Origin: an uncultured bacterium
Lineage (GTDB): Bacteria; Omnitrophota; Omnitrophia; Omnitrophales; Abzuiibacteriaceae
Length of the DNA: 64,000 nucleotides
Direction of reading: 5' to 3'
Assembly (NCBI GenBank): GCA_964387845.1
Contig: CAYLXA010000001.1
Coordinates: forward strand, 288,001-352,000
Shown here in pieces: positions 1-64,000 of the stretch. Within the stretch, counting starts at the first letter, position 1. The number at the start of each line of letters is the position of its first letter. The position numbers were made by a program, and so were the translations under genes. The notes under the pieces are model-generated. The model was given only the letters and a program-made list of their open reading frames with translations, had not been told where the DNA came from and made no database searches.

Positions 1-823
1 CCTTGACGGTAAGTTGCAGAAAAATTTTCTTACCTAAGAACAGCTCGATGTCTTCACGCGCATTTTTGCCGATGAGTTTAATCATTTTTCCGCCCTGCCC
101 GACCAGAATACCCTTCTGCGAATCCCGTTCCACAAAAATGGTCGCTTCAATGACTGCCAACTTTTCACTTTTTTCCTGAAAACTATCGATTTCTACCGCC
201 ACCGAATAAGGAACTTCCTGGCTTGCCAGGCGGAAAATCTTTTCGCGGATCATTTCGGTCGCAATGAAACGCTCTGTATGGTTCGATGCCTGGTCTTCGG
301 GAAAATAAAGCGGGTGTTCCGGCAAAATTTCAAATGTCTTTTCCAAAAGTTCCGGAAGATTGTCGCGGTGCATCGCCGAAACAGGAAAAAGCGCTTCGAA
401 CTTAAAGAGTTTGTGATAACAATCCAAAACCGGCAAGAGTTCAGGCTTTGCAACCGTATCGACCTTGTTGACCAATAAAAAAACGGGTTTAGCTAATTTT
501 TGGATCGTTTTCCCGATTTCTGTTTCTTCTTTTCCGGGAATTTGCGGGAACACCATCCAGTAGATAATGTCGGTTTCCAAAAACGATTTTTGCGCGTCCT
601 TCACCATCCGTTCTCCGTAGGCATCTTTGGGCTGATGAAGCCCGGGCGTATCGAGAAAAACAATCTGGCCGCGCGGTTCGGTCAAAATACCGCGCACGGT
701 TTGGCGGGTTGTTTGAGGTTTCGGAGAAACCGCCGCAAGCTTGGTACCGACCAATCGGTTGAGCAAGGTTGATTTTCCGACATTCGGCCTTCCAACGATC
801 GTGACAAATCCGGCTTTGCTCAT
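1..823 (-). CDS. era: GTPase Era (C-terminal part runs off the window start)
   Basis: Minus-strand translation from ATG at 823..821 gives MSKAGFVTIVGRPNVGKSTLLNRLVG...FLDTPGLH...LLVNKVD, i.e. G1/G3/G4 GTPase motifs followed by a KH-domain-like region. The ORF stays open to position 1. Confidence 0.85.
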   Translation of the reverse strand, partial: MSKAGFVTIVGRPNVGKSTLLNRLVGTKLAAVSPKPQTTRQTVRGILTEPRGQIVFLDTPGLHQPKDAYGERMVKDAQKSFLETDIIYWMVFPQIPGKEETEIGKTIQKLAKPVFLLVNKVDTVAKPELLPVLDCYHKLFKFEALFPVSAMHRDNLPELLEKTFEILPEHPLYFPEDQASNHTERFIATEMIREKIFRLASQEVPYSVAVEIDSFQEKSEKLAVIEATIFVERDSQKGILVGQGGKMIKLIGKNAREDIELFLGKKIFLQLTVK

Positions 824-826
824 ACT

Positions 827-2047
827 CTATAAGGCAGGGTTTTTACTGGATGACTTTTGAGACTGCTGCGAAAACCGGTCCACCAGTTGTTTTAGAAGAT
901 CCGCAGGTTTTGCTTCAGCCTTTCCGCCGGTTACAAATTTTTCAACCTGTTTCAATGAATCGGCGTTGAGGCGGTCAATGGATTTATCGAGCTTTTCATG
1001 AGCTGATGTGAAAAATGAATTTGCAAGCTCCTGCTTCAAATCAAACGAGGGATCTCCCAGGTTCCCGGATACCGAAAAATCAAACTCGAAGGGCTTGTCA
1101 TTCATCAGCGTAAAAAATTGTGACAGTGTTTTTCTTGAAAATCCAAACACAATTTCATCCGCTTTTTTGCCGTTCGTTTCTGGAATTACCACGTTCCTTA
1201 ATTTAATTTGATTATCGATCTTCAACTGATTATTTTCGCAGTAGAAGACAGAGTCAATATCTGTAAAACCGCCGGCAATCCCTGCCTGTGTCGGAACCGA
1301 GTTCAGCGAATTCACATCGCGCAGTGCAATATTTTGAAAACTGCTCTTTATTTTAAAATTTTTGTTATTCGAAAGGAAGATGCCGGTCCCCGAAATTCGA
1401 ATTTTACCTTCTTCTCGCCCGGTTAATTTCGAACTTAAATAAAATGAGGTGGTTGCTGGGCTGTTCGGCCGAGGCGGATAATTAAATTCTGAAAATGAGA
1501 AATCGATGTCCCGGAATACCCATTCCCTCTGCTCCGGCAGTGCATTGTGATTTAGATGACGGACGGTCCCGCTTTTAATAGAAAAATGCTGAATCGCATA
1601 ACGCTGAAAAAATTCGAACTTCCCAATCCGGATCTGAGGCCTGAAAAGCTGCTTAAACCGGTGCCCCAATACATCGGAATTTAAATTACCTCTCGGATCC
1701 CGCTCCAAATTCAAAACCGGGTTGATCAGACGGACTTCTTCTACGATAAATTCATTCGCCAGAAAACTCGTAAAGCTCAGATTAATTTCGAGGCGCTTAA
1801 TCGAAAGAAAGATCCGCTCCCGGGAGCCGGGCACATTACCCACTTCGAGCCCCTCCAGCCACACAGTTGCATTTAAGAAGTTAATGCCTCCCCTCTCGAC
1901 ACTCGTCGGAACGCCCAACAATGTTTTTCCGTTCTTTTCTACCATCGAGGGGATAAGAATTTGAGAAGCCAGATGAGCAGAGCTCAAGAGGATAATAAGC
2001 AATAAAACAGCGATGATAATAACAAGATGTGACTTTCTAAGCGGCAT
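827..2047 (-). CDS. membrane-anchored hypothetical protein (possibly AsmA-like)
   Basis: 406-aa ORF with an N-terminal hydrophobic anchor (LVIIIAVLLLIILLSSA) and a beta-rich periplasmic-looking remainder. Its stop lies 3 nt from the era start. No recognisable motif. Confidence 0.4.
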   Translation of the reverse strand: MPLRKSHLVIIIAVLLLIILLSSAHLASQILIPSMVEKNGKTLLGVPTSVERGGINFLNATVWLEGLEVGNVPGSRERIFLSIKRLEINLSFTSFLANEFIVEEVRLINPVLNLERDPRGNLNSDVLGHRFKQLFRPQIRIGKFEFFQRYAIQHFSIKSGTVRHLNHNALPEQREWVFRDIDFSFSEFNYPPRPNSPATTSFYLSSKLTGREEGKIRISGTGIFLSNNKNFKIKSSFQNIALRDVNSLNSVPTQAGIAGGFTDIDSVFYCENNQLKIDNQIKLRNVVIPETNGKKADEIVFGFSRKTLSQFFTLMNDKPFEFDFSVSGNLGDPSFDLKQELANSFFTSAHEKLDKSIDRLNADSLKQVEKFVTGGKAEAKPADLLKQLVDRFSQQSQKSSSKNPAL

Positions 2048-2092
2048 AGCGAGTCAGATTACTAAAAAATCTCTCCCATTTCAAGAAAGCTC

Positions 2093-3769
2093 TTACTCCC
2101 GTTCTTGCCTTACTTTGCTGCTCACCTGAAACTGCATGTAGCGGCCGAGCATCAATCTGGTTTGAGCATCCAAAGCCGGCAGCGCCAAAAGCGTAGCCAA
2201 AATGACCGGCAAGAAGAAAAATTGAAGGATAAAAGTCAGATTTTTAAACCTCGAAACATGCGAAGGCCGTTTTGGTAAAAGCAAGAAGCTGATCGCGAGC
2301 GTCACGATCACCGACAAGCCCGCCATTTGAAAAATCATAGCCGAAATTTTCGGTAAATTATAAGAAATGACGGAAAGGCCGTATTCTCTTCCGCCCCAAA
2401 TAACGGGCAGCCAGCCAAATAAACTGATGATTAATCCCCAAGTTGCCCATGAAACGTGGTTCTCGAGCATTTTGAGCCCGTGCGTGATTTTCACGGAAAG
2501 CGGAATCCTGGGATTCTGCGCAAAGCCTTCCATAATCATCGGAAAGTTTTCAATCCCCCAGGCCCATCGGCGTTTTTGTTTGTAAATTTTGATAAACGTA
2601 TCGAACCAATTTTCACCGACAATAATGCTCATGGAAAGTGTCACATTCAGCGGCACTGTTTTATAGTGCCCGTCAAAATGCAGGAAACACCGCCAAAAAA
2701 TTGCCGAATCATCGGAAATCATGTCTACAGGCCAATAATTCACATCAACCAGCGTTTGAAAATTCATACTGTGACTTGAAAATGTAACCAAATGGTCCGG
2801 ATCCGCCGATTCAATCAGCTGGCCGAACGAAGAACCGGTATCCATCATGCGCGCAAACGCCGGGACTTCCCAGACATTGTTGTGATAAACCGGGATCGGC
2901 TGAAAACTGCACCGCATCCTGTCTTCGCGGATTAGAAAATGATACGTAAGAGACGAAAAATATTCTTTTGTGACACAAGTATCCGCATCAAAACAGGAAA
3001 TGAGGACATTTTGCAATGGGATTTTCTGTTTTTCCAAAAACTCCTTTACCCTTTTCGCAGCCCAGCTCGCATTGGCACCTTTGACAGGCGTTTCACCGGG
3101 CAAACCATCCGGATGAAAGGTCACGAGAAAATTAAAAAACACGCTGGTATAGGATTTATAAAGTTCTTCGGCCTTTAATTTCGCGCCTTCGCCTTCGCGA
3201 TCTTCGAATGCCACCACCACAATCATCCGGTCAAGCGGATAGTTAGCATTCCGTATAGAATTTAAAGTATCTTTAAGGACACGCATATCTTCCCGAAACG
3301 CCGGCAGGATAACAGCGTGATAAATTAAGCCGTAATCCGGAATTTCGGTTTTTGCCCGCACGAGCCGCTCGACACGGTGCAGGTATTCCGTCTGAGACCT
3401 GAATTTGCGGACTAGTTTGATTTTATTCTCGGAGCGGTGGAGTTTTTTGATTTCCTGATAAAGCCCGTTCAATCTTTCTTTAATCTTTGTTTCAAACTCA
3501 CTCAAATTCATGAGTTCTTTGCACCGCATTTGCCAATCCGTATCCCGCTCCTGGTCCAAAATCGAGTAAGACAACACGATTAACGTTGTCATATAAAATA
3601 AGCGGAACACCCAAAATAAATTAAACAACAAAACCAGAATTGCGCCCGCGATGGGTTTGGCAGCAGCTGTGGCTATAAAAAGAATGAGCAGGCTCCAGCT
3701 GATAAGGCCTGGGACAATCTCGAAAATGCGCCGAAAAAGGTAACTTTTTTTAGTAAGTGATTCTGTCAT
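2093..3769 (-). CDS. processive family-2 glycosyltransferase (cellulose/chitin/hyaluronan synthase-like), polytopic membrane protein
   Basis: QKRRWAWG (QxxRW processivity motif), acidic DxD-type motifs, and TM helices at both the N and C termini. The start is placed at ATG 3769 (MTESLTKK) because the longer ORF would overlap the upstream gene. Confidence 0.7.
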   Translation of the reverse strand: MTESLTKKSYLFRRIFEIVPGLISWSLLILFIATAAAKPIAGAILVLLFNLFWVFRLFYMTTLIVLSYSILDQERDTDWQMRCKELMNLSEFETKIKERLNGLYQEIKKLHRSENKIKLVRKFRSQTEYLHRVERLVRAKTEIPDYGLIYHAVILPAFREDMRVLKDTLNSIRNANYPLDRMIVVVAFEDREGEGAKLKAEELYKSYTSVFFNFLVTFHPDGLPGETPVKGANASWAAKRVKEFLEKQKIPLQNVLISCFDADTCVTKEYFSSLTYHFLIREDRMRCSFQPIPVYHNNVWEVPAFARMMDTGSSFGQLIESADPDHLVTFSSHSMNFQTLVDVNYWPVDMISDDSAIFWRCFLHFDGHYKTVPLNVTLSMSIIVGENWFDTFIKIYKQKRRWAWGIENFPMIMEGFAQNPRIPLSVKITHGLKMLENHVSWATWGLIISLFGWLPVIWGGREYGLSVISYNLPKISAMIFQMAGLSVIVTLAISFLLLPKRPSHVSRFKNLTFILQFFFLPVILATLLALPALDAQTRLMLGRYMQFQVSSKVRQERE

Positions 3770-3782
3770 TTTGTGGCCAACA

Positions 3783-5270
3783 CTAATCCAAAGAAATTTG
3801 AACCGGTGAATGATAGGGTTTTGTAAATTTAATTGAAAACGGAAAAAGCGACGGCTCCAACAATTCGGCTTCGCAGATTTGCGTACGCTCATCGGAATCA
3901 CAGCCGGTCCAATATATTCTGCCGCTTAGCTCGTCCAAATGAATGGACAGCTCATCACCCGCCCAATGTTCGGCGATTGTTTGGCTCGAAACCGAATTGC
4001 CGGTTGTAAAATTCATTTCGATCAGTTCGATCGTCTTAGCGGTTGCCATGACCGCATATTTTCCCTGCCGGATCATCTGCGCAAACAAGATCGGGCGGTC
4101 ACTCTTCCAAATCAACCTTTTCTGCGGGCCCTCCTCAAAAAAACTGTCCCGCTTTCCCGCCGTTTGCAGGTCAAGCAGCCAAAGCTCTTTTGATTTCCAA
4201 AAGAGCAGCTGCTCGAGCCCGGGCATCAACCTGACCGATTTGACATCCTCATCAATAAAATAAGGCAGCCGGTTCATGAGAAGCTTGCCATCCTCCGAAA
4301 GCCAAAACATGGTGCCTTTCTCGGTCATGAAAACCCGGTACGGTTCAAAATCCTCGTCTCCGAAAAAAAACCTTTTGAATCCTTGATTCGGAAATAAATT
4401 GACGATTTTCTTTCCCTCCAAGTCAGCGGAAAAAAGATCCTGTCCGGAATCAAATCCGTAAATTTTGTCGCCGATCACTTCAAAAGAAAGAACCTTGCTG
4501 ATGAGCCCCGTTTTGTGGGAGCGGCTCCCGAGATCGATTAGATCAATCCGATCTCCGTTCAGGCAAAATAACTTTTCGGAATCATTCGGATGAAAGCGCG
4601 CGTTGGAAACCGGATCCTGAGTAAATTTTGATAGAAAAACCGGCAAGGCGTCCTCCGAAACCGTGCTGGCGACATACTCTGTCCGGGAACCGCTTTGAAA
4701 CCCGATCAATACCCTTTTTTCATCTGCTGACGAACTAATTTCGACTGAATTTACTTTTGAATCCTTTTCTTCAAACTCAACAACCGGAAAGGACTTTTTC
4801 TTTTTAACGTCATGCGCCAGAATCGTTACTTTATTGCGAGCTTGGTGAACAAGAAATAAATACTTGTCGTCGTCTGAGGGCAGAAAAGCGTTGACAGGAA
4901 AAATGGTGGATTTTGATTGATGTAACTCTTTTGGTATCAATAAGATATGCTCAATCCGAGTTACCTCCTCCTGCCGCACTTCGAGATCGCGGCTCCAAGA
5001 TTGATAATCTTTACGCACAACTTCAACATGATACCGTCCGGGCCTTAAACCCGAAATTGCCGCGGGGCTTTTCCCACGATAATGGTGGTCAACTAAAATA
5101 TCCGAAGATTTAGGCTCCGACACAACCGAGATGATTCCTGTTTTCACAAAATTTTTTGAAACAGGATCAAACACAAAACCGAGCGAATAAAGAGCGAGGA
5201 CGGGCGCAGTAAGAAAATAAAGAATGATAAACAGCCAAAAAATGACTTTGCGTAGTGTGCTGAGTCTCAT
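3783..5270 (-). CDS. secreted or membrane-anchored PEGA-domain protein with a beta-propeller-like C-terminal region
   Basis: N-terminal signal anchor (VIFWLFIILYFLTAPVLA) and a PEGA-like stretch (RPGRYHVEVVRKDYQSWSRDLEV). It sits immediately upstream of the GT2 gene and is probably co-transcribed with it. Confidence 0.45.
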   Translation of the reverse strand: MRLSTLRKVIFWLFIILYFLTAPVLALYSLGFVFDPVSKNFVKTGIISVVSEPKSSDILVDHHYRGKSPAAISGLRPGRYHVEVVRKDYQSWSRDLEVRQEEVTRIEHILLIPKELHQSKSTIFPVNAFLPSDDDKYLFLVHQARNKVTILAHDVKKKKSFPVVEFEEKDSKVNSVEISSSADEKRVLIGFQSGSRTEYVASTVSEDALPVFLSKFTQDPVSNARFHPNDSEKLFCLNGDRIDLIDLGSRSHKTGLISKVLSFEVIGDKIYGFDSGQDLFSADLEGKKIVNLFPNQGFKRFFFGDEDFEPYRVFMTEKGTMFWLSEDGKLLMNRLPYFIDEDVKSVRLMPGLEQLLFWKSKELWLLDLQTAGKRDSFFEEGPQKRLIWKSDRPILFAQMIRQGKYAVMATAKTIELIEMNFTTGNSVSSQTIAEHWAGDELSIHLDELSGRIYWTGCDSDERTQICEAELLEPSLFPFSIKFTKPYHSPVQISLD

Positions 5271-5285
5271 ATCTTAGGAAAATCT

Positions 5286-5999
5286 TTACGATTTTTTCTC
5301 AAGCCAACGGAACAATTGGGAAAAAAACTGCACGTACCGGTGACCGACTTCCATCGCCGACTGCTTCGTCACTTGCTGCTTAATGCGTTTCTCGCCCCAA
5401 TCCACCATTCCTCCGCACCAATGCGGCGCAATGTCGCTTGTCCATGCTCCGGTTTTTCCCTTCCCGAAACTTCCGAACACAAGAAGCGGCGCTTTCTTTC
5501 CGGACACTTTCTCAACAAGCTGTAGAATGATTTTCACATTTTTTTTCGGAATCACTTGATTATAGCCAATAATCACCGGACTGACTTTGAGCGGAATATT
5601 TTTTAAAACTGCGTGGGCGTTGACTTTTCTAAAATAAGCGCCGCTTGCAAGCTGGCGCCGGTCATCTCCCCTTTTGCAGAAAACGGGCAGCGCTTTTTCA
5701 ATGGGCGTTTTCCGGTAACCGCCATCCAAACCCGTAAAAGACCCCCACCCGCCAATCATGAGCAATCCGGTACCGCGCGAAACTTGGCTTACGATTTTCT
5801 TCATAACAGCCGGCGACAGGTTCTTTCGCGAATAATCACTGATGATAATCAGAGAAAAAGTTCTGGCGAGTACGGCGGCTGATACTTTTTTGCCGGGCGG
5901 AACATGAATGACGGAACGCTTCATGCGTTTTGCAATACCCAACAAATAACGTGCGTTGTGCTCAGCAGGGCCGTCGCCCAAATAAAGATACGGTTTCAT
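5286..5999 (-). CDS. class I glutamine amidotransferase-like (ThuA/DJ-1 superfamily) domain protein, function unknown
   Basis: 237-aa ORF with a GATase1-like core (GLLMIGGWGSF...APLLVFGSFGKGKTG). Its start overlaps the upstream stop (TAATG). Confidence 0.4.
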   Translation of the reverse strand: MKPYLYLGDGPAEHNARYLLGIAKRMKRSVIHVPPGKKVSAAVLARTFSLIIISDYSRKNLSPAVMKKIVSQVSRGTGLLMIGGWGSFTGLDGGYRKTPIEKALPVFCKRGDDRRQLASGAYFRKVNAHAVLKNIPLKVSPVIIGYNQVIPKKNVKIILQLVEKVSGKKAPLLVFGSFGKGKTGAWTSDIAPHWCGGMVDWGEKRIKQQVTKQSAMEVGHRYVQFFSQLFRWLEKKS

Positions 6000-6802
6000 T
6001 ATTTATCGTATCCCAATTTTTTAAATGAAAGTTTCAGGATTTGTATCACGGTAGAGCGAGGAACTAATTTCTCAACATAATAAAGCGCCCGATTCCACAA
6101 ACCGGTGATGACACTGGCCGTACGGCGGCGTGCAATCGCGCGAAACGCTTCCTCCACAACCTCCTCGGCAGTCTGTGACGGCCGTTTATCAAGCGGATGA
6201 TGCTCGTAACCGGCTGCCTCTCCAAAATTGGTTTCGGTCCTGCCGGGGCATACATTAATAATTTGAATGCCCTTTTCCGAAAATTCGGACGCAACGGCTT
6301 CTGAAAACGACGTCACAAAAGCCTTTGATGCTGCATAAACTGAAAAGTAAGGCATCGGTTGAAAACCGGCCGTTGAAGAGACGTTGATGATCATTCCGTG
6401 CTTTTGACTCACCATGCCGGGTAAAAACAAATGCGTGAGCGCCACGAGCGCTTTGACGTTCACATCCACCATCTCTAACTGGCGCTCGAGATCTAGTCTT
6501 GTAAAACTACCGATTGCGCCAAAGCCGGCATTGTTGACGAGGCAGTCAATCACGATTCCGCCGCCTCGGATTTCTTCATAAATCTTGCGGTACAAATTGT
6601 CATGAGACAGATCGGCGGGCAAAACAACGGTTTTGATCTGATGTTTTTGTTCGAGGACACGCGCAATGGCCGTTAACTTGTCTTCAGAACGAGCCAGCAA
6701 AACGATGTTCCAACCTTCTTTGGCAAACCGCTCGGCAAACGCCTTTCCGATTCCGGATGATGCACCGGTGATCAGAGCCCATTTATTCTGTTTGGTGATC
6801 AT
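5999..6802 (-). CDS. SDR-family short-chain dehydrogenase/reductase
   Basis: TGASSGIG Rossmann motif, NNAG, and the YxxxK catalytic pair (YAASKAF). The start is placed at the internal ATG 6802 (MITKQNKWALITGASSGIG). Confidence 0.8.
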   Translation of the reverse strand: MITKQNKWALITGASSGIGKAFAERFAKEGWNIVLLARSEDKLTAIARVLEQKHQIKTVVLPADLSHDNLYRKIYEEIRGGGIVIDCLVNNAGFGAIGSFTRLDLERQLEMVDVNVKALVALTHLFLPGMVSQKHGMIINVSSTAGFQPMPYFSVYAASKAFVTSFSEAVASEFSEKGIQIINVCPGRTETNFGEAAGYEHHPLDKRPSQTAEEVVEEAFRAIARRRTASVITGLWNRALYYVEKLVPRSTVIQILKLSFKKLGYDK

Positions 6803-6851
6803 AGCCGGTATTATAACACTTAAAAAAGCAAAAACCCTTGGCAATTTCTCG

Positions 6852-6968
6852 CCAAGGGTTTGTGAATCAAATGGAAAAACAGGGTCAGGTGCCAAGGGTC
6901 ATGGGTCAAGGCACAAATGAACGGTTACTCTTGCCTTGACCCTTGCTACTTGCCCCTTGACCCTAAGA
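6852..6968. repeat. cluster of CCTTGACCC / GGGTCAAGG palindromic units, including an 11-bp-stem hairpin (gggtcaaggca ... tgccttgaccc)
   Basis: ccaagggtc, gggtcaaggc and ccttgaccc (twice) are visible between the nrdJ stop and the SDR start. Confidence 0.4.
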
Positions 6969-9900
6969 TCAGGAACAACCGATGCTATTGCCGCAGTTCA
7001 AACATTTATAGCAGGAGCCGTTGCGGACAGTAATATGGCCGCAACCGTTGCAAACCGGTGCATCTCCCATCATGTGCGCCAAATGGTCGCTTAATACGGA
7101 CACGCCCCCTTTGGCTTCTGCTTCTTCCTGCACGCCACCGCCGGTTGACGTATGTGCTACCGACACAGCCGCAACTGCGGTTTGTTTCGCCGAAGAAACC
7201 GGCTCTTGCGGAATCTTTTTTGCTTCAGCGGCTTTTGCCTTTTCGATTTTTTTCTGCTTCGGCGCCTCCGTAATGGCTTCAGCATCCGTCGGGCGGTGGA
7301 TGAAATCGGTACGGCCGAGATATTCCATGCCAAGCACGCGGAACACATAGTCGATCACGGAAGTCGAGAACTTAATATTCGGATGATCCACAGGCCCTTG
7401 CGGCTCAAAGCGCGTGAAGGTAAACACATCCACGAACTCTTTCAGCGGAACTCCGTATTGAAGCCCGAGTGAAATTGAAATCGCAAAGCAGTTCATGAGA
7501 CTTCTGAACGCCGCACCTTCTTTGTGCATATCGATAAAGATTTCGCCCAACGCACCATCCTCATATTCCCCGGTGCGCAGATAAACTTTGTGGCCGGCAA
7601 CTTTGGCTTCCTGCGTAAATCCGGCGCGCTTTTTCGGCAAACGGCGCCTTGAGGGAGCTGCCACCACCGCTTCAACTTCTGCTTTCTTATCGGAATCTTT
7701 GGAATCACCGGTATTGGAACTTAAAGGCTGAGACGCTTTGCAGCCGTCGCGGTAAAGCGCGATGGCCTTCAAACCCAGCTTCCAACCTTCCATATAAATG
7801 TTGTAAATATCCTGTTCGGTTGATTCGTTCGGGATATTGACCGTCTTCGAGATCGCGCCCGAAATAAACGGCTGCGCGGCGGCCATCATGCGGATATGAG
7901 CCATCGGAGCAATAAAACGTTGGCCGTACTTGCCGCACTTATTGGCGCAATCAAACACCGCAAGATGTTCATTCTTCAAATGCGGTGCGCCTTCAACCGT
8001 CATGGTTCCGCAAACCACACGGCCGGCTTCTTCGATCTCAGCTTTCGAGAAACCAAACGCTTCAAGGAGACTAAATCCCGGCGTTTGATATTGCTCCGGC
8101 TTAAATCCAAGGCGTTTCAAAGTATCTTCTCCGAGAATCCAGGAAGCAAACCCATCTTTAAGTTCGAAAATAAACGGAAGCGCGTTTTCTACCTTTTCCA
8201 AATCTTCTTTGGTCAGGCCCTTATTCAAAAGCGCGGATTCGTTCACCCACGGCGAGGTTTTGAGTGAATTGGTTCCGAGCACATATTCAATGATTTCCTT
8301 AGACTCCACTTCGTTGTAGCCAAGATGCTTGAGCGCGGACGGCACGGATTGATTGACGATTTTGAAATAACCGCCGCCTGCGAGCTTTTTGAATTTCACC
8401 AGCGCGAAATCAGGCTCAATGCCGGTTGTGTCGCAATCCATCAAAAGGCCGATGGTGCCGGTCGGCGCAATCACAGTGGCTTGCGCGTTGCGGTAACCAT
8501 AACGCTTTCCGAAATTCACCGCATCGTTCCAATCTTCTTCCGCGGCTTTGAGTAGATAGGAAGGACACTTTTCAGCGCTAATGGCTTTCACGGCAGCGCG
8601 GTGTTTTTCCATCACACGCAAAGTCGGTTCCTGATTTTTTGCGTAACCGGGGAAAGCACCTTTGTGTTGTGCGATTTCGGCGGATACACGGTAACCATGG
8701 CCGGTCAAAATCGCCGTGAGCGCTCCGCAGATCGCAAAACCTTCTTCGCTGTCATACGGAATGCCGTTGACCATCAAAAGCGTTCCGAGATTCGCATAAC
8801 CAAGGCCGAGCGGGCGGTAATCATGGCTGTTCTGGGCAATCTTTTGTGTCGGATAAGATGAGAAATCCACCAGGATTTCCTGCGCGGTAATCAAAATGCG
8901 GATGGCGTGGCGATAACTTTCCACATCCACTGAACCATCTTCATTCAAGAATTTCATCAAGTTGATGGACGACAGGTTGCAGGCTGTATCATCCAAAAAC
9001 ATGTATTCCGAACAAGGATTGGAAGCGTTGATTTTGTCCGTGTTAGACGATGTGTGCCAATCATTGATCGTGGTATCAAATTGAACACCCGGATCCGCGC
9101 ATTCCCAAGCTGAATGGCAGATTTGGTTAAAAAGCTTGCGGGCATCTAGACTTTCGCAAACTTCGCCGGTCGTGCGGAAACGTGTTTCCCATTTTCCGCC
9201 TTCGACAACGGCTTTCATAAACTCATCCGGAACGCGGACGGAATTATTAGAATTTTGGCCGGAAACCGTACGATACGCTTCTCCGTTGAAATCAGCCGGG
9301 TAACCTGCGGCAATTAAAGCGCGGACTTTTCTTTCTTCCTTTTCCTTCCAATTAATGAAGTCGACAATTTCGGGATGGTCCATATCGAGGCAAACCATCT
9401 TGGCCGCACGGCGTGTGGTACCGCCGGATTTCGTGGCGCCCGCGCCGCGATCAAGGACTTCTAAAAATGACATGAGGCCGGATGAAGTACCGCCGCCTGA
9501 AAGTTTTTCCTGACGGCCGCGGAGTTTTGAAAAGTTGGTTCCCGTTCCGGAGCCGTATTTGAAAAGGCGCGCTTCGGCTTTCACCAAATCAAAAATGGAC
9601 ATCAAATCATCGCCGACAGATTGGATAAAGCAAGCGGAGCATTGCGGATGAGAATAAGCGTCTGTGGTCCTTTCAACTGTTCCTGTTTTCGGATTCCAGA
9701 ACCAATTGCCGCCGCTTCCTTTAATACCATATTCATGGTAGAGGCCGCAGTTGAACCATACGGGAGAATTGAAGGCCGCTTTTTGCGTCACGAGGAGATG
9801 GGTAAGCTCCATTTCAAATGCTTCGGCATCTTCCGGAGTGGCAAAATAATTTCCGAGCTCTTCACCTGCGCGGCGGATTGTGTGCGCAATACGCTTCACC

Positions 9901-10238
9901 ACTTGCCGAACGCTGGTTTCGCCGCCGACGCTCGTAACACCGGCCTTCCGGAAATATTTTGAAACCACAATGTCCGTCGCAAGCTGCGTCCAAGACTTTG
10001 GAATTTCGGCGTCTTCCATTTTAAACACAACAGAACCATCGGGATTGCTGATCACAGATTTGCGGCGGTCCCACTCAATCTGATCGAAAGGATGAACGCC
10101 TTCTTGCGTGAATCTGCGCGCAATATGAATCCCTTCACGCGAACTAACACCGGCACCGGCAGAAAAATGTGCTTTTCCGTTTGATCCTGCTTCAGCCGAT
10201 TTATTCGCTTGTTTGGTTTTTTGTGTTTTTGCTGACAT
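6969..10238 (-). CDS. nrdJ: adenosylcobalamin-dependent (class II) ribonucleotide reductase
   Basis: 1089-aa ORF with a Cys-rich C terminus ([27 protein letters not shown]) typical of NrdJ and the RNR catalytic core. A strong SD GGAGG sits 8 nt upstream of the ATG. Confidence 0.9.
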
Positions 10239-10299
10239 TATGAATTCCTCCGTTATCGAATCCTTAAGCTACCTTACTAAGCCGCTTAGGAGCTTTATT

Positions 10300-10346
10300 G
10301 TAGCATATATAGTGTTCTTTTAGAACTTCTCTACCATATCTAGTGC
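10300..10346. promoter_or_regulatory. candidate tandem NrdR boxes in the nrdJ leader
   Basis: gtagcATATATAGTGTt (12/16 match to the NrdR consensus acaCwAtATaTwGtgt) and taCcATATcTAGTGcc (11/16). Their centres are about 31 bp apart, the spacing usually seen for NrdR operators. Confidence 0.3.
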
Positions 10347-10504
10347 CCGTAATGGACAATTCGGCACTCTTGGATTTTACTTAAGCTTATTTTTCTCCCT
10401 TTTTCGCTATCTGAATTAGTTGTTCTTTAGGCTAGATGTATTTGGACCTGGTTGACCCACAAAATTCACGATGGACTTTGTAAATAAACTGACAGGAAGT
10501 CAGG

Positions 10505-10551
10505 AAAAAAAACGACTGAACCGGGCTCTCTTTAAGAGCCTGGTTCAGTCG
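10505..10551 (-). terminator. rho-independent terminator of mnmE
   Basis: 17-bp stem cgactgaaccgggctct / agagcctggttcagtcg with one mismatch, followed on the minus strand by a U8 tract (A8 on the plus strand, 10505-10512). Confidence 0.7.
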
Positions 10552-10760
10552 CTTCATTTCACTGTTGGATGTTTCGAACAAGCATTAATTATGATTCCGT
10601 TACTTTCATCCGCGACTCTGCGATTTTGATCGCTCATCGCTTCCAATCGTTCATTGAATTTTTCATCAAAGAACTTTAACTGCCGAGTGAAGAGAATTTT
10701 ATGCGAGAAATAATTCAGTGTCAACAACAAAAATATTTTTTTTTAAAATCTCGCACAAAA

Positions 10761-12137
10761 TTATTTTCCGATACAAAATTCCTTGAAAATGACATCCAAA
10801 AGGTCTTCACTGTAGATCTCGCCGATGATCTCACGCAATGCATCCAGCGCAAGTTTTAAGTCCATCGTAACAATTTCGAGAGATTCCTGCCTTCCGAATG
10901 ATTCCCTGCTCTTTTCCAGCGCTTCCAGAGACGTTTCAAGTGAACGTTTATGACGAAGCCGTATCAAAGAAGCCGATTCTTTGGCAACGCCGTTCTGCCA
11001 CACCGCTGATACGACACTTTTCTCCAGTTCTTCGAAGCCAAATTTTGTTTTTGCCGAAACCAGGCATGCTTTTTGACCCTTTACAAAGTTCTTTTCTAAT
11101 GTTTTTTCTAAAAGATCGGCTTTATTGATGACATGAATGACGGATTTTCCCTCCAACTCGGAGCGAATCTTCTGATCTTCCGAAGTGACGCCGGCCGGTG
11201 CATCGGTGACAAACAAAAAGAGGTCGCCAGCTTCTATATATTGGCGCGATCTTTGAAGCGCAGCTTGCTGCAAGGGATCACTGCTTTCCCAAAAACCAGC
11301 CGTATCAACCAGGCGGATAGGAATTCCGTCTAGTTCGATCATTTCTTCAAGCGTATCACGCGTTGTGCCCGGAATATCAGACACAATGGCCCGGTCACGG
11401 TCGAGAAACGCATTCAGGAGCGACGACTTACCCACGTTCGGCCTTCCTATAATTACCGCCAGGACGCCTTCCCGCAGGATTTCGCCCTTCGTAAAGGACC
11501 CAATGAGTGATTTCATCCGGTTTGCGGTTGATTCGTAAAGATCGAGAAAGGCTTTGTTCTCATAAATCTCCAAATTTTCATCCGGAAAGTCGAGATAAGC
11601 CTCCATATGCGCGTACATTTTCATTAGGCCGTCTTTGATCCCATGAATTTCTCGGGAAAGCGAGCCTCCGAGCTGATCCATGGCGGCCTTCAACGCACGA
11701 TCCGTCTTGGCTTGAATCGCATCCAGCACGGCTTCAGCTTGCGTAAGGTCAAGCCGGCCGTTCAAGAACGCGCGCTTTGTGAATTCGCCGCGCTCAGCCA
11801 TGCGCGCACCGGCTTTGAGTACCGCATCCAGAATCCGGTGCAAAGATACCGCGCCGCCGTGCGCGCTAATCTCGACCACATCTTCCTTGGTGTATGAATT
11901 CGGCGCCCGAAAAACACTCGCCAGCACCTCATCCAGCGTTTCGTGATTTGAATCCGTGATCACGCCGTGCCGGATGGTGTGCGTTTTGGCGGAAGCAAGC
12001 GGCCGGCCGTGTTTGGATCTAAAAATTTTATCCGCGATTTGGATTGCGTCTTTTCCGCTGAGGCGGATCATGCCGATTCCGCCTTCACCGGCCGGTGTTG
12101 AAATCGCTGCAATCGTATCTTCTGAATTGATTATCAT
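10761..12137 (-). CDS. mnmE: tRNA modification GTPase MnmE (TrmE)
   Basis: GTPase motifs (GRPNVGKSS, DTAG, NKAD) and the characteristic C-terminal CIGK. Confidence 0.9.
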   Translation of the reverse strand: MIINSEDTIAAISTPAGEGGIGMIRLSGKDAIQIADKIFRSKHGRPLASAKTHTIRHGVITDSNHETLDEVLASVFRAPNSYTKEDVVEISAHGGAVSLHRILDAVLKAGARMAERGEFTKRAFLNGRLDLTQAEAVLDAIQAKTDRALKAAMDQLGGSLSREIHGIKDGLMKMYAHMEAYLDFPDENLEIYENKAFLDLYESTANRMKSLIGSFTKGEILREGVLAVIIGRPNVGKSSLLNAFLDRDRAIVSDIPGTTRDTLEEMIELDGIPIRLVDTAGFWESSDPLQQAALQRSRQYIEAGDLFLFVTDAPAGVTSEDQKIRSELEGKSVIHVINKADLLEKTLEKNFVKGQKACLVSAKTKFGFEELEKSVVSAVWQNGVAKESASLIRLRHKRSLETSLEALEKSRESFGRQESLEIVTMDLKLALDALREIIGEIYSEDLLDVIFKEFCIGK

Positions 12138-12139
12138 AG

Positions 12140-12205
12140 TTTTAAGTCGTAAGTGGTAAGGGCTAAGTTATTCGATCGCTTAACACTTACCACTTATCAC
12201 TTATC
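12140..12205. repeat. GTAAGT-heptad hairpin element, copy 1 (family i)
   Basis: aagtcgtaagtggtaag ... cttaccacttatcactta: tandem (N)GTAAGT units followed by their inverted complement. It fills the whole mnmE-folC gap and overlaps the folC stop. Confidence 0.55.
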
Positions 12206-13529
12206 CCTTCTTCAATTGTTCGCTCGCTTCTGCGACAAGAAATAACGATCCGGTAATCACCGTGATTGCATTCCGGTCACTGAGCCGCTTTGAATATTCC
12301 AAGGCTTCTTTTATATTTTCAGCCGGGATCATCAAATCAAAATATGCTTTGCCGGCTTCCATCATGACTTTCAAATCCTGCGCTCTCGGCTGATCAGCTT
12401 TTGTGAGAATGACTAGCTGCGCAACACCGGCCAAAGCACCGAGCATTGATTTTAAATCTTTTTCCCGTGAGGCGCCAAAGATAACCTGGATTTTCTTTCT
12501 TGGCAATAAGCGCCTGATGTTTCGGGCTAATGCGCTCATGGAAGCATCGTTATGAGCGCCATCCAAGATAAACATGCGGCCCTTCTTATTAATCACTTCA
12601 AAACGGCCGGGCCATTTAGCCGATAAAAGACCTGTTTTTATCTGAGATTGGGATATTCCGAGACCCATTTGACGGTTTAAAACATGAATACCGGCTAAAG
12701 CCGTTGCAGCGTTTTCTGTTTGAATATCGCCGATCAAGTGTATTCGGCAACGTGCCAGCTTGATTTTCTTCATACTGAAATCAAACACAGAGCCATTAAT
12801 ATCCATCCGGCGAATTCGAGCTTGGAAATCCGTGCCCGAAAAGATACCCTTCACGCCAAGCGTGCGGCATCTTTTTTGAAGTACTGATTTTGCTTCAGAT
12901 GTTTGTTTCGACGATACAAACGGCGTGTTGCGCCGGATGATCATGGATTTGTCTTTCGCGATTTTGGCAATGGTGCTGCCCAGATGCTCCTGATGATCCA
13001 AACTGATCGGCATCATCACCGACAAATTCGGATGAACGATGGTCGTTGCGTCAAGCCGTCCGCCCATTCCGACCTCGAGAACCGCCCAATCAATTTTTTG
13101 CTCCGCAAAATATAAAAAAGCAATCAGTGTTGAAATTTCAAAAAATGTGATGGGTTCAAGCAATTTAATCTCGCGGCGTCTTTTCTCGATGGTCCTTTTT
13201 ACTTTCGATACCAGCTTCGCGAGTTCCGATTTTGATATCATTTTCCCGTTAACGCGGATCCGCTCGCGAAAATCAATCAAGTGCGGCGATGTGTACATCC
13301 CGGCTTTGAATCCGGCAGATTGGAGAATCGATTGAAAAAAGACAGCGGCCGAACCTTTTCCCTTTGTTCCGCCGATTAAAATGGACGGATACTTTTTCTC
13401 GGGATTGCCGAACCAGCGCGCAAGCACACGCATCCGCTCGATGTTGAGCTCGCGTTTGTATTCGAAATGCGACACTTTCTCGAGGTTAAAGAAGGAATAA
13501 AGATACTGAAGCGCCGAAGCGTAGGTCAT
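12201..13529 (-). CDS. folC: folylpolyglutamate synthase / dihydrofolate synthase
   Basis: Mur-ligase-family P-loop GTKGKGS with FolC-like N- and C-terminal domains. Confidence 0.85.
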   Translation of the reverse strand: MTYASALQYLYSFFNLEKVSHFEYKRELNIERMRVLARWFGNPEKKYPSILIGGTKGKGSAAVFFQSILQSAGFKAGMYTSPHLIDFRERIRVNGKMISKSELAKLVSKVKRTIEKRRREIKLLEPITFFEISTLIAFLYFAEQKIDWAVLEVGMGGRLDATTIVHPNLSVMMPISLDHQEHLGSTIAKIAKDKSMIIRRNTPFVSSKQTSEAKSVLQKRCRTLGVKGIFSGTDFQARIRRMDINGSVFDFSMKKIKLARCRIHLIGDIQTENAATALAGIHVLNRQMGLGISQSQIKTGLLSAKWPGRFEVINKKGRMFILDGAHNDASMSALARNIRRLLPRKKIQVIFGASREKDLKSMLGALAGVAQLVILTKADQPRAQDLKVMMEAGKAYFDLMIPAENIKEALEYSKRLSDRNAITVITGSLFLVAEASEQLKKG

Positions 13530-13541
13530 GGAAAGCGGGGT

Positions 13542-15104
13542 TTAATGTTTGAAATGACGTTCGCCGGTAAAAACCATGGCAATGCCGTAATGATCGCAGG
13601 CCGCGATAACTTCCGAATCTTTAATCGAGCCGCCCGGCTGAATGATGGCACGGATACCGTTCTGATGGGCGACTTCGATATTATCCGGCATCGGGAAAAA
13701 CGCATCACTCGCAAGCATGCTTCCGCGCGACCATGATTTTGCTTTTTCGCAGGCCAATTTGACGGCATCGACCCGGGACGTCAAGCCGCCGCCGATTCCC
13801 ACGGTCTGCGTTCCGCGCACAAGCACAATCGCGTTTGACTTCGTGACTTTGACGCAGCGCCAAGCAAAAAGCAGAGATGCCAATTCTTCTTTCGACGGCT
13901 TTGATTTCGTAACGGTTTTCAAATTTTTATTCAGCCTGGCTAAATGATGGTCAATCGGGTCGTCTCGGTCCTGCAGCAAAACGCCGCTTTTCACGTACCT
14001 CAAATCATACGGCCCGATGTGGCGAAACTCTGGCACTTCAATAACGCGGAGATTTTTACGCTCCTGGAATATTTTGAGTGCTTCTTTTGAAATTTTAGGC
14101 GCAACAACGACTTCGAAGAAAGTAAGTTTGGCAAAAAGCATCCGCGCAGCAGCGGCCGTCACTGGCTGATTGACGCCCACAATACCGCCGAACGCCGAAA
14201 GCGGATCGCAATCGACAGCCTGCGCAATCGCAGTTTCCAGATCCTGATTCACGGAAATGCCGGAAGGATTGTTGTGCTTCACCACACACGCCGCGGTTTC
14301 TTTGAATTCGCGCATGATGTCGACCGTTGCATCGATATCAAGAATATTGTTATATGAAAGTTCTTTGCCCTGAAATTGAGTAAACGAAAATTTGGGCGCC
14401 GAATCAAGCCGCGTGTAAAGCGCCGCGCGCTGGTGCGGATTTTCGCCGTACCTGAGCGTGGCGGATTTCTTAAACGGAACGCTCAAAAATTCAGGCAGGC
14501 CTTCTTCTTTCACAAATTGCTTTTCAAGATAATGCGCAATGGCATGATCATAAGCCGATGTATGCTGAAACGCTTTCAGAGCAAGTTTCTCTAGCGTTTC
14601 TGCCGATAATTTTCCGCCGTTCTTCTGCAATTCTTCAGCCAACACTGTGTAATCCGCTGCATCGGTAACGACCGCAACCGATTCGTGATTCTTCGCCGCC
14701 GAACGGATCATCGCCGGGCCGCCGATGTCGATATTTTCAATAGCTTCGGCCAGTTTCACCTTCGGATTTTTGACCGTTTCCTGGAACGGATAAAGATTGA
14801 TGACCACCATATCGATCGGCTGAATGCCGTGCTGTTTGGCTTGTTTGGCGTGCGATTTAAGGGAACGCCGGAATAAAATGCCGCCGTGAACTTTGGGGTG
14901 AAGGGTTTTGACGCGCCCGTCCATCATTTCAGGAAAGCCGGTAAGATCCGAGATATTTTTAACCTTGAGACGCGCTTTCTTGAGCGCCGCCTCCGTACCG
15001 CCGGTTGAAATCAACTCAACGCCTAATTTGGCAAGCGTTTTTGCGAAATCCACGACGCCGGTTTTATCGGATACGCTGATGAGTGCGCGTTTAATTTTTG
15101 CCAT
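13542..15104 (-). CDS. purH: bifunctional AICAR transformylase / IMP cyclohydrolase
   Basis: 520-aa ORF with an MGS-like N-terminal domain (MAKIKRALISVSDKTGVVDFAK) and an AICARFT domain. Confidence 0.9.
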   Translation of the reverse strand: MAKIKRALISVSDKTGVVDFAKTLAKLGVELISTGGTEAALKKARLKVKNISDLTGFPEMMDGRVKTLHPKVHGGILFRRSLKSHAKQAKQHGIQPIDMVVINLYPFQETVKNPKVKLAEAIENIDIGGPAMIRSAAKNHESVAVVTDAADYTVLAEELQKNGGKLSAETLEKLALKAFQHTSAYDHAIAHYLEKQFVKEEGLPEFLSVPFKKSATLRYGENPHQRAALYTRLDSAPKFSFTQFQGKELSYNNILDIDATVDIMREFKETAACVVKHNNPSGISVNQDLETAIAQAVDCDPLSAFGGIVGVNQPVTAAAARMLFAKLTFFEVVVAPKISKEALKIFQERKNLRVIEVPEFRHIGPYDLRYVKSGVLLQDRDDPIDHHLARLNKNLKTVTKSKPSKEELASLLFAWRCVKVTKSNAIVLVRGTQTVGIGGGLTSRVDAVKLACEKAKSWSRGSMLASDAFFPMPDNIEVAHQNGIRAIIQPGGSIKDSEVIAACDHYGIAMVFTGERHFKH

Positions 15105-15117
15105 TTTTGTTTCCTAA

Positions 15118-15212
15118 TTCCCTCTCCCTTTGGGAGAGGGCTAGGGTGAGGGATTTCTATAAATCCCACCACCCTCATCCTAACCTTCTCCCTCTAAAGA
15201 GGGAGAAGGGAT
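15118..15212. repeat. nested palindromic element, family ii (CCCTCTCCC-N3-GGGAGAGGG / GGGTGAGGG), copy A
   Basis: ccctctccctttgggagagggctagggtgaggg ... ccaccctcatcc ... cttctccctctaaagagggagaagg. It overlaps the 3' end of the PabC-like gene, whose C terminus reads PSPSLEGEG. Confidence 0.55.
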
Positions 15213-15989
15213 AAATCGTTTCATTAACCTGCTTGTTATAACGCCCGGAATTTCCGTGCCGATTTGACGGCCATCGAGCGACCGCACCGGCACGATGATA
15301 CCTGTTGAATTGGTTAAAAAGGCTTCATCCGCATTAAATACATCGTGACGCGTTAAGAAGGATTCTTCCGCCGAAATACCCAATTCGAGCGCATATTTTA
15401 ACACAAAACGGCGGACGACTCCATTCAGGATTCCGGCTGTGGGAGGCGTTTTCAACGCGCCTTCCTTCACCATGAAGAAGTTCCAGACTCCGGCCTCGCG
15501 TACATACCCGTCTGGCCCCAGATAAATCCGGTCAAACGAATCGGTACAATCTAAAAAAGCAAGCAGCCCATTGACCAGATCGCCTGATTTTGCTTCCGGC
15601 GGAACGCTGTTTGAGAGGTTGCGCCTCACAGCGGAAGTTTTAAGATCAACGCCTTCCCGATAAATCTTTTCGGGATAAGAGCGCACGGATACGATCGTGA
15701 AAATATTTTTCTCCGAAACAGCCAGACGAATTGAATGGTTTGGATTTTCTTTGGCGATTTCGGCAAGTTCTTTTTCAATCCGTTCACGTTCGGTGGGAAC
15801 TTCAATCCCTGAAGTTTTTGCGGATTCAAACAAACGGTCCAAATGTTCATTCAAATGCAGAATTTTACCGCTCCGGGATTGCATGGTTTCGAAAACGTTT
15901 AATCCAAGCTCCGCCGGCGATATTATAGGAAGCTCTGCCGGTTTTATCTGTTTTCCGTTGATAAAGAGAAGCATATCCGTAAGTGACAT
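15180..15989 (-). CDS. pabC: class IV (branched-chain / D-amino-acid type) aminotransferase-fold enzyme, probably aminodeoxychorismate lyase
   Basis: Fold-type IV PLP enzyme, 269 aa from ATG 15989 (the ORF track uses a TTG at 16007). pabB and folC in the same region support a PabC assignment. Confidence 0.55.
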   Translation of the reverse strand: MSLTDMLLFINGKQIKPAELPIISPAELGLNVFETMQSRSGKILHLNEHLDRLFESAKTSGIEVPTERERIEKELAEIAKENPNHSIRLAVSEKNIFTIVSVRSYPEKIYREGVDLKTSAVRRNLSNSVPPEAKSGDLVNGLLAFLDCTDSFDRIYLGPDGYVREAGVWNFFMVKEGALKTPPTAGILNGVVRRFVLKYALELGISAEESFLTRHDVFNADEAFLTNSTGIIVPVRSLDGRQIGTEIPGVITSRLMKRFIPSPSLEGEG

Positions 15990-16030
15990 GGGAAAAGTAT
16001 AAAGCAAAAAAACAGGGCTGACTATTCGGA

Positions 16031-19000
16031 TTATGCGGAGTAGAAAACCTGCATTTGCGCGCGGAACTTGCCGACCAAATATGCCGCGGCTGATAATACA
16101 TGGTCCACAAACGCTTGGTTCCAGATTATGACCTTGTCTGCGATTTTTTCAAGAAATGGAACGGCAACCGCGTCATCTGAAACACCGATAATGGCCATGG
16201 AAAGACCGAGATTTCTAAGTTCGGCGCGCGCCTTGTGGTAATCCTCAACGGGAACAATCCTATTTTTTGGATTTGCAATGGTTGCATTAATCTCGTCGAT
16301 GACGCGAAGCTCTGCGCGGTTTGTCACGATCACCATGTAAGAACCGTAAACATCCGAAAGATTCCGGCCAACCACAGCCAGACTTCCCTTTTCGCCGAAG
16401 AAAGCGTTACGCGTAAACACTTTCCCTTCCCGCATCTCTGATCGATTTTGAAGTGCTGTAACAATCTGATTGTCAAAACTGCGAGCGTTTGACACAATCC
16501 GGCGCATTTCGCTTCTCGCTACCGGTGCAATCTCAGTTTGCAAATCTCGGAATAACGGATTTTCTTTGACTTCAACTCTTCCTTTAGCAATGGTTTTTTC
16601 AGTCTTTGCAATGACGCGGAAATTAAAAACTGTTTCACCCGAAACTTCGGACTGCACCTTGGCCATAATTAGCGGGAGCCCCAAAACTTCGCTTTGCACC
16701 TTGTCTCCGATTTCAGTATTATTGAAAGCATCTGCTTGATTTAGAATCGACTTTTCAATCGCGCTTTGAAAATCGATTGGTTTGATTTTTTGAAGGCTTT
16801 CCGGCAGCAATTCCTTGTTAATTTCGCCTTCCAAATGAATACTGACATCATAACGGCTTCCAATTGTCTTTTGAGCGATTGTAAAATTCCGGTGTTCGCT
16901 TGTTAGCGATTTGACGCCCGCCTGCTCATAAAATTGAGCATCAATAACGGGAACCTCGCGGTCTGCGATCTCTTCTAAAATCCGGACCGCGCGATGAATA
17001 TATTTAGCGTGCCGGAAACTTCTTCGCTCATTTTCGCTCAGAGTCAAACTCCTGTTTTTCATCTGCAATTCCGAATACCAGCGCCGGAATAACTTCATAA
17101 TTTGAATCAGCGAAAGCGGCTGGTTAGCGCCGAGCGGATTGGATGAATTTTGTTCGTAAATTCTATTAATATCTGTCTCGCTTTGAGCTGTCCAGCTTGA
17201 TTTTTCCTGATTTAAAACCGCTTTAAGTACCGGAATATAAAAACCTGTGTCACGCTCAATCCACCAATTAAGCACATAAAGAGCGGCGAAGCGCGCAGAT
17301 TGGCGCAGCATATCCGGATTAAAGTTTTTAGGCGCTACTTCAATGAGCGGTTTCCATTCATCAACCGGAATAACCGGTTCAGCTAAGTATTGAAGCAGTG
17401 TTTCGAGGCCAACCTCATTTCCTTTTCCAAGCTCATCGGCTCTTGTCTTCCGGATTGTAAAATTAGGATGCGACAAATTTCTAAGAAGTTTTTGCACCGA
17501 ACGCAGTTCTGATTTTTGGCTGCCGGCATCAGGCCCAGGCATCGGCTCTGTCAATTTTTGGAAACGTTCGGCCAATTCGGTTTCTGAGATTTTAAACATT
17601 TCGTCAACAAACGCTTCGGAACCGCCAAGCTCCCCTCCGTCTTCTCCGAATAAACGGACTTCGACTAACTCATGAAACGCAACGGCAAATCTTTCGGCCG
17701 ATATCCTTTCTTCATCCGTTTTGAATTCAAACTGAAAAGCGAGACGCGTATCCTTAACCGCTTCAAGCGTCATCAAGGCCATCGGATTATCCGCTTCGAT
17801 CCATTCAGCACTCCCTTTGTTCAGATTTTTGATCTTAACAGAAACATTTTTTGCTAGGGCGGCTTGCGCCATTTCGACAATGAACATCGCTGGACTCGCA
17901 TGGACACCTTGCCGGTTCTTGACCGTAACATTGATCTCAATGCTGTTACTTTCCCCTTCCCGCAATTCCGACATGTTTCTATCAGTCGGCGTTACGGACT
18001 TTTTATATTCATTAATCTGATGATCGAGAAAAGCTTCGTAACTATCAATGGCCTGGCTTGTTTGCGCCAACCACTCTTCTTCTTCTTTCAATAATAGGCC
18101 ATGTTCTTCTTTCATTCCCTTCAAAGCAGACTTTGCTTTTCGAAGCTCTGGTAATATTCTGAGATAATAATCGTTCGCTTCCGCGGCTAGAGAATTGCCT
18201 CGATCCGAAACTGACAAAATAAAGCTGCTGAAACGATTCAACAAAACTTCCGTGCGGCTCAATAAAATCTTAATTCTGAGCTGCTGTTCATCCAAAGCGA
18301 TTCGCCTCGGTTTGATAAGAGAATAATAAAGGAGCGCTCCGACTCCTATGCCTATCGCGCCCGCTGAAATACCGATAACGGTATAATTTCGTAATTCAGA
18401 ACGATGTTTAGGCGGACGGGGAAAACTTTGAAAAGGCCCCCTGCGCGCAGCGCGGACAGCCTGAATTCTCGCCGTCACTTCTTCAATAGTATCTAAGTCA
18501 CCGGCTAATTCTGCGTTATGAAGCTCGACTTCCAATCTTGCCAAATCCGTCGAGTGATGCGATTGGTCTACAGCAAACGGAAGCTCGATCGGCTCCTCAT
18601 TTTCCAAATCATTGCGCAGTTCCGAACGGACACCGGATTTTTCGCGAGGCGGCTGTTCAGATTTCGGCGGAACCGGGATCCATCCTTCCCACCGGCGGTA
18701 AACATGCGTAGGCCGCGTCCCTACTTCATTGGAAATATTTTTACCGCGCACGCCATGAACCTGATGGGCTTCATCACGCCGTAAAACTTCGGCTCTTTGT
18801 GCACGAAAATAATCATCCGTAAAATGAGTGATTTCGCCGGTTTTTAAGCCCGCGCGGCGCCAGTCAATGTGCCCTTCGGGATGAACAACACGCATATCTT
18901 TCTTCAGTACCTGCAAAGCTCCGGAAAATGCGGCGTGATTAAACAAAATAACTGTTTTCCCGCGATACTGCTCGTTCATGCGTTTCCAAAAAGCGGCGGC

Positions 19001-22000
19001 GCGGATGATTAAATGGGCAAAACTTTCGCCATGCTCAGGTTTCGCCAAAACACTCCACTTTTGATAACTTCGCGCGGCCTTGAATTGTTCCCGGCCAAAC
19101 TGCGCCTTAATTTGCTCATTGGTGAGCCCTTCCCATTCGCCTTGAAAAATTTCTTTTGTATCGGGATCAATCATCACTTTCAGTTCAATTCCTAATTTTT
19201 CACGTACCAACCGGATAAATGGTTCTGCCGTATCCCGCACACGCCCAAGCGGATTAATGATCACCACAAACTGATCCGGATTTGCTGTGATTTGGTCTTT
19301 AAACTTTTCAAATAATTTTTCAGCGTCAGCTTGCGCTTGCACGCGCCCTTTTGGCGTCAACTGCGCGCCTTCGTTATCCATACCGCTTCCCTGAAACCTC
19401 TTTCTCCCTGTTCTTAGCCCTTCCGCAATGATGTGAGTTTCTCCGTGGCGGATAACGTAAAGATCCAGATCAAGCGCCGGTGGGAAATAAGGCTCTTTAT
19501 AAAAAAGCTGCCCGGTCGATTGATTGACCCAAAAACCCATTTGTTGCAATGTTTCGGAAACATTTTTTCGCAATTCCACCCTCGCCTTCATTAATAAATC
19601 CGGCTGTATTGCACTGGTCGGAACCACAAGTTTGCCGTTTTCCCAATAGACCAGCGCACTCAAAAACTGGAACATGACCGGATCATGTTTTCTCACAAAA
19701 TCAGGGTCAAGCCAGTAAAGAGACTGGGCTTCAAAGAAAAACTCTCGCGCAGAAACAATGCTGTATCGGCTCAAAAACTGCGTTTCAATTTCTTCTTGAG
19801 AATAATCAAGCACCTGCTTCTTTTTCCCAAATTGCCTTTCAAGTGCCTGCAGCCTAGTCTCATAAATCCGTTTTGCAATCTGATAAACTGCTGTTTTATC
19901 GTGTGGAATGTTCACAATAGAGAGTGGTAAATTTTTATTCGCAAAATGCTCTAAGCGCTCAAAGTTAATCGGCAGCGCATACTGATTATGCTCAACGAGC
20001 GTTTCCGCAAGTTCGTGAGTCAGGAGCCGTTCTAAATAAGTAAAGTCCTTATCCCTCACCTTCAAAAATTCATCGCTCACTGGCCCGTCATAGGAGATCG
20101 GATGATCGCCCGCATAAAGTGAAAGAAAGATCGATTTAACATTGGACAGCACAGGATGAAGGGAGTGATAGGTAACGCCTCCCAAATGATCTCCGTTGCG
20201 TCTTACGATAGAACGCGCAATAAATACTTGGGCATTGAGCATTTTAAAAAGCGGTGCAATTGCAATGCCGGCCCTATGGCTTTCAAGGAAATGATTGAGC
20301 TGGCCATATAACTTACGCGCTAATCTCCAGTCGGTTTCACTGTTTAATCCATGCAATACATCAGTCCGAATATGTGCAGAAGAGCCTTGTAGATAACCCA
20401 AAACAATTTGACGCAATTCCGCCCTTGCCCCCTTTGAAGAAACATTTTCATGATCCGCTGGGGCCGAGGGGCTTTCTTGTAGTTCTTGCAAAATTAATAT
20501 CACTTCGTCCGGAAGTCCTAATGCGCTTAAAGCATCCTTGGCGCTTTCGAGCTGATGAAAACTGAAATGATCCGCAAATCTTTCTGCGCGAGACTTATTT
20601 CCCAGCAACCCTGTCAAAAATGGGATAGCCAACTCACGAAAATGAATGCACCATGGCTCCGCTTGAAGAATCCGGTTGGTCAGATAAAGCAGTTTTTTAA
20701 GCTGTTTAAACGATAAATCGCTATCTTGAAGCGCGGCACGGATTGCGTCATGGCCTGCATCCAACAACATAGTCTTAGGGGCAGCACTTTCCGCTTCGGA
20801 ATTCCTGAGCTCGGAACGTATGGCTCTAGATTTAATAGCAACGCTGCCGAGATACACATTGCCGCTCTGGTGATAAAGAAGCGGGTTTTCGTGGCCATCC
20901 ATGCTGATAACGTCTCCATCCGCGATATCACGGCCGGCGATGAGCCAAAGATGCTTTTCCGGCTGGAACACCATGTCCGGAACGCCATAAACGGCCGAAA
21001 TGCCTTCTTTCTGCGCCAGCGTTTCCGCATGCACTGAAATGGTCTTCGCTAAAATATGAACCCCTTTTGGAATCCGGTTAATCATTTCGGGATTCACTCT
21101 GTCCAAGATCAAAATAACGCCGTCAACATCCGCTCGGGGATGAGAAACAAGTTCGCCCAAAAGCTTTTCCGCTGCTTCTATCGAATTAGCCGCCAAACCG
21201 CGAATCGCACCGCCGCTCACGCCATGGCCGCGCGCAATCGGCTGATTGTCAGTCGAGTCGGCAAATTCCGGATATTGATCCGTCACAAAATCATCATTGC
21301 TTTGGACAATCCATATCTTTCCGCGCTCAATCGTGAATTCAAACTGCTGGTTGTAACGGAAAATGTTCTTGAGCTTACGCGCGTACTCGAACACTTGTGC
21401 GTAAAGCTCCGGCTGCAATGCTTCAAATGTTTGTTCATCCGGCCGGATTCGCTCACCATTTCCGATTAAAATGTAATTTTGGCCGGCACGGCTCATCAAT
21501 TGATCGCCGATCGAGTGAAACCGAAATTTACCTTGGAGCACGTCATGGCCGTCCGGAAGTGTTCTCAAAACTGCGTGCCCCGCGCCTGAAATTTTCCCGT
21601 CATCAGTCGGCTTTAAATTTCCGAAAACGCCTTTCTGCAGAATAACGACCGTTCCCCACTCTTGCGAAATCTGATGCCGTGTACGATACGCGCGTGCCTC
21701 TTCGGAGTCCCACGATGCATAAACCGCTTCGACTGCCATCATGACCTGATCCATCATGTCGTTTGGAATTATTTTGCCGTGCCGCGCCACGATTGCTTTG
21801 CACTGTTCCACCACTGCCTTCATGCCGTCTGCCGACAAATCTTCCTTTTCTTTAACATTCAAAACCTGCTCAAATTCCGCCTCAGGAATACCGAGCACAT
21901 TGATCGAAAATGACCGGATAAATTCCGCGTAGGTGTCATACGCAAACCACGCATCGCCGCTTTTTTGGGCAAGCGCTTCGGCTTCCGCGTCGTTCATGCC

Positions 22001-25000
22001 CACATTCGACACAGTAGCCAAAAGGCCGGGCAGCATGAAAGCAGAACCGCTTCGCGCGTACAAAATAAGCTTGAGGTCGGGATACTCGGAGTAGCGTTTG
22101 AGCCGTTCGATTTCGGCTGCGATTTTTTGACGGAATTCGTCCGACCTGAAAATGTCGGGTTTCGTCACTAACTTGGCGCTCAAGATGACACCCGGCGGTA
22201 CGGGAATCCTCTCGTGCGTCATGCGGATCAAGTTCAGGCCCTTTTTGCTCCAAAGCGAGAGAAGTTCCGGCCGTTCATCCGTTTCATTTTCGCCAAACCG
22301 GTACAAATGTTGCTCGAAATCATCCGGCCTTTCCGCGCCGGCATCCTCACGGATGGCTTCGTCCTGGCCTTGCGAAAGCGCAGAAGCGAGAACAGCATCA
22401 AATTTCATGAGCGCGCGGTCAAATGCCGTCGCGCCGGAATTCCGGATCAGCTCATCAATCACCGCGGCTTCAAGTCTCTCTTTTCCTTCAGGCGGAAAGT
22501 CATAAATTTGATAAGTCTGATCATCCTCTGTTTTGGTTTTGATTTTAAAGAGGCTGGTATGTTCGCGCCATAATTTTGCCAGATCGTGATAACCAACTTC
22601 ATCCAAGCTGTATTGCATGGCCGCGCGCATGGTGTTATTTAGTTGCCGGGTAATTTTGTGGACTTCGGCCTCAAGCGTGTGGACCAAATCGTAGAGCTGC
22701 GACGCCTTAATGCTGCCCGAATCAAGCTCAACCATCAATTGATCAAAATCGACACCACCCAGCCCTGAAGCCTGAATAAACCGGCCGAGCGCAATGAGAT
22801 TGGGCAATTCGCGCCGCAAATCGTCTACAGAATTTATTTTTTCAATCTTTTCCTGGACGTGAGCAATCTTTTCCGAAGCTAAAATCGATAATTTCTCGCT
22901 CATTTCAACCAACGTGCGTAAATCATATAGATAATCACCTTCTTCATGCATATCGTTCCACTCCTGGTCTATATCATCCGCATCCTCATCGGCCGAATCT
23001 TCGCCGTCCCGCCCAATGCTCTTCTCTGCCTGTCCCAATACTTTTTTCTGATTTTCCTCTCCGGAAAGCAAAAACTCTTTAAGATCATTTTGCACTTTCA
23101 CGATGGCGGAGAAAATGGCCGCATGATCATCAGAATCGATCAACATAAGCAGCCGATCGTAATCCTCCCGCATAAACCGGGTAATGGCCGTCATTTTCTT
23201 TTTCAAGTACCCACCGTCACGCAGATCTTCAGTTTCTCCTTTTAAGAAAGGAACGATCGTCGCGACGCGAGTTCCGAAATGATCCGCAAAAGCCAAATAA
23301 AGTTGAGTCATTAATTGAACGCGTTCATAGTCAATCTCGGACACATCTTCATCCCGGTTCGCTTCTTCATAAATCGCGACTACTTCACGCTCCGGAATGT
23401 CCAGGATTTCATCCAGAAAAGCCTCCGGATCGCTTTTGCTGATTTTCCCTTTGGCCGCAAGCGCTTTGACAAAACGGTTCAAGAGTTTTGAATAAGTTTG
23501 AAGAGTCGCTGGATTGAAATCTTTTGTCATATCATCCCGCAGCAGAGTCCAGTTGCTTTCCTTTAAAATAGACTCATCAAGCGTCAACCAATAAGCAAGA
23601 ACTCTTCTCGTATTCTCAAAGTCACTTCTATTCAAGTTTCGATGAATACCGTCTCTAAAATGGCTGAACCATCCGCGGCCAAACTCGCCGGGATAAGAGG
23701 CATTATTATCAAGCCGTCTTGAATAGCTGATAATACGGTCCTGCGAATTATCCGTAGAGACGCCGCCCTTGCGTTCGGCTTCGATGACTTTCATTAAATA
23801 AAAATAGGCCGCTCGGGCGTTTGGTTGATGGAGCAAATACAAGGACATCTGCGGATACTCTATGCGCTTTCTGCCTTCGCTTGGAATATCACGCACAAGG
23901 CCTTGGGCTGCCACAAAAGCAGCGGCAAGCGGATCCGCCGGTGAAACGCTCAGCAAGATAGAAATCAGTTCCCTGAAAAATTCGTGGCCTATGGTTCGGA
24001 GGTGCAGCAGAAGGTGAATCAGTTTACCCAAGTCGTCAGGACTTGCTTGGCGGAAAGTTGCTTCTAAATCATGGTGGATATCAGCTTTGATGTAATGCTC
24101 ATTAAAGTAAGCGGCTGCCAACTCAAGAAAAATCCGGTTCTCTTCCGGCGAATTTGTTTTAGAGAGGTAAATCGGAATCAAATGCTCTTTAAAGAAAGCA
24201 TCCGTCATTCTATAGCGGTCGGGCGACATCGCGCTCGACACGTACCACAAGTAGCTCTGTTTCTTATCCAGCGGTAAATCTGCTTTTAAAATAAACTCGC
24301 GAATCAAATTCTGCAGATGCTCTTTAGAATTTTTTTTAAGTAGGTCGATAATCGCCTCTTTCCTCGCCCCGACGGCTTGATTTTGCTCAAACGACAGGTG
24401 CTTGCCGCCTCTTCCAAAACTTAGTTTCATGAGTGTTTGGTAATCGCGCAGCGCTTTTTCGAATTCTTTATAAGACATTGGGTTTGTACGACCGTCCGAC
24501 CTGAGCTCGGAACGTTTTTGGGCAGTAAGTGTTTTTAAATTCGGAAAAAGTGTGCGGAACGGTTCGCCGAAAAAGAGGCGGCGTCGGACAGCCTCTTTGC
24601 GGCGATGAATAAATGCGGCTTGAGTCGGAAAAATAAGATGCCTCGGCAGAGGAGCGTATTTTAAATAAACAGGAGCTGATGTATTGATACCAACATTTAA
24701 TTCCGGGTCTTGCAAATTCGGCAGCGGAAGCGTGAGCACCGCATCCCGCAGAGGATTTTTACTGCGGTCACCGATTGTGCGAATCAGCATGCTGGCTTGA
24801 ACCTCGCTTACATCCCACGGTGAACGGAATCCCAGCCGAACCCAGTCAGATTCATTACGCGATAAAACTTCCGCGACCAGTTTTTCTATTTTTTCATTCG
24901 AAATTTTTCGGCCCGTTTCAACACCGTTCTGATCCAGTTCGGGAACATCGGTCAGCATCCGGCTTAGATATTCCGTCATGGATTGTTTTCCGGTGCGGCG

Positions 25001-28000
25001 TTTTGTATCGTCCGGCCAAAATCTGGCGCCATACTTCAGTGAGAATATTTTTACGCCCAGATCTGTGGATCTGTAACCAAACTTCCAATCATGAACGTCT
25101 TGATCCAGCATGACCGATAAGGCCCATAGCATCAAATTTCGATACGTGAAACCCGGATAAGACTGCGAGAATTTTCGTGTAGACGGCGGTATATCGGCCA
25201 AACGTTCTTCGGGCCATGCCGATACAACACTAATGAACCGCTTGACATAATCGGCCAGCAGCTCGTTGTCCGAGGGTTTCTTGATTTCTTTCCCGTCAAA
25301 TTCCTCAATATGAAGACCGGTCGGACGCAGATGTATGACTTGCGTCAAGCCCAATGTCCAGTAAGCGTAAAATAAATCCTCTAAACCACCCGCAAGCAGA
25401 TGATCCAGACGGCCTGCAAATTTTTCAAATTCGTCCAGGTCTTTGAAATAGGGATCGATTAACGTTGCCAAAAATTGGTTGAGGTTGCCGAATTTCTTGT
25501 CAAGGCCCCGGTTTTCCCATTCCCGGCGCAATTCGACGCCGAGCTCGCGTAATTCCCTATTCGAAAATCCTTCGGGCAATACCTTGCTCCAATAAATGCG
25601 CCTGTCCTCTGAGCCGCTTCTGGGCCAAAACCGATTGGAGTCGTGCGGGCTCAATAGAAACGTCAGAGCTTCAAGGATATCGCCTTCCGTCAGACTGTCA
25701 TAAATCTTATTCGGAGAGCCCGCTTGATCCATCAAATCGCGAATCACATCCATAACTTGATCGACTTTTGAACGTTGGGTGACCGCGGCAGTTTGCCTAA
25801 GTTCCGAACGGTTTTTCAGAATTTGCCGCCGTTCTTCGAGCGTAAAAAATTGTTTTTCGTAAGCTCTTTTTGCGGCTTCCCGGATTTTTCTATTAAACCG
25901 GTCTAAATCAGTTATTTCCTTCTTTAAAAAATCAAGCCACTGTTTTGGTTCAATGGTCATTTCCCCGAAAAATTCGTCGCTCAAAAGCATCAACAGCTGC
26001 ACAAATGCGACTTTGTACAAAGGATCTTCCTGATCCAAGGCAGCCCGCATCGCATCTGATACCGGAAGTACCGGATTCAGATAAGGGAACAGGATTTGAG
26101 CCGGATAGGACGACCGGATTAATTCATTCAATTTAGCTTCTACTTCAAAGTAAGCATGGGCCAACAACCCCTGCTGATCGCCTTCATACCCGCCCAGCGC
26201 ATGAGCCAGCAAACTTCCGGGACGCAGGATAGCTTTCATCACATTAATCCAATAGAGCGATGTTGAGTAATCGTTTTCTCCCTTATAAAATTCGTTTGCA
26301 AACACATAGGCATCGGAATGGCTAAGTTCCTCCTCTAAAACTCCGCTCCGGTATAATTGTGCGACATACCCATAATCGCCCAAACTATAAAAATGCATTT
26401 GAATCCAATCTCGTAAGTAAGCGACGGGTGATTGATCAAAATTGGGAAATTGATACTGGCCCGTTTCATATAACTTTTTCAAATTTTGGTAATAATCAAA
26501 ATTTTCTATCGAAGGAACGTCGGTGCCTTCAATAATGACAATATGCCTGTCTTTCGCAAATGCACTTAGGTAACTGTCGCTCTTTCCGTCTCTCGATTTG
26601 AGGCGAACGGTGTAAACCGGAACAAACCGGCCTGCCGCAGAGCGCTGAGATTCCCTTTTGATAATTTTACCGACCAAGAGTCCGCTGCCGTTCACTATGT
26701 CCACGATCAGGCCACGTGGAATTAAAATATCGTCCGCGATTTTTGTTCCTATTTTTCCGATATCATAAATAGAAATCAAATCTTTGTGGCCAAATGAAAA
26801 AGCGGCATCAAAATCCGGTGAAAGAGGCCTGAGAACCTGGTTGAATGTTTCAACGGCCTCAAGACGGTTTAAGTCATTTAGACTGGCTTTTTCGACTAGG
26901 TACTTTAGCTTCGGCCAATAGCTCACCCAAAACCATTCCACAACATCAAAGCTGGGGCTATCCGGATTTAGGAGCCTAAACTCTCTGATTAAGTTGAGAA
27001 TTTGATTCGCCTGGCTGGTGTTGAGCGTGATCTTTCCGCGCAAAGCTTTGATAATGCCTTGCGCATTTAAATTTTGAGTTTCCAAAAATTCTTTCAGAAC
27101 ATCTACGGTAAAAAAGCGTTTAATATTTTTTACGCTTAATTTCGAAATGATGAGAGCATGCAGCGTTTGAACCGGATCCGTATTTACTGCTTGTGCCGTC
27201 TGATTGCGCAATTCAGAGCGGAGTAGCTCAGACTGCGGGGCAGCGGTTTGACCTTGCAACGGGATTTCCCAGAAATTGCGGGCGTTGCGGGCAGAATCGA
27301 AGAATGCTCTGGCTTTCGCACGGTTGCCTTTGGTTAACTCGAATAATCCAAAAATAATTGCGTAAGCTCTTTCCGTAAAGCTACGCGACTTTTTTAGCAC
27401 AAAGTCACGGGCCAGCCACCGGTAACGGAATGCGTCAAAATGATACTGAAAACCGGCTTCCGGATCGTGAATCTTTTTAATTGTATTGCGCGAGGCTCCC
27501 TGAGAGTAGTGCTGATCTAAATAATCGCGGCCGTAGTTGGTAATCCCTGCATAGATCTTCTTAAAGCCCGAACGCCGCGCGACATCTTGAAGAATCTGAA
27601 TCGCTTCCGGCATCAGTTCATCGAAATATTTTGCACCGTCATTGTTAAACTCGAAACTGTTGACCGTTAGTACCGGATCTCCATTGTCTTCCGATGCAAT
27701 CATCCACATCTGTGCCCGATGCTGATAGGCATCGCCTGAACCCTTGTGATCGATGTCCGCCAGGATAATTCCGTCGTCACTCAGGAGAGAGGGCAAAATC
27801 CAGGAGACAAAATGCTGCAGAGAAATACAATTTCCGATGGCTTCACTTGAAGTGAGAAAATCTATCGCGCCTTTCAGGGTCTTTTTGTCGTGAATTCTTA
27901 TTCGAATTCCCTTTTCTTTATTTTCGTAAACCCTGCCCTTCTCAAATTCAGAAACATTGATGCCGATTGCCTGCATTTTTTTCTCAATGGCTGAAACATG

Positions 28001-31000
28001 GCCTGTTTTGCGAAGTCTTTCTGACAAATAATCACGCAATCTTTTGTAATACAAAATTCCGGGCGCAATATTGAGCCGCGTGCTGATCAAAAAAGTTCCT
28101 GGCGCGATAATTCCCATCAAAATAAAAAACAAGGCAGCATTTGAAATGAGAGGATAAATGGTAAAAACGCCGAACCCGACCAGAAACGCGAAAGCGGTCG
28201 GCGCCACCCAAGCATAAATGGGCCTTGGCGGCTTTCTAAGGCCTTTCAAAATGCGTGGATTCATCGTGACAATGTCGAGAGCATCTGCAATGCTGATCCC
28301 GAGTGCGCGCCGCACTTTGGCAATTTCGGAAATTTTCATGCGGCTCAGGCGCGTGGCTTTCATAAATTTCTGAACCGCCATGAGTTTGTCAAAAGCGTCT
28401 TTTTTAAGACTGTCCCGCACCGCTTTGTCTTCGGAAAGCCTGCGCATAGCTTCTTGATTTGAGGCTGACCAGACTACGGCAATAACTTCTTCCGTTTTTT
28501 TCCGCTGGTCAGGCGAAAGTTTATCCAAAAACTTAAGCACATTGACGAGATCGCCGTCTTTAACGGACACGTTGTACAGAATTTCTTCAAAAAAGTACCG
28601 CAAATTCCGGTTTGGACTTGGAAAATATTCGAGCAACTTTTCAAGTTTCGCGATTGCGCGCGGAGGATAGCTCATTTTCTGCGCAACGGGATTTTCATTA
28701 ATTTCAGCGAGAATGGTTTCGATAAATTTTGGATATGCGCGGAGCTCGGATCGCTGCTCATCGGTTTTTTTTGCGATTGCCCTCCTTTCAGACTTATGCT
28801 GAAACCACCACATTCCTCCAAAAAGAAGCAGAAGCGGCGGGATCAAGGAAGCATTGTCCGTAAGCCAGGCAACGGGCCCGGTCACAACAAGAACAAGCGA
28901 GGCTGTAATTGCCTTAAGAAAATATTGTTTCCGGAACTTAAACCACCACGTTTTATACTGAGTCGGAAAAATCTTAACGCGGTTCGATGGTTGAATTAAA
29001 TCCGTTACATAACCAATCACTTCACCTTTTGGGAAAGCATACTCCAAAGGCTCGACCGGATACCCATAAACGTCTAAATATTGTTTTTGGGAAGGATCGG
29101 CATATTCGATCGATACAAGCTCGGGCTGTTTGCCGGATTTCTTAACATAATCGACAAGCCTCTTAGGCCCTTGATTGAGCGGATAAGCAAAATAAAGAAC
29201 TGATTTAAATCCGCATGCCCGGGCATAGTTCTCGATGATTTTTTGAATTCCCTTCGCCTTTGCATCAAAAATTCGCCCCTCCACACCGTCCACAAATAAA
29301 ATCGGCTGTTCTTTTCCGTCTTGATCCTTATAAATCGCGGCGGCGATTCTGGCCCGTACCCGGCGGCCTTCGCGCGTACGGAAATCAATCGCTGAAATAC
29401 TTTTGTTGTGCAAATAATTAAACGGGCCCAGCGCACCTTTTGTTCTCCGGTTTAATTTGTCAAGCCACGTGTTGCCGCGAAGCGACGCCGAAGAAAAGAA
29501 ATCCTTTTGATTGGTTAAATCAAACCACGGATCGCGCCGCCAAATCCGGGCTTCTACAATTGAGTCCGGTAAATTTCCCCAATCGTCAATCTTGGAGATA
29601 CTTTTCTGAAGGTATTGATTGGCCTTCGCGGCATTGGGGTTTACATATTGGCCCAGCTCTTGCAGCAACTTTTTTCCTTCCTCGACAGGCAATTCACCTC
29701 TTTTATTCCTGGCCAATTCTTCTTTGTGCGCATTGAAAAATTGAGTGACCGACTTCTTACCCTCCTTTAAATTGGGCGTGTACTGTCCGGGCTTAAACTG
29801 GCGGTCTTCGGTTGAACCCAAAAAATCCCTGAGTATTTTCTGGATAAACTCGGGGATGGTTTGATTTTCCGCGTCTTCGAATTCCCCTGCCGGTACTTTT
29901 TCAATATTATCCCCGCGAATTTGATAATAGACTTTGTAATCCGGATTATCCCAATTTTCGTTGATGCCGACCGATTTGAGACGCTCCATGGTTTGAATCG
30001 CTGCCTCGGTCTGGTCAAACCATTGCCGGTAACTTCGCCGCTTAAGCATGGAGGCCAGATCCAACGCGGAAATTGTTTTCCACGAAAAAATGAACATTCG
30101 TTTCGCAAATACCGCCAAAATGTAAACCAAGGCTGTGAAACCTGACGCCACAAACAAGCTTTCAATCCATCCTGCGGGATCAGAATTGTTGATCATTTCC
30201 CTAATATTTAAGCTTGCTAAATTTCCATCCATCCAAAAAGAAATAGCGGAATAGAAAATTGTGAGCGCTGCGCGTTGAACCGAAGCATAGAAATATCCAA
30301 TAACGCCAGTGAAGGAAACCGCGAGAAGATGCAGCCACGGGTTCTGAATGAGCGCCGTACGGGCGTGCGCAATCCGTGCGCGTTCTAATTTTTCTTCGTT
30401 AATTTTGTTCAAGTCAATCTTTAAACTTTTAAACTTTTTCCACAAAAATTTCAGCTCCGGGAAACCGTCTTTCTCCATCCGCTCGTCGATTTCGGCAATG
30501 GTGAGATCTGAATTCTCACGCAGTTCACTGGCTGCCTTTGGATTTTTGCTTTTTCCGTTTCCGGAAAAAGCGTTGCGCGTCAGAACACCGATCGTTTTAA
30601 ACACCAGCGCGGTGTTATAAAGTGCCGACCGGTCCCGGATATCGTTTAACTCCAGCTCTATGTCATGCGTGTCCATGCCAAACTTTCCGGTTCCGATACC
30701 CCGCTTTAGAGCGCTTGAGCTGAGAAAACCCGGCTTGGTGTGATGTAAAACACTTTCGATATAATTTTGATCAACTTCCAAAGGTAAGCGCGGCCTTGGC
30801 CCAAACCATTGCATGTCACCGCGGACAATCGACAAGAGCTGCGGAAGCTCATCAAGCCCCGTTCTGCGCAAAAACCATTCGTAAGGCGTAATGCTTTCAT
30901 CTGAAATGTTGAAATCAAGTTTCATGGTTTTAATTTTTCGTATCACAATCGTCTTGCCCTGAAAACCGATTCGCTCTTGAATAAAAAACATGGGGCCGCT

Positions 31001-33958
31001 TGTGATAATTTTCCGGATAAAGGCAAGCAAATAAACCAGCGGAAGAGTTAAAACCCACAAAACGAGCGCTGTGATTCTCCCTGCCGCCTCGGACAGATCA
31101 GGTTTCTTTGCCGCGGGAAGCGATAAAGCATTGGTTTCCTTCAAGCGCAATTCCGAGCGCGCTTTATCGATGTCGTTCGATTGAGAAGCCGAAGTCGGTA
31201 TTTCTCCGGTTGGGTGATTGCTGCTTACCGCATTTGCTTTTCCTTTTGAATGCAAATAAAAGGTGCCGACGGCGGATGTTAAATGTCCCAATCCGGCCAG
31301 AAGCACAACCTCGTTTGAATCTTTTCTGGATCCAAGATACGCGGTTTCTGCCATAAAAGATCCTCTGTCTTTTGCTTTGTCGTTGGGATGTGTCAAATAA
31401 TCAGGGGCGAATAACTGGTGCGACTCGATAGATTTCAACCATTTGGTAAAAAGCAGAATGAGAGAAACCACAAGAAACCACGGTGCAAAAAATGCAGCTA
31501 TTAAACTATCCCGAAGCGAATCCCCATGATCAAATATTTCACTGCCAACCTGCAATTTGTAAAGCAGGCGAAAATTTCGCTCGTGAAAAAATGGGATGCC
31601 TTCTCTCGCTAAGAAATAAGATAACTCCCGTACTTTTTTCTTGTTTAGCAGCATAAATTCAGAACCATGCACAATGCCAATCACATGAAAAGTACGCCCG
31701 CCGATTTTGACCATCTTACCGGAAAAACCAAAGCGTTCCGCAATCGGCGAATCTTGAAATTGCGCCATGGTTTCAGAAGCCGCCTTTCGCCAAATTGGAG
31801 TAGCGAAGTCTGAAAATACTCGGCGGTGATAACCGATATTTTTGCCTAAAAGACCGGCTTTTTTAAATTTCTGAAACAATTCGATGGGTTTTGATGATTC
31901 AATCATCCAAGTTCCGATAGTCCTTTCTGAAATTTTTAATTCACCCGCTCGATCCCAAAATTGTTTCTCAGACGGGTAACGTAAAACATTGATCAATAGC
32001 GGGAGGATAAACTTTTGAACAAAATCAGCGTAGGTAAAATTGAAACTTAAGAGAACCACATTCGCCAAAAGCCACGTGATAAAAATACTAATGGGAAAGC
32101 CAAACCGTGAAAGACTTAGCTGCATAAGTGCCTGTTTAATGCTTGATAAAAAATGAGCTGCGAGTGGATAGGTTTTGGGGAATAGAAGCATTAAAATCAA
32201 GGATCCCGACATTGCGGCTATCCCGTAAAATAAAAATGGAATAGCTTTCATCCCGATTTTTAATAGATGCTTCCGCTTTGCATCCGGGCTCCCGTTCTTG
32301 AGTCTAGATTCAGCATGAATGACATCCCCGGTTACCCGCAATTCCGACCGAGGCGCGGTTGGCGACAAGTGCAATTCCGAGCGCGGCTCTGCGCTTGCGG
32401 CAAACTCGTCAGGAATGACCGGCGATTCCAATAAGATATCCGATACATAATCGGCAGCAGTGCGGCGAACAACCGGGTCGGAATCACCAGCAGCAATAGC
32501 CATAACGGAAACAGCGCGCCAGTCGTGGTGGCGCGTTTGGTACAAGTAATCAAGTAAATTCAGAAGTTTGATTTTAAATTTTTGGAGATGCGGGTTTGGG
32601 GTGCTTGATCCCGATTGAAGTTCCAGAGCTTCTGAAAATGTGGCAAACAAAATATCGGGCGATACTTCATACAAAGAAAATTTTGAGTCGTAAGCCAGCA
32701 AATGTTCAATTCGGTCGATGATTGCAAAATTTCCACTTTGATATGCATTATAGAAATTGATCATGATTTGGCCCGCAACAATTCGCTGAACTAATTTTGA
32801 AACTTCCCCGCCCGTTACTTTAAAATAATATTTTTTTCTGGCTTTGAGCCCATCCAATTCGAATAACTCCCGCAGATTTTCTTCCACTTCCCTCTTGATT
32901 CTTTCAAATTCTATCCTTTTTTCAGAAAGAACATCTTCGAGCGGTTTTTGAGCGGCTTCCAAATTTTCCGTGGCTGGTATTTTCAGCTTTGGTTCTTTTT
33001 GGCCGGGCTGAGTAGAAAACTGAGAACACCCGACCGAAGCTAGTCCGATTAAAGAGAACAACTGAATCAATTTCAATATTTTGAATGCGCGCAGCTCTGA
33101 GGATTGAGATATTTTTGTGTAAACTTGAAAACTGGAGGAGCTATCCGGATGGATCTTGACTGTAACGCGTGAAAAATCGGGAGATGAAAAATAAGGCATC
33201 AATTCATGCTCAACGCCATAGTTGACCAATTTTCCGCCGGCTTTGAGATTTCTTTTGATCGTACTGGCTAGCCGCGCACGATTAGCTGTGCCATAACTAT
33301 AATAATAGACAATATCAGCTTGCTGCAAAAGCGCGGTCCAGCGCGTGTCATTAAAATCTCCGCGCAAAAATTCTACTTGGCCTTTTTTGATAATCCCGCG
33401 CTCCTCGGCCACAGAAAGTAACCGGAGACTGTCTGCGTAGAGATCCGGATCATATTCGATGCCGGTGATTTTTAAATTCGGATAACGGTGAGCAAGCATC
33501 AATGCATAAGCGCCCTGGCCATGGCCCAAGTCCACCATGGTAACCGGCTGGTCATGCGGGATCGGAAATTTTTCGACCGTTGCATTTATCGAATCAAGCC
33601 GGGTCTGTAGGTGAACGCCTTTTTCCGTGCGCCGGAGCTGAGCTGAGCTAAAATCAACTCCGGAATTTCGGAACAAAAGGCCGAGCACTTCCCTTGGATC
33701 CCTGGCCAATTCGACTGCTCGCAATTCCGAGCGCGGCTGAGTGTTTAATTTAACTGTGCCGCGGGCGATGGTGGGTAAATCCAGATCCAGAATACCGCCA
33801 TGCTGATTGGCTAAGCGATGGACTCCGACGGTGGTGAAATTATTTTTGAAGGATTCCGCGATCACAGACGAATCGCCGTAAGCGATCGTGCTGGTAACTG
33901 AAAAGGTAAGGACAAGTGTCAGAGCAACACTTTTTAAAAGATATGAGTTTAACTTCAC
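16031..33958 (-). CDS. giant 5975-aa composite ORF, possibly a polyprotein: signal peptide, SAM-MTase, lipoprotein, tentatively TraB/GumN-like membrane module, PglC-type phosphoglycosyl transferase, several unknown membrane/soluble modules, PPDK-like dikinase, histidine phosphatase, HPr-like domain and HEAT-like module, separated by about 21 R-S-E-L-R motifs
   Basis: A single uninterrupted reading frame starts at ATG 33958 (MKLNSYLLKSVALTLVLTFSVTSTIAYG, signal-peptide-like) and ends at TAA 16031. Domain calls come from motifs read directly in the translation, listed under the sub-features below. Confidence 0.7.
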   Translation of the reverse strand: MKLNSYLLKSVALTLVLTFSVTSTIAYGDSSVIAESFKNNFTTVGVHRLANQHGGILDLDLPTIARGTVKLNTQPRSELRAVELARDPREVLGLLFRNSGVDFSSAQLRRTEKGVHLQTRLDSINATVEKFPIPHDQPVTMVDLGHGQGAYALMLAHRYPNLKITGIEYDPDLYADSLRLLSVAEERGIIKKGQVEFLRGDFNDTRWTALLQQADIVYYYSYGTANRARLASTIKRNLKAGGKLVNYGVEHELMPYFSSPDFSRVTVKIHPDSSSSFQVYTKISQSSELRAFKILKLIQLFSLIGLASVGCSQFSTQPGQKEPKLKIPATENLEAAQKPLEDVLSEKRIEFERIKREVEENLRELFELDGLKARKKYYFKVTGGEVSKLVQRIVAGQIMINFYNAYQSGNFAIIDRIEHLLAYDSKFSLYEVSPDILFATFSEALELQSGSSTPNPHLQKFKIKLLNLLDYLYQTRHHDWRAVSVMAIAAGDSDPVVRRTAADYVSDILLESPVIPDEFAASAEPRSELHLSPTAPRSELRVTGDVIHAESRLKNGSPDAKRKHLLKIGMKAIPFLFYGIAAMSGSLILMLLFPKTYPLAAHFLSSIKQALMQLSLSRFGFPISIFITWLLANVVLLSFNFTYADFVQKFILPLLINVLRYPSEKQFWDRAGELKISERTIGTWMIESSKPIELFQKFKKAGLLGKNIGYHRRVFSDFATPIWRKAASETMAQFQDSPIAERFGFSGKMVKIGGRTFHVIGIVHGSEFMLLNKKKVRELSYFLAREGIPFFHERNFRLLYKLQVGSEIFDHGDSLRDSLIAAFFAPWFLVVSLILLFTKWLKSIESHQLFAPDYLTHPNDKAKDRGSFMAETAYLGSRKDSNEVVLLAGLGHLTSAVGTFYLHSKGKANAVSSNHPTGEIPTSASQSNDIDKARSELRLKETNALSLPAAKKPDLSEAAGRITALVLWVLTLPLVYLLAFIRKIITSGPMFFIQERIGFQGKTIVIRKIKTMKLDFNISDESITPYEWFLRRTGLDELPQLLSIVRGDMQWFGPRPRLPLEVDQNYIESVLHHTKPGFLSSSALKRGIGTGKFGMDTHDIELELNDIRDRSALYNTALVFKTIGVLTRNAFSGNGKSKNPKAASELRENSDLTIAEIDERMEKDGFPELKFLWKKFKSLKIDLNKINEEKLERARIAHARTALIQNPWLHLLAVSFTGVIGYFYASVQRAALTIFYSAISFWMDGNLASLNIREMINNSDPAGWIESLFVASGFTALVYILAVFAKRMFIFSWKTISALDLASMLKRRSYRQWFDQTEAAIQTMERLKSVGINENWDNPDYKVYYQIRGDNIEKVPAGEFEDAENQTIPEFIQKILRDFLGSTEDRQFKPGQYTPNLKEGKKSVTQFFNAHKEELARNKRGELPVEEGKKLLQELGQYVNPNAAKANQYLQKSISKIDDWGNLPDSIVEARIWRRDPWFDLTNQKDFFSSASLRGNTWLDKLNRRTKGALGPFNYLHNKSISAIDFRTREGRRVRARIAAAIYKDQDGKEQPILFVDGVEGRIFDAKAKGIQKIIENYARACGFKSVLYFAYPLNQGPKRLVDYVKKSGKQPELVSIEYADPSQKQYLDVYGYPVEPLEYAFPKGEVIGYVTDLIQPSNRVKIFPTQYKTWWFKFRKQYFLKAITASLVLVVTGPVAWLTDNASLIPPLLLLFGGMWWFQHKSERRAIAKKTDEQRSELRAYPKFIETILAEINENPVAQKMSYPPRAIAKLEKLLEYFPSPNRNLRYFFEEILYNVSVKDGDLVNVLKFLDKLSPDQRKKTEEVIAVVWSASNQEAMRRLSEDKAVRDSLKKDAFDKLMAVQKFMKATRLSRMKISEIAKVRRALGISIADALDIVTMNPRILKGLRKPPRPIYAWVAPTAFAFLVGFGVFTIYPLISNAALFFILMGIIAPGTFLISTRLNIAPGILYYKRLRDYLSERLRKTGHVSAIEKKMQAIGINVSEFEKGRVYENKEKGIRIRIHDKKTLKGAIDFLTSSEAIGNCISLQHFVSWILPSLLSDDGIILADIDHKGSGDAYQHRAQMWMIASEDNGDPVLTVNSFEFNNDGAKYFDELMPEAIQILQDVARRSGFKKIYAGITNYGRDYLDQHYSQGASRNTIKKIHDPEAGFQYHFDAFRYRWLARDFVLKKSRSFTERAYAIIFGLFELTKGNRAKARAFFDSARNARNFWEIPLQGQTAAPQSELLRSELRNQTAQAVNTDPVQTLHALIISKLSVKNIKRFFTVDVLKEFLETQNLNAQGIIKALRGKITLNTSQANQILNLIREFRLLNPDSPSFDVVEWFWVSYWPKLKYLVEKASLNDLNRLEAVETFNQVLRPLSPDFDAAFSFGHKDLISIYDIGKIGTKIADDILIPRGLIVDIVNGSGLLVGKIIKRESQRSAAGRFVPVYTVRLKSRDGKSDSYLSAFAKDRHIVIIEGTDVPSIENFDYYQNLKKLYETGQYQFPNFDQSPVAYLRDWIQMHFYSLGDYGYVAQLYRSGVLEEELSHSDAYVFANEFYKGENDYSTSLYWINVMKAILRPGSLLAHALGGYEGDQQGLLAHAYFEVEAKLNELIRSSYPAQILFPYLNPVLPVSDAMRAALDQEDPLYKVAFVQLLMLLSDEFFGEMTIEPKQWLDFLKKEITDLDRFNRKIREAAKRAYEKQFFTLEERRQILKNRSELRQTAAVTQRSKVDQVMDVIRDLMDQAGSPNKIYDSLTEGDILEALTFLLSPHDSNRFWPRSGSEDRRIYWSKVLPEGFSNRELRELGVELRREWENRGLDKKFGNLNQFLATLIDPYFKDLDEFEKFAGRLDHLLAGGLEDLFYAYWTLGLTQVIHLRPTGLHIEEFDGKEIKKPSDNELLADYVKRFISVVSAWPEERLADIPPSTRKFSQSYPGFTYRNLMLWALSVMLDQDVHDWKFGYRSTDLGVKIFSLKYGARFWPDDTKRRTGKQSMTEYLSRMLTDVPELDQNGVETGRKISNEKIEKLVAEVLSRNESDWVRLGFRSPWDVSEVQASMLIRTIGDRSKNPLRDAVLTLPLPNLQDPELNVGINTSAPVYLKYAPLPRHLIFPTQAAFIHRRKEAVRRRLFFGEPFRTLFPNLKTLTAQKRSELRSDGRTNPMSYKEFEKALRDYQTLMKLSFGRGGKHLSFEQNQAVGARKEAIIDLLKKNSKEHLQNLIREFILKADLPLDKKQSYLWYVSSAMSPDRYRMTDAFFKEHLIPIYLSKTNSPEENRIFLELAAAYFNEHYIKADIHHDLEATFRQASPDDLGKLIHLLLHLRTIGHEFFRELISILLSVSPADPLAAAFVAAQGLVRDIPSEGRKRIEYPQMSLYLLHQPNARAAYFYLMKVIEAERKGGVSTDNSQDRIISYSRRLDNNASYPGEFGRGWFSHFRDGIHRNLNRSDFENTRRVLAYWLTLDESILKESNWTLLRDDMTKDFNPATLQTYSKLLNRFVKALAAKGKISKSDPEAFLDEILDIPEREVVAIYEEANRDEDVSEIDYERVQLMTQLYLAFADHFGTRVATIVPFLKGETEDLRDGGYLKKKMTAITRFMREDYDRLLMLIDSDDHAAIFSAIVKVQNDLKEFLLSGEENQKKVLGQAEKSIGRDGEDSADEDADDIDQEWNDMHEEGDYLYDLRTLVEMSEKLSILASEKIAHVQEKIEKINSVDDLRRELPNLIALGRFIQASGLGGVDFDQLMVELDSGSIKASQLYDLVHTLEAEVHKITRQLNNTMRAAMQYSLDEVGYHDLAKLWREHTSLFKIKTKTEDDQTYQIYDFPPEGKERLEAAVIDELIRNSGATAFDRALMKFDAVLASALSQGQDEAIREDAGAERPDDFEQHLYRFGENETDERPELLSLWSKKGLNLIRMTHERIPVPPGVILSAKLVTKPDIFRSDEFRQKIAAEIERLKRYSEYPDLKLILYARSGSAFMLPGLLATVSNVGMNDAEAEALAQKSGDAWFAYDTYAEFIRSFSINVLGIPEAEFEQVLNVKEKEDLSADGMKAVVEQCKAIVARHGKIIPNDMMDQVMMAVEAVYASWDSEEARAYRTRHQISQEWGTVVILQKGVFGNLKPTDDGKISGAGHAVLRTLPDGHDVLQGKFRFHSIGDQLMSRAGQNYILIGNGERIRPDEQTFEALQPELYAQVFEYARKLKNIFRYNQQFEFTIERGKIWIVQSNDDFVTDQYPEFADSTDNQPIARGHGVSGGAIRGLAANSIEAAEKLLGELVSHPRADVDGVILILDRVNPEMINRIPKGVHILAKTISVHAETLAQKEGISAVYGVPDMVFQPEKHLWLIAGRDIADGDVISMDGHENPLLYHQSGNVYLGSVAIKSRAIRSELRNSEAESAAPKTMLLDAGHDAIRAALQDSDLSFKQLKKLLYLTNRILQAEPWCIHFRELAIPFLTGLLGNKSRAERFADHFSFHQLESAKDALSALGLPDEVILILQELQESPSAPADHENVSSKGARAELRQIVLGYLQGSSAHIRTDVLHGLNSETDWRLARKLYGQLNHFLESHRAGIAIAPLFKMLNAQVFIARSIVRRNGDHLGGVTYHSLHPVLSNVKSIFLSLYAGDHPISYDGPVSDEFLKVRDKDFTYLERLLTHELAETLVEHNQYALPINFERLEHFANKNLPLSIVNIPHDKTAVYQIAKRIYETRLQALERQFGKKKQVLDYSQEEIETQFLSRYSIVSAREFFFEAQSLYWLDPDFVRKHDPVMFQFLSALVYWENGKLVVPTSAIQPDLLMKARVELRKNVSETLQQMGFWVNQSTGQLFYKEPYFPPALDLDLYVIRHGETHIIAEGLRTGRKRFQGSGMDNEGAQLTPKGRVQAQADAEKLFEKFKDQITANPDQFVVIINPLGRVRDTAEPFIRLVREKLGIELKVMIDPDTKEIFQGEWEGLTNEQIKAQFGREQFKAARSYQKWSVLAKPEHGESFAHLIIRAAAFWKRMNEQYRGKTVILFNHAAFSGALQVLKKDMRVVHPEGHIDWRRAGLKTGEITHFTDDYFRAQRAEVLRRDEAHQVHGVRGKNISNEVGTRPTHVYRRWEGWIPVPPKSEQPPREKSGVRSELRNDLENEEPIELPFAVDQSHHSTDLARLEVELHNAELAGDLDTIEEVTARIQAVRAARRGPFQSFPRPPKHRSELRNYTVIGISAGAIGIGVGALLYYSLIKPRRIALDEQQLRIKILLSRTEVLLNRFSSFILSVSDRGNSLAAEANDYYLRILPELRKAKSALKGMKEEHGLLLKEEEEWLAQTSQAIDSYEAFLDHQINEYKKSVTPTDRNMSELREGESNSIEINVTVKNRQGVHASPAMFIVEMAQAALAKNVSVKIKNLNKGSAEWIEADNPMALMTLEAVKDTRLAFQFEFKTDEERISAERFAVAFHELVEVRLFGEDGGELGGSEAFVDEMFKISETELAERFQKLTEPMPGPDAGSQKSELRSVQKLLRNLSHPNFTIRKTRADELGKGNEVGLETLLQYLAEPVIPVDEWKPLIEVAPKNFNPDMLRQSARFAALYVLNWWIERDTGFYIPVLKAVLNQEKSSWTAQSETDINRIYEQNSSNPLGANQPLSLIQIMKLFRRWYSELQMKNRSLTLSENERRSFRHAKYIHRAVRILEEIADREVPVIDAQFYEQAGVKSLTSEHRNFTIAQKTIGSRYDVSIHLEGEINKELLPESLQKIKPIDFQSAIEKSILNQADAFNNTEIGDKVQSEVLGLPLIMAKVQSEVSGETVFNFRVIAKTEKTIAKGRVEVKENPLFRDLQTEIAPVARSEMRRIVSNARSFDNQIVTALQNRSEMREGKVFTRNAFFGEKGSLAVVGRNLSDVYGSYMVIVTNRAELRVIDEINATIANPKNRIVPVEDYHKARAELRNLGLSMAIIGVSDDAVAVPFLEKIADKVIIWNQAFVDHVLSAAAYLVGKFRAQMQVFYSA
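17701..17950 (-). other. HPr-like phosphocarrier domain
   Basis: IEINVTVKNRQGVHASPAMFIVEMAQ resembles the HPr active site GLHTRPA (the His-15 region). NPMALMTLEAVKDTRLAFQFE resembles the HPr Ser-46 region. Bounded by MSELR and KSELR. Confidence 0.5.
18622..19573 (-). other. histidine phosphatase (phosphoglycerate-mutase-like, branch 1) module
   Basis: LYVIRHGETHIIAEG (the RHG catalytic motif), verified on the DNA at about 19440-19470. Bounded by KARVELR and VRSELR. Confidence 0.6.
20810..22274 (-). other. pyruvate-phosphate-dikinase / PEP-synthase-like ATP-grasp nucleotide-binding domain plus phosphohistidine swivel domain; no PEP-binding TIM barrel found
   Basis: KKGLNLIRMTHERIPVPPGVILSAK and YARSGSAFMLPGLLATVSNVGMND match the PPDK_N motifs GGKGANL...PVPPGF and VRSSAxxEDMPGMMDTVLNLGLND. 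KTISVHAETLAQKEGISAVYG matches the PEP-utilizer mobile-domain phosphohistidine motif. GTNDL was not found. Confidence 0.65.
30526..31150 (-). other. PglC/WbaP-type polyprenyl-phosphate phosphoglycosyl transferase (Bac_transf) module, aa ~937-1144
   Basis: N-terminal re-entrant helix ITALVLWVLTLPLVYLLAFIRK and the signature LRRTGLDELPQLLSIVRGDMQWFGPRPRLP. The roughly 200-aa size equals a free-standing PglC. Flanked by ARSELR and AASELR. Confidence 0.75.
31162..32340 (-). other. polytopic membrane module with a TraB/GumN-like motif (tentative), aa ~540-932 of the giant ORF
   Basis: GGRTFHVIGIVHGSEF resembles the TraB/GumN/Tiki G-T-x-H motif. Several TM segments. Bounded by RSELR on both sides. 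Confidence 0.3.
33103..33721 (-). other. class I SAM-dependent methyltransferase module of the giant ORF (aa ~80-285)
   Basis: VDLGHGQGAYALMLAHRYPNLKITGIEYDP (motif I plus an acidic residue at the end of beta2) and ADIVYYY. Bounded by PRSELR upstream and SSELR downstream. Confidence 0.6.
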
Positions 33959-34062
33959 AGTTTGAGCGAGCTGCCTTTCAAAATCGGGAATGGATAGATA
34001 ATATCACAGATAAACTGATTTTCAAGTATAAGAGGGTTTTAATATAAAATAAGAAGATATAT

Positions 34063-34082
34063 ATAGAACTAATAAGTTCTAT
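34063..34082. promoter_or_regulatory. perfect palindrome ATAGAACT-AATA-AGTTCTAT in the AT-rich 126-bp region between the pabB-like stop and the giant-ORF start
   Basis: Seen directly. Possibly an operator for the giant gene or a weak terminator for the upstream gene. Confidence 0.25.
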
Positions 34083-34084
34083 TA

Positions 34085-35578
34085 TTATCTGTTGGAAAGG
34101 GCTTCGACAAGCGCTTTTCCCTTGTGAAGCGTCTCTTGATACTCTGCGGCGGGTTTTGAATCATGCACAATACCGGCGCCGACTTGGAAGTAACCCTTTT
34201 GCTGATTAATCACGATTGTGCGGATCACAATGTTGAGATCCAGATCACCATCAAAACCAAAATAGCCAATGGAGCCGGTATAAATCCCGCGTTTGAAAGG
34301 TTCCAGCTCTTCGATAATTTCCATACAGCGAATCTTTGGGCATCCCGTGATAGTTCCGCCCGGGAACATCGCGCGTACCAAATCAAATTGATCCGCATCA
34401 TCACGAAGCTCGCCCTTTACGTTTGAGACAATGTGCACAACGTGTGAATATTCCTCAAGCGCCATCATCTCGCTCACGCGCACCGTGTGCGGCTTGCACA
34501 CGCGCCCCAAATCATTGCGTTCCAGATCTACTAGCATAATGTGCTCGGCGCGCTCTTTATCATTTGAGATAAGTTCACTGCGCAGTTTCTGATTTTGCAC
34601 TGCCGTTTTCCCGCGCGGCCGGGTCCCTGCAATCGGGCGCGTTTCGCACGCACTTCCCCGCTTTTTGATGAGGCGCTCCGGCGAAGAGCTAATCACCTGC
34701 AAATCGCCGAGACGAAAGAAACTGGAAAAAGGTGACGGATTGATATCCCGCAAACGTTCATAGAGTTTCTCAGAACTTCCTGAGAAATCAAACGAGAACC
34801 GCTGTGAAAGATTGGCTTGATAAATATCGCCTGCCTCTATGTAATCTTTGCCTTTTTTGACAATCGCTTCGAATTTTGATTTTTGAATATCAGATTTAAA
34901 ATTCTGAATTTGTATTTGTCCATTTTGATAAAGCGTTTGATTGAGTTTCGAGAGAGTCTCTTGAATCCAATTTTGACTTTCACTTAGCTGATCCTCAAAA
35001 CTCTTTCTCTCGGAAGGCATTAAATTGCTGATGAGATAAATCGCTTTCTTTGATTCATCGTAAGCGATCAAATTTCGGATGAATAGGAAAACAGCTTCAT
35101 CCAGTTTTTGGTCATTCTTCGCCCGGTTGGGCAGGCGTTCAAAATCCCACGCCAAATCATAGGAAAAATAACCAACCGCGCCGCCTAAAAATTCAGGGCC
35201 GGCGTTCCATTTTCTTCCGCGATAAGTTTTAAAGAGCTTGCGCATTTCCAGAAGAAAATCACCGCGTTTTTTTACGACCCTCACCCTGCCCTCTCCCTCA
35301 GGGAGAGGGAAACGCGAAGCGTGGGTGAGGGATTTTTCGATCGAAATATTTTTACCCTGCTTTCGCAAGATTAAAAACGGGTCGCTGGCCATATAGGAAA
35401 ATGTACCGGTTTTCTGGTGAAAGCGCGCGCTATCCAGGATAAACGAATTTTCGGAAGACTGGATCCTGCGGAAAGTTTCCCAGGAACTCAACGAAGCGGG
35501 GATTTTTTGGATCAGCGGAACAATGAAGCCTTTTTGGAAATATTTTCGAAGTGTCGTGATGGGCAGAACGTTATTCAT
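34085..35578 (-). CDS. pabB: chorismate-binding enzyme, aminodeoxychorismate synthase component I (PabB) / anthranilate synthase component I family
   Basis: C-terminal chorismate-binding signature (PIAGTRPRG...ERAEHIMLVDLERNDLGRV...GGTITGCPK). Assigned PabB-like because pabC-like and folC genes are nearby and no trpG/trpD is present. Confidence 0.65.
   Translation of the reverse strand: MNNVLPITTLRKYFQKGFIVPLIQKIPASLSSWETFRRIQSSENSFILDSARFHQKTGTFSYMASDPFLILRKQGKNISIEKSLTHASRFPLPEGEGRVRVVKKRGDFLLEMRKLFKTYRGRKWNAGPEFLGGAVGYFSYDLAWDFERLPNRAKNDQKLDEAVFLFIRNLIAYDESKKAIYLISNLMPSERKSFEDQLSESQNWIQETLSKLNQTLYQNGQIQIQNFKSDIQKSKFEAIVKKGKDYIEAGDIYQANLSQRFSFDFSGSSEKLYERLRDINPSPFSSFFRLGDLQVISSSPERLIKKRGSACETRPIAGTRPRGKTAVQNQKLRSELISNDKERAEHIMLVDLERNDLGRVCKPHTVRVSEMMALEEYSHVVHIVSNVKGELRDDADQFDLVRAMFPGGTITGCPKIRCMEIIEELEPFKRGIYTGSIGYFGFDGDLDLNIVIRTIVINQQKGYFQVGAGIVHDSKPAAEYQETLHKGKALVEALSNR
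35278..35331. repeat. family ii nested palindromic element, copy B, inside the pabB-like coding frame
   Basis: ccctcaccctgccctctccctcagggagagggaaacgcgaagcgtgggtgaggg. It is translated in frame as FPLPEGEGRVRVV near aa 85-100. Confidence 0.5.
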
Positions 35579-36887
35579 GCCGGTACATCAAAAACCCTGA
35601 GCCCAACTTCGGGTAAAAATAAGTAGACTTTTGCGGCATCAATTCTCCCGAAGCGCAAATAGCCTGCATCACTTTGGCTTCAATCGGCGGCACAATCACA
35701 GCCGCGTCAAACTTCTTGGAGCGTACGCCTTCGAGTGCCTCATCCGAAAAGCGCGTGTATTCGAGAAAATGCTCGAGATTTTTATCATCAACACCAAGAT
35801 GTTTCAAAACCAAATGTGAAACCTGCGCGACTTCAAGCCGGTACCAAATGTCGGGTTTTCCGGCCGGCATCTCCGCGCGTGCTTTTTGAATGTCTTTGAT
35901 TTTAAATAAAATCGATTCACCGGGAAAACAAACCGCGAAAGCGTCCCTGATTTTTCCCTGCGCGAGTTCTTTTACTTCCGTCTCGGAAATTTTTCTCGAG
36001 TCAAATAAGGGCGAAAGGATTTGCGACAATTCTGACGCGCTTACTTTTTTGATGTTCTTGAGCTGCCGATGGATGGGAAAAATTAAAAGCCCTTCATCTT
36101 CCAATTCCACAAGCCCCATTAAGCAATAATCGGAAGGCTGCAAGCTGCCAGCTTCAGGCTTCAAGCTTGAAGTTTGCAATTTGGAGCCTGCAGCTTGAAG
36201 CTTGCGGCTTGCGGCTTGTTCTTGGCTATAGCGCAAAGCGGTTTCATAACGGTGATGGCCATCCGCGATTAAAACCTGCTTATCGGAAAACATTTTTGAA
36301 ATCTGCGTTTTGTCGGATGAATCCGAAACCGCCCAAAGTTTGTGCGCTTCACCGTCAGAAAATTTAAATTCGTATAACGGTTTTTGTTTCTCAAATTTCT
36401 TTCTCAGTTCCTGGGCGGTTCTTTCAGAATCTTGATAAAGCCCATAAACCGGCGAAATGTTGGTTTTGATTGCTGAGAGCAGCTTGAACCGATCTTCCTT
36501 CGGGCCGGAATGCGTTTTTTCGTGCGGCAAAATCACTTTTGATTCAAAAGGCTCCACTTGAAACAGACCAAAAATCACGACGCGCGTCTTGATGCGGCCC
36601 GATTCTGGGTCTTTGAAGATGGTTTCGTAAAGATAAAAACTCTCTTTTGTGTCTTTTTCGAGAATTTGCTTCCTCAGCCATTCGTTCAGAAATTCAGAAG
36701 CTTTTTGATATTTCACACTCGCATCTTCTTTACCGTATTCGATACGAATGATGTTGTAGGGACTTTTACCGTAAAGCGCTTCCTGCTCGGCAGGTGAAAT
36801 AATATCGTAAGGCGGAGCAACCACTTGATCCATTTTGACGGACCCGGAATTGTAACGCAGTGCGCGGAAAGGTTTGATAATAGCCAT
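35571..36887 (-). CDS. DUF1015-family protein
   Basis: Conserved PHEKTHSGP and ADGHHRYETA motifs. Contains a low-complexity palindromic insert at 36136-36212. Confidence 0.55.
   Translation of the reverse strand: MAIIKPFRALRYNSGSVKMDQVVAPPYDIISPAEQEALYGKSPYNIIRIEYGKEDASVKYQKASEFLNEWLRKQILEKDTKESFYLYETIFKDPESGRIKTRVVIFGLFQVEPFESKVILPHEKTHSGPKEDRFKLLSAIKTNISPVYGLYQDSERTAQELRKKFEKQKPLYEFKFSDGEAHKLWAVSDSSDKTQISKMFSDKQVLIADGHHRYETALRYSQEQAASRKLQAAGSKLQTSSLKPEAGSLQPSDYCLMGLVELEDEGLLIFPIHRQLKNIKKVSASELSQILSPLFDSRKISETEVKELAQGKIRDAFAVCFPGESILFKIKDIQKARAEMPAGKPDIWYRLEVAQVSHLVLKHLGVDDKNLEHFLEYTRFSDEALEGVRSKKFDAAVIVPPIEAKVMQAICASGELMPQKSTYFYPKLGSGFLMYRHE
36136..36212. repeat. palindromic low-complexity insert (GCTTCAAGCTTGAAGC and similar) inside the DUF1015 coding frame
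   Basis: gctgcaagctgccagcttcaggcttcaagcttgaagtttgcaatttggagcctgcagcttgaagcttgcggcttgcggcttg, translated in frame as KLQAAGSKLQTSSLKPEAGSLQ. Confidence 0.45.
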
Positions 36888-36976
36888 ATTAACGTAAATT
36901 CAAATCTCAAATTTCAAAATAATTTTGATATTTGAAATTTGAATTTGTTTTGAGATTTGATATTTGAATTTTGAAA
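36888..36976. repeat. AT-rich array of ATTTGAAAT / TTTCAAAT direct and inverted repeats
   Basis: aaatctcaaatttcaaaataattttgatatttgaaatttgaatttgttttgagatttgatatttgaattttgaaatt. The region fills the gap between the tRNA-binding-protein stop and the DUF1015 start. Confidence 0.45.
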
Positions 36977-37321
36977 TTACTTAACAATTGCTCCAGACGG
37001 TAAATCTTTTTCGGGAGTTAGAAATGCGAGACTTGAATCCGTGCTTGCGGCCAGCAGCATGCCTTGTGATTCAACGCCGCGGATCACGGCCGGAGCCAGA
37101 TTTTTCACCACCACGATTTTTTTACCGACCAGCTCTTCAGGTTTATAGAATTGTTTAATACCGGCCACGATGGTCCGTTGCTCATCGGCAATCTTAATCC
37201 TCAAAACCCACAAACGGTCGGCGTTGGGATGCGGCTCCACTGCCAGGATTTCGGCCACCCGCAGCTCCAGCTTCTTAAAATCATCGTATGTAATGGTTTC
37301 AGTCGTCATTTGAGCCGCCAT
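36977..37321 (-). CDS. tRNA-binding (EMAP/Trbp111/CsaA-type OB-fold) domain protein
   Basis: MAAQMTTETITYDDFKKLELRVAEILAVEPHPNADRLWVLRIKIADEQRTIVAGI...NLAPAVIRGVESQGMLLAAS. Start set at internal ATG 37321; the longer N-terminal extension crosses repeat DNA. Confidence 0.65.
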   Translation of the reverse strand: MAAQMTTETITYDDFKKLELRVAEILAVEPHPNADRLWVLRIKIADEQRTIVAGIKQFYKPEELVGKKIVVVKNLAPAVIRGVESQGMLLAASTDSSLAFLTPEKDLPSGAIVK

Positions 37322-37361
37322 TCTATCACTAACCAAATAACGGTGGCAAGAAGGCTTCTCT

Positions 37362-37515
37362 AGCAGTATGGGATATCTCTTCCGGCACCAGCAGTTCGCA
37401 AGCTCCTGCGGCTTGCGCCTGCCTGCGCGCTCGCCCGTTGAACCCGCCGAAAAGCATGGCGGGGCCAAGCTTCAACGGGCTCCGCGAGCTGCCTTTAGAG
37501 ATATCCCATACTGCT
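37362..37515. mobile_element. MITE-like element with perfect 19-bp terminal inverted repeats (AGCAGTATGGGATATCTCT ... AGAGATATCCCATACTGCT) flanking a 116-bp GC-rich core
   Basis: The inverted repeats are read directly at 37362-37380 and 37497-37515. A large structured 5'-leader hairpin is the alternative interpretation. Confidence 0.3.
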
Positions 37516-37599
37516 TTACTTTAATAGCGGAAAACAGAAAATCGTTAAAGCTTACCTTCGGAGGGAATAATTTGCCGAATGCGGCTCACGGAACCACGA

Positions 37600-37690
37600 G
37601 GAGCTAGGCCCCCCGACTCTATTTCGCAAAGCGAGACAGCGGGGGTCCGAGTGGTGAGTGCGCAGGCGGCTTGACGCCGCAGCCCGTCAC
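37600..37690. repeat. family iii element (ggCCCCCc...TTCGCAAAGCGAG.CAGCGGGGGTC...GCGCAGGCGG), copy 1
   Basis: About 65 nt are near-identical to 40964-41028. An inner TCGC-AAA-GCGA hairpin is nested inside a C5/G5 stem. Confidence 0.5.
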
Positions 37691-37987
37691 CTACATTGAA
37701 TTTCCTATTGAAGGTGAGGGCTGTCCCAATTCACCTATGAATAAACGTCTTAAGGCTTTAATGATAATTGGGACTGGAACGGCCGAAGTGCCGGTGCCGG
37801 CAGACAATCCTTGCCGGTGCTTAATAAAGATGGAAAACTAGTTTATTGTTGTAAGTTATTATAAATAAATGACTTATGGAATATAGTTTTTCTTGTCAGG
37901 TAGCGAAAAAATGATAGAATATCGGTCTCATTTTTGACTTTGTATCCGCGAATGTGGCCCTCAGTAAGCGTCTAAAGGGAGAGAAAA

Positions 37988-39097
37988 TTGGGAAAGATTA
38001 AAATAGCAGTCGTCGGTGTCGGGAATTGCTGCGCTTCCCTGGTCCAGGGAATCGAGTTCTACCGCCATCAAAACGGCACCATTGCCAAGAGCCGTGAGCA
38101 TCTGGGTTTGATGCATTATAACCTAGGCGGCTACTTACCGGAAGACATCGAAATCGTCGCTGCGTTTGATATCGATAAACGTAAGGTCGGTGAACGCCTT
38201 GATGTCGCGCTAAAAGCCAAGCCCAATAATGTGCTCGAGCTTTTCGGCGATATTCCCCGCAGCCGTGTCGTGGTTCAAATGGGAACCGTGTTGGATGGGT
38301 ATTCGGAACACATGTCAGAATATCCTGTTGATCGCACATTTGTCCTCGCGAAACAAAAACCTGCCAATGTAGAACGCGTTCTGAAAGAGAGCGGCGCTGA
38401 AATTCTTTTGAATTATTTACCGGTTGGATCCGAGGAAGCCACACAATTCTACGCGGAAGCTTGCCTCAAAACGGGCGTGAGCTTCATTAATTGCATGCCT
38501 TCCTTTATTGTTTCAGATCCCAAATGGTCAAAGCGTTTTGAAGATAAGCGAATTCCCGTGATTGGCGATGATATTAAGGCTCAGCTGGGTGCTACAATTG
38601 TTCACCGCACGCTTGCGAAATTGTTTGCAGACCGCGGCGTCAAGATTGACCGCACCTATCAATTAAATACCGGCGGCAACACTGACTTTTTGAATATGCT
38701 CAACCGCAAACGCCTGGCATCCAAGCGCATTTCAAAGACGGAAGCCGTCCAAAGCCAGCTCGAAATTCCGCTGGATGAGGAAAATATTCACATCGGGCCT
38801 TCGGATTATGTCGCGTGGCAGAACGACAACAAAGTTTGTTATTTGCGCATGGAAGGCCGCGGATTTGCCGGTTTCCCGGTGAATGTCGAACTCAGGCTTT
38901 CTGTGGAAGATTCCCCCAATAGCGCCGGTGTCGCGATCGATGCGATCCGCTGCTGCAAGCTCGCGCGTGAACGCAATATCGGCGGGCCGCTCGTTTCAAT
39001 TTCAGCTTACGCGATGAAACATCCGCCGAAACAACTTCCCGATACCCAAGCCCGTGAACTCGTCGAAAAGTTCATCCAAGGCACTTGCCAGCGCTAA
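37988..39097 (+). CDS. ino1: myo-inositol-1-phosphate synthase (inositol-3-phosphate synthase), short bacterial/archaeal type
   Basis: 369-aa ORF, IAVVGVGNCCASLVQG Rossmann N terminus, MIPS-family core. The only plus-strand gene in the window. Confidence 0.8.
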   Translation: MGKIKIAVVGVGNCCASLVQGIEFYRHQNGTIAKSREHLGLMHYNLGGYLPEDIEIVAAFDIDKRKVGERLDVALKAKPNNVLELFGDIPRSRVVVQMGTVLDGYSEHMSEYPVDRTFVLAKQKPANVERVLKESGAEILLNYLPVGSEEATQFYAEACLKTGVSFINCMPSFIVSDPKWSKRFEDKRIPVIGDDIKAQLGATIVHRTLAKLFADRGVKIDRTYQLNTGGNTDFLNMLNRKRLASKRISKTEAVQSQLEIPLDEENIHIGPSDYVAWQNDNKVCYLRMEGRGFAGFPVNVELRLSVEDSPNSAGVAIDAIRCCKLARERNIGGPLVSISAYAMKHPPKQLPDTQARELVEKFIQGTCQR

Positions 39098-39175
39098 CCC
39101 GTCATTGCGAGGCGCTTAAATTGTCGCCGAAGCAATCTACGTTTTAAGCTTTGAAGAAGCCCTTCGCTCAGTGAA
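39098..39175. repeat. family iv element (CCGTCATTGCGAGGCGC ... CGCCGAAGCAATCT), copy 1
   Basis: ccgtcattgcgaggcgcttaaattgtcgccgaagcaatctacgtt closely matches the reverse complement of 46660-46703. Confidence 0.5.
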
Positions 39176-39377
39176 TTCAACGTGAGAAATCTATTTGCTT
39201 AGGCATTGGAACACCTTCCACCGTTCCTACAATACTTAACGCTGTAGGCCGTCGGCTTTCCAACGCCTTCACACATGATTTCTCTCTCACGAATTCAATT
39301 CGCTTCGGCGCTTCTTCAAAGCTTTCCGCGCCACCCGCATCTAAATCCTAAGGCCGCAAATTGCGACCTTAGAATTT

Positions 39378-39917
39378 CTACCCAATCTTCCCGGGCCGAT
39401 GCGGATCCATCTCAAAACCAATCGCATCCGTAGTCGGCGGCGCCAAAAGCGGCCTAATCATTTTGAACAATCTCTGCAAAGCTCTGTCGTGATCGAGCAG
39501 AACCTTCTCAATTTCATCCAATCGTCCGTGCAGAATTTGATTCAGGTTGAAAACTTCTCTCAATCTCACAAAAGCACGGATCACGTAAACGCTCATACGG
39601 ACAGCTCGGTCACTGTTTAAAATGTTGGCTGCCATTAACGCCCCGTGTTCTGTGAAAGCAAAAGGAAGATACCGATCGCCACCCCGACCCTCTTTCTTTG
39701 AGGTCACAATCTGTGACCTCAAAAATTCTGCTTCCTCCAGAGTAAGCTGAAACATGAAATCTGCCGGAAAACGGCTTCGGTTACGTTTGACAGCTTGATT
39801 GAATGCTTTTGTGCTCACCCCATAAAGCTCCGCTAAGTCACGGTCAAGAATAACGCTCTGACTCCGGATGATGAGAACACGATTTTCTACAGCTAATTTA
39901 GGACCTCTTTTAGACAT
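39378..39917 (-). CDS. ORF6N (KilA-N-related) DNA-binding domain protein
   Basis: VLIIRSQSVILDRDLAELYGVSTKAFNQAVKRNRSRFPADFMFQLTLEE...GRGGDRYLPFAFTEHGALMAANILNSDRAV is typical of the ORF6N domain. The gene lies in an AT-rich stretch. Confidence 0.55.
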   Translation of the reverse strand: MSKRGPKLAVENRVLIIRSQSVILDRDLAELYGVSTKAFNQAVKRNRSRFPADFMFQLTLEEAEFLRSQIVTSKKEGRGGDRYLPFAFTEHGALMAANILNSDRAVRMSVYVIRAFVRLREVFNLNQILHGRLDEIEKVLLDHDRALQRLFKMIRPLLAPPTTDAIGFEMDPHRPGKIG

Positions 39918-40070
39918 GAAACACCCCTCTTATTGGTTTTAAATGGAGGGGGGATTTTAATTTTGTTTTTTACTGCGGGAGATATGGAATTATATATAAC
40001 TTTTACGATTAATCAACACTCAACTTCTAGCCTGTCCCCTTAGAAGGTGCCTGGCACTTTTTTTATGAGA

Positions 40071-40739
40071 TCAAATGACCCCTTTCATTAATGTTTCTTT
40101 AACTTTCTTGGCATTTTTTAGTCCTTCGTCAATCAAAGAAATAAAATACTCAATTTCTCCATTTAAAGTACTAGGATAAAAATCTCCAACCCGACAGCAT
40201 CCTTCACAAATTCCATCCATAGCTTGAACGTAAGCGGTTTCAGCAAATGTAAGCCATTCACGCGTTTCATTCCATGTTTCCTTCCCATCATGAGTACGCC
40301 AGGGGAAATTATGAACACGTTGAATATTCCGATGAGGATTTATCTTGTCACTAATATCTTTTATTTTTTCCTCGTACTCATCAAAATGAGATAAAAACTC
40401 TTTTCGTTGTTGTTTTAACCTATCTTTTGAGAAAGTCTGTCTTTCTAATTTTAGTTCAATATTTTCTTCTGAAACTTCTTTGCTTTTTTGCATTAAATTC
40501 CATAAACTAGCTTCACTAGAACGACCAAAAATCTTTCCTAAAGCGAGAATGTACTTTGTTTCCAAAGCATCTCGAATAAAGCTGAATAAGCCACCAAATT
40601 CTCGTTCAAATCCTTCTGATTGAACAAGCCCGTTATTCCATTTGAATAATAAAGCATGGAAAATGTTAGCCTCGCAAAGATCTCTGCTTACACAGGTTTC
40701 TATTACCTTCAGTGAATCTTGAACTTCATCCATCATCAA
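40071..40739 (-). CDS. hypothetical protein; possible HEPN-like candidate (R-x5-H in PHRNIQRVH), partner of the ORF6N gene
   Basis: 222-aa ORF, noticeably more AT-rich than its neighbours. No confident motif. Confidence 0.4.
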   Translation of the reverse strand: MMMDEVQDSLKVIETCVSRDLCEANIFHALLFKWNNGLVQSEGFEREFGGLFSFIRDALETKYILALGKIFGRSSEASLWNLMQKSKEVSEENIELKLERQTFSKDRLKQQRKEFLSHFDEYEEKIKDISDKINPHRNIQRVHNFPWRTHDGKETWNETREWLTFAETAYVQAMDGICEGCCRVGDFYPSTLNGEIEYFISLIDEGLKNAKKVKETLMKGVI

Positions 40740-40832
40740 CCTCCAATAAATTCATGATTCTGTACCAATTATAAAAGCATTCATATTTTATGCCCCCAAT
40801 TCGCAGAAGACAACCTGGTTCTCGAAATAGAA

Positions 40833-40908
40833 CGCCCTCACCCCCTCCGGGCCTAAGGCCCGATAGGGCCGGAGGCTCACCCTACCCCTCTCCCAAAGGG
40901 AGAGGGAA
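40833..40908. repeat. family ii nested palindromic element, copy C
   Basis: gccctcaccccctccgggcctaaggcccgatagggccggaggctcaccctacccctctcccaaagggagaggg. Confidence 0.5.
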
Positions 40909-40959
40909 AAACAAAGGAAGAATCTGGCTTTGTGGAGGCGGCTCTCGGAATCCTTCAGA

Positions 40960-41070
40960 GCTTGGTCCCCCACCGTTTTGTTTCGCAAAGCGAGGCAGCG
41001 GGGGTCTGAAGGATGAGAGCGCAGGCGGTCGAGCCCGCGGGAGGCGAGAACCGCCGGCGCCGGAACAAAG
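40960..41070. repeat. family iii element, copy 2, followed by further GC-rich palindromes
   Basis: ggtcccccaccgttttgtttcgcaaagcgaggcagcgggggtctgaaggatgagagcgcaggcgg. The spurious 94-aa plus-strand ORF 40790-41074 translates repeat DNA. Confidence 0.5.
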
Positions 41071-41081
41071 CTAGATTCTGA

Positions 41082-41963
41082 CTAAATTAGTGCTAATCCG
41101 ATTAATTTGTAAATAAGGCGCGCGACGAGGAAATTGGGGGCGTGAAGCTTTTCTATCGGTGATAATTCCATGACATCAAAACCAACAATTTTTCGTGACT
41201 TGGCGATTTCCCTAAAAAGCGCCATGGCTTCATGCCACAAAAGACCGTTGGGTTCCGGTGTTCCGGTTGCGGGCATAATCGAAGGGTCAAAACCATCTAC
41301 ATCGATCGTAATATAAACTTCATCCGTTAAATTGGTCAGCGCGGTGTGAATCCAATCTTGAATTGCCATCTTTTTGATTTCGTGCGCGTATAAAATGTTT
41401 ACGTTTTGCTTCTTGGCGACCCTGATTTGATCCGGTGAAATGCTGCGGATACCGACTTGCGAAAGCGGGCACTTTCCTGCAATGCGCGCCGCAATTGAGG
41501 CGTGCGAATAAGGCGTTCCCTCATAAGAATCGCGCAAATCCGCGTGAGCGTCGATCTGCAGAACGGACATTTTGGGATATTTCTTCAAGTGTGATTTGAT
41601 TAACGCGCTTGAAATAGAATGTTCACCGCCGATTCCGACCAGGAATTTATTTTCCGAGAGAATTTCATCCGATCGCTTTTCCAATCTTTCGATAAATTGC
41701 TTCGGGTCTTTTTCCTTTGCGGCAGGTTTGAAGCTTGGAAGTGTCGCAATCGATACCTTTTTACATGTTTCAACACCCAATTCCTCATCGTAATACTCCA
41801 CATAACGAGAAGCATCAATAACAGCTTTGGGGCCGCGGGATGTGCCTTTTCCGTAAGAGACCGTTCCTTCATAAGGAACCGGCAAAACAGCAACTTTGGA
41901 TTTGGTGTAAGCGGGTTCGGGATCCTGGCCTAAAAAGTTAAATGGGGCTTTTTCGTGCTGCAT
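41082..41963 (-). CDS. speB: agmatinase (ureohydrolase family)
   Basis: Mn-binding motifs GGEHSIS, DAHADL and SIDVDGFDP. Confidence 0.85.
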   Translation of the reverse strand: MQHEKAPFNFLGQDPEPAYTKSKVAVLPVPYEGTVSYGKGTSRGPKAVIDASRYVEYYDEELGVETCKKVSIATLPSFKPAAKEKDPKQFIERLEKRSDEILSENKFLVGIGGEHSISSALIKSHLKKYPKMSVLQIDAHADLRDSYEGTPYSHASIAARIAGKCPLSQVGIRSISPDQIRVAKKQNVNILYAHEIKKMAIQDWIHTALTNLTDEVYITIDVDGFDPSIMPATGTPEPNGLLWHEAMALFREIAKSRKIVGFDVMELSPIEKLHAPNFLVARLIYKLIGLALI

Positions 41964-42013
41964 AGGTAATCCTTCGAGAAACTCAGGATGAGTGGGTCAG
42001 CAAGCTGACCTCC

Positions 42014-42559
42014 TCACACGATAAAAACGCAGGAAGCGAGAACGGTGGTCCAGCGGCCGTCTTTATCGCCTTCGGCGCTTTGCGTCACTTCCGTGGTACG
42101 GACGATTTGATTTGAAATTTTCCAGATTTCGCGCTTAGCGTCGTAACTAGAATCCGGATCAAACTTCACACCGGAGACCGTTGCCAACATTTCAGCCGCC
42201 AAGTCTTCGGCATAATCGCCCGTTTTTTTATCCGTCCAGCCGTAAGCGTGATGTTCTGACAAATAGCCGTGCTGGTTCGAGTCTTTTGGAATCGCAATGC
42301 CGACACTGGCTGAAATCAACCTGTTGGGCTCGTTCGTTGCATTGTCGCTCATCACGCAAAACACGATTTGGCCGGCTGAAAGATACTTCAAACCTTCTTT
42401 GCTCGGAATGATTTTGCAGTTGGGTGGGAAAATGCTCGATACTTTTACCAAATTATAGTTCGCAATACCGGCATCGCGCAGCGCAAGCTCAAAGCTGGCC
42501 AATTTTTCAAGATGAATGCCGACGCCTTTCGTCATAAAACATTTTTTGGGTAGAATCAC
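42014..42559 (-). CDS. pdaD: pyruvoyl-dependent arginine decarboxylase
   Basis: 181-aa ORF; N terminus and the self-cleavage-region pattern (FFMTKGVG...SSIFPP) are typical of PdaD. Confidence 0.8.
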   Translation of the reverse strand: MILPKKCFMTKGVGIHLEKLASFELALRDAGIANYNLVKVSSIFPPNCKIIPSKEGLKYLSAGQIVFCVMSDNATNEPNRLISASVGIAIPKDSNQHGYLSEHHAYGWTDKKTGDYAEDLAAEMLATVSGVKFDPDSSYDAKREIWKISNQIVRTTEVTQSAEGDKDGRWTTVLASCVFIV

Positions 42560-42575
42560 GTTCGAGTCTCCTTAA

Positions 42576-43955
42576 TTAACGGTCCACAATATCGTCTGAA
42601 GCAACAATCGGAATCAAGCCGCCGTTCTGCATAATGTTAATCACAGTTTCATCGCCAAGTTTTGAAATACCGCCTGCGTATTTCCAATCAAACACAAAAG
42701 CGCCGACGCTCACGCGGCGATAAACCATCTCGAGTTTGTTATTCACGATGGCCGGAACGGTCATTTTGGGAACGCTCACATATTCCTGAATGATCCAATT
42801 GTTCTTGAGCGCCTTGTCGATCGCGGCGTTCCAATCTTCATCGCGTGTTTCGGCGCCGATCACGACATCGCCCCGGTTTCCGTAGCCGATGGTGGGTTTT
42901 AAAACCAAAGAATCCTTTTCATCTTTCAAAAAATCAATCAAATAGCTTTTCCGCCTGCCGTAAAAACGTTCGGCATCCGACACCTGGCGCGTCCACGGCA
43001 GATGATTTTGCTTAAACTCATTTTCTTTGTCCGTGAAATAACGGTCGTAATCGGGATTCGTTAAAATAGATATCAAGGCACGGCTCGAGGCGAGGCGCGA
43101 CCTTAAAGGATTAACCATGCACACCGCACGTTCACGGTAAGCCTTCAGAAAATCTTGGATTTCATCGGCTTTTTCGGCGAGCTCATGACAAACGACGCGG
43201 CGGTATACCAAATCAACCCTGAAATTACCATGATAAAGCTTTCCGGTCTTGAATTTAAGCTCTCTGGGGTCTGCAATGGTTGCCTTGTAGCCTTTGGACT
43301 CAAAAAATGCCTTTAGGATCTCAAATTCGGGGCGCGTGCGGACCGATTTCCAATCCACAATCGCAATATTGGGCGTCTCAAATCCGCCGAATTCCTCATA
43401 AGCGCTTAAAAGTGCCGAGAGAAGTCTCTCGAAGCGCTCTTCTTTCTTAAAATGAAACTCGGCAAAAAAATCTTTCAAATCCGGTGTTTCAAAAATGATT
43501 TTCTCAAGCTCATTGGCATAAGCCGTACCGGCCGGCGCATCGCAGTTGAGCTGAATAAACTTGAGTGCTTCGCCTTCTAAGAATCCATCCAGACGCATCA
43601 TCACGACATTGCGTGAATAACCGGGATCGATTTTGATTAATTCCTGGATTTCCGGCGTGTAGCGAAAGTGCTCCGCCACCACGGGATCCGTAAAATAAAG
43701 GTTGGTTGCTTTGTTGACAATGGAAAGAAAACTATCGGAAACCGTCCGAAGAATTTTTTCCTGCTTGGCCGTAATAAAATGCGGCTTCAGGAAAGCCGGA
43801 ACGATGAAGCGGCCGTACTTGATATTCTGCTTTTTGAGCTCTTCCTGGAAATGATTGATGGCTTTCGGGAAACTCTTTTCATGCGCCATCACGAATTGAT
43901 CGAAGGCGTAATCGATGCTTTTATTGGAATCAATGGATGAAGGTGTCCACGCCAT
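42576..43955 (-). CDS. ATP-grasp-like ligase, glutathionylspermidine-synthase / YgiC-like family (tentative); context suggests polyamine conjugation
   Basis: 459 aa with no decisive motif. The call rests on size, pattern and adjacency to pdaD-speB. Confidence 0.35.
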   Translation of the reverse strand: MAWTPSSIDSNKSIDYAFDQFVMAHEKSFPKAINHFQEELKKQNIKYGRFIVPAFLKPHFITAKQEKILRTVSDSFLSIVNKATNLYFTDPVVAEHFRYTPEIQELIKIDPGYSRNVVMMRLDGFLEGEALKFIQLNCDAPAGTAYANELEKIIFETPDLKDFFAEFHFKKEERFERLLSALLSAYEEFGGFETPNIAIVDWKSVRTRPEFEILKAFFESKGYKATIADPRELKFKTGKLYHGNFRVDLVYRRVVCHELAEKADEIQDFLKAYRERAVCMVNPLRSRLASSRALISILTNPDYDRYFTDKENEFKQNHLPWTRQVSDAERFYGRRKSYLIDFLKDEKDSLVLKPTIGYGNRGDVVIGAETRDEDWNAAIDKALKNNWIIQEYVSVPKMTVPAIVNNKLEMVYRRVSVGAFVFDWKYAGGISKLGDETVINIMQNGGLIPIVASDDIVDR

Positions 43956-43958
43956 AGG

Positions 43959-44852
43959 TTATTTCTTTACCAGAATACCCGCTTCCTCAAGACGTTTCTG
44001 CATTGTATTGCCGATTTCGGCCGGGCTGTCTGCAACCGGAATTCCGAGTCCGCGCAACGTCTTGATTTTGTCAGCCGCAGTGCCGCTTCCTCCTGAAATA
44101 ATAGCACCTGCGTGGCCCATCCGCTTTCCGGGCGGTGCCGTTTGACCGGCTATAAAGGCAACGACCGGTTTTTTCATCTTTTTATTAATAAATTCTGCGG
44201 CCTTCTCCTCCGCCTCACCGCCGATTTCACCGATCATGAGCACGGCCTGCGTGCCGGGATCTTTCTCGAAAAGTTCGAGGCAATCAATAAAATTGGTTCC
44301 CAAAACAGGGTCTCCGCCGATTCCGATACAAGTCGATTGCCCAATACCGAGATTCGTGAGCTGCCAAACTGCTTCATAAGTGAGCGTTCCGCTGCGCGAA
44401 ACAACGCCGACAGCCCCGGCTTTATGAATATAGCCCGGCATAATGCCGATTTTGCAAGCACCCGGCGTGATGACACCCGGACAATTCGGTCCGATTAAAC
44501 GTACAGGCTTGCCCGCGAGTTTCTTTTTGACTTCGATCATATCTAATGTCGGAATGCCTTCTGTGATACACACCACAAGGCGAATTCCGCCGTCGGCAGC
44601 TTCTAAAATCGCGTCTTTGGCAAATTTTGCGGGAACATAAATAACACTCGCATCGGCTTTGGTGGCTTGAACGGCGTCTTTGACGGAATTAAAAACAGGA
44701 ATTTCATCAACCTTCTGGCCGCCTTTTCCGGGCGTGACGCCGCCGACAACTTTGGTGCCGTATTCCACCATCTGCTTAGCATGAAACGCGCCGTGCGTAC
44801 CGGTAATGCCCTGCACAATCACGCGCGTTTCGGAATTGACTAAAATAGACAT
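43959..44852 (-). CDS. sucD: succinyl-CoA synthetase alpha subunit
   Basis: [45 protein letters not shown] and the phosphohistidine-loop region. Confidence 0.9.
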
Positions 44853-46021
44853 TACTTCTTCCCTTGTGACGCCGCGACCACTTTTTTGGCAGCGTCCGTT
44901 AAATTTTCTGCGAGTGAAATATTGAGGCCCGAGCTCTTTAAAATCGCGAGGCCTTCTTTAACATTGGTGCCTTCGAGGCGAACGACAAGCGGCACTTTGA
45001 TCTGCACTTGCTTCGCCGCAGCCACGATTCCTTGCGCCACCACATCGCATTTCATGATCCCGCCAAAAATATTGACCAAAATGGCTTTTACATTCGGGTC
45101 CTGCAGGATGATTTTAAAAGCGGCCGATACTTTATCAACGCTCGCGCCGCCGCCCACGTCTAAAAAATTTGCCGGCTCTCCGCCGTGCAGCTTGATAAGA
45201 TCCATCGTCGCCATCGCAAGCCCGGCGCCGTTCACCATGCAGCCGATATTGCCGTCGAGGCCGACATAACTAAGATCAAATTTTTTAGCTTCCACTTCCC
45301 GTGCATCTTCTTGAGATGTGTCGCGCATTTCGGCAATTTCCGGATGCCGGAAAAGCGCATTATCATCGAAAACTGCTTTCGAATCGACGATAAACACATC
45401 GCCGCTTTCTAAAACGCCGAGCGGATTAATTTCCAGAAGAGAAATGTCCTTTTTAACAAACACCTGCGACAAAACCGAAATGATTTTGGCGATCTGCTTT
45501 TTCTGTGCTTCCGTTAGAGATGCTTTTTGAATCAGCTTCAAAGCATCGGCTTCCTTAACACCCGCCGCCGGATCAAAATGAAGCTTCATGATTTTATCCG
45601 GATGCGTTTTGGCGACTTCTTCTATGTCCATACCGCCCATTTCCGAAAAAACCACACACGGAAGTTCTTTTTCGCGATCCATCACGGCCGCCAAATAAAG
45701 TTCTTTTTTAAGAATACTCGCAGATTCTAATAATACAGAATTGATTGGCTGGCCCTTTCCGGCAGTCTGATATGTCACCAGCGATTTTCCGATAAGAGAC
45801 TGGGAAAACTCGAAAGCTTCTTTCACAGTCTTCACGATTTTAACGCCGCCGGCTTTTCCGCGGCCGCCGGCATGGACTTGGGCCTTCACAACCAGCGGCA
45901 ATTTGCCGATCGCGGCAATGTCGTTTTCCGACAAAGTGTCTTTGGTAAACACTTTCCCGGTCGGGACCGGAAGCCCTTCGGCTCTAAAAATTTCTTTGGC
46001 TTGATATTCGTGTACTTTCAT
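44852..46021 (-). CDS. sucC: succinyl-CoA synthetase beta subunit
   Basis: ATP-grasp N terminus [12 protein letters not shown]...[16 protein letters not shown] and C-terminal CoA-ligase domain. Stop and start overlap with sucD. Confidence 0.9.
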
Positions 46022-46029
46022 TTTTTATC

Positions 46030-46120
46030 CAGTGTTAAGTTGTAAGTGATAAGTTTTAAGTTATTCAATTACTTACCACTTATAACTTATCACTTACCAC
46101 TATGTTACAAACTTACAAAA
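46030..46120. repeat. GTAAGT-heptad hairpin element, copy 2 (family i)
   Basis: gttaagttgtaagtgataagttttaagtt ... acttaccacttataacttatcacttaccac ... acttac. It fills the sucC-start to gamma-CA-stop gap. Confidence 0.55.
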
Positions 46121-46620
46121 CGTCCCCGCGCGTGTTCCGCTGCAAGCTGAGCGTACCGCTTGGCCCATTCGATCTGGCCTTTGACTTCTTTCTTGGTCAA
46201 TTTCCGCTTAAATTTAGCCGGCATTCCAAGATATAAACTCTCAGGTTTTACCTTCATCCCTTCCGTCACAAGCGCTCCGGCGCCCACGAGTGCGCCTTCG
46301 CCAATCACCGCGTCATTTAAAATAATCGCGCCCATTCCGATCAAGGCGCCCGATTTTACCGTACACGCATGCAAAATCACATTGTGCCCAACCACGCAAT
46401 AATCACCCACGTAACAGCCGCGCTCGCGCTCTAAATGTACGAGCGAGAGATCCTGAATGTTTGTGTATTTACCGATCACAATTTCATTAATGTCGCCGCG
46501 CAGCACCACGCCGGGCCAGATATTGGCATAATCCTTGAGCGTCACGCGCCCGATCACTTGCGCAGACGGATGAACCCAGACATTCTTCCCGAGTTTCGGC
46601 TTATAAGTAAAAGTCGTCAT
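46105..46620 (-). CDS. gamma-carbonic-anhydrase-like hexapeptide-repeat (left-handed beta-helix) protein
   Basis: Hexapeptide repeats and a His triad pattern (VHPSAQVIG...IGKYTNIQDLSLVH...VGHNVILHAC). Start at ATG 46620 (MTTFTYKPK). Confidence 0.7.
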   Translation of the reverse strand: MTTFTYKPKLGKNVWVHPSAQVIGRVTLKDYANIWPGVVLRGDINEIVIGKYTNIQDLSLVHLERERGCYVGDYCVVGHNVILHACTVKSGALIGMGAIILNDAVIGEGALVGAGALVTEGMKVKPESLYLGMPAKFKRKLTKKEVKGQIEWAKRYAQLAAEHARGRFVSL

Positions 46621-46703
46621 TGCGAGACATAGTGATTGGTGTCGAAGCAATCTACGTTCTGAGATTGCTTCGGCGAAGTTTTCAAAGCGCCTCGCAATGA
46701 CGG
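46615..46703. repeat. family iv element, copy 2 (complete palindromic version)
   Basis: gtcattgcgagacatagtgattggtgtcgaagcaatctacgttctgagattgcttcggcgaagttttcaaagcgcctcgcaatgacgg. Outer inverted repeat GTCATTGCGAG / CTCGCAATGAC; inner inverted repeat GAAGCAATC / GATTGCTTC. Confidence 0.5.
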
Positions 46704-46711
46704 TATTTGCA

Positions 46712-47461
46712 TTATTTCTTCAAAAAATCCAATAGATTGACCGTGATCTGGCGGTTGACTTCGGCAATCGAAGTGACGAGCGGAATCTGCTTTGGGCAGG
46801 CCTTCACACAATTCTGCGCATTCCCACAATCTTCAATGCCGCCTTTTTCCATCAAAGCTTCTAAACGTTCTTTTTTCAGCACGGCGCCGGTCGGATGCGC
46901 ATTGAACAGCCTGACTTGGCTGATCACGGCAGCACCGACAAAATCCGAGCGGTCGTTAATCTGCGGACAAACTTCCATGCAGCAGCCGCAGGCAATACAG
47001 CGCGACAGTTCATAATTTTCGAGCGCTTGCTCGGGCTGAATCCGGGGCCCCGGCCCAAGCGCATAAGTTCCGTCAATCGGAACCCAGGTTTTTGTGCGTT
47101 TCAAACTTTTAAAAATGCGGCTTCGGTCGACCGCCAAATCACGCACGACCGGGAATTTGGTCATCGGTTCAATTGTGATTTCATCGCCCAAATGATCGAC
47201 GAGCGTTGAGCACGCCTGCCTGACTTTTCCGTTAATCACCATCGTGCACGTGCCGCACACTTCTTCAAGGCAGCTGGCTTCCCAGGTAATGACCGATGTT
47301 GCGCGGCCGTCAAAAGTTTTTGGATTTTTACGCAGATCCTGGAGGCACGTGATGATATTCATGTACGGGCGGTACTTGATTTTATACTCTTCCCAATACG
47401 GTTTCGTATTCGGCCCGTCCTGGCGCTTGATTTTGATTTTAATCGAATCAAATTTTGCCAT
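46712..47461 (-). CDS. sdhB: succinate dehydrogenase / fumarate reductase iron-sulfur subunit
   Basis: Cys clusters for 2Fe-2S, 4Fe-4S and 3Fe-4S (CGTCTMVING, CIACGCCMEVCP, CGNAQNCVKACP). Confidence 0.85.
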   Translation of the reverse strand: MAKFDSIKIKIKRQDGPNTKPYWEEYKIKYRPYMNIITCLQDLRKNPKTFDGRATSVITWEASCLEEVCGTCTMVINGKVRQACSTLVDHLGDEITIEPMTKFPVVRDLAVDRSRIFKSLKRTKTWVPIDGTYALGPGPRIQPEQALENYELSRCIACGCCMEVCPQINDRSDFVGAAVISQVRLFNAHPTGAVLKKERLEALMEKGGIEDCGNAQNCVKACPKQIPLVTSIAEVNRQITVNLLDFLKK

Positions 47462-49200
47462 TAATATTTCCGCTCTCGCGGCTCATAAAGTGATGTGTCT
47501 ACTTTTTCGTAACTTAATTCCGGAGCGTCCAGTTTATATTTTGCGATCGTGGTCTTGAGAAAATCTTTGTCGTTCCGGTCCGGAAATTCCGGCTTGTAAT
47601 GCGCGCCGCGGCTTTCATTGCGCTTTAAAGCGCCGATCGTGATCACGCGCGCAAGCTGAAGCATGTTGATCAGTTCCCGTGTAAACACAAGCGGCTGATT
47701 GGCCCAGTTTGACATGTCATGAATATTAACGTCATTTGTACGCTCAATCAGTTCAACTAATTTTTTATCCGTTTCCTCAAGCGTTTTGTTGACCCGGACA
47801 ACCGTCACATTATCCGTCATCACCTTTGCCATTTCTTCCCACAGCTGGTAAGGATTTTCTTTGCCGCGCGAGCGCATGACTTTTTCATTTAAATCTTTTT
47901 GCCTACTGACTTCCTCATCAAAAATTTTCTGGCTCGACGATTCAGAACTTTGCTCGAGCCCGCCCACATATTTCACAGCTGTTGTGGCCGCCACCGCGCC
48001 GCCATAAATGCACGACAACAAGGAATTTGCTCCGAGCCGGTTAGCGCCGTGATATTGATAATCGCACTCACCCGCCGCCAAAATACCTTTTACGTTTGTC
48101 ATGTGCTCGTCGTCGATATACATGCCGCCCATCGTGTAATGAACTGAGGGAAACACGCGCATCGGAACTTTGCGCGGATCGTCACCGACAAATTTTTCAT
48201 AAATTTCAATCACGCCGCCCAGTTTCGCTTCCAATGATTTGCGATCGAGATGCGAAATATCGAGATAGACGACATCTTTTCCGTCTAATCCGAGTTTCTG
48301 CTCACGGCAAACTTTGAAAATGGCGCGGCTTGCAATGTCGCGCGGCACGAGATTGCCGTATTTGGGATACATTTCTTCGAGAAAATACCAGGGTTTTCCA
48401 TTTTTATAAGTCCACACGCGCCCGCCTTCGCCGCGGATCGCCTCCGACATCAACCGGTTTTTATCTTCACCCGGAATCGCGGTCGGATGAACTTGAATGA
48501 ATTCGCCGTTTGCGTACCAAACACCTTGCTCAAAGAGCGCGCCCGCCGCGGAACCTGTGCAGATTGTAGAGTTGGTGCTGCGCCCATAAATCATCCCCAC
48601 GCCGCCCGTGGCCATCACAACCGCATCCGCGCGGAAAGCTTTGAGTTCGAGTGAAGCGAGATTGATCGCCGTAATTCCGCGCGCTACTTTTTGATCATCC
48701 AGAACAGCCGATAGAAATTCCCAGCCTTCATAGCGCGTGATAAGTCCGTCGGATTCAAAACGGCGGGTTTGTTCGTCGAGCGCGTAAAGCAGCTGTTGTC
48801 CTGTGGTGGCGCCTGCAAAAGCCGTCCGGTGAAACCGTGTGCCGCCGAAACGGCGGAAATCCAGCATGCCTTCGGCCGTCCGGTTAAACGGAACACCCAT
48901 CCGGTCAAACATGTGAACAATGCCGGGCGCTGCTTCGCACATGCCGAGCACAAGTTTTTGGTTTGCCAAAAAGTCGCCGCCGAAAATGGTTTCCTCAAAA
49001 TGAATGCGCGGCGAGTCGCCTTCACCTTTTGTATTGATAGAAGCATTGATGCCGCCTTGCGCGCATACAGAATGCGATCTTCGGCACGGAATAATGGAAA
49101 AAATATCAACCGCGAGGCCTTGCTCGGCCAGCTTTACGGCCGTCATCAGTCCCGCAAGACCGCCGCCAACTACGATGTATTTACCTTTCGCAACGCCCAT
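47461..49200 (-). CDS. sdhA: succinate dehydrogenase / fumarate reductase flavoprotein subunit
   Basis: FAD-binding N terminus VVGGGLAGLMTA, covalent-FAD His region (RSHSVCAQGGINA), and active-site HYTMGG. Confidence 0.9.
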   Translation of the reverse strand: MGVAKGKYIVVGGGLAGLMTAVKLAEQGLAVDIFSIIPCRRSHSVCAQGGINASINTKGEGDSPRIHFEETIFGGDFLANQKLVLGMCEAAPGIVHMFDRMGVPFNRTAEGMLDFRRFGGTRFHRTAFAGATTGQQLLYALDEQTRRFESDGLITRYEGWEFLSAVLDDQKVARGITAINLASLELKAFRADAVVMATGGVGMIYGRSTNSTICTGSAAGALFEQGVWYANGEFIQVHPTAIPGEDKNRLMSEAIRGEGGRVWTYKNGKPWYFLEEMYPKYGNLVPRDIASRAIFKVCREQKLGLDGKDVVYLDISHLDRKSLEAKLGGVIEIYEKFVGDDPRKVPMRVFPSVHYTMGGMYIDDEHMTNVKGILAAGECDYQYHGANRLGANSLLSCIYGGAVAATTAVKYVGGLEQSSESSSQKIFDEEVSRQKDLNEKVMRSRGKENPYQLWEEMAKVMTDNVTVVRVNKTLEETDKKLVELIERTNDVNIHDMSNWANQPLVFTRELINMLQLARVITIGALKRNESRGAHYKPEFPDRNDKDFLKTTIAKYKLDAPELSYEKVDTSLYEPRERKY

Positions 49201-49815
49201 TTAGACTCTCACTAAGTGAATCAGCGAACTGAGGCCCATCGTGAAAACAATTACGCCAAGAAGCGCGGAAAACACGGCTGAGACTCTTTGTGATTTTGGC
49301 CCGACCGTAATGCCCCAGCTGATTGCAAATCCCCAAAGGCCGTTTGCAAAATGGAAACACACGGCAGCAAGACCAACGATGTAAAACCAAAATGTAAACG
49401 GATTCGCCATAAGTTCCTGCATCCGCGCAAAACTCACTTCCGTTCCGTAAAGCGCGTGCATAATGCGTGTTTCATAAACGTGGTACAAAATATAGGCAAA
49501 CGTAATCAAGCCCGTCCAGCGCTGAAGTACATAGAGAAAATTTTTTGTGTTCGGATAAGACGACAGGTTGGATTTTCCGCTAAACCAGACGTAGAAACCG
49601 TAACCGGCATGATACAAAATCGGAAGCGCGATAAAGATGATTTCAAGTGCAACCACAAACGGCAAACTTTGCAGGAATTCGATTTTTTCGTTGTAAGCTT
49701 CCGGGCCTTGTGTAATGAAGGAATTCGTGAACATGTGCTCCAGCAAAAAAGCGCCGATCGGAAATACGCCGGAAAGCGAGTGGAGCCTTCTAAGCCAGAA
49801 TGAGGATTTAGACAT
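49201..49815 (-). CDS. sdhC: succinate dehydrogenase cytochrome b558 membrane subunit (single large anchor, type B)
   Basis: 204 aa, five predicted TM helices with conserved His residues. Directly upstream of sdhA. Confidence 0.7.
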   Translation of the reverse strand: MSKSSFWLRRLHSLSGVFPIGAFLLEHMFTNSFITQGPEAYNEKIEFLQSLPFVVALEIIFIALPILYHAGYGFYVWFSGKSNLSSYPNTKNFLYVLQRWTGLITFAYILYHVYETRIMHALYGTEVSFARMQELMANPFTFWFYIVGLAAVCFHFANGLWGFAISWGITVGPKSQRVSAVFSALLGVIVFTMGLSSLIHLVRV

Positions 49816-49818
49816 TTT

Positions 49819-49908
49819 TCAGTCGTAAGTTGTAAGTGGTAAGTCGTAAGTTAATAAAATGGTAAGTTTTTGCTTCTTACTTACCACTTATCACTTACGA
49901 CTTACAAC
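49819..49908. repeat. GTAAGT-heptad hairpin element, copy 3 (family i)
   Basis: cgtaagttgtaagtggtaagtcgtaagtt ... cttacttaccacttatcacttacgacttacaac. Spans sdhC start to mdh stop. Confidence 0.55.
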
Positions 49909-50831
49909 TGGAGTTTACCGATACTTTCTTTCACATGCGCAACCGACTTTTGAAGCGCTGCTTGATCAGCGGCAGAAATTTTAAGCTCGATCACTTTTCG
50001 GACGCCGCTTTTATCCAAACTCACCGGAACACCGCAATAAGTACCGGAAATTCCGTATTCACCGTTCAAAAGTACGCAGCACGGCAAAATTCGGCCTGAG
50101 TCATTCAAAATTGCTTCGACCATTGCAACTGCCGAACTTGACGGCGCATAATACGCGCTGCCTGTTTTAAGCAAATTCACAATTTCGATTCCGCCGTCGC
50201 GCGTGCGCTGATTAATTGCATCGATTCTTTCTTTCTTGATGAGCTGTGTAATCGGAACGCCGTTCACGGTCGAGAAATCAGGGACCGGAACCATCGAATC
50301 GCCGTGGCCGCCCAACACCATCGCGCGAACGTCTTTCGGTGATACTTTGAGTTCTTCGGCAATAAAATACGCATAACGCGAGGAATCCAGAACGCCCGCC
50401 ATACCGATCACGCGCTTTGAATCAAACCCTGATTTCTTCCACGCCAGATAAGCCATGACATCCAGCGGGTTTGTGACAATAACGAGAATTGCTTTTGGAG
50501 AATATTTGACAATTTCGGTGACGATACCGCCCACGATTTCGGCGTTTTTGGCCTGCAAATCATCACGGCTCATGCCGGGCTTTCGGGCGAGGCCTGCTGT
50601 GATCACAACGACGTCAGAATCTTTTGTATCAGCGTAGGAATTGGTGCCGACGATTTTGGTATCGAATTGCTCGAATGAGGAAGATTCCATCATATCAAGC
50701 GCTTTTCCCTGCGGCATTCCTTCAACCACATCGACTAAAACGACATCCGCCAATTCTTTTTCAAGGATTCTTTGAGCGCAAGTGGCTCCGACGAAACCTG
50801 CTCCGACTACGGTCACTTTTGAACGATTCAT
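49902..50831 (-). CDS. mdh: malate dehydrogenase (LDH-like family)
   Basis: KVTVVGAGFVGATCAQ Rossmann motif, catalytic His/Arg pattern, 309 aa. Confidence 0.85.
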   Translation of the reverse strand: MNRSKVTVVGAGFVGATCAQRILEKELADVVLVDVVEGMPQGKALDMMESSSFEQFDTKIVGTNSYADTKDSDVVVITAGLARKPGMSRDDLQAKNAEIVGGIVTEIVKYSPKAILVIVTNPLDVMAYLAWKKSGFDSKRVIGMAGVLDSSRYAYFIAEELKVSPKDVRAMVLGGHGDSMVPVPDFSTVNGVPITQLIKKERIDAINQRTRDGGIEIVNLLKTGSAYYAPSSSAVAMVEAILNDSGRILPCCVLLNGEYGISGTYCGVPVSLDKSGVRKVIELKISAADQAALQKSVAHVKESIGKLQL

Positions 50832-50950
50832 ATAGACTCCAAGCTTAAAAGATGAGAAGAAACGCGTAAGCCAATATTATCTGTTATTTTGAAAAACATG
50901 CAAGAAGTTTTAGGTGTAGTAATTACGAGAAACAAAAGCAGAAATACAAA

Positions 50951-52150
50951 TTAACGGCCGGCGGCGAGAAGTAAATATCTTTGAAGATCGATCGGGTGCT
51001 GGCTGATGAGATTGTCCCACTGGCGGTGCGCGATTTCAAACTGTGCGCGGGCATCTTTCATTTTCTGGTGCGCCATTTCGTGAAAATCGTGCGAACGTTT
51101 ATCCCACTCATTGCGAATTACTTTTTGATATTCCATCGCGGCGCGCTCCCAAGTCACCAAACTGTGACGCAAATCTTCATAACGCTGCCGGAACACTTCG
51201 AAAACCGGCACCAACCCGTGATGATGCTCCGCGGTTTTTAAAAGATCGTGGGTTCTCTGATGTTCCGCCGCCAAACGCGCATGCAAAATCTGAAACCGAG
51301 AAACCGTTCTTAAATCATGCGTCAGCCCGACACGGCTTAAAAACGCGATCACCCATTTGCTCGGATCCCATTGATACCAACGAACGCCGTTGCGGTAATC
51401 CGACGGAAAACGGTGATGAAAATTGTGATAGCCTTCTCCGTAAGTCATCATCGCCACAAACCAATGGTCCTTCGCGGTTGCGTAAATATCGTACGTCGCC
51501 TTTCCGAACATGTGGCAGACAGAATTAATGCAGAACGTTGAATGATAAACAATTGTGATTCTGGCGCAAACCGCGAAAATAAACGCGCCGAGCGCGTGTC
51601 CTGTCATGGCGCCGATTGCAATGGGTAGTAAAATTCCGGATGTAAACGCCCAAAGTAAGAAATATTTGTGCTGATGCATCACGAGCTTGGATTTCTGAAG
51701 GTCTTTGACGTTATCAAAATTGTATTGGTGATGCCAGAAAATCAGCCAGCCGATGTGCGCGTAGAAAAAACCTTTTTTAATGCTGTAAGGGTCGTCATCC
51801 GTGTCCACATATTGATGATGATCGCGGTGCTGAGAAGCCCATTTGAGTGCCGATTGCTCGAAAGCGGCGGAACCAAAGAAGAGAAGTAAAAACTGAATAA
51901 TCGGATTTGCTTTGTAAGTCACATGGGCGAAAAGCCGGTGATAGCCAACCGTAATGCCTAAACCGCTGACCACCATATAAAAGGCAAACAGCCAAATTTC
52001 GGGCGCTGAAATACCATACTTATAGATGTAAATCGGTGCACCAATTAAGGTTACAAGCATCGTAATGGCGAAGAATATAATATTCTCCCAGACGTAACCC
52101 TTGGTGAGTTTGGCTTTCGGTGTCTCTTGCTTCATAGGATAAGTAGCCAT
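50951..52150 (-). CDS. acyl-CoA / acyl-lipid delta-9 fatty acid desaturase (membrane di-iron)
   Basis: Three His boxes: HRLFAH, HRDHHQY, HNFHHRFP. Confidence 0.8.
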   Translation of the reverse strand: MATYPMKQETPKAKLTKGYVWENIIFFAITMLVTLIGAPIYIYKYGISAPEIWLFAFYMVVSGLGITVGYHRLFAHVTYKANPIIQFLLLFFGSAAFEQSALKWASQHRDHHQYVDTDDDPYSIKKGFFYAHIGWLIFWHHQYNFDNVKDLQKSKLVMHQHKYFLLWAFTSGILLPIAIGAMTGHALGAFIFAVCARITIVYHSTFCINSVCHMFGKATYDIYATAKDHWFVAMMTYGEGYHNFHHRFPSDYRNGVRWYQWDPSKWVIAFLSRVGLTHDLRTVSRFQILHARLAAEHQRTHDLLKTAEHHHGLVPVFEVFRQRYEDLRHSLVTWERAAMEYQKVIRNEWDKRSHDFHEMAHQKMKDARAQFEIAHRQWDNLISQHPIDLQRYLLLAAGR

Positions 52151-52202
52151 ATTATCCAGTTTATCGGTCAGGATTGCAAGTTTTTTAGAAAAAAGACGGT
52201 TT

Positions 52203-54938
52203 TTAACCTGTGCTTTTCATGCCAAAAGCAATGCCATTTAGGGCTAATAAAAGCACGTCTTTTATCTGATTCTGGCGGACAGCACTTTGGTTTGTGCTCT
52301 TTTTTGATTCTTCTAAAAACCGGACTTGAAGAAAATTCAAGGGATCAACGTACGGATTCCGCAAACGAATTGACTCTTTGAGAACCGGATGAAACCCCAA
52401 TAAGTCGTCTTGCCCGGTAATTTCAAGAATTTGATCACAGCTCCGCGCATACTCTTCTTTGATCCGGCCGAAAATCTCAGACCGCACGGCCTCGGAATCC
52501 ACCAAAGCAGAATACCGTTCGGCAATATACATATCCGCTTTTGCGAGAGATACGCGCGCATTGTCAATCAACATATGAAAAAAGGGCCATTTTTGGTACA
52601 TTTCGCGAAGTTCGGCCAAACCTTTTTTGCCTGACTGCTTGATCTCCGCTTCAAGTGCATAGCCGATCCCATACCAGGCCGGTAAAATAAACCTCGACTG
52701 AACCCAGCTGAATACCCACGGAATCGCGCGCAGATCTTGAAATTCCCGCGAACGCTTGCGCGATGCCGGCCGTGAGCCGATCTGCGCAATCCCAAAAAGC
52801 TGAATAGGTGTTGCGGAATAAAAGAATTCTTTAAAACCGGGCGAATCAAAAACCAAATCGCGATAAAATCTGAGCGATGTTTGGCATAGTTCTTCCATCT
52901 TTTTCTCCCATTCGGCAATTTTACGGCTTCTTGCCCATTCATGCTTGCCGACTAAATTGGTCCAAATGACGGCAGTCGCCAGCTGCTCCAAATTTCTTTG
53001 CGCAATCATCAGGTTGGCATACTTCTGCGAAACGACTTCGCCCTGCTCCGTAATCCTGATCTTTCCGCCCACCGCCGCATACGGCTGCGCCAAAATGGCT
53101 TTATGCGACTGTCCGCCTCCGCGGTCGATGGTGCCGCCTTTGCCGTGGAAAAACCGGACGGCGACATTAAATTTCTCGGCCATTTCGACCATCCGCTTCT
53201 GTGCAAGGTACAACTTCCAATTCGCCGCAAAATATCCGCCGTCTTTGTTGCTATCCGAATAGCCGAACATGATTTCCTGCAAATTGCCTTGGCTTTGCAC
53301 ATAGGAACGGTAAAGCGGAAGTGAAAAAAGTTTTTGCATAATCAAATGAGCTTCTGCTAGCGATTCGATTTTTTCAAAAAGCGGCACAATCGCCAGACAG
53401 CTTTCAACGACTTTTTTGCCTTTAACTTTGATTAAGCCCGCACGAACCGCCAAATACATAAACCCAAGAATATCTTCGGGCTTTTCAGCCATGCTTAATA
53501 AATAATTCTTCACATAAGAGCGGCCCATTTTTTCCTGAATTTCTTTGATGAGCTCAAGCTGCCGGATGATATCTTTGGATTCGGCGGATAGCCGGCGCGC
53601 TTTTTTAAACTGCGCGTTTTTCTTCGTGATTGCGCCAATCAATTGCCCGGCGGTTGGTTCAAATCCGAAAAGCTCCTTGACCGCATGCATGATTTTCCGG
53701 CTGTCGTCCCGGAAATCCAAAGCGGCCAAATGAAAACCGAATACGCGCACCTGGCAAATTAAATTTTCTAAATCACCCGCCACCGCAAACCGGCCTTTGT
53801 TCTTCTGCAGACTTTCTTGAATAATCAAAAGATCCGCCAAGAATTCATCCGGCGATTGATACTGAACGGATTTTTGCTGATACGTGTTTGAAAGTTTTCG
53901 GTGAATAAAAGAAAGTTTTTTTCGATAGAGTTCGCTCGACTCATATTTGTCGAGTTCGGAAGCCAACTTGGGCATCAAGCGGCGGTCGTTGGCAAGCGAA
54001 GCCAAAAAGGAACGCCCGGCGCCGATCATTTGGTCTGATTGGCTGAATTTCAGCATCAGCGCTTCGCAAGCGTTCAGGTAGAGCGTAAAAATAAGCTCTC
54101 GGTGGCGCCTTGCGGTTTCTTCGGTCACCTGGCAAGTCACATTGGGATTACCGTCGCGGTCGGCACCGACCCAGGAGCCAAAACGCACCAGCGGCAAATC
54201 GCTGATTTTTCCCGTTGATTCATAAAATTCATCATGACTTTTTTGAACGATTCGATGAAAAGCCGGAATCAGGGGGAAAATGGTTTTCTCAAAGAAAAAG
54301 AGAGTTTGGTCCACTTCATCCAAAACCGAAACTTTTTTCGTGCGGGTTGGTTTTGTCTGCCATAAAATTTCGAGCAATTCCTTGATCTTTAATGTATGAG
54401 TTTCCTTTTCGAAATTGGTAGCGTCCGGGTGATTGATTTGAGACAAGCTCGACGCGATTTCTAGAATATGGCTCAGAATGGTCCGCCGTTTGACTTCGGT
54501 CGGGTGCGCCGTTAAAACCAATTCGATATCCAAGCGATTGACAAGCCGGCTGACTTTTCGCTCGGAAATTTTTCGCTTAGACAAATCATGAAATAGTTTC
54601 CGGACCGACATATGCTGCAGCTGATTGTGCTTATCATATGCGCGTAGGCGGCGGATTCTTTCTGCTTCTTCGGCGATATTCGCGAGCTGAAAATAAATGG
54701 TGAATGCGCGCGCGATTTTGTACGCTTCCGGCACACTGAGTGATTGAATCAGCCGCCTTTTTTTGGCAATGAACGCCGGCGCATGGCTCTTCCGGATTTG
54801 CTTCGCAAAATGCCGGATTTTCTCGATCTTATTTAATAACGCAACCCCCTCCTGATCCCGGATCACATCGCCCAGAATTTTTCCGAGAAACCGGACATCC
54901 TGCCGCAATAGACTGTTTGACATGTTTTTATTTCTCAT
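52203..54938 (-). CDS. ppc: phosphoenolpyruvate carboxylase
   Basis: 911 aa; N terminus LRQDVRFLGKILGDVI, VFSWVQSRFILPAWYG and a Gly-rich C terminus match PEPC signatures. Confidence 0.9.
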   Translation of the reverse strand: MRNKNMSNSLLRQDVRFLGKILGDVIRDQEGVALLNKIEKIRHFAKQIRKSHAPAFIAKKRRLIQSLSVPEAYKIARAFTIYFQLANIAEEAERIRRLRAYDKHNQLQHMSVRKLFHDLSKRKISERKVSRLVNRLDIELVLTAHPTEVKRRTILSHILEIASSLSQINHPDATNFEKETHTLKIKELLEILWQTKPTRTKKVSVLDEVDQTLFFFEKTIFPLIPAFHRIVQKSHDEFYESTGKISDLPLVRFGSWVGADRDGNPNVTCQVTEETARRHRELIFTLYLNACEALMLKFSQSDQMIGAGRSFLASLANDRRLMPKLASELDKYESSELYRKKLSFIHRKLSNTYQQKSVQYQSPDEFLADLLIIQESLQKNKGRFAVAGDLENLICQVRVFGFHLAALDFRDDSRKIMHAVKELFGFEPTAGQLIGAITKKNAQFKKARRLSAESKDIIRQLELIKEIQEKMGRSYVKNYLLSMAEKPEDILGFMYLAVRAGLIKVKGKKVVESCLAIVPLFEKIESLAEAHLIMQKLFSLPLYRSYVQSQGNLQEIMFGYSDSNKDGGYFAANWKLYLAQKRMVEMAEKFNVAVRFFHGKGGTIDRGGGQSHKAILAQPYAAVGGKIRITEQGEVVSQKYANLMIAQRNLEQLATAVIWTNLVGKHEWARSRKIAEWEKKMEELCQTSLRFYRDLVFDSPGFKEFFYSATPIQLFGIAQIGSRPASRKRSREFQDLRAIPWVFSWVQSRFILPAWYGIGYALEAEIKQSGKKGLAELREMYQKWPFFHMLIDNARVSLAKADMYIAERYSALVDSEAVRSEIFGRIKEEYARSCDQILEITGQDDLLGFHPVLKESIRLRNPYVDPLNFLQVRFLEESKKSTNQSAVRQNQIKDVLLLALNGIAFGMKSTG

Positions 54939-56035
54939 AGATTAATCTTTGAACTTGGCTTGATTGAACGAATAAACAAAATGAAGATCGTCACGACTGT
55001 AATGGGTATTATAAATGCAAACATGATAGAACTAAAGATCGGCAGAGCGTCGTGTTGTGTCGATTGAAAAAGCAAATAACAAACATACGACACATAATAG
55101 CCGAAGAAAAGAGTCCCTTCCCATCTGGCAATCAAATGACCCGTAAAAAAAATGGGAAAGCAAGCAACAGATACTGCCACCATGACAGGTATGTCAAAAT
55201 TAAGCGCTGCTTTCGAAACTTGAATCCCCTCCGGAGCGAGCACAGCGGTTAAACCCACGACGGCAAGGATGTTATAAATATTCGAACCAACGATATTTCC
55301 TACCGCGATGTCACGCTCACCCCGCAATGTAGCAACAATAGATGTAGCGATTTCAGGCAAGCCGGTGCCAATCGCGACAACCGTGAGGCCTATCACGAGC
55401 TCGCTGATTCCAAAAAGTCTGGCAATCTGAACCGAACCATCCACAAACCATTTCGCCCCTAAAATTACGGCCAACAAACTTACAGCAATCCAGAGCAGCT
55501 TGGAAAAAATTATGGCTTTCTTGCTGTGGCTTGATGCTCTTTTTCCAAATTCCTTTTCATATTCCTCTTTGACTTGCCCAGCTTCTTTCTTGCTCATTTT
55601 TACGACAAACCAGGTATACAAAAAGATACCAGAAATCAGCAAAATACCGTCGAAACGGCCGATCGTTCCGTCCCATGCGGCAGCAAACAAAACACAAGAC
55701 ACCAGAATCATAACGGGAACATCCCAGCGCACAATCTGCTGAGCTACAAATAACGGAGCAATCATGGCGCAAGTCCCTAGAATTAGCAGCACATTCGATA
55801 TATTGCTTCCCACTACATTGCCGAGCGAAATATCAGATTGGCCGGAAAACCCGGTTTGAAGGCTCACAATGAGTTCGGGTGTGCTAGTTCCGTAAGCAAC
55901 CACCGTTAAACCAACCAACAAAGGCGAGATTCCCAATCGAACGGCAAGTTGCGATGAATGACGAACCAAAAGCTCAGCCCCTACAATGAGCAATCCAAGT
56001 CCGCCGCTTAAATAAAACCATGTTACGGCATTCAT
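54935..56035 (-). CDS. Ca2+/Na+ antiporter (CaCA family, YrbG-like)
   Basis: Two alpha-repeat regions (GNVVGSNISNVLLILG and GNIVGSNIYNILAVVG). ATGA overlap with ppc. Confidence 0.75.
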   Translation of the reverse strand: MNAVTWFYLSGGLGLLIVGAELLVRHSSQLAVRLGISPLLVGLTVVAYGTSTPELIVSLQTGFSGQSDISLGNVVGSNISNVLLILGTCAMIAPLFVAQQIVRWDVPVMILVSCVLFAAAWDGTIGRFDGILLISGIFLYTWFVVKMSKKEAGQVKEEYEKEFGKRASSHSKKAIIFSKLLWIAVSLLAVILGAKWFVDGSVQIARLFGISELVIGLTVVAIGTGLPEIATSIVATLRGERDIAVGNIVGSNIYNILAVVGLTAVLAPEGIQVSKAALNFDIPVMVAVSVACFPIFFTGHLIARWEGTLFFGYYVSYVCYLLFQSTQHDALPIFSSIMFAFIIPITVVTIFILFIRSIKPSSKINL

Positions 56036-56038
56036 TAT

Positions 56039-57157
56039 TTATTTGCTCAATTTCGCGGCGGGAGGAGAAGAAGAAAGCCAGATAACAGCCGCAATGAAGA
56101 ACCCGGTCAAGAGCAAATTCAAGGCAAGGCTCATGCCGGCCAGTGCAATGGCAGAGCCGCTAATCCCGTAGCTTAAAGCAACCAATAAAACACCTGCACC
56201 GACTTCGCCGCGAGGGAACATCGCAACGCTTACCGCGATTCGCTCGCGGAGAGTTGCTTCTTTGCCGTAACAAAATATCGGAAAACATTTGCCCACATTT
56301 GAGAGCACCGTTAAAAGCAGGACATGGATCACGGCCATTCCGATTGTGATTTCTCCAAGCTGAACTTTGGGAAGCGAACACCCGACCAAAAACATGAAAC
56401 CCGCTTTAATCGTCGGATCCACCATCGATTCTATTTGCTGAGGCAAAGTTTGGCGCGAAGCAGCTTGCGGCGCATGATGATGGCCTGCATGAGGATGATA
56501 CAAAACACAACCCAGCACGAATGCCGGCAAAAGCACCTCAAGATGAACTCCGGCTACAATTTCTACAAGAGAGCAAATGGCTACTATAATGATCGAATAC
56601 AACAAAATCCAAAGATTGCCCACCGGGAATTTCAAACTATGCAAATACCGGTAAGCCAGAACCAAAAGAATGACAATAACGACTATGATCGCACCGAGTT
56701 CGGGTTTTGCGCCGACAATCATGATTTTCAGCGGAATCATTAACAAAATAGTATCTAAGTCATCAAAAATTGCCAATATTCGGACTTTTCGGAAGATCCA
56801 AGTCGCACCAAGACCTGCAGCTAATAACATCGTAAACAAAACGCCGGCTGAAGTTGGTGCCGCAAAACGCCCCGCCAGTAGAGATTCTTGCCAATCCATT
56901 CCAAAAATATATACAAAATATGCCGCGCAAAAAATCCATGGAAAAGCAGCGGCCGTGGCGGCAACCAAATAATCTGTGGCGTAGGATTTGAGATTATTTT
57001 TATCAATTGTAAATTCAAGCCCTACTTGAATCATGATGTAGGCCAGACAGGTCATCGTTACCGCGTATAACAGCCCCTGAACTTTGGCCAAATCAAGGAA
57101 TTGAGATATGCCCATCCCTAATACAAGTAATAGGCTGAAAATAAAAACTTTCTTCAT
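56039..57157 (-). CDS. cation:proton antiporter family membrane protein
   Basis: 372 aa, about 11 TM helices, CPA-like core. Confidence 0.55.
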   Translation of the reverse strand: MKKVFIFSLLLVLGMGISQFLDLAKVQGLLYAVTMTCLAYIMIQVGLEFTIDKNNLKSYATDYLVAATAAAFPWIFCAAYFVYIFGMDWQESLLAGRFAAPTSAGVLFTMLLAAGLGATWIFRKVRILAIFDDLDTILLMIPLKIMIVGAKPELGAIIVVIVILLVLAYRYLHSLKFPVGNLWILLYSIIIVAICSLVEIVAGVHLEVLLPAFVLGCVLYHPHAGHHHAPQAASRQTLPQQIESMVDPTIKAGFMFLVGCSLPKVQLGEITIGMAVIHVLLLTVLSNVGKCFPIFCYGKEATLRERIAVSVAMFPRGEVGAGVLLVALSYGISGSAIALAGMSLALNLLLTGFFIAAVIWLSSSPPAAKLSK

Positions 57158-57253
57158 TGTTACCCTGTCATGATTTTTAGATTACCACGGCACAAGCCGC
57201 ACAATTTATCAAATGCGCGGCGCGTCGTTACTAAAGCAAGCTTCTCAAAAAAT

Positions 57254-59038
57254 CTACGAACGAACTTTATGATAGCGGCTTCTTAATAGCAAGAGAAAAG
57301 CAACATCTGCCGCTACCACGGCGGAAACATACCCCACACCACCGCCGCCAAAACCATAACTATGAAGCCCGGCCGCTAAGACAAAATTCACGCCGTACCA
57401 GGCCATGATCACCGTCAAAAAGCAGACCGCGCACCAAAACGCGGTCGCGAATGAATCCAGCCAGCCGGCAGTTCGCCCATGCATAACCGCCAAATACGCA
57501 AGTAACGCAATCAAAGCCCAGGTTTCCTTCGGATCCCAGCCCCAAAACCGGCCCCATGAATAATTCGCCCAAACGCCGCCCAGGATTGTTCCGGCAGCGA
57601 GCAAAATAAGCCCAATTTGAAGCGAACGATAAAGAAAAGTAATAAGCTCATCTAACGTTTTATTATTTTTTTTCTTAAAAGCATAGTGAAACACAACCAC
57701 ATGCGCGACACCCCAATTGAGCAAAAACGCACCATAGCCGAGCGTAATCGTCAGCACATGAACTGTGAGCCAAAAATTGCTGCGCAAAACGGGAACCAAA
57801 GGCGAAATCGACTGGTCCAAAACCGCCGGTAAATTTTCGCTGATCAAGAGCGCCAGAATGGATACGGACGCTGCGATCATCGGAATCAAATAGGACCTGT
57901 AAAAAGCAAAAAGAATGAGCGAGAAAAGCACAACACTCCACGACACCCAAATGACTGACTCATACATGTTCGTCACGGGCGGACGCCCGGCGATTAAACA
58001 ACGCAGCACAAAACCCAACGTATGAACCGCAAAAGCCGCGGTAAAAAATGAGAAAGCGATTTTATTGGCGCGTTTTTTATTTCTCAGTGTCAGCCAGATC
58101 AGAAGGCTGCCTAAATAAATTGCCCATGCCGTATGAAACGGGCGAAATTTGAGATAGAAAAGCTCGTAATGAATCAACGTCCGGTCGATGATGATGTCGC
58201 GCGATTCCAGTAATTTTGTAAGCGCATTGGCGAAAAATGAAGCAGATACGCCGGCCATTTCGATTTTTTCATCCCGCAAGCGGCCGAGGAGAAATGAAAG
58301 TGAGTTACTCGCTTCCTTCACATTCGCCGCGGGATACATGGTTTCCAAAATGGAAATACCGTGATCGCTCGCAAGCCCCTCAAGCGGAACCCACCCCGCC
58401 TGTGGATCATCGGGATGCGGAATAAAGCCCGGCATTTCTCCGCGCCCGATAGCCTGAAACAGACGCGCTCTGCTTCCGAGTTCAATCATTGCCTTTTCGT
58501 ATTCGTTTAGTTTTTCTTTTCTGTCCTGCTTAGCCCTTACTTCACCTGTTCTTGCCGTAAAATTCAAATCGGCGAGAACAAGAGAAGGTGCGATTCTATT
58601 GTTTTCCAGATCCGCGGAGAAATCCTTTCGTAACTCGGGATTTGAAACAGGTAAAATAGCCTTCGCGCTCCAAATATCGGGGGCCGCAATCCATCGCCAC
58701 ACCAGTTCGGTTGGCTCCATTTTTTGAAAATGTGTTTTGCCGGTCATATAGAGGACGATTTCTTTCGCGAAACTCTCAAACGGCTTGACGCGGCCGCCCT
58801 GCTGAACCGGAATTCCACCCAAAACTTCGTGCGCATTACCTTCGGATTGATTGGCAAAGGATTGGGGCGAGAAAAACATCGCCAAGAGAATGACTAAAGA
58901 AAGACTGACAATAAATTTACAATACACCCCCTCACCCTTTCCCTCTCCCTGAGGGAGAGGGGAATTGTTTAACTCACTCCCTCTCCCGCTTGCGGGAGAG
59001 GGCTGGGGTGAGGGTTGATTATTTAGAAATTGTCTCAT
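57254..59038 (-). CDS. ccsA: cytochrome c biogenesis protein CcsA (system II heme-handling WWD-domain protein) with a long N-terminal periplasmic domain
   Basis: WGRFWGWDPKETWALI (WWD motif) and conserved His residues. ATG 59038 overlaps the ccsB stop (TAATG) but would translate a palindromic repeat as MRQFLNNQPSPQPSPASGRGSELNNSPLPQGEGKGEG. An in-frame GTG at 58927 would instead start directly at a signal peptide (VYCKFIVSLSLVILLAMFFSPQSFA). Confidence 0.75.
   Translation of the reverse strand: MRQFLNNQPSPQPSPASGRGSELNNSPLPQGEGKGEGVYCKFIVSLSLVILLAMFFSPQSFANQSEGNAHEVLGGIPVQQGGRVKPFESFAKEIVLYMTGKTHFQKMEPTELVWRWIAAPDIWSAKAILPVSNPELRKDFSADLENNRIAPSLVLADLNFTARTGEVRAKQDRKEKLNEYEKAMIELGSRARLFQAIGRGEMPGFIPHPDDPQAGWVPLEGLASDHGISILETMYPAANVKEASNSLSFLLGRLRDEKIEMAGVSASFFANALTKLLESRDIIIDRTLIHYELFYLKFRPFHTAWAIYLGSLLIWLTLRNKKRANKIAFSFFTAAFAVHTLGFVLRCLIAGRPPVTNMYESVIWVSWSVVLFSLILFAFYRSYLIPMIAASVSILALLISENLPAVLDQSISPLVPVLRSNFWLTVHVLTITLGYGAFLLNWGVAHVVVFHYAFKKKNNKTLDELITFLYRSLQIGLILLAAGTILGGVWANYSWGRFWGWDPKETWALIALLAYLAVMHGRTAGWLDSFATAFWCAVCFLTVIMAWYGVNFVLAAGLHSYGFGGGGVGYVSAVVAADVAFLLLLRSRYHKVRS
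58927..59006. repeat. family ii nested palindromic element, copy D (two inner CCCTCTCCC/GGGAGAGGG palindromes inside a CCCTCACCC/GGGTGAGGG outer pair)
   Basis: ccctcaccctttccctctccctgagggagaggggaattgtttaactcactccctctcccgcttgcgggagagggctggggtgaggg. Confidence 0.55.
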
Positions 59039-60798
59039 TAGATTTTCCTCATTTTGGGGTCACTGGTCTTAAGCGTCGAATATTGTTTTAAATAGAATAA
59101 CAAAATAATTCCGACTATCATCACAATCGAACCCGCATATTTAACCGGGATACCGGGGTCGCGCGCAACTGTAAAGACGGAAATATCCGGCTCGCCGGGC
59201 GTCACTTGATACGCAGATTGATACACTTTGAAACTACGATGAACGAGCGGTTCATTCATCTGAATCAATTGATCGCGGCTGATTCCCTTCGCTACGTCTT
59301 TCAAAGTGACCTGGCTTTTGAAACTGGCGGGCCGGTTGGTGCCGGGATCCGTATCCATTAAAAAATCATTCAATTGAATCGTGAAGCCCAGCGGTTGCGT
59401 CTCAAGCCCATAAACAAAGTGCCAATCATGGCCGCCTAACTGAGTCCGTTCAACCTGGCCCTGCCGAAGCCATAAATTTTGAGATTCATTTCCGTCCGAT
59501 AGTTCGATTTGAATGACGCGAGTTGCGCCTGTGCGCTCTGAAGCGAGAGGAATCGGAGAAAATGAACGTTCTACTTCGGCATGATGATAAAAAGCATCAA
59601 CACTGAATTTAAAATCCATCCATCCGGTTTCAATTTGTTTGCCGATTTCGACAATGCCGTCCGTAAGCAAATCGCCCTTTTTAACTTGATAGCGCGGTAA
59701 ACCGTCCGGATTATAAATGAACCGAAGTTCGTTCTTTGAAGCCGCTTGATCCGCTTGGCCGGCCATTTTCATCGCAATCCGCATTCCGGAAGCGCTTGGC
59801 GCCATGCCATGCACAGTCGGAAAATCGGGAAAATTCGCGAAAATGGTATGCTGTTCGTTCAATCCATCGCCTTCCAAGATCAATTCCACCGCGGGGTTCC
59901 GCCACTCCTTGGAACGGTCAATCAATTTGTTTTGATCTACAATCGCATCACGCAAAATACGGTTGAGCTTAGCGCGGATTTTAGTGCCTTGAAGCGTAAA
60001 TGATTTTGGTTTGTCGGATTCCTTGATCGGAACCTGAATGATTTTACCCGATTTGAGCATAAATTCTAAATGCGCAAATTCATCTCCCGATTTTTTCTTC
60101 GGTTTCTCGATGTCAATCGGTTGGCGCGCAAAATGAATGACGGCGGCACCCATGGCTAGCTGATTTTTTTCGGGATTATCCAAGAAAAGCCAATCGTTGG
60201 TTTGCGCCATCGATCCGGATAGTGAAAATTGAATGGCGGGAGACCCTTTGGCGGATTCTTTGACAGATTCTCCCAAAACCGCTTTCGGGAAATCCTGCAA
60301 AACATGGATCTGAACGGAGCTTTTCGGCTTCAATTCCAATTTCCGGCGCCCGGACCACGGAAACACGCTTGGTTTATAATGCATGACAAAATGTTCTTTC
60401 AAATCGGGAGAGAAAATTTCAAGTATCGGATTCGCCAAAGTCATACGGCTTTCGGAATCGCCTTCCTGAATCGACACCTGCCCTTCAATCCCGAAACGCT
60501 GCGTGATCAAAGAACCAATGAGAATCAAGATGATTCCGAGATGGGTCAAAAGAAAACCGATGTGCTGCTTGCGCCACGGCCAACGGCTGATTGCGGATGC
60601 GGCTAAATTAATCGCCAGTAAAACCAAAACAATCGAAAACCAAGGAGTATAATAAATCAAGCGCTGGGCGGCTTCCGCACCGTGATACGACTCGATGAAG
60701 GTGCCGGCAGCCACAATAATCGCGACAGTTACAATAAGCAGAACCGCGCACCAAAGCGAAGCAAAAAATTTGAATAGGTCGGACAATAGATGATTCAT
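59038..60798 (-). CDS. ccsB: cytochrome c biogenesis protein CcsB / ResB
   Basis: 586 aa, N-terminal TM helices, large periplasmic domain, C-terminal TM; ResB family pattern. Immediately upstream of ccsA. Confidence 0.8.
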   Translation of the reverse strand: MNHLLSDLFKFFASLWCAVLLIVTVAIIVAAGTFIESYHGAEAAQRLIYYTPWFSIVLVLLAINLAASAISRWPWRKQHIGFLLTHLGIILILIGSLITQRFGIEGQVSIQEGDSESRMTLANPILEIFSPDLKEHFVMHYKPSVFPWSGRRKLELKPKSSVQIHVLQDFPKAVLGESVKESAKGSPAIQFSLSGSMAQTNDWLFLDNPEKNQLAMGAAVIHFARQPIDIEKPKKKSGDEFAHLEFMLKSGKIIQVPIKESDKPKSFTLQGTKIRAKLNRILRDAIVDQNKLIDRSKEWRNPAVELILEGDGLNEQHTIFANFPDFPTVHGMAPSASGMRIAMKMAGQADQAASKNELRFIYNPDGLPRYQVKKGDLLTDGIVEIGKQIETGWMDFKFSVDAFYHHAEVERSFSPIPLASERTGATRVIQIELSDGNESQNLWLRQGQVERTQLGGHDWHFVYGLETQPLGFTIQLNDFLMDTDPGTNRPASFKSQVTLKDVAKGISRDQLIQMNEPLVHRSFKVYQSAYQVTPGEPDISVFTVARDPGIPVKYAGSIVMIVGIILLFYLKQYSTLKTSDPKMRKI

Positions 60799-60898
60799 AA
60801 CAGTTTAAGATAAGGGGTAATTATACATGATTGGCATAGCACACGTCATTAGAAACCGAAATTAGTTTAAGCGGGAATTAATTAGACTGATTGAAGAA

Positions 60899-62986
60899 TC
60901 AGCCCCAAGCCAAGCTGATTTCGCAGGAAATTAAATGCGCAATGTAATCGCCAAATTCGGCGTTGGAATTGGCAAGATAGTAATAAAGTCCGTATTTTGG
61001 CTCAACAGTTACTTTTTCATTCACATTCCATTTCAAGCCCGCTTCCAAATCCAGTTTCCGATAATCAGATCCGATCGGCAAGCCTCTGGCAGTAAAATCA
61101 TTAAAATTATCAGCACGGGCATATTGCACCGATTGAATAAACGAAACATTTTCTTTCGGCATGTAGCTCGTACTCAATGTCCACGTATCCACATTCGCGT
61201 TAAAACCCGGCAGGTTACCGCTTAATGCGCCGGCGGCCGGAGTATTGGTGTTTGACATAAGCTTTGAATAGGAGCCCAGAATCATTACATTTTCAACGGG
61301 TTGCGATGTAAAATCAAAAATAAAATTATTTGAGGTTGTTTCCGTATCAACGCCTGCTAAATTTTCAATGTTCGTCCTGTAATTTGTATCGCGCCCGATA
61401 AACCGAAAAGACGGCTGAAGATATTTGGTTAATGTCAATGCCAACCTCATCATGAATTCATTAATATAGGTGTGCTGGCTGTCAAAAAATGCAGATTTTG
61501 AAACTCCTGATGAAACAGTTTCGTAAATATCATCGTAATCCGTCATTTTAAGAGTCCTTCGAAAATGCGAAGTAATCCGCACAAATGAAAACGGCGCTGC
61601 GTGCCCGCCTAAAGTCATCACGCCACGCTGGATGTTTGTAATCGTTTCGCGAATAAAAACTTCACTTGCACTCGCCCCCGACTGTCCGCCAACGCTATCC
61701 CGATTTTCAGACATCGGTAACCGGTCTTGTTCTAATTCCAATTCTGTATAAATAGCCGTCCGCGGAATCGCCGTAAATCTGGCCGTAATCCCTTGTCCCC
61801 ACCTGAAACCGCTCATACGCGTATCGCTGACGTCAAATCGGTTAATGCGATTATCGGGCGGATCTGTGGTCTCAACGTTATAAGTAGACTCTCCGCGGCG
61901 ATTTAAAAATTCTGACTTAACCTTTGCGCCGATATTGAACCATTTTGTGACCAGGGCCATCATATTAGCAACCCAGGTGTTGGAATGAAAATGGTTGGTT
62001 GCGATATTGCCAAAACGGTTTTCAGCATTTGCAAATGAACGCGGATTACCATTTTCGTCAAACTCTCGGATATCTTCCCATTCTTTGTTATGGATTTGTG
62101 CATATCGATACCCAGCCGAAGTGTACACTTTGTCCTTTAAAAACCACTTCGCGATTCCAAATATTGAGCTGAAAGTGTGTGCTTCCGGCTTTTGCTGCTG
62201 CTTTCTAATTAATTTATTACCAGCCGTAGCATCAGAGTCAGCGCCAAAATATTTCTCGACGCGTGTGTTATCGGATTTCACAATTTCAAATTTTTGCTCG
62301 CTTTTAAGTTCATAACCTTTAACGGTATGGTCGACTTTCAAGCCAAACGTATCCGCCACTTCGCTCACATCCTGATAGGAAGGCGCTATTTTCCGCGTCA
62401 CACCGCTCTGAACCACGTCTCCCCATGTTAATCTGGATTTTGCACCATTTTTAAATTCGCGCTCATACCCAATCATTACTTTTGGAAAATCCGGTATATC
62501 CAGCTCCGCTTCAACGCCGAAATGGCCGATGTCCAGTTCTAAATCTTTAACCGCGTCGCCAACCCGGAGTGTGTAGTCGCCCCGCGTTAGATTAAACGGA
62601 TGATAAACACCGCCCGTCCGGTCATAATATTTCCGGAACTCTTGGTAATCAAATTTGATTTGTCCCACTTCTTTTTTCTTGATGATGACAACGCCTTCGT
62701 AATCATTGTCCGCGGGGATTGCCTTGCCTTCCATTTTTACCGTAATATCATTCGGAAGCCTGTAAAAAGAATAAAATTCCTCAACGCCTGCGGCGTAATT
62801 GTTGCTCTTCCAATGATGCGCTCTGAATTTATCGGCTTCCCCGTCCACAAAAATATAACGGACCGGAAGAGGTGTGATATCAAGATGATTTTCTGAATTA
62901 TTTTCCGAAGCTGCGTATAGAGATTGAGTGACGGCCAAAGAGACATACGCTAAAACGAATATTAACTTCCAATATGAGCGTCTCAT
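60899..62986 (-). CDS. large predicted outer-membrane beta-barrel protein (about 695 aa) with signal peptide
   Basis: Start at ATG 62986 (MRRSYWKLIFVLAYVSLAVTQSLYA, SD GGAGG upstream). Alternating amphipathic beta-strand pattern with abundant aromatic residues. Follows the multiheme cytochrome gene after a 10-nt gap. Confidence 0.55.
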   Translation of the reverse strand: MRRSYWKLIFVLAYVSLAVTQSLYAASENNSENHLDITPLPVRYIFVDGEADKFRAHHWKSNNYAAGVEEFYSFYRLPNDITVKMEGKAIPADNDYEGVVIIKKKEVGQIKFDYQEFRKYYDRTGGVYHPFNLTRGDYTLRVGDAVKDLELDIGHFGVEAELDIPDFPKVMIGYEREFKNGAKSRLTWGDVVQSGVTRKIAPSYQDVSEVADTFGLKVDHTVKGYELKSEQKFEIVKSDNTRVEKYFGADSDATAGNKLIRKQQQKPEAHTFSSIFGIAKWFLKDKVYTSAGYRYAQIHNKEWEDIREFDENGNPRSFANAENRFGNIATNHFHSNTWVANMMALVTKWFNIGAKVKSEFLNRRGESTYNVETTDPPDNRINRFDVSDTRMSGFRWGQGITARFTAIPRTAIYTELELEQDRLPMSENRDSVGGQSGASASEVFIRETITNIQRGVMTLGGHAAPFSFVRITSHFRRTLKMTDYDDIYETVSSGVSKSAFFDSQHTYINEFMMRLALTLTKYLQPSFRFIGRDTNYRTNIENLAGVDTETTSNNFIFDFTSQPVENVMILGSYSKLMSNTNTPAAGALSGNLPGFNANVDTWTLSTSYMPKENVSFIQSVQYARADNFNDFTARGLPIGSDYRKLDLEAGLKWNVNEKVTVEPKYGLYYYLANSNAEFGDYIAHLISCEISLAWG

Positions 62987-62996
62987 GACGGCCTCC

Positions 62997-63779
62997 TTAA
63001 TATCGAAGATGATCGTCAAAATTGGAACCATGAACCGCCGTGTGGCACTTCGCGCTGAAGCAAGTGCCTTGCGCAAGGCGCGTAGCATGATTAGAACTTC
63101 CGATGAACGGAAAATTATCTTGTGTATGACAACGTAAACATAAATTACTGTCGCGGGCAATCAGCATTTTGTCAGTAATCGAGCCATGAACTTGATGACA
63201 TGTCGTGCAGCCTTCGCGCAGCGCTTCATGCTCCCACACAAACGGGCCGCGTTGTTCTTTATGACATTTAAAGCATGCTTCGTTGACATCTTCCATGGTT
63301 GTGGATGACCATGGCCTGACTTCCGGTCCGTGCGGACTATGGCAGTCCGAACAACTCATCTTTCCTTCGAGCACGGGATGGTGGTGCGGAAGATTAAATT
63401 CTACTTTTTTATCGGTATGACACGCAAAACAGACGGACGGATCTTTTCTGGGATTAATGATTTTCTTATCTTGGCTGGATTCTTTTAACTTATCATCCAT
63501 ATCGACATGTAGACTTCCGGGGCCATGACAAAGCTCGCAGCCTTGTACCGCCATATCTTTTCCGGGAATGCTGATACGGGAATGGGTCGAAAGTTCAAAC
63601 TCTTTGACTTCTTTTTCATGGCAAGCGGCGCAAGTATCCATACCGACATACTCCGCGCCTTCTATGTTATGAACTTCGAGAACTTTTTGGAGGGCTTCTT
63701 CGTCGTATTTGCAAGAAGTGACACTGAGAACGAGGGATAATACCGCAAAACTAACAAAAATGCTGGCTTTTTGATTCAT
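62997..63779 (-). CDS. multiheme c-type cytochrome lipoprotein (7 CxxCH plus 1 CX4CH heme-binding motifs)
   Basis: Signal peptide with lipobox (LSVTSC). Motifs CAACH, CELCH, CFACH, CSDCH, CFKCH, CTTCH, CLRCH and CFSAKCH. Confidence 0.8.
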   Translation of the reverse strand: MNQKASIFVSFAVLSLVLSVTSCKYDEEALQKVLEVHNIEGAEYVGMDTCAACHEKEVKEFELSTHSRISIPGKDMAVQGCELCHGPGSLHVDMDDKLKESSQDKKIINPRKDPSVCFACHTDKKVEFNLPHHHPVLEGKMSCSDCHSPHGPEVRPWSSTTMEDVNEACFKCHKEQRGPFVWEHEALREGCTTCHQVHGSITDKMLIARDSNLCLRCHTQDNFPFIGSSNHATRLAQGTCFSAKCHTAVHGSNFDDHLRY

Positions 63780-63885
63780 GCTAGCGGTTTATGATTTGTG
63801 TTTGCGTACGAATTATATTGTTTTATTAAGAAATGACAATCGCTTTTATGGCAGTGAAATTATCGACATTTCCTGAAAAACTTTA

Positions 63886-63901
63886 TGTGACATCTGTCAC
63901 T
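63886..63901. promoter_or_regulatory. CRP/FNR-family-like site TGTGA-N6-TCACt upstream of the cytochrome gene
   Basis: tgtgacatctgtcact, about 107 bp upstream of the cytochrome ATG. One mismatch to TGTGA-N6-TCACA. Confidence 0.3.
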
Positions 63902-63912
63902 TAAATTGACGT

Positions 63913-64000
63913 TTATGCAGGGCCGCCGGTATGGCAATCCATGCACGATATTTCTTTCCATGATTCTTGATCGCCGTCGGGATGCTTAAATTCCAGCCCA
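63913..64000 (-). CDS. C-terminal end of another c-type cytochrome (partial, continues past the window end)
   Basis: The minus-strand frame reads ...GLEFKHPDGDQESWKEISCMDCHTGGPA* with a CMDCH heme motif; stop TAA at 63913-63915. Confidence 0.5.
   Translation of the reverse strand, partial: GLEFKHPDGDQESWKEISCMDCHTGGPA

Follow-up and report, generated by a model that had tools for sequence, protein, structure and literature searches.

Heptad-built hairpin repeats at stop/start junctions of an Omnitrophota-like genome: a putative REPIN/MITE-like palindrome family

Location and anatomy of the three copies

Three hairpins of one repeat type, termed family i, are found at 12138-12206, 46022-46110 and 49816-49909 of the window, i.e. 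the whole 64,000-nucleotide stretch of DNA that was analyzed. The flanking genes, as identified by NCBIfam, encode MnmE, FolC, SucC, a gamma carbonic anhydrase (gamma-CA), SdhC (b558 family) and Mdh. These genes all lie on the minus strand, and the three copies are oriented alike relative to them. Among named proteins, SucC, FolC and Mdh have their best homologues, at ~45-82% identity, in MAGs of Candidatus Omnitrophica/Omnitrophota. An open reading frame of 5975 amino acids in the window would fit Omnitrophota as well. The copies and the native gene ends beside them are as follows.

12138..12206, minus strand: copy 1, between folC and mnmE (from the sequence)
12201..12203, minus strand: folC stop codon TAA, contributed by the first heptad of copy 1 (GGA TAA GTG ATA AGT)
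46022..46104, minus strand: copy 2, read as an 83-nt insertion, from the gamma-CA stop to the sucC start
46105..46116, minus strand: native 3' end of the gamma-CA gene, GTA AGT TTG TAA, from comparison with relatives
49816..49901, minus strand: copy 3, read as an 86-nt insertion, from the mdh stop to the sdhC start
49902..49907, minus strand: native end of mdh, TTG TAA, which merges with the inserted GT into the first heptad TTGTAAGT

All three copies display the same layout, a run of NRTAAGT heptads followed by a loop and by inverted ACTTAYN heptads. Read in gene sense, the 5' arm of copy 1 is GATAAGT GATAAGT GGTAAGT GTTAAGC (12176-12206), the loop includes ATCGAATAACTTA and the 3' arm is CCCTTAC CACTTAC GACTTAA (12140-12170). 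Copy 2 has the 5' arm C ATAGT GGTAAGT GATAAGT TATAAGT GGTAAGT, a loop that includes AATTGAATAACTTA and the 3' arm AAACTTA TCACTTA CAACTTA ACACTGG, which runs into an A-rich tail, ATAAAAA. In copy 3 the 5' arm, GT CGTAAGT GATAAGT GGTAAGT, is followed by a 27-nt loop with one additional ACTTACC inside, and the 3' arm, AACTTAC GACTTAC CACTTAC AACTTAC GACTG, leads into AAAA.

The motif GTAAGTNGTAAGT, at one mismatch or fewer, has 13 matches in the window, all of them within the three elements (0.07 expected from shuffles), and a three-heptad pattern has seven matches where none is expected. Period-7 arrays were detected by TRF on both arms of every copy, with 3.7-5 repeats per arm. A lag scan of the window gave 13 segments for period 7 and no more than 3 for any of the other lags between 4 and 13; for lag 14, a multiple of 7, it gave nine. 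Both strands of each copy fold into long imperfect hairpins, at -23 to -43 kcal/mol, with energies of -26.1 kcal/mol (z -5.5) for copy 1, -26.6 (z -4.0) for copy 2 and -37.3 (z -8.0) for copy 3.

An initial annotation had described these hairpins as a repeated family whose copies fill entire intergenic gaps and touch a stop codon, and nearly all of this stands. The places of the three copies are borne out by the sequence, the motif counts and TRF, and their kinship by the heptad order and loop that they have in common. RNA folding confirms the long imperfect hairpins (z -4.0 to -8.3 over both strands; none of 200 shuffles folds as well as any copy). The mnmE/folC, sucC/gamma-CA and sdhC/mdh gaps, of 63, 83 and 86 nt for copies 1, 2 and 3, are each wholly occupied by the element. 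The upstream stop codon lies within the first heptad in copies 1 and 3 (mdh stop at 49902-49904) and directly before the element, at its edge, in copy 2 (gamma-CA stop at 46105-46107). Only the extent of copy 2 is revised: it had been drawn to 46120 and holds as far as the insertion reaches, and positions 46105-46120 are the last gamma-CA codons, which resemble heptads (GTAAGTT TGTAA) and are not inserted DNA.

The three copies align over their full length, with 67% mean column identity. They have in common an irregular heptad order, GATAAGTGGTAAGT on the 5' arm and CACTTACAACTTA on the 3' arm, and copies 1 and 2 also have in common a loop that is not built of heptads, ATYGAATAACTTA. Because this order and this loop recur, the sequences indicate that the three copies derive from a common source and form one dispersed family. 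The 24 heptads depart from TAAGT at 2 of the 120 core positions, as against 21 of 48 for heptad positions 1-2 (Fisher P = 1e-11), and stem mismatches are confined to these two free positions. Covariation, which with only three copies has no power, amounts to three compensated pairs and several broken pairs.

An assembly artefact is ruled out, since an independent Logan assembly (run SRR15237813) reproduces copies 1 and 3 without any difference. One Logan contig breaks off precisely at the border of copy 3, which is expected of a repeat.

Empty sites in relatives and the stop/start junction

Orthologous junctions were compared in loci of close relatives that came from other metagenomes: L122 and L250 (run SRR18669184; SucC 96% identical), L247 (run SRR18669186; FolC 74% identical), L123 and L248 (JGI Ga0268299_1000725; SucC 87%, FolC 62% identical) and L251 (ENA; Mdh 88% identical). 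Site 1 has no insert in L247 and L248, which instead have an ATGA overlap of folC and mnmE. The folC gene of these two relatives ends with the TGA of that overlap, whereas in the window it ends with the TAA of a heptad; the C-terminal length of FolC is about unchanged despite the 63-nt element. Site 2 is empty in L122 and L251, where the gamma-CA gene and sucC overlap by ATGA, and in L123, where the two genes are 1 nt apart (TTGTAAT ATG) and the first ends CTG AGT TTG TAA. The window has 83 additional bases between TTGTAA and ATG, and the codon that is CTG in L123 is GTA, a Leu-to-Val change that creates a perfect GTAAGT within the gamma-CA gene, adjoining copy 2. Site 3 is empty in L250, with mdh and sdhC 3 nt apart (TTGTAA TTT ATG), and in L251, with 1 nt between them; the window has 86 additional bases here. 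At site 3, L123 has a hairpin repeat of another, unrelated kind (GTCATTGCGAG...CTCGCAATGAC).

Presence/absence polymorphism at orthologous sites, a property of MITEs, is thus found at three of three sites, and neither a filled orthologous site nor a short intermediate array was found in the relatives sampled. Since close relatives have overlapping or abutting genes and nothing inserted at these sites, the comparison identifies the copies as recent, lineage-specific insertions of 63-86 nt, placed precisely between stop and start codons, and not as conserved signals. The invaded junctions look translationally coupled. A 2-nt duplication of AT is possible at sites 1 and 2; at site 3, with TTT replaced, none can be seen.

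In the filled junctions the stop and start codons are at the two feet of the stem, and the element brings A-rich bases before each ATG (AAAACT, ATAAAAA and GAAAA). Arrays of ACTTACN are open in all frames. The NRTAAGT unit carries TAA, and as 7 is coprime to 3, three heptads give stops in all three frames. The stop/start junction is the sole viable insertion point between adjacent genes, so that selection alone could explain the placement. Two of the 34 genes in the window end with TTGTAA, and both adjoin an element, copies 2 and 3 (Fisher P = 0.005, a post hoc value on two genes). TTGTAA is ancestral at sites 2 and 3 and merges there with the first heptad; site 1 is without this seed. Counter to the association, a TetR gene that ends TCG TAA GT (L246:14250) has no element.

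Other heptad hairpins and known repeat families

The readable part of this genome, ~74 kb made up of the window and 10 kb beyond it (L246), holds the three family i copies and at least five hairpins built of other units. These are given below with a terminator that adjoins one of them.

6828..6861, minus strand: canonical intrinsic terminator AAACCCTTGG...CCAAGGGTTTTTGC, downstream of the 6884-6964 hairpin, seen by reading the sequence
6884..6964, minus strand: heptad hairpin, unit GGGTCAA / CCTTGAC, beginning 5 nt past the ribonucleotide reductase stop
36133..36227, minus strand: heptad hairpin, CAAGCYN / GAAGCTN, an in-frame 23-aa insertion inside the DUF1015 gene
36890..36980, minus strand: heptad hairpin, unit AATTCAA / TTTGAAT, filling the gap between a tRNA-binding-domain gene and the DUF1015 gene, from the TAA stop
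L246:16244-16349: heptad hairpin, unit NATAGCG
L246:20718-20806: second hairpin of the GGGTCAA family

Heptad hairpins number ~8 in the 74 kb of this genome versus two in 65 kb of relatives. Five intergenic hairpins with an upstream stop were examined, and all start 0-5 nt from that stop; the NATAGCG hairpin begins on a native TAG-CG. The terminator at 6828-6861 is kept in L248, and its stem holds the 7-mers CAAGGGT and ACCCTTG; it is possible that it served as the seed of the neighboring 6884-6964 hairpin. In L123 the gap orthologous to 36890-36980 has a hairpin of another unit, AAAGTTA / TTTAACT. The 23-aa DUF1015 insertion is found in the window and in L123 and not in L122.

Family i appears to be an instance of something more general, heptad hairpins being found elsewhere in this genome and across many phyla. 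In GTDB genomes the three-heptad pattern has at least 120 matches, and more than 10 phyla are represented among the matches listed. By a rough hand tally of record titles, ~45 of the 120 matches listed are from Bacteroidota and ~30 from Cyanobacteria, the rest including Patescibacteria, Acidobacteriota and Omnitrophota. The listed genome matches are mostly plain arrays, with ~13 hairpins. In metagenomes, GTAAGT-type hairpins are abundant and lie close to stop codons. Among the matches listed there are 122 such hairpins, with flanking genes co-directional in 52, convergent in 12 and divergent in 8. For 48 co-directional cases among these matches, of which a few loci duplicate a single gut contig, median distances were 4 nt from the hairpin to the upstream stop and 15 nt to the start codon downstream, negative stop distances being inflated because reading frames that enter a TAA-bearing arm necessarily stop there. 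The distance is 12 nt or less to the stop in 32 of these 48 listed cases and to the start in 8 (sign test P = 0.008). A T-tract is found on one side in 32% of 117 metagenomic GTAAGT-type hairpins among the matches listed, against ~14% expected. The family-specific loop GAATAACTTA is in none of ~250 other loci, and common descent of the metagenomic hairpins with family i is therefore not demonstrable. Carriage by phages is unsupported, as the hairpin pattern matches only nine stretches in IMG/VR viral contigs.

Several known repeats resemble family i in part. Xanthomonas genomes carry 70-75 convergent pairs of GGGAATC heptamer arrays each, capable of forming stem-loops (Rehm et al. 2015, PMC4692102). 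Family i is like these in its tandem intergenic 7-nt units, its convergent arrays able to form a stem-loop, the extensive variation of repeat length and sequence among related organisms and the lack of a known function, the last two also being traits of STRRs. It differs in that the NRTAAGT unit is A + T-rich and without G-quadruplex potential, the units are not identical, loops and unit order are common to copies, the insertions are at stop/start junctions and the host is an Omnitrophota-like MAG. As in LSSRs/STRRs, at least three intergenic 7-nt units stand head to tail; the near-identical units of that class are not found, positions 1-2 differing in 21 of 48.

TAACTGA direct repeats have been described in Beggiatoaceae, Cyanobacteria and Bacteroidetes (MacGregor 2015, PMC4679880). 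These heptamer arrays, too, lie between genes within a few nucleotides of a start codon; close relatives lack them and have shorter intergenic regions, and contigs often break within them. The spread over taxa is similar as well, on the rough tally of the 120 GTAAGT matches listed. The TAACTGA repeats, however, are direct and do not form hairpins, one indirect repeat having been noted, and they are tied to start codons, whereas family i forms hairpins and is tied to stop codons.

A REPIN is a doublet in inverted orientation that folds into a single long hairpin (REP/REPIN and RAYT literature: PMC3116915, PMC2817692, PMC12306157). REPs stabilize upstream mRNA (same sources), and about half of those in E. 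coli are near enough to a stop codon to stall ribosomes (same sources). Like REP/REPIN sequences, family i consists of imperfect palindromes located outside genes, at their 3' ends, but within transcription units. Unlike a REP, it has no GTAG or CGTC head at either foot, as judged by eye, and consists of 63-90 nt stem-loops of heptad arrays, not of a 20-40 nt unit. REP/REPIN sequences number ~100 or more per genome, and the ~74 kb covered here contain three copies of family i. Neither a transposase nor a RAYT (Y1 HUH) gene, the latter a companion of REP/REPIN, was found among the genes of the window and the 10 kb beyond, and no parent IS lies within the readable 74 kb.

With MITEs such as Correia/NEMIS and the Rickettsia palindromic elements (PMC2229807), family i has in common that it is small, non-autonomous and hairpin-forming, that its presence differs between relatives and that whole arms are terminal inverted repeats. 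MITEs likewise can contribute a stop or a start codon or enter a gene in frame, as the heptad hairpin in the DUF1015 gene does here. Family i differs from them in having no demonstrable target-site duplication and an interior that is a 7-nt tandem repeat. IS608 picks its tetranucleotide target TTAC by base pairing (PMC5934647, PMC3201880), and every ACTTACN heptad contains TTAC, its complement GTAA. Family i would be like the IS200/IS605 group in insertion beside a short specific sequence paired with the element, with no clear target duplication, and in its reliance on hairpins. Unlike IS608, it lacks a tnpA gene and subterminal hairpins with a guide, and the geometry of its junctions differs too; the IS608/TTAC idea is therefore only a lead. 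CRISPR, riboswitch and sRNA readings are ruled out by the 7-nt units without spacers and by the absence from relatives. Family i works like a REPIN or a MITE but is no clean member of any one family. It looks like a form of the selfish palindromic repeats that many bacteria carry; new here are a dispersed palindrome built of heptads and three datable stop/start insertions.

Origin and possible effects

We favor, with moderate confidence, the reading of family i as a small non-coding mobile palindrome of the REPIN/MITE kind, composed of heptads with a TAAGT core and two free positions, and spread by insertion. A local origin of each copy is rather unlikely. By that account a native 7-mer at a stop codon would grow by 7-nt slippage and be made palindromic by template switching, similar seeds taking the place of mobility. 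Slippage is the proposed cause of the over-representation of heptanucleotide repeats, the most over-represented class of long SSRs (Mrazek 2007, as cited in PMC4679880), but it predicts identical units, whereas in family i positions 1-2 vary and the same irregular order recurs between copies. Native seeds do pre-exist: TTGTAA at two sites, the TAG-CG on which the NATAGCG hairpin begins and the 7-mers in the stem of the conserved terminator that adjoins the 6884-6964 hairpin. Site 1, however, has no TTGTAA seed. That different gaps hold different units also fits local growth; the non-heptad loop common to copies 1 and 2 does not, and the insertions appeared whole, with no short intermediate array in the relatives sampled. 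The REPIN/MITE-like reading must also be set against two explanations that see the copies as working signals, both of which we regard as very improbable. One of these, close to the initial annotation, makes them functional RNA signals, i.e. an intrinsic terminator or attenuator, a selected mRNA-stabilizing stem or a carrier of the downstream promoter. The hairpins are stable, and they stand right after stops as REP elements and terminators do, so that the earlier analogy with REPs is a fair one for extragenic palindromes at gene 3' ends; the T-tract beside 32% of the 117 listed metagenomic hairpins, against ~14% expected, points the same way. The designation as terminators fails all the same. 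In place of the G+C-rich stem and U-tract of an intrinsic terminator, the copies have A + T-rich stems and A-rich tails, none of the three having a U-tract after the stem (tails AAAACUAUG, GGAUAAAAAAUG and GAAAAAUG), and a terminator scan gave no match at any copy. The genome uses ordinary terminators elsewhere, and the same scan detected a canonical stem-plus-T-run terminator at 10513-10551 of the window. Essential downstream genes would be cut off if transcription ended within folC-mnmE, mdh-sdhCAB or gCA-sucCD. All close relatives have empty sites, with overlapping genes, so the operons work without the elements. The suggested promoter finds no backing: the promoter scan gave no sigma-70-like site at copies 2 and 3, and the single 9/12 match at copy 1, whose -10 box overlaps the mnmE start codon, is as frequent as expected by chance. 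Rfam gave no match at gathering threshold in the whole window, and an E-value search of 45950-50000 returned only sub-threshold matches to hairpin models of eukaryotic miRNA precursors.

The other of the two takes the TAAGT/ACUUA core in 7-nt register as tandem sites at which a protein that binds single-stranded nucleic acid would tune translation at the junction, and it earns as little credence as the functional RNA signal. Cold-shock-domain, S1 or CsrA-type proteins would be candidates, as has been proposed for the TAACTGA repeats, and heptamer repeats just upstream of starts in Beggiatoaceae provide a precedent hypothesis (PMC4679880). A near-invariant core with two free positions, to which the stem mismatches are confined, agrees with protein binding, but the same pattern is expected if selection or a mobilizing enzyme needs 5-bp helical segments. 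Close relatives lack the elements, which have no linked candidate gene either, and the quite different units within one genome would demand many binding proteins.

For the mobile palindrome, it can be hypothesized that a short sequence resembling the heptad guides insertion to gene ends, as the native TTGTAA at two sites suggests. The agent may be a transposase that chooses its target by base pairing, of the IS608 kind (PMC5934647, PMC3201880); alternatively, template switching driven by microhomology might be responsible. The entering arm, which overlaps or replaces the upstream stop codon, ends the upstream frame, and the start codon is kept. Such elements would survive since their architecture leaves both reading frames intact, and termination-reinitiation coupling may be preserved, the fold holding stop and start codons adjacent at the foot of the stem. 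On a polycistronic mRNA the stem-loop might, by analogy with REPs, act as a barrier to 3' exonucleases or as a brake on terminating ribosomes (PMC12306157, citing Liang et al. 2015), rather than terminate or promote transcription.

A more far-reaching proposal, which we consider quite improbable, is that heptad hairpins are the footprint of an unrecognized system of mobilization or synthesis in a 7-nt register, which would read the TAAGT/ACTTA core, ignore the other two positions and pair with targets such as TTGTAA at stops. If true, this machinery would explain the heptamer arrays and hairpins of many units beside stops in Bacteroidota, Cyanobacteria, Omnitrophota and others. The over-representation of heptamers has been unexplained since 2007. 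Family i provides a datable case for asking why bacterial repeats come in sevens so frequently, with empty sites in relatives whose SucC is 87% and 96% identical, and it links two separate literatures, on heptanucleotide SSRs and on mobile hairpins of the REP/MITE kind.

If the mobile-palindrome reading holds, the three sites constitute a natural experiment in which a 60-90 nt hairpin was dropped three times into overlapping or near-abutting junctions of central-metabolism genes, the operons not being destroyed. The elements may be described as 'insertion-safe' in design, with all-frame stops on the entering arm, stop and start joined at the foot of the stem and an A-rich leader. If this reading holds, such a design could explain how palindromic repeats colonize compact genomes, and family i would make it possible to test how translation is coupled across structured spacers. 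In practical terms, elements of this kind break short-read assemblies and cause spurious extensions of open reading frames in MAGs.

Heptad hairpins at gene ends and within a gene

Hairpins built from two inverted arrays of 7-nt units, with several different units, are present elsewhere in the window and, beyond its start, in L246, a locus of the same genome.

Window 6884-6964: GGGTCAA/CCTTGAC heptad hairpin, 3′ of the ribonucleotide reductase gene
Window 6828-6861: conserved canonical terminator, a short way downstream of that hairpin
Window 36133-36227, minus strand: CAAGCYN/GAAGCTN heptad hairpin within ORF 35571-36887, a DUF1015-family gene
L246:16244-16349: heptad hairpin, unit NATAGCG
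L246:20718-20806: second copy of the GGGTCAA-family heptad hairpin

The NATAGCG element runs from a deaminase-fusion gene's TAG stop, on which it begins, to a SpoU methylase gene's ATG, and the second GGGTCAA-family copy begins immediately 3′ of a TAA stop. The terminator stem at 6828-6861, AAACCCTTGG...CCAAGGGTTTTT, includes the same 7-mers as the adjoining hairpin. At L248:16720-16860, from a relative, the terminator is present and the heptad hairpin is absent, an GTCATCCCCGC...GCGGGAATGAC-type repeat being found in its stead.

The DUF1015-family gene hairpin is in frame and contributes 23 low-complexity residues, AASRKLQAAGSKLQTSSLKPEAGSLQP. It is found in the window and in L123 (the 87% relative) and is absent from L122 (a metagenomic relative, 96%).

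Hairpins at orthologous and other junctions

In each of the three genomes, an AT-rich hairpin lies in the orthologous gap that separates the tRNA-binding-domain gene from the DUF1015 gene.

Window 36890-36980: units AATTCAA/TTTGAAT
L123:18778-18853: units AAAGTTA/TTTAACT
L122:7478-7585: CGAAA-rich palindrome

The units are not alike, and the two arms have changed jointly between genomes.

A hairpin repeat family unrelated to heptad family i, GTCATTGCGAG ... GAAGCAATC ... GATTGCTTCG ... CTCGCAATGAC, occupies other gene junctions.

Window 46616-46701: GTCATTGCGAG...CTCGCAATGAC family
Window 39101-39140: same family
L122:70-165: same family
L123:6205-6295: same family

At the sdhB/gamma-CA junction, in the window and L122 alike, the terminal CTCGCAATGAC provides the gamma-CA start ATG. 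The mdh/sdhC junction carries a copy of this family in L123, whereas the window has copy 3 of family i.

Contig ends at intergenic hairpins

Short-read contig ends coincide exactly with intergenic hairpin edges, as seen at the end of L001 (Logan contig SRR15237813_18720) and the starts of contigs L124 and L125. Assemblies accordingly break at the elements, with mis-joins or spurious ORF extensions as a potential result; an example is gamma-CA, called at 181 aa versus 171 aa in relatives.

Other features of the window

Window 10239-10760: 522-nt non-coding leader, upstream of the ribonucleotide reductase gene
Window 16031-33958, minus strand: single ORF of 5975 aa
Window 39378-39917 and 40071-40739: ORF6N-domain protein and HEPN AbiU2-like protein, flanked by the genes for inositol-phosphate synthase and arginase

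The leader, for which Rfam gave no match, holds a strong terminator at 10513-10551, after mnmE, a sigma-70-like promoter (11/12 match) at 10724-10696 and a ACACTATATATGCTACAAT motif reminiscent of an NrdR box. Giant genes similar to the 5975-aa ORF lie at the same place in relatives (>3804 aa in L248). Relatives differ in the ORF6N/HEPN AbiU2-like stretch (39378-40739), which resembles a small mobile or defence islet.

Follow-up and report, generated by a model that had tools for sequence, protein, structure and literature searches.

The closest described counterparts of the elements reported here belong to a repeat family of Escherichia coli that is called TMECO by Holder et al. 2015 (PMC4666352) and that carries the older names BoxC and PIT (potential intrastrand triplex) elements. 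As far as the history is retold in that paper, the discovery of BoxC dates to the 1990s. The motif, 5'-CCCTCNCCC-N3-6-GGGNGAGGG-N3-GGGNGAGGG-3', is an intrastrand-triplex motif, and the triplex has been characterised on oligonucleotides by CD and NMR; in the part of the literature relayed there, the triplex was not detected in vivo in E. coli (PMC4666352). E. coli K-12 harbors 23 copies (for example CCCTCTCCCTGAGGGAGAGGGTTAGGGTGAGGGG), described as 'always located intergenically', and E. coli pairs undergo partial deletions that keep the hairpin potential, a behavior known as the 'palindromic effect' (PMC4666352). Enterobacter sp. 638 contains 100 hairpins of the form CCCTCTCCC-XX(X)-GGGAGAGGG, dispersed, often in twos or threes near gene ends and often at gene 3' ends, for which the authors presume a role in termination (Taghavi et al., PLoS Genet 2010, PMC2869309).

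Two further groups of short palindromic repeats invite comparison. REP/BIME repeats and MITEs (Correia, ERIC) share with BoxC-type elements a short, dispersed, hairpin-forming and mostly extragenic character and insertion polymorphism between strains, but BoxC/TM elements are set apart by their third G-rich block, which is non-palindromic. Rickettsia palindromic elements (RPEs), which measure ~100–150 bp and are confined to Rickettsia and relatives, are said to insert in frame into conserved protein-coding genes, to be tolerated in surface loops and to leave a recurring peptide in unrelated proteins.

We analyzed a 64-kb stretch of DNA from an uncultured bacterium of Candidatus Omnitrophota, hereafter the window, which has a G+C content of ~46% and carries nearly all genes on the minus strand. 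Wherever homologues of the three query proteins bear a source name, it is Candidatus Omnitrophica or Omnitrophota. A sequence-only reading had proposed four copies of a nested palindromic element, A to D, and all four loci indeed hold the proposed motifs. Exact CCCTCTCCC-N3-6-GGGAGAGGG hairpins number five and fall at these four loci. With the loop set to N2-8, five exact matches (15120, 35289, 40886, 58941, 58979) compare with 0.00 expected from 100 shuffles. CCCTCTCCC occurs 10 times in the window versus 0.18 expected from shuffles, and CCCTCACCC six times versus 0.20; a search of the 64-kb window allowing up to three mismatches found no further copies elsewhere. The coordinates first proposed are accurate within a few bases, and comparison with empty sites now sets the limits of copy A and of the net insertion at copy D (Table 1).

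The repeat unit is 32–36 nt long and consists of three blocks, CCCTCTCCC-loop (3–6 nt)-GGGAGAGGG-N2-4-GGGTGAGGG. Block 1 is a 9-bp C-rich sequence, block 2 its 9-bp G-rich complement, and block 3 the G-rich GGGTGAGGG; the opposite strand of the unit reads CCCTCACCC-N-CCCTCTCCC-loop-GGGAGAGGG. Units are usually laid out as inverted pairs of ~86–100 bp, a pair typically measuring ~86 nt, and the four elements span 54, 76, 86, and 100 nt. Four of the five units A1, B, C, D1, and D2 have identical blocks; both loops vary, and the units face either strand (Table 1). The sequence-only reading did not name the family, and what it took for an outer stem is in fact the third block of two inverted BoxC/PIT/TMECO units. 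In Watson-Crick folding of single strands, copies A, B, and D greatly exceed shuffles in stability (z = -5.6, -5.1, and -6.4), and copy C gives z = -2.8. An independent assembly (L008, Logan SRR15237813) contains an identical copy A, and an NCBI contig of 409,037 bp is the recorded source of PabB and CcsA proteins that match those of the window at 100% identity, element peptides included. The four copies are therefore not assembly artefacts.

Table 1. Coordinates of the four repeat copies, their units and the genes they touch (window positions)
Feature	Position	Strand	Description
Copy A insertion	15113..15212		Two units tail to tail, third blocks inward; limits from empty-site comparison
Unit A1	15120..15152	+	CCCTCTCCC-TTT-GGGAGAGGG-CTA-GGGTGAGGG; complete, exact TMECO
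Unit A2	15172..15209	-	Degenerate: CCTTCTCCC-TCTTTAGA-GGGAGAAGG-TTA-GGATGAGGG
pabC-like class IV aminotransferase gene	15180..16007	-	Pfam PF01063
purH	13542..15104	-	Own ATG and 9 nt upstream kept
Copy B	35278..35331		54-nt element inside pabB; one unit, orphan outer block and small hairpin
Unit B	35278..35309	-	Coding strand: CCCTCTCCC-TGA-GGGAGAGGG-CA-GGGTGAGGG; loop 2 of 2 nt
pabB-like gene (aminodeoxychorismate/anthranilate synthase component I)	34085..35578	-	Pfam Anth_synt_I_N and Chorismate_bind
Copy C	40833..40908		Intergenic; one unit and orphan block
Unit C	40876..40906	-	CCCTCTCCC-TTT-GGGAGAGGG-GTA-GGGTGAGcc; third block degenerate
Unique 32-nt hairpin CCTCCGGGCCTAAGGCCCGATAGGGCCGGAGG	40844..40875		Separates unit C from orphan block
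Copy D	58929..59014		Complete 86-nt inverted pair, third blocks outermost, 17-nt central spacer
Unit D1	58929..58961	-	CCCTCTCCC-TCA-GGGAGAGGG-AAA-GGGTGAGGG; complete, exact TMECO
Unit D2	58979..59014	+	CCCTCTCCC-GCTTGC-GGGAGAGGG-CTG-GGGTGAGGG; complete, exact TMECO
Net ccsA insertion	58919..59032	-	114 nt (38 codons) versus empty L004; in frame, stop-free
ccsA ORF	57254..59038	-	From conserved ATG overlapping ccsB stop (TAATG)
ccsB/resB	59038..60798	-	Stop overlaps ccsA ATG

The family was identified through a full-text literature search with the 9-mer, which led to PMC4666352. Three units follow the exact TMECO pattern (A1, D1, and D2) versus 0 expected, and units B and C follow a relaxed form, the former departing in its second loop and the latter in its third block. 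The three 9-nt blocks of the window units, their order and their spacing are the same as in TMECO, and both inverted-pair layouts, with the third blocks outside as in copy D or inside as in copy A, occur in E. coli as well. In both hosts the loops vary more than the blocks, close relatives differ by presence/absence and partial deletion, and terminator features are absent. Block composition, with its G.G:C and T.A:T triads, equals that of the oligonucleotides of Holder et al. With copy D as query, 5179 of 5426 complete E. coli genomes gave matches; the median genome had nine such places, almost all of them chromosomal. Identity is 78.7% in the best matches, which span 93% of the query; among the listed best E. 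coli places, all but one overlie no annotated feature. Copy D, the pabB pair of the related locus L001, and the E. coli wcaA-wzc BoxC pair align block for block, including the central spacer of 16–17 nt. The hairpins of Enterobacter sp. 638 have the identical 9-bp stem with a loop of 2–3 nt, but the window copies sit within operons or genes and no U-tract follows their hairpins on the transcribed strand. REP elements differ in their GTAG-type head, which the window units do not show, and no RAYT gene was seen beside the units.

The window elements thus display the sequence pattern, multi-copy dispersal, inverted pairs, conserved blocks with variable loops and local instability of BoxC/PIT/TMECO repeats; their location is not exclusively intergenic, a K-12 trait that is descriptive rather than defining. 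One copy is intragenic, two lie at gene termini, and a relative's folC carries another, in contrast to the K-12 copies. Other differences concern the host, since the published census covers 262 proteobacterial genomes (PMC4666352), and the density, with ~5 units per 64 kb here versus 23 per 4.6-Mb E. coli K-12 genome. We consider it very probable that all four loci are copies of the BoxC/PIT/TMECO repeat, that the element is selfish or neutral DNA, and that its in-frame copies are survivors. The element family is already known; the Omnitrophota host and the in-frame intragenic copies are modest new details. Our literature search found no description of in-frame genic copies of the motif, subscription journals lying mostly outside its scope. 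That E. coli and an uncultured Omnitrophota bacterium share one 86-bp architecture sharpens the puzzle of BoxC function and spread without solving it.

Copy D is a complete pair, with an exact TMECO unit on each strand, and folds with -60.4 kcal/mol. It lies at the junction of ccsB and ccsA, where the stop of the first gene overlaps the ATG of the second (TAATG or TGATG) in the window and in the relatives L004 and L005, with the CcsA protein beginning MRK or MRQ. In L004 the site is empty and CcsA runs straight into its signal-anchor helix; in L005 the same position holds a different repeat family, also in frame. Across copy D, one of the three minus-strand frames is open, and this is the frame used by ccsA. 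An alternative GTG start (58927-58925) lies directly after the copy, and its use would make copy D a spacer. The sequence-only reading had offered both an N-terminal extension of CcsA and a ccsB-ccsA spacer. Because the frame is open, the net length is a multiple of three, and L005 provides a second in-frame case, translation of copy D as a 38-residue N-terminal insertion downstream of the conserved ATG is favored over the spacer on this gene-structure evidence, but not proven.

At copy A, the neighboring genes pabC and purH overlap by 11–14 nt in relatives L006 and L007, whereas in the window exactly 100 nt separate ...AAACGATTT from AAACAAAAATGG. This insertion splits the two genes, so PabC reads into the element and ends in IPSPSLEGEG*, where the tails of orthologues read ...RIHQDES* or ...KFKQNGQN*. 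The last nine codons (PSPSLEGEG) are encoded by unit A2, and the TAG stop (15180-15182) overlaps loop 2 of that unit. Both the orthologue tails and the empty-site comparison bear out the proposal that copy A supplies the C terminus of the PabC-like protein. On the other side, copy A stands immediately upstream of purH and, as read from the sequence, supplies AGGA 7 nt before its ATG. The element folds into three hairpins (-59 kcal/mol), the middle one formed by pairing of the inward-facing third blocks. A predicted 51-aa ORF (15023..15178) is a spurious small ORF arising from the element.

Copy B is located inside the pabB-like gene, where unit B reads F PLPEGEG RVRV and the element folds into a nested multibranch structure of -37.6 kcal/mol. 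The insert occupies residues ~84-101 and is spanned by the Pfam domain Anth_synt_I_N (residues 33-182), which is followed by Chorismate_bind (residues 233-486). The segment SLTHASRFPLPEGEGRVR is missing from 17 of 19 aligned PabB orthologues, namely 16 orthologues and P0002, which is 90% identical over ungapped columns. P0361 (88% identical), compared separately, also lacks the insert. Alignment of orthologues confirms the segments in both PabB and PabC as insertions, and in PabB the insert is lineage-specific. P0003 (80% identical) carries a full inverted pair at the same pabB site and in the same frame, CCCTCACCC-CTAC-CCCTCTCCC-GCAAGC-GGGCGAAGG...CCCTCTCCC-ATC-GGGAGAGGG-TTA-GGGTGAGGG. Copy B looks like a partly deleted inverted pair that has kept its hairpin potential, and its relationship to the L001 pair mirrors the 'palindromic effect' of E. 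coli (PMC4666352). The empty alleles read ERGGKV, much like ERNGKV in the outgroups; a single ancestral gain that was later lost in the P0002/P0361 lineage and two separate gains at a hotspot would fit equally well.

An AlphaFold2 model of PabB built on the orthologue alignment has a mean pLDDT of 87.3. The sole segment predicted with pLDDT below 50 comprises residues 87-96, at the hairpin tip between strands 77-83 and 99-105, and orthologue lengths also differ at this site in the alignment. The insert therefore falls in a disordered β-hairpin loop of the predicted model, in keeping with the loop tolerance that had been proposed for it.

Copy C has two minus-strand ORFs as neighbors, an arginase-family gene (41082..41963) and an ORF of 222 aa (40071..40739), and the gene downstream differs from that at the syntenic locus L001. 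Direct copies of CTCACCC (40837-40843 and 40876-40882) flank its unique 32-nt hairpin. A 94-aa ORF called across this region (40790..41074) is likewise a spurious small ORF from the element.

Measured against close relatives, the copies represent insertion/deletion polymorphisms, and BoxC-type gain and loss, whole or partial, is directly visible at filled and empty sites in 88-90% identical Omnitrophota relatives. No target-site duplication was found in the three filled/empty comparisons (pabB, ccsA, and pabC/purH) or in 13 full pairs from diverse genomes, and no conserved flanks were found around the insertions or the full pairs. The evidence for insertion, partial deletion and in-frame reading of the copies is unusually clean.

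The motif extends far beyond the window. In the relative L007, folC carries an in-frame unit (FPPHPPLSPFKGERGRGEE) within its Mur_ligase_M domain, whereas folC of the window lacks it. A scan of one genome per GTDB species recovered the exact motif in at least 120 stretches; phyla among the matches listed include Pseudomonadota, Planctomycetota, Verrucomicrobiota, Chloroflexota, Acidobacteriota, Cyanobacteria/Vampirovibrionales, Nitrospirota, Myxococcota, Desulfobacterota, Elusimicrobiota, Omnitrophota (L038, L097), Bacteroidota, and others. The 36-mer of unit D2 is present, identical, in a Burkholderiaceae genome (L085). Among 151 motif matches in other genomes, 34 have 60 or more open codons to either side in their frame. 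Many of these come from high-G+C genomes, which commonly contain long spurious ORFs, and intragenic cases are claimed only with Pfam support. Such support exists for in-frame units inside a planctomycete LigA (NAD-dependent DNA ligase), with its adenylation domain split in two, a Polaromonas Radical_SAM_N protein, and a Chloroflexota PMT_2 glycosyltransferase. Candidates in L015, L045, L041, and L117 were rejected as they read as arginine-rich nonsense, and those in L074 and L098, where the two domains on either side of the motif may come from distinct neighboring genes, were not counted as intragenic. The motif is also found in at least 120 predicted viral contigs, some of which may contain host DNA.

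Across the 13 full pairs from diverse genomes, the blocks remain constant while the loops vary and the central spacers range from 7 to 29 nt. Some constraint, be it structure or a binding protein, likely keeps the blocks identical across distant phyla, because drift would be expected if the element were purely neutral. One may go further and picture a pan-bacterial pair of ~86 bp whose 9-mers are held by a trans-acting factor or by structure-dependent copying and which serves as a general source of in-frame insertions. We regard this extension as doubtful; if true, RPE-like insertions into loops and termini, of the kind seen in PabB, FolC, CcsA, and LigA, would occur bacteria-wide.

How the elements spread and persist can be read in several ways. 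On one view they would act as signals in RNA or DNA (Rho-independent terminators, mRNA-stabilizing hairpins or protein-binding sites, for example) and be selected for their effect on flanking genes. Very stable hairpins (-38 to -60 kcal/mol, z down to -6.4), a block conservation across phyla strict enough to suggest constraint, the AGGA that copy A brings to purH, and the termination presumed for the Enterobacter sp. 638 hairpins (PMC2869309) are all consistent with such signals. A terminator role had also been suggested for the window copies, but the transcribed minus strand shows no terminator-like hairpin with a trailing U-tract at any of the four loci, nor does it offer sites in support of a promoter role. 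Termination would be harmful at three of the four copies, which are placed inside a gene or between neighbors that overlap or are translationally coupled in relatives. Unit orientation is mixed relative to transcription, close relatives function without the elements, and a gathering-threshold Rfam scan of the whole window gave no match. E. coli experiments, to the extent that they are cited in PMC4666352, revealed neither promoter nor terminator activity. With the lack of terminator-like sites, the intragenic and coupled positions, the mixed orientation, the empty relatives and the E. coli negatives all pointing the same way, a regulatory role is unlikely, and selection as flanking-gene signals is, in our judgment, quite improbable.

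The recurrence of short PLPxGEG-type peptides in three unrelated window proteins, and in other phyla, might instead mark a selected protein feature such as a shared motif or linker. It is the DNA, however, and not the peptide that is conserved: the blocks are read in differing frames and on both strands (PSPxPSPxGRG, PLPxGEG, LSLxERxRVR), and they recur in non-coding DNA, both in copy C and in the intergenic copies of E. coli. Close orthologues do without the segments, and the one in PabB is disordered in the predicted model. A true peptide repeat of the window, RSELR in a giant ORF, uses varied codons, unlike the element; for the same reason, it was dismissed as a further DNA repeat. A protein-level origin is thus scarcely credible, and the empty-site comparisons agree with the earlier proposal that the recurring peptide stems from insertion of a dispersed DNA repeat.

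A more serious contender is classical mobile DNA, in the form of IS-derived MITEs or of REP-like elements moved by a RAYT-like Y1 transposase encoded elsewhere or on phages. Presence/absence polymorphism among 88-90% identical genomes, the terminal inverted structure of the full pair, and the wide distribution over phyla, Omnitrophota and Burkholderiaceae even sharing identical 36-mers, would all suit mobility, and the viral contigs suggest a horizontal route, although contigs in IMG/VR may carry flanking host sequence. Transposases of the Y1 class (IS200/IS605 and RAYT types) work on hairpins without leaving a target duplication, and both properties would fit these elements. On the other hand, the inverted termini expected of MITEs are present but no target-site duplications were found at the three filled/empty sites or in the 13 full pairs, and neither the window nor the related loci examined show a transposase. 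Within one genome the copies vary in their loops and central spacers, unlike those of recent bursts from a master copy, and in E. coli no association of the motif with mobile elements was found (PMC4666352). Mobility of this classical kind is possible but, on balance, somewhat unlikely.

Our preferred reading is that of selfish or neutral structured DNA, which would be gained and lost, whole or in part, by a process that leaves no target-site duplication. The leading candidate for the deletions would be the process proposed for E. coli, in which hairpins or triplexes promote replication slippage or repair. Genic copies would survive only where the frame is open and the extra peptide harmless. 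Such places may be a disordered β-hairpin loop in PabB, the C-terminal tail with which PabC ends, and, in CcsA, the cytoplasmic N terminus that precedes the signal-anchor helix; a regulatory function need not be invoked.

The composition of the blocks favors such survival. CCCTCTCCC, CCCTCACCC, and GGGAGAGGG are stop-free in every frame and, as read from the sequence, GGGTGAGGG contains TGA in a single frame, leaving a stop codon in only one of the six frames of the three conserved blocks. Their frames give PSP/PLP/LS, PSP/PHP/LT, GRG/GEG/ER, and G*G/GEG/VR, which cover all the recurrent peptides; the remaining frames yield P/S/L/H/T-rich and G/E/R/V-rich peptides (PLPxGEG, PSPxPSPxGRG, LSLxERxRVRV). 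Because loops and spacers add stops, between one and three of the six frames stay open across a whole element, and three ORFs (pabC-like, pabB, and ccsA) read through copies. The net length of internal copies must be a multiple of three. The suggestion that the element inserts in multiples of three is rejected as a property of the element, since insertion A measures 100 nt; the companion suggestion of loop tolerance agrees with the modeled PabB hairpin. Frame preservation is therefore best explained by survivorship, made easy by the scarcity of stops in the blocks, and not by the insertion mechanism.

In-frame insertion into conserved genes, met here in pabB and in the relative's folC, recalls the RPEs. 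The two families are not known to share any sequence relationship, RPEs are longer than the window units and pairs, and the BoxC-type motif differs in spanning many phyla. Judging from the filled and empty sites, essential enzymes appear to tolerate BoxC-type elements in frame, in contrast to the always-intergenic description published for E. coli. Gene callers read through the repeats and produce an element-encoded PabC terminus, a CcsA N-terminal extension and spurious small ORFs; PLPxGEG-type peptides in databases should be recognized as repeat-derived.

This Omnitrophota clade seems generally prone to in-frame insertion of repeats. Palindromic families other than BoxC are found in frame in folC, ccsA and pabB orthologues of related Omnitrophota, where they occupy the same variable sites or the termini; sample sequences of these repeats are DSVILSEAKNQRS..., VIPVNAGIYNPDPRSKYAGMT, ARSECDEAIYGSEIVSALYKK and LRGAKRRGNLRSEIAS. 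Within the window, a CAAGCTGCAAGCT-type palindrome inside a DUF1015-family ORF reads in frame as AASRKLQAAGSKLQTSSLKPEAGSLQPSD, an apparent in-frame insertion of a family distinct from BoxC. Further palindromic families lie between genes, with arms built of ~6-nt periodic units of the GTAAGT, AAGGGTCA and TCAAATxTCAAA types.

Coordinates of repeats, repeat-bearing genes and ORFs in the window and in related loci
Feature	Location	Strand	Remark
folC orthologue	L006 6362-7819		other in-frame repeat family
ccsA orthologue	L005 10001-11779		other in-frame repeat family
pabB orthologues	P0003, P0004, P0008, P0042, P0361 (proteins)		other in-frame repeat families
CAAGCTGCAAGCT-type palindrome	window 36137-36218		within DUF1015-family ORF 35571..36887 (-)
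Intergenic palindromes	window 12143-12203, 46038-46101, 49813-49910; 6881-6964; 36896-36960		
Short ORF, 94 aa	window 40790-41074	+	crosses repeat; …SPYPSPKGRGKNKG…
Short ORF, 51 aa	window 15023-15178	-	crosses repeat; …HPSPLPKGEGI…
Hairpin in copy C	window 40844-40875		32 nt, unique
Hairpin with CTCACCC repeats	window 40837-40882		direct repeats on both sides
Region compared with L001	window 40071-41080; L001 4834-5946		downstream of arginase-family gene
Giant ORF	window 16031-33958	-	5975 aa

The two short ORFs that cross repeats are probably spurious, and exemplify the repeat-derived 'hypothetical protein' entries that reach databases.

Copy C, the intergenic BoxC copy, contains a hairpin flanked by direct repeats; it has the look of a later insertion that entered the third block and produced a 7-bp duplication. 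The region adjoining this copy, downstream of the arginase-family gene, is variable: in the window the next gene is a 222-aa ORF, with copy C and a 340-nt spacer ahead of it, whereas the syntenic locus L001 of a relative has a different gene, a 369-aa ORF starting 3 nt past the arginase-family gene.

Predicted viral contigs from IMG/VR also carry the exact three-block motif, at least 120 of them (L130-L209 and beyond), though some may represent prophages together with flanking host DNA. No association with phages was reported in the E. coli study (Holder et al. 2015, PMC4666352).

A recurring peptide of another kind, (R/K/x)SE[L/M]R, is found 17 times in the giant ORF, between apparently unrelated enzyme modules. 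Because the codons differ at each occurrence, we rejected a DNA repeat as its source: it is a protein-level motif, and might serve a polyprotein-like giant protein as a linker or as a processing site. The gene is also present in the related loci L001 and L006-L008.

Follow-up and report, generated by a model that had tools for sequence, protein, structure and literature searches.

Does the giant reading frame at this locus specify one chain or many products? For the giant proteins of the Omnitrophota, this is an explicit open question. Within the window (the whole 64-kb stretch of DNA that was analysed), the ORF occupies 16031–33958 on the minus strand, as do all the features described below, and runs uninterrupted under table 11 from a GTG start through 5,975 codons and a stop. 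The best sigma-70-like promoter match, TTGAAA-16-TATTAT with a TG, lies ~40 nt upstream of the start (33998–34025). An earlier note, made from the letters alone, had claimed one continuous frame, and this is borne out by an ORF scan and by a separately assembled Logan contig, SRR15237813, which matches the locus over 21,563 bp at 100% identity with 0 gaps. In the fetched locus, the match spans the final 3,024 codons of the ORF, i.e. its 3′ half; 3,627 aa are called on the contig. The G+C content of the ORF is similar to that of its flanks (the genome is 45–49% GC), its catalytic motifs are intact, and its neighbors are core metabolic and housekeeping genes on a cellular chromosome. Rfam and tRNA scans of the 64-kb window detected nothing. 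Relatives at 54–57% identity retain the long frame; in one of these from another sample, L002, it is open across all 21,851 bp, and a relative of 7,365 aa, P0003, is on record in two sources, NCBI and JGI/IMG. That the giant ORF is real, and not an assembly artefact, is confirmed.

The feature that bears most directly on the question is a short peptide. RSELR occurs 10 times in the giant ORF, where 0.01 copies are expected, and there are 21 copies of the looser motif R-[S/A/V]-E-[L/M]-R, against ~0.1 in shuffles. The motif is found in no other real gene of the window. Codons vary among the copies, which implies selection on the peptide rather than the DNA; a DNA-level repeat was ruled out on these grounds. 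The junctions always fall between modules, with 0 inside Pfam domains in either the giant ORF or the relative P0130, and their flanks are linker-like, rich in P, T, N, S and Q and lacking W and C. The earlier note did not report this peptide. With RSELR at the junctions, what looked like an odd fusion protein becomes a probable polyprotein with a cleavage code. Literature searches for RSELR as a junction peptide gave no relevant match, and those for bacterial polyproteins, including Omnitrophota polyproteins, found nothing relevant; the junction code seems not to have been described before.

A motif scan divides the chain into 22 modules (M1–M22) and 21 junctions (J1–J21). M1 (aa 1–75; 33734–33958) comprises a signal-peptide-like N-terminus (hydrophobic aa 7–25, AYG|D) and a short peptide; the layout is the same in the closest relative, L001, whose similar signal peptide begins with Met at the equivalent place. 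J1 (RSELR, aa 76–80; 33719–33733) has counterparts in P0004 and P0031, at the corresponding edge of their homologous methyltransferase modules. M2 (aa 81–285; 33104–33718) is a class I SAM methyltransferase (Pfam PF13649/PF08241; Methyltransf_25 at aa 142–245, Pfam/NCBIfam), and its homologues in P0004 and P0031 sit elsewhere along the chain. After J2 (SSELR, aa 286–290; 33089–33103), M3 (aa 291–525; 32384–33088) opens with a signal-like hydrophobic stretch that ends ...LASVGC, and its remainder is unassigned; a Pfam search gave no significant match. A duplicated junction follows (aa 526–541; 32336–32383), in which J3 (RSELH) and J4 (RSELR) enclose a 6-aa spacer, LSPTAP (M4). M5 (aa 542–933; 31160–32335) is an orphan module with three TM-like segments. 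Its earlier assignment to TraB/GumN fails: there is no Pfam match at E≤5, no homologue on which to base a model, and no match when hhalign was run against the Tiki-fold N-domain of the wider family. A by-eye H...E...GxxH pattern is all that M5 shares with these proteins, and we rejected it both as TraB/GumN and as a diverged N-domain.

J5 (RSELR, aa 934–938; 31145–31159) precedes M6 (aa 939–1142; 30533–31144), a PglC-type phosphoglycosyl transferase (PF02397, E 2e-27, and NCBIfam; Bac_transf at aa 962–1126) with GLDELPQ and GPRP present. Next come J6 (ASELR, aa 1143–1147; 30518–30532; RAELR at the equivalent site in L001), the membrane-anchored M7 (aa 1148–1735; 28754–30517), J7 (RSELR, aa 1736–1740; 28739–28753; RAELR in L001), and M8 (aa 1741–2246; 27221–28738), which has two TM segments and a C-terminal GNAT-fold domain (aa 1992–2236; 27251–27985). 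M7 resembles M8 in a MAFFT alignment, with a marginal BLASTP score (E 0.04), and is probably a diverged copy of it. J8 (RSELR, aa 2247–2251; 27206–27220; RAELR in L001) is followed by M9 (aa 2252–2716; 25811–27205), J9 (RSELR, aa 2717–2721; 25796–25810) and M10 (aa 2722–3148; 24515–25795). Neither M9 nor M10 has a Pfam match; M10 has a homologue within a junction-bounded module of P0130. J10 (RSELR, aa 3149–3153; 24500–24514) leads to the longest module, M11 (aa 3154–4380; 20819–24499), in which ~730 aa without assignment precede a PPDK-like ATP-grasp and swivel-His region (aa ~3883–4380). This region matches PF01326 and the N-half of TIGR01828 (PPDK_N, aa ~3883–4221; Pfam/NCBIfam), with no match to a PEP/pyruvate TIM barrel. 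The homologues of M11 in P0002 and P0021 terminate at RSEVR junctions.

The remaining modules are smaller. After J11 (RSELR, aa 4381–4385; 20804–20818) comes M12 (aa 4386–4511; 20426–20803), which lacks a Pfam match; a segment weakly like it (33% identity over 69 aa, E 2e-4) lies directly after a junction in L002. Between J12 (RAELR, aa 4512–4516; 20411–20425) and J13 (RVELR, aa 4793–4797; 19568–19582) is M13 (aa 4517–4792; 19583–20410), with no Pfam match and with HELAE but no HExxH. M14 (aa 4798–5110; 18629–19567) is a histidine phosphatase (PF00300, E 4e-20; His_Phos_1 at aa 4833–5015; RHGE present). J14 (RSELR, aa 5111–5115; 18614–18628) and J15 (RSELR, aa 5186–5190; 18389–18403) bound M15 (aa 5116–5185; 18404–18613), a 70-aa acidic/helical piece, and M16 (aa 5191–5328; 17975–18388) consists of a TM anchor and then a helical region. 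J16 (MSELR, aa 5329–5333; 17960–17974) precedes M17 (aa 5334–5481; 17516–17959), an HPr-like phosphocarrier (PF00381, E 9e-8; PTS-HPr at aa 5341–5415; GVHASPA), and J17 (KSELR, aa 5482–5486; 17501–17515) precedes M18 (aa 5487–5814; 16517–17500), for which no Pfam match was found. Four closely spaced junctions follow (aa 5815–5915; 16214–16516), J18 and J19 being RSEMR and J20 and J21 RAELR, with short spacer peptides of 19, 37 and 25 aa (M19–M21) between them. The chain closes with M22 (aa 5916–5975; 16034–16213), a family-wide C-terminal tail (..IGVSDD..IIWNQAFVDHV..FYSA) that ends [S/A]-A and is alike, in a by-eye comparison, to ..IGDD..W.VG..F..[SA]A in 14 other giants.

Much of the earlier description stands. 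The methyltransferase, PglC-type, PPDK-like, histidine phosphatase and HPr domains are all present in the order given; the N-terminal signal segment, the hydrophobic start of M3 and the TM segments match; and the four modules put at 430–590 aa measure 588, 506, 465 and 427 aa, followed by one of 1,227 aa (given as ~1230). The HEAT-like C-terminal call, which falls on M18, is not supported by any Pfam match. The picture of a chain of free-standing enzymes and membrane proteins holds, but not the claim that all modules are mutually unrelated, given the GNAT fold of M8 and the likeness of M7 to a diverged copy of it. In all, the ORF contains five different Pfam families and one GNAT fold, one copy each and none dominant, plus an N-terminal signal-like segment and ~12 further hydrophobic segments. 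It was rightly set apart from repetitive adhesins and from PKS/NRPS megasynthases: no substantial internal repetition was found, and the repeated-module domains of the latter (KS/AT/ACP or C/A/T) are absent in Pfam and NCBIfam searches.

Relatives of the ORF are giant proteins of Candidatus Omnitrophota and allied MAGs, and their junctions carry variants of the motif. L001, on a Candidatus Omnitrophota MAG contig, is 54–56% identical and has RAELR at 4/4 junctions; L002 has R[SA]EVR at 10, P0004 RSELR at 12, and P0003 xxSLG at 15. We define class A (RSELR-type) as R-[SAV]-E-[LVMI]-R and class B (GASLG-type) as [A/G]xSLG. The junction-motif giants, as we delineate them, are marked by a Tiki-fold N-domain, a junction peptide and the C-terminal tail, of which the giant ORF has the latter two. 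Across the 153 members of the family, class A motifs number 126 (7.2 expected) and class B motifs 143 (11.1 expected), and the two classes are mutually exclusive. Variants are consistent within one protein and lineage-specific; no further class was found in the motif-less members. The cargo, meanwhile, is shuffled. Methyltransferase, PglC and PPDK-like modules occupy different positions in non-collinear giants with the junction kept at the same offset; the PglC module, for instance, begins 8–9 aa past the junction both here and in P0003. In P0003 this module comes after AASLG, in the giant ORF after RSELR: the motif goes with the host protein, not the module. M7/M8, M10 and, weakly, M12 are also shared with other members as cargo bounded by junctions, and the cargo of relatives includes CsrA, PEPCK and GlpX.

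Several observations suggest that the modules are proteins in their own right. Homologues split into separate genes, which the earlier note had proposed looking for, exist for M7 and M8: in L004 these are separate, ordinary chromosomal genes (E 1e-89 and 3e-98, respectively; the M7 homologue is 556 aa with 34.5% identity, aligning from aa 1150). Two stop codons (..RRCP-stop-QRTA-stop) lie between these genes, exactly at the position of J7, and neither protein has a junction motif. In P0021, RSEVR stands directly before the natural Met start of CsrA (MLVLSRK...), and Met after class A motifs is enriched only at +1 (10/144, p 3e-4). A Tat signal works from a free N-terminus. The class B giants together contain just two Tat motifs, AASLG followed by MDRRDFIKLAGA... 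and AASLG followed by MDRRTFVKTCMA..., both directly after a junction. In the giant ORF itself, the signal-like segment of M3 starts at +0 and the TM anchor of M16 at +1.

We therefore favor, with a probability of roughly 60%, the reading that the giant ORF, most likely from a Candidatus Omnitrophota bacterium, encodes a cellular polyprotein precursor that is cleaved just behind each motif. A single mRNA with a single GTG start would yield a 5,975-aa chain of complete, once independent genes: the SAM methyltransferase, the PglC-type enzyme, a GNAT-fold acyltransferase anchored in the membrane, together with its probable diverged copy, the PPDK-like ATP-grasp/phospho-His enzyme, the histidine phosphatase, the HPr-like carrier, and several membrane or orphan proteins. 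Neighboring modules would be parted by R-[S/A/V]-E-[L/M]-R within a short linker rich in P, T, N, S and Q. A site-specific endopeptidase, presumably encoded elsewhere in the genome, would read this peptide and most likely cleave the bond that follows residue 5 (P1 = Arg, P2 = Leu), releasing ~17 proteins of at least 60 aa and a few short spacer peptides. With an N-terminus of its own, each product could be directed separately to cytoplasm, membrane or export. From these comparative patterns we infer the cutting itself, the bond that is cut and the protease. Internal translation starts or promoters were rejected as another route to separate products: promoter-like and terminator-like sites within the ORF show no excess over chance, and no ATG with a Shine-Dalgarno sequence follows its junctions. 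It is also hard to picture small or oligomeric cytosolic proteins such as CsrA, PEPCK and GlpX working inside a membrane-tethered chain of several thousand residues. Other points weigh against the polyprotein. The Met and Tat signals kept at junctions could be mere leftovers of recent gene capture that have no function, and the N-terminal Sec-type signal precedes cytoplasmic-type enzymes, so that topology fits the model only in part.

Which protein might do the cutting? No peptidase Pfam domain was found in the giant ORF, in 11 class A giants or among the window neighbors, and the giants share no common HExxH motif. A protease gene adjoining the giant was sought in the 64-kb window and beside P0003, and neither has one. 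M8 was rejected as a Cys/His (C39-/papain-like) peptidase: the candidate His is unconserved, the fold is GNAT, and the free-standing homologues in L004 come without junction motifs. The idea of a universal cargo module as built-in protease was likewise dropped, only the N-domain being near-universal. This Tiki/EreA/ChaN/TraB-fold domain, present in 29/30 motif-bearing giants, has a hydrolase fold, tracks motif class, and carries invariant H, Q, E, R and GGxH, of which His, Glu, Arg and G-G-x-His are shared with the Tiki/TraB/EreA/ChaN superfamily. TIKI enzymes are proteases. The similarity is sub-threshold, however (PF04187, E 0.007–0.065), and the N-domain is interrupted by a large helical insert. 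Both the giant ORF (hhalign, hmmsearch) and L001 lack it, whereas many long proteins that have it carry no junction motif. Because it follows a signal peptide it may lie outside the cytoplasm, whereas the Tat-signal modules imply cytoplasmic cleavage. We regard it as a weak candidate.

The negative protease search leaves room for a second, unlikely reading, in which the giant stays intact as membrane-tethered beads on a string and RSELR is a non-proteolytic linker element, one that might dock a partner or chaperone, act as a hinge, or signal co-translational folding or insertion. Multi-enzyme giants of Omnitrophota, each a very long single ORF tiled by diverse domains of the free-standing type (methyltransferase, GNAT and others) with a signal peptide and TM segments, have been described (Nielsen & Lui 2026 preprint, 10.64898/2026.06.07.730766), contrary to the earlier view that no described family has such an architecture. 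Topology predictions published there make them membrane-anchored. Our ORF differs in lacking C39/S8 peptidase, SecA and dockerin domains, and its 5,975 aa fall below the 10,000-aa cut-off of that study, which is a survey threshold and not a biological criterion. Possible cleavage was proposed by West-Roberts et al. (2023 preprint, 10.1101/2023.11.21.568195), who state that information on cleavage points is absent; neither preprint mentions a recurring junction peptide.

An intact chain would also have eukaryotic parallels in fungal AROM, animal CAD and FAS, which place several pathway enzymes in one frame and work uncut. These have few modules, however, serve one pathway, and lack both a junction peptide and internal export signals. 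Likewise in its favor, many giants with the same N-domain have no junction motif. On the other hand, a passive linker does not explain strict conservation of five residues at 100+ sites with coordinated lineage switches, nor the Tat signals and the CsrA Met1 directly after junctions, nor the stop codons of L004 at the equivalent position. A Ser-based modification is excluded as the purpose by the change of Ser to Ala at 4/4 L001 sites. The polyprotein reading has a close likeness in picorna-, flavi-, corona- and potyviruses, where one ORF specifies many proteins of unrelated function, membrane proteins included, and each junction bears a short, lineage-specific conserved peptide, with some variant sites that might be cut differently. 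The giant ORF, in contrast, is a cellular chromosomal gene with metabolic and envelope cargo and no recognized protease module, and its processing is only predicted.

It is more doubtful still that the chain is an exported effector array, secreted whole from a possibly predatory or episymbiotic cell by way of its N-terminal signal or C-terminal tail and cut at the junctions outside or in a prey cell to free enzymes that act there. MARTX toxins are the model: giant bacterial proteins with a variable, shuffled array of unrelated modules, whose effectors are set free when the linkers between modules are cut at specific sites. The signal peptide, the conserved, uncleaved-looking ~60-aa tail ending [S/A]-A and the extracytoplasmic type of the Tiki-fold N-domain would suit export, and giant Omnitrophota proteins have been tied to predation (10.1101/2023.11.21.568195). 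Leu at motif position 4 in both classes recalls Leu-specific MARTX autoprocessing, though as a lead only, a strict five-residue motif being set here against the loose MARTX Leu-X site. However, RTX/glycine-rich repeats, the C80 cysteine protease domain (Pfam, NCBIfam) and other toxin domains are absent, and many modules have TM, Tat or lipoprotein-like signals that fit the producer's own membrane. The cargo includes membrane and core-metabolism proteins and looks like housekeeping (PEPCK, GlpX, CsrA, HPr), the M7/M8 homologues of L004 are ordinary chromosomal genes, and the giant ORF sits among core metabolic genes.

Separation without a protease, by 2A-like co-translational bond skipping or by self-cleavage, would account for the absence of a recognizable protease and is highly improbable. 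The motif is unlike 2A (D-x-E-x-NPGP), and we know of no 2A-like skipping on bacterial ribosomes. The two motif classes, RSELR and GASLG, have little chemistry in common. RAELR shows that Ser can be dispensed with, a point against self-cleavage by N-to-O acyl shift, and the junction flanks, being unstructured and unrelated, form no folded autoprocessing domain. Finally, that the frame arose by mis-assembly, or from a pseudogenised operon whose stops vanished by chance, is already effectively refuted: the sequence is MAG-derived, and P0006 and P0007 are a near-identical copy of P0003 annotated in two pieces, but 17.9 kb free of stops at 45–49% GC cannot be chance, the second assembler agrees over 21.6 kb, catalytic motifs are intact, the frame persists in relatives, and dozens of independent giants share the architecture. 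The split between P0006 and P0007 was rejected as a natural break at a junction; it lies off-junction in sequence 100% identical to P0003 and is thus an annotation or assembly break.

Returning to the polyprotein, the junction peptide supplies exact, testable candidate sites, 21 in the giant ORF and hundreds family-wide. These allow metaproteomes to be searched for neo-N-termini, giants to be split computationally for structure prediction, and the protease to be hunted through its co-variation with motif class. Should cleavage be confirmed, the multi-site polyprotein strategy, so far tied to viruses, would prove to be used by cellular organisms; a modular mechanism of gene capture, from gene to cassette, would be at hand, as would a new orthogonal protease/site pair for synthetic fuse-and-cleave expression. 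We put it at slightly better than even odds that the Omnitrophota and allied uncultivated bacteria routinely make cellular enzymes, membrane proteins and regulators in the form of virus-style polyproteins, with whole genes captured into giant ORFs and their products released by a dedicated endopeptidase that reads a lineage-specific five-residue code of the RSELR or GASLG type. If true, this would be a third bacterial way to co-express sets of genes, beside operons and stable fusions.

The 5,975-aa giant ORF is punctuated by a short peptide. R-S-E-L-R and its near variants (xSELR, RAELR, RVELR, RSEMR, RSELH) occur 21 times, against about 0.1 expected for the loose pattern in shuffles of the protein; for exact RSELR, 10 copies are observed and 0.01 expected. 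No copy is found in the other real genes of the 64-kb window. Codon choice varies among the copies (TCG/TCC/TCT, GAA/GAG, TTG/CTC/CTT/CTG/TTA, CGC/CGA/AGG), which excludes a DNA-level repeat and indicates that the peptide is what is selected. All copies sit between recognisable units and none lies inside a Pfam domain. Their flanks (12 residues on each side) are linker-like, with an excess of P, T, N, S and Q and no W or C. Splitting the ORF at the motif yields 22 pieces (M1–M22, from N- to C-terminus, separated by junctions J1–J21), and their sizes reproduce the module partition of the earlier note, from which the recurrent junction peptide itself is absent.

The ORF (window 16031–33958, minus strand) is a single unbroken table-11 frame that starts at a GTG and runs for 5,975 codons, and its G+C content is like that of its surroundings. 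About 40 nt upstream lies the top sigma-70-like promoter match of the region, TTGAAA-16-TATTAT with an extended -10 TG; promoter-like and terminator-like matches within the frame are at chance level (25 found versus 23.9 expected, and 23 versus 24.8, respectively). The Logan assembly of SRR15237813 matches the window over 21,563 bp at 100% identity with 0 gaps; the locus as fetched extends across the ORF's final 3,024 codons, and the gene call on the contig spans 3,627 aa. Relatives from other samples have open frames as long or longer (e.g., the metagenome contig L002 and the giant protein P0003). This gapless match and the equally long frames in relatives rule out an assembler artefact, and the continuous multi-module frame described earlier is confirmed. 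The interpretation of its modules was right in part. Five identities are backed by Pfam and NCBIfam: a methyltransferase (Methyltransf_25, aa 142–245), a PglC-type domain (Bac_transf, aa 962–1126), the N-terminal half of pyruvate-phosphate dikinase (PPDK; ATP-grasp plus swivel, aa ~3883–4221), a histidine phosphatase (His_Phos_1, aa 4833–5015) and HPr (PTS-HPr, aa 5341–5415). On direct reading of the sequence, the catalytic signatures GLDELPQ/GPRP, RHGE, GVHASPA and VDLGHGQG are intact. The remaining segments, including those previously read as TraB/GumN-like and HEAT-like, have no Pfam match even at E ≤ 5, which leaves those two tentative readings unsupported.

The gene lies in ordinary chromosome, with genes for ribonucleotide reductase, PurH, the TCA cycle and PEP carboxylase nearby. 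It is directly flanked by a PabC-like class IV aminotransferase (15180–16007, minus) and a PabB-like chorismate-binding enzyme (34085–35578, minus). Since pabB and pabC are usually adjacent or fused, the giant gene may be an insertion into a pabBC unit. A dense central-metabolism block (41082–54938, minus) encodes agmatinase/arginase, pyruvoyl arginine decarboxylase, a circularly permuted ATP-grasp protein, sucCD, sdhABC-like genes, malate dehydrogenase, a fatty-acid desaturase and PEP carboxylase, a gene content that shows a fairly complete predicted TCA and anaplerotic set. Within the housekeeping region, an ORF6N-domain gene beside a HEPN AbiU2-like gene (39378–40739, minus) resembles a small pair of the defence or toxin-antitoxin type. 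The myo-inositol-1-phosphate synthase gene (37988–39097) is the sole convincing plus-strand gene of at least 150 aa in the window; the other convincing genes are on the minus strand. A gap of ~520 bp (10239–10760) precedes a class II (B12-dependent) ribonucleotide reductase with a TSCPD domain, and no Rfam family, cobalamin riboswitches included, reaches threshold anywhere in the window. Two minus-strand genes, for a GT2-like glycosyltransferase (2093–3901) and a PEGA-domain protein (3783–5270), overlap by 119 nt as listed, probably through an over-extended upstream start; the GT2-like protein has 558 aa in the Logan annotation versus 602 aa in the window listing.

Matches to the giant ORF amount to a handful among 5.8 billion proteins. 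Besides the ORF itself, all come from MAGs of Candidatus Omnitrophota and Elusimicrobiota and are giants (3,395–7,365 aa) with a mixed set of enzymes. Their junctions read RSELR in P0004 (12 copies), RSE[MV]R in P0002 and [G/A]xSLG in P0003 (15 copies). The closest relative (54–56% identity), at locus L001 of a Candidatus Omnitrophota groundwater MAG, has a similar N-terminal signal peptide and RAELR at 4 of 4 junctions; two short junction-bounded pieces are followed by homologues of M7 and M8, and M2–M6 are absent. Its gene context is different, after a ParB-like gene. In L002, one frame is open across all 21,851 bp, with 10 copies of R[SA]EVR. One junction-bounded module of its translation (aa 3338–3958) joins the front of M7 (36% identity) to the TM/GNAT part of M8 (56% identity), a hybrid suggesting that paralogous modules have recombined.

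From one non-collinear giant to another, homologous modules change position but keep their junction offset. This holds for the methyltransferase module (giant ORF, P0004, P0031) and the PPDK-like module (giant ORF, P0002, P0021), and the PglC module starts 8–9 residues past RSELR in the giant ORF and past AASLG in P0003. Judging from these sequences, the motif is a property of the host protein, not of the module. When 274 junction-delimited modules from 30 giants are clustered, the cargo proves highly variable, and the Tiki/EreA-fold N-terminal domain of the wider family (N-domain) alone is near-universal (29/30). One cargo module, the CsrA-like module of P0021 (aa 3912–4201), differs from a simple 60-aa CsrA: its 290 aa contain CsrA-like sequence twice, with an insertion, and then ~180 unrelated aa. 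Junctions duplicated in tandem enclose short spacers of 6–55 aa in P0155 (aa 1421–1456, 2696–2756, 3367–3387, 4086–4132), P0122 (aa 690–708, 1589–1607) and the giant ORF (window 16214–16516, 32336–32383). The P0122 spacers are nearly verbatim repeats within the protein (SAFGNADTPLGTG / SAFGNADTSFGTG), and P0155 has two copies of a ~35-aa spacer, SET[YR][AV]SDTA[EG]HS[KE]TGRF..FAVQGSQEPA. The spacers may have arisen by duplication of linkers, or they may be small peptides that are released.

The N-domain, ~500 aa long, is common to the giants other than ours. Searched against 1.84 billion proteins, its profile retrieves 9,572 cluster representatives (6,239 at E ≤ 1e-30); in the best 150 matches listed, the domain is always N-terminal and the median protein length is ~2,000 aa. 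Among 153 family members surveyed, we find two mutually exclusive motif classes, each in 14 proteins: class A, R-[SAV]-E-[LVMI]-R (126 observed versus 7.2 expected), and class B, [GAS]-[ASQR]-S-L-G (143 versus 11.1). Both are concentrated in the longest members (17 of the 28 proteins of at least 4,000 aa) and can be aligned position by position, with S/A at position 2, Leu at position 4 and an acidic stretch following. Other long family members have no comparable motif in a search whose positive controls gave p = 1e-9 to 1e-24. N-domain nearest neighbours track motif class (A–A 11/14, B–B 11/14, A–B never). The giant ORF has no N-domain and has the family's junction code, several of its cargo modules and its C-terminal tail. 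This tail of ~60 aa (..IGDD..W.VG..F..), ending [S/A]-A, is shared by nearly all complete giants (P0002–P0004, P0013, P0021, P0031, P0053, P0088, P0091, P0106, P0107, P0130, P0155; window 16034–16213 in our ORF). Its terminal Ala-Ala recalls ssrA-type degrons and the signals read by C-terminal-processing proteases, and in length the tail is similar to type I secretion signals.

Modules also exist as free-standing genes. A profile of the M8 C-terminal domain retrieves short homologues, and on the 562-kb contig L004 a 556-aa gene matches M7 from its first residues (aa 1150–1687, E 1e-89), ends in two stop codons (...RRCP(stop)QRTA(stop)) and is followed by an M8 homologue (E 3e-98). Both proteins lack junction motifs, and the stop-and-restart boundary is the exact counterpart of J7, the RSELR at aa 1736 between M7 and M8. 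The earlier note had asked whether homologues are split elsewhere; for M7 and M8, they are. The M8 homologue is itself split (L004 5489–7086), its N-terminal part lying in the upstream gene's frame and its TM plus GNAT part in another, as a called gene of 361 aa; the split reflects a frameshift or else two real genes.

Giant Omnitrophota genes have been described by West-Roberts et al. (2023 preprint, 10.1101/2023.11.21.568195), and "multi-enzyme metabolic clusters" are a class among proteins of at least 10 kAA in Nielsen & Lui (2026 preprint, 10.64898/2026.06.07.730766). Given these descriptions, the architecture of the giant ORF belongs to a recently described Omnitrophota multi-enzyme kind, of which it is a smaller member. 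The words polyprotein, cleavage, linker and motif are absent from the text of Nielsen & Lui, and searches for bacterial polyproteins, or for Omnitrophota with polyprotein, returned nothing relevant. Within the literature searched, the junction code, its two classes, module shuffling and split-gene equivalence appear to be new.

We favour the idea, at a probability of roughly 0.6, that the giant ORF encodes a polyprotein whose cleavage code is lineage-specific. The main rival, a less likely reading, is an uncut megaprotein in which the junction peptide serves another role; it gains from the fact that no peptidase family is detectable in the giant ORF, the genes next to it or 11 class A giants. 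The giants have no HExxH motif in common. The N-domain is only a weak candidate for a junction protease, since it is absent from the giant ORF and L001, is present in many motif-less proteins and sits after a signal peptide, whereas modules with Tat signals imply cytoplasmic cleavage.

For the proposed polyprotein, the starts of the modules are informative. The CsrA-like module of P0021 opens MLVLSRK... directly after RSEVR, much as E. coli CsrA opens MLILTRR. Met is the first residue after 10 of 144 class A motifs (1.8% background, p = 3e-4), with no enrichment at other offsets. All class B giants together contain just two matches to the Tat consensus RRxF[LIVM]K, both immediately past a junction, where the sequence begins with Met and runs into a hydrophobic region (AASLG followed by MDRRDFIKLAGAAAGLALAAK and by MDRRTFVKTCMAGLGALAAGAG). 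A Tat signal works at a free N-terminus, and the protein that bears it folds in the cytoplasm. In the giant ORF, M3 has a signal-like hydrophobic stretch from +0 that ends in Cys, M16 has a TM anchor from +1 after its junction, and no ATG with a Shine-Dalgarno sequence follows any junction. These starts and the lack of internal translation starts argue that the modules are captured whole genes still needing their own N-termini, in which case the polyprotein would likely be cut directly after the fifth motif residue, with Arg or Gly at P1 and Leu at P2.
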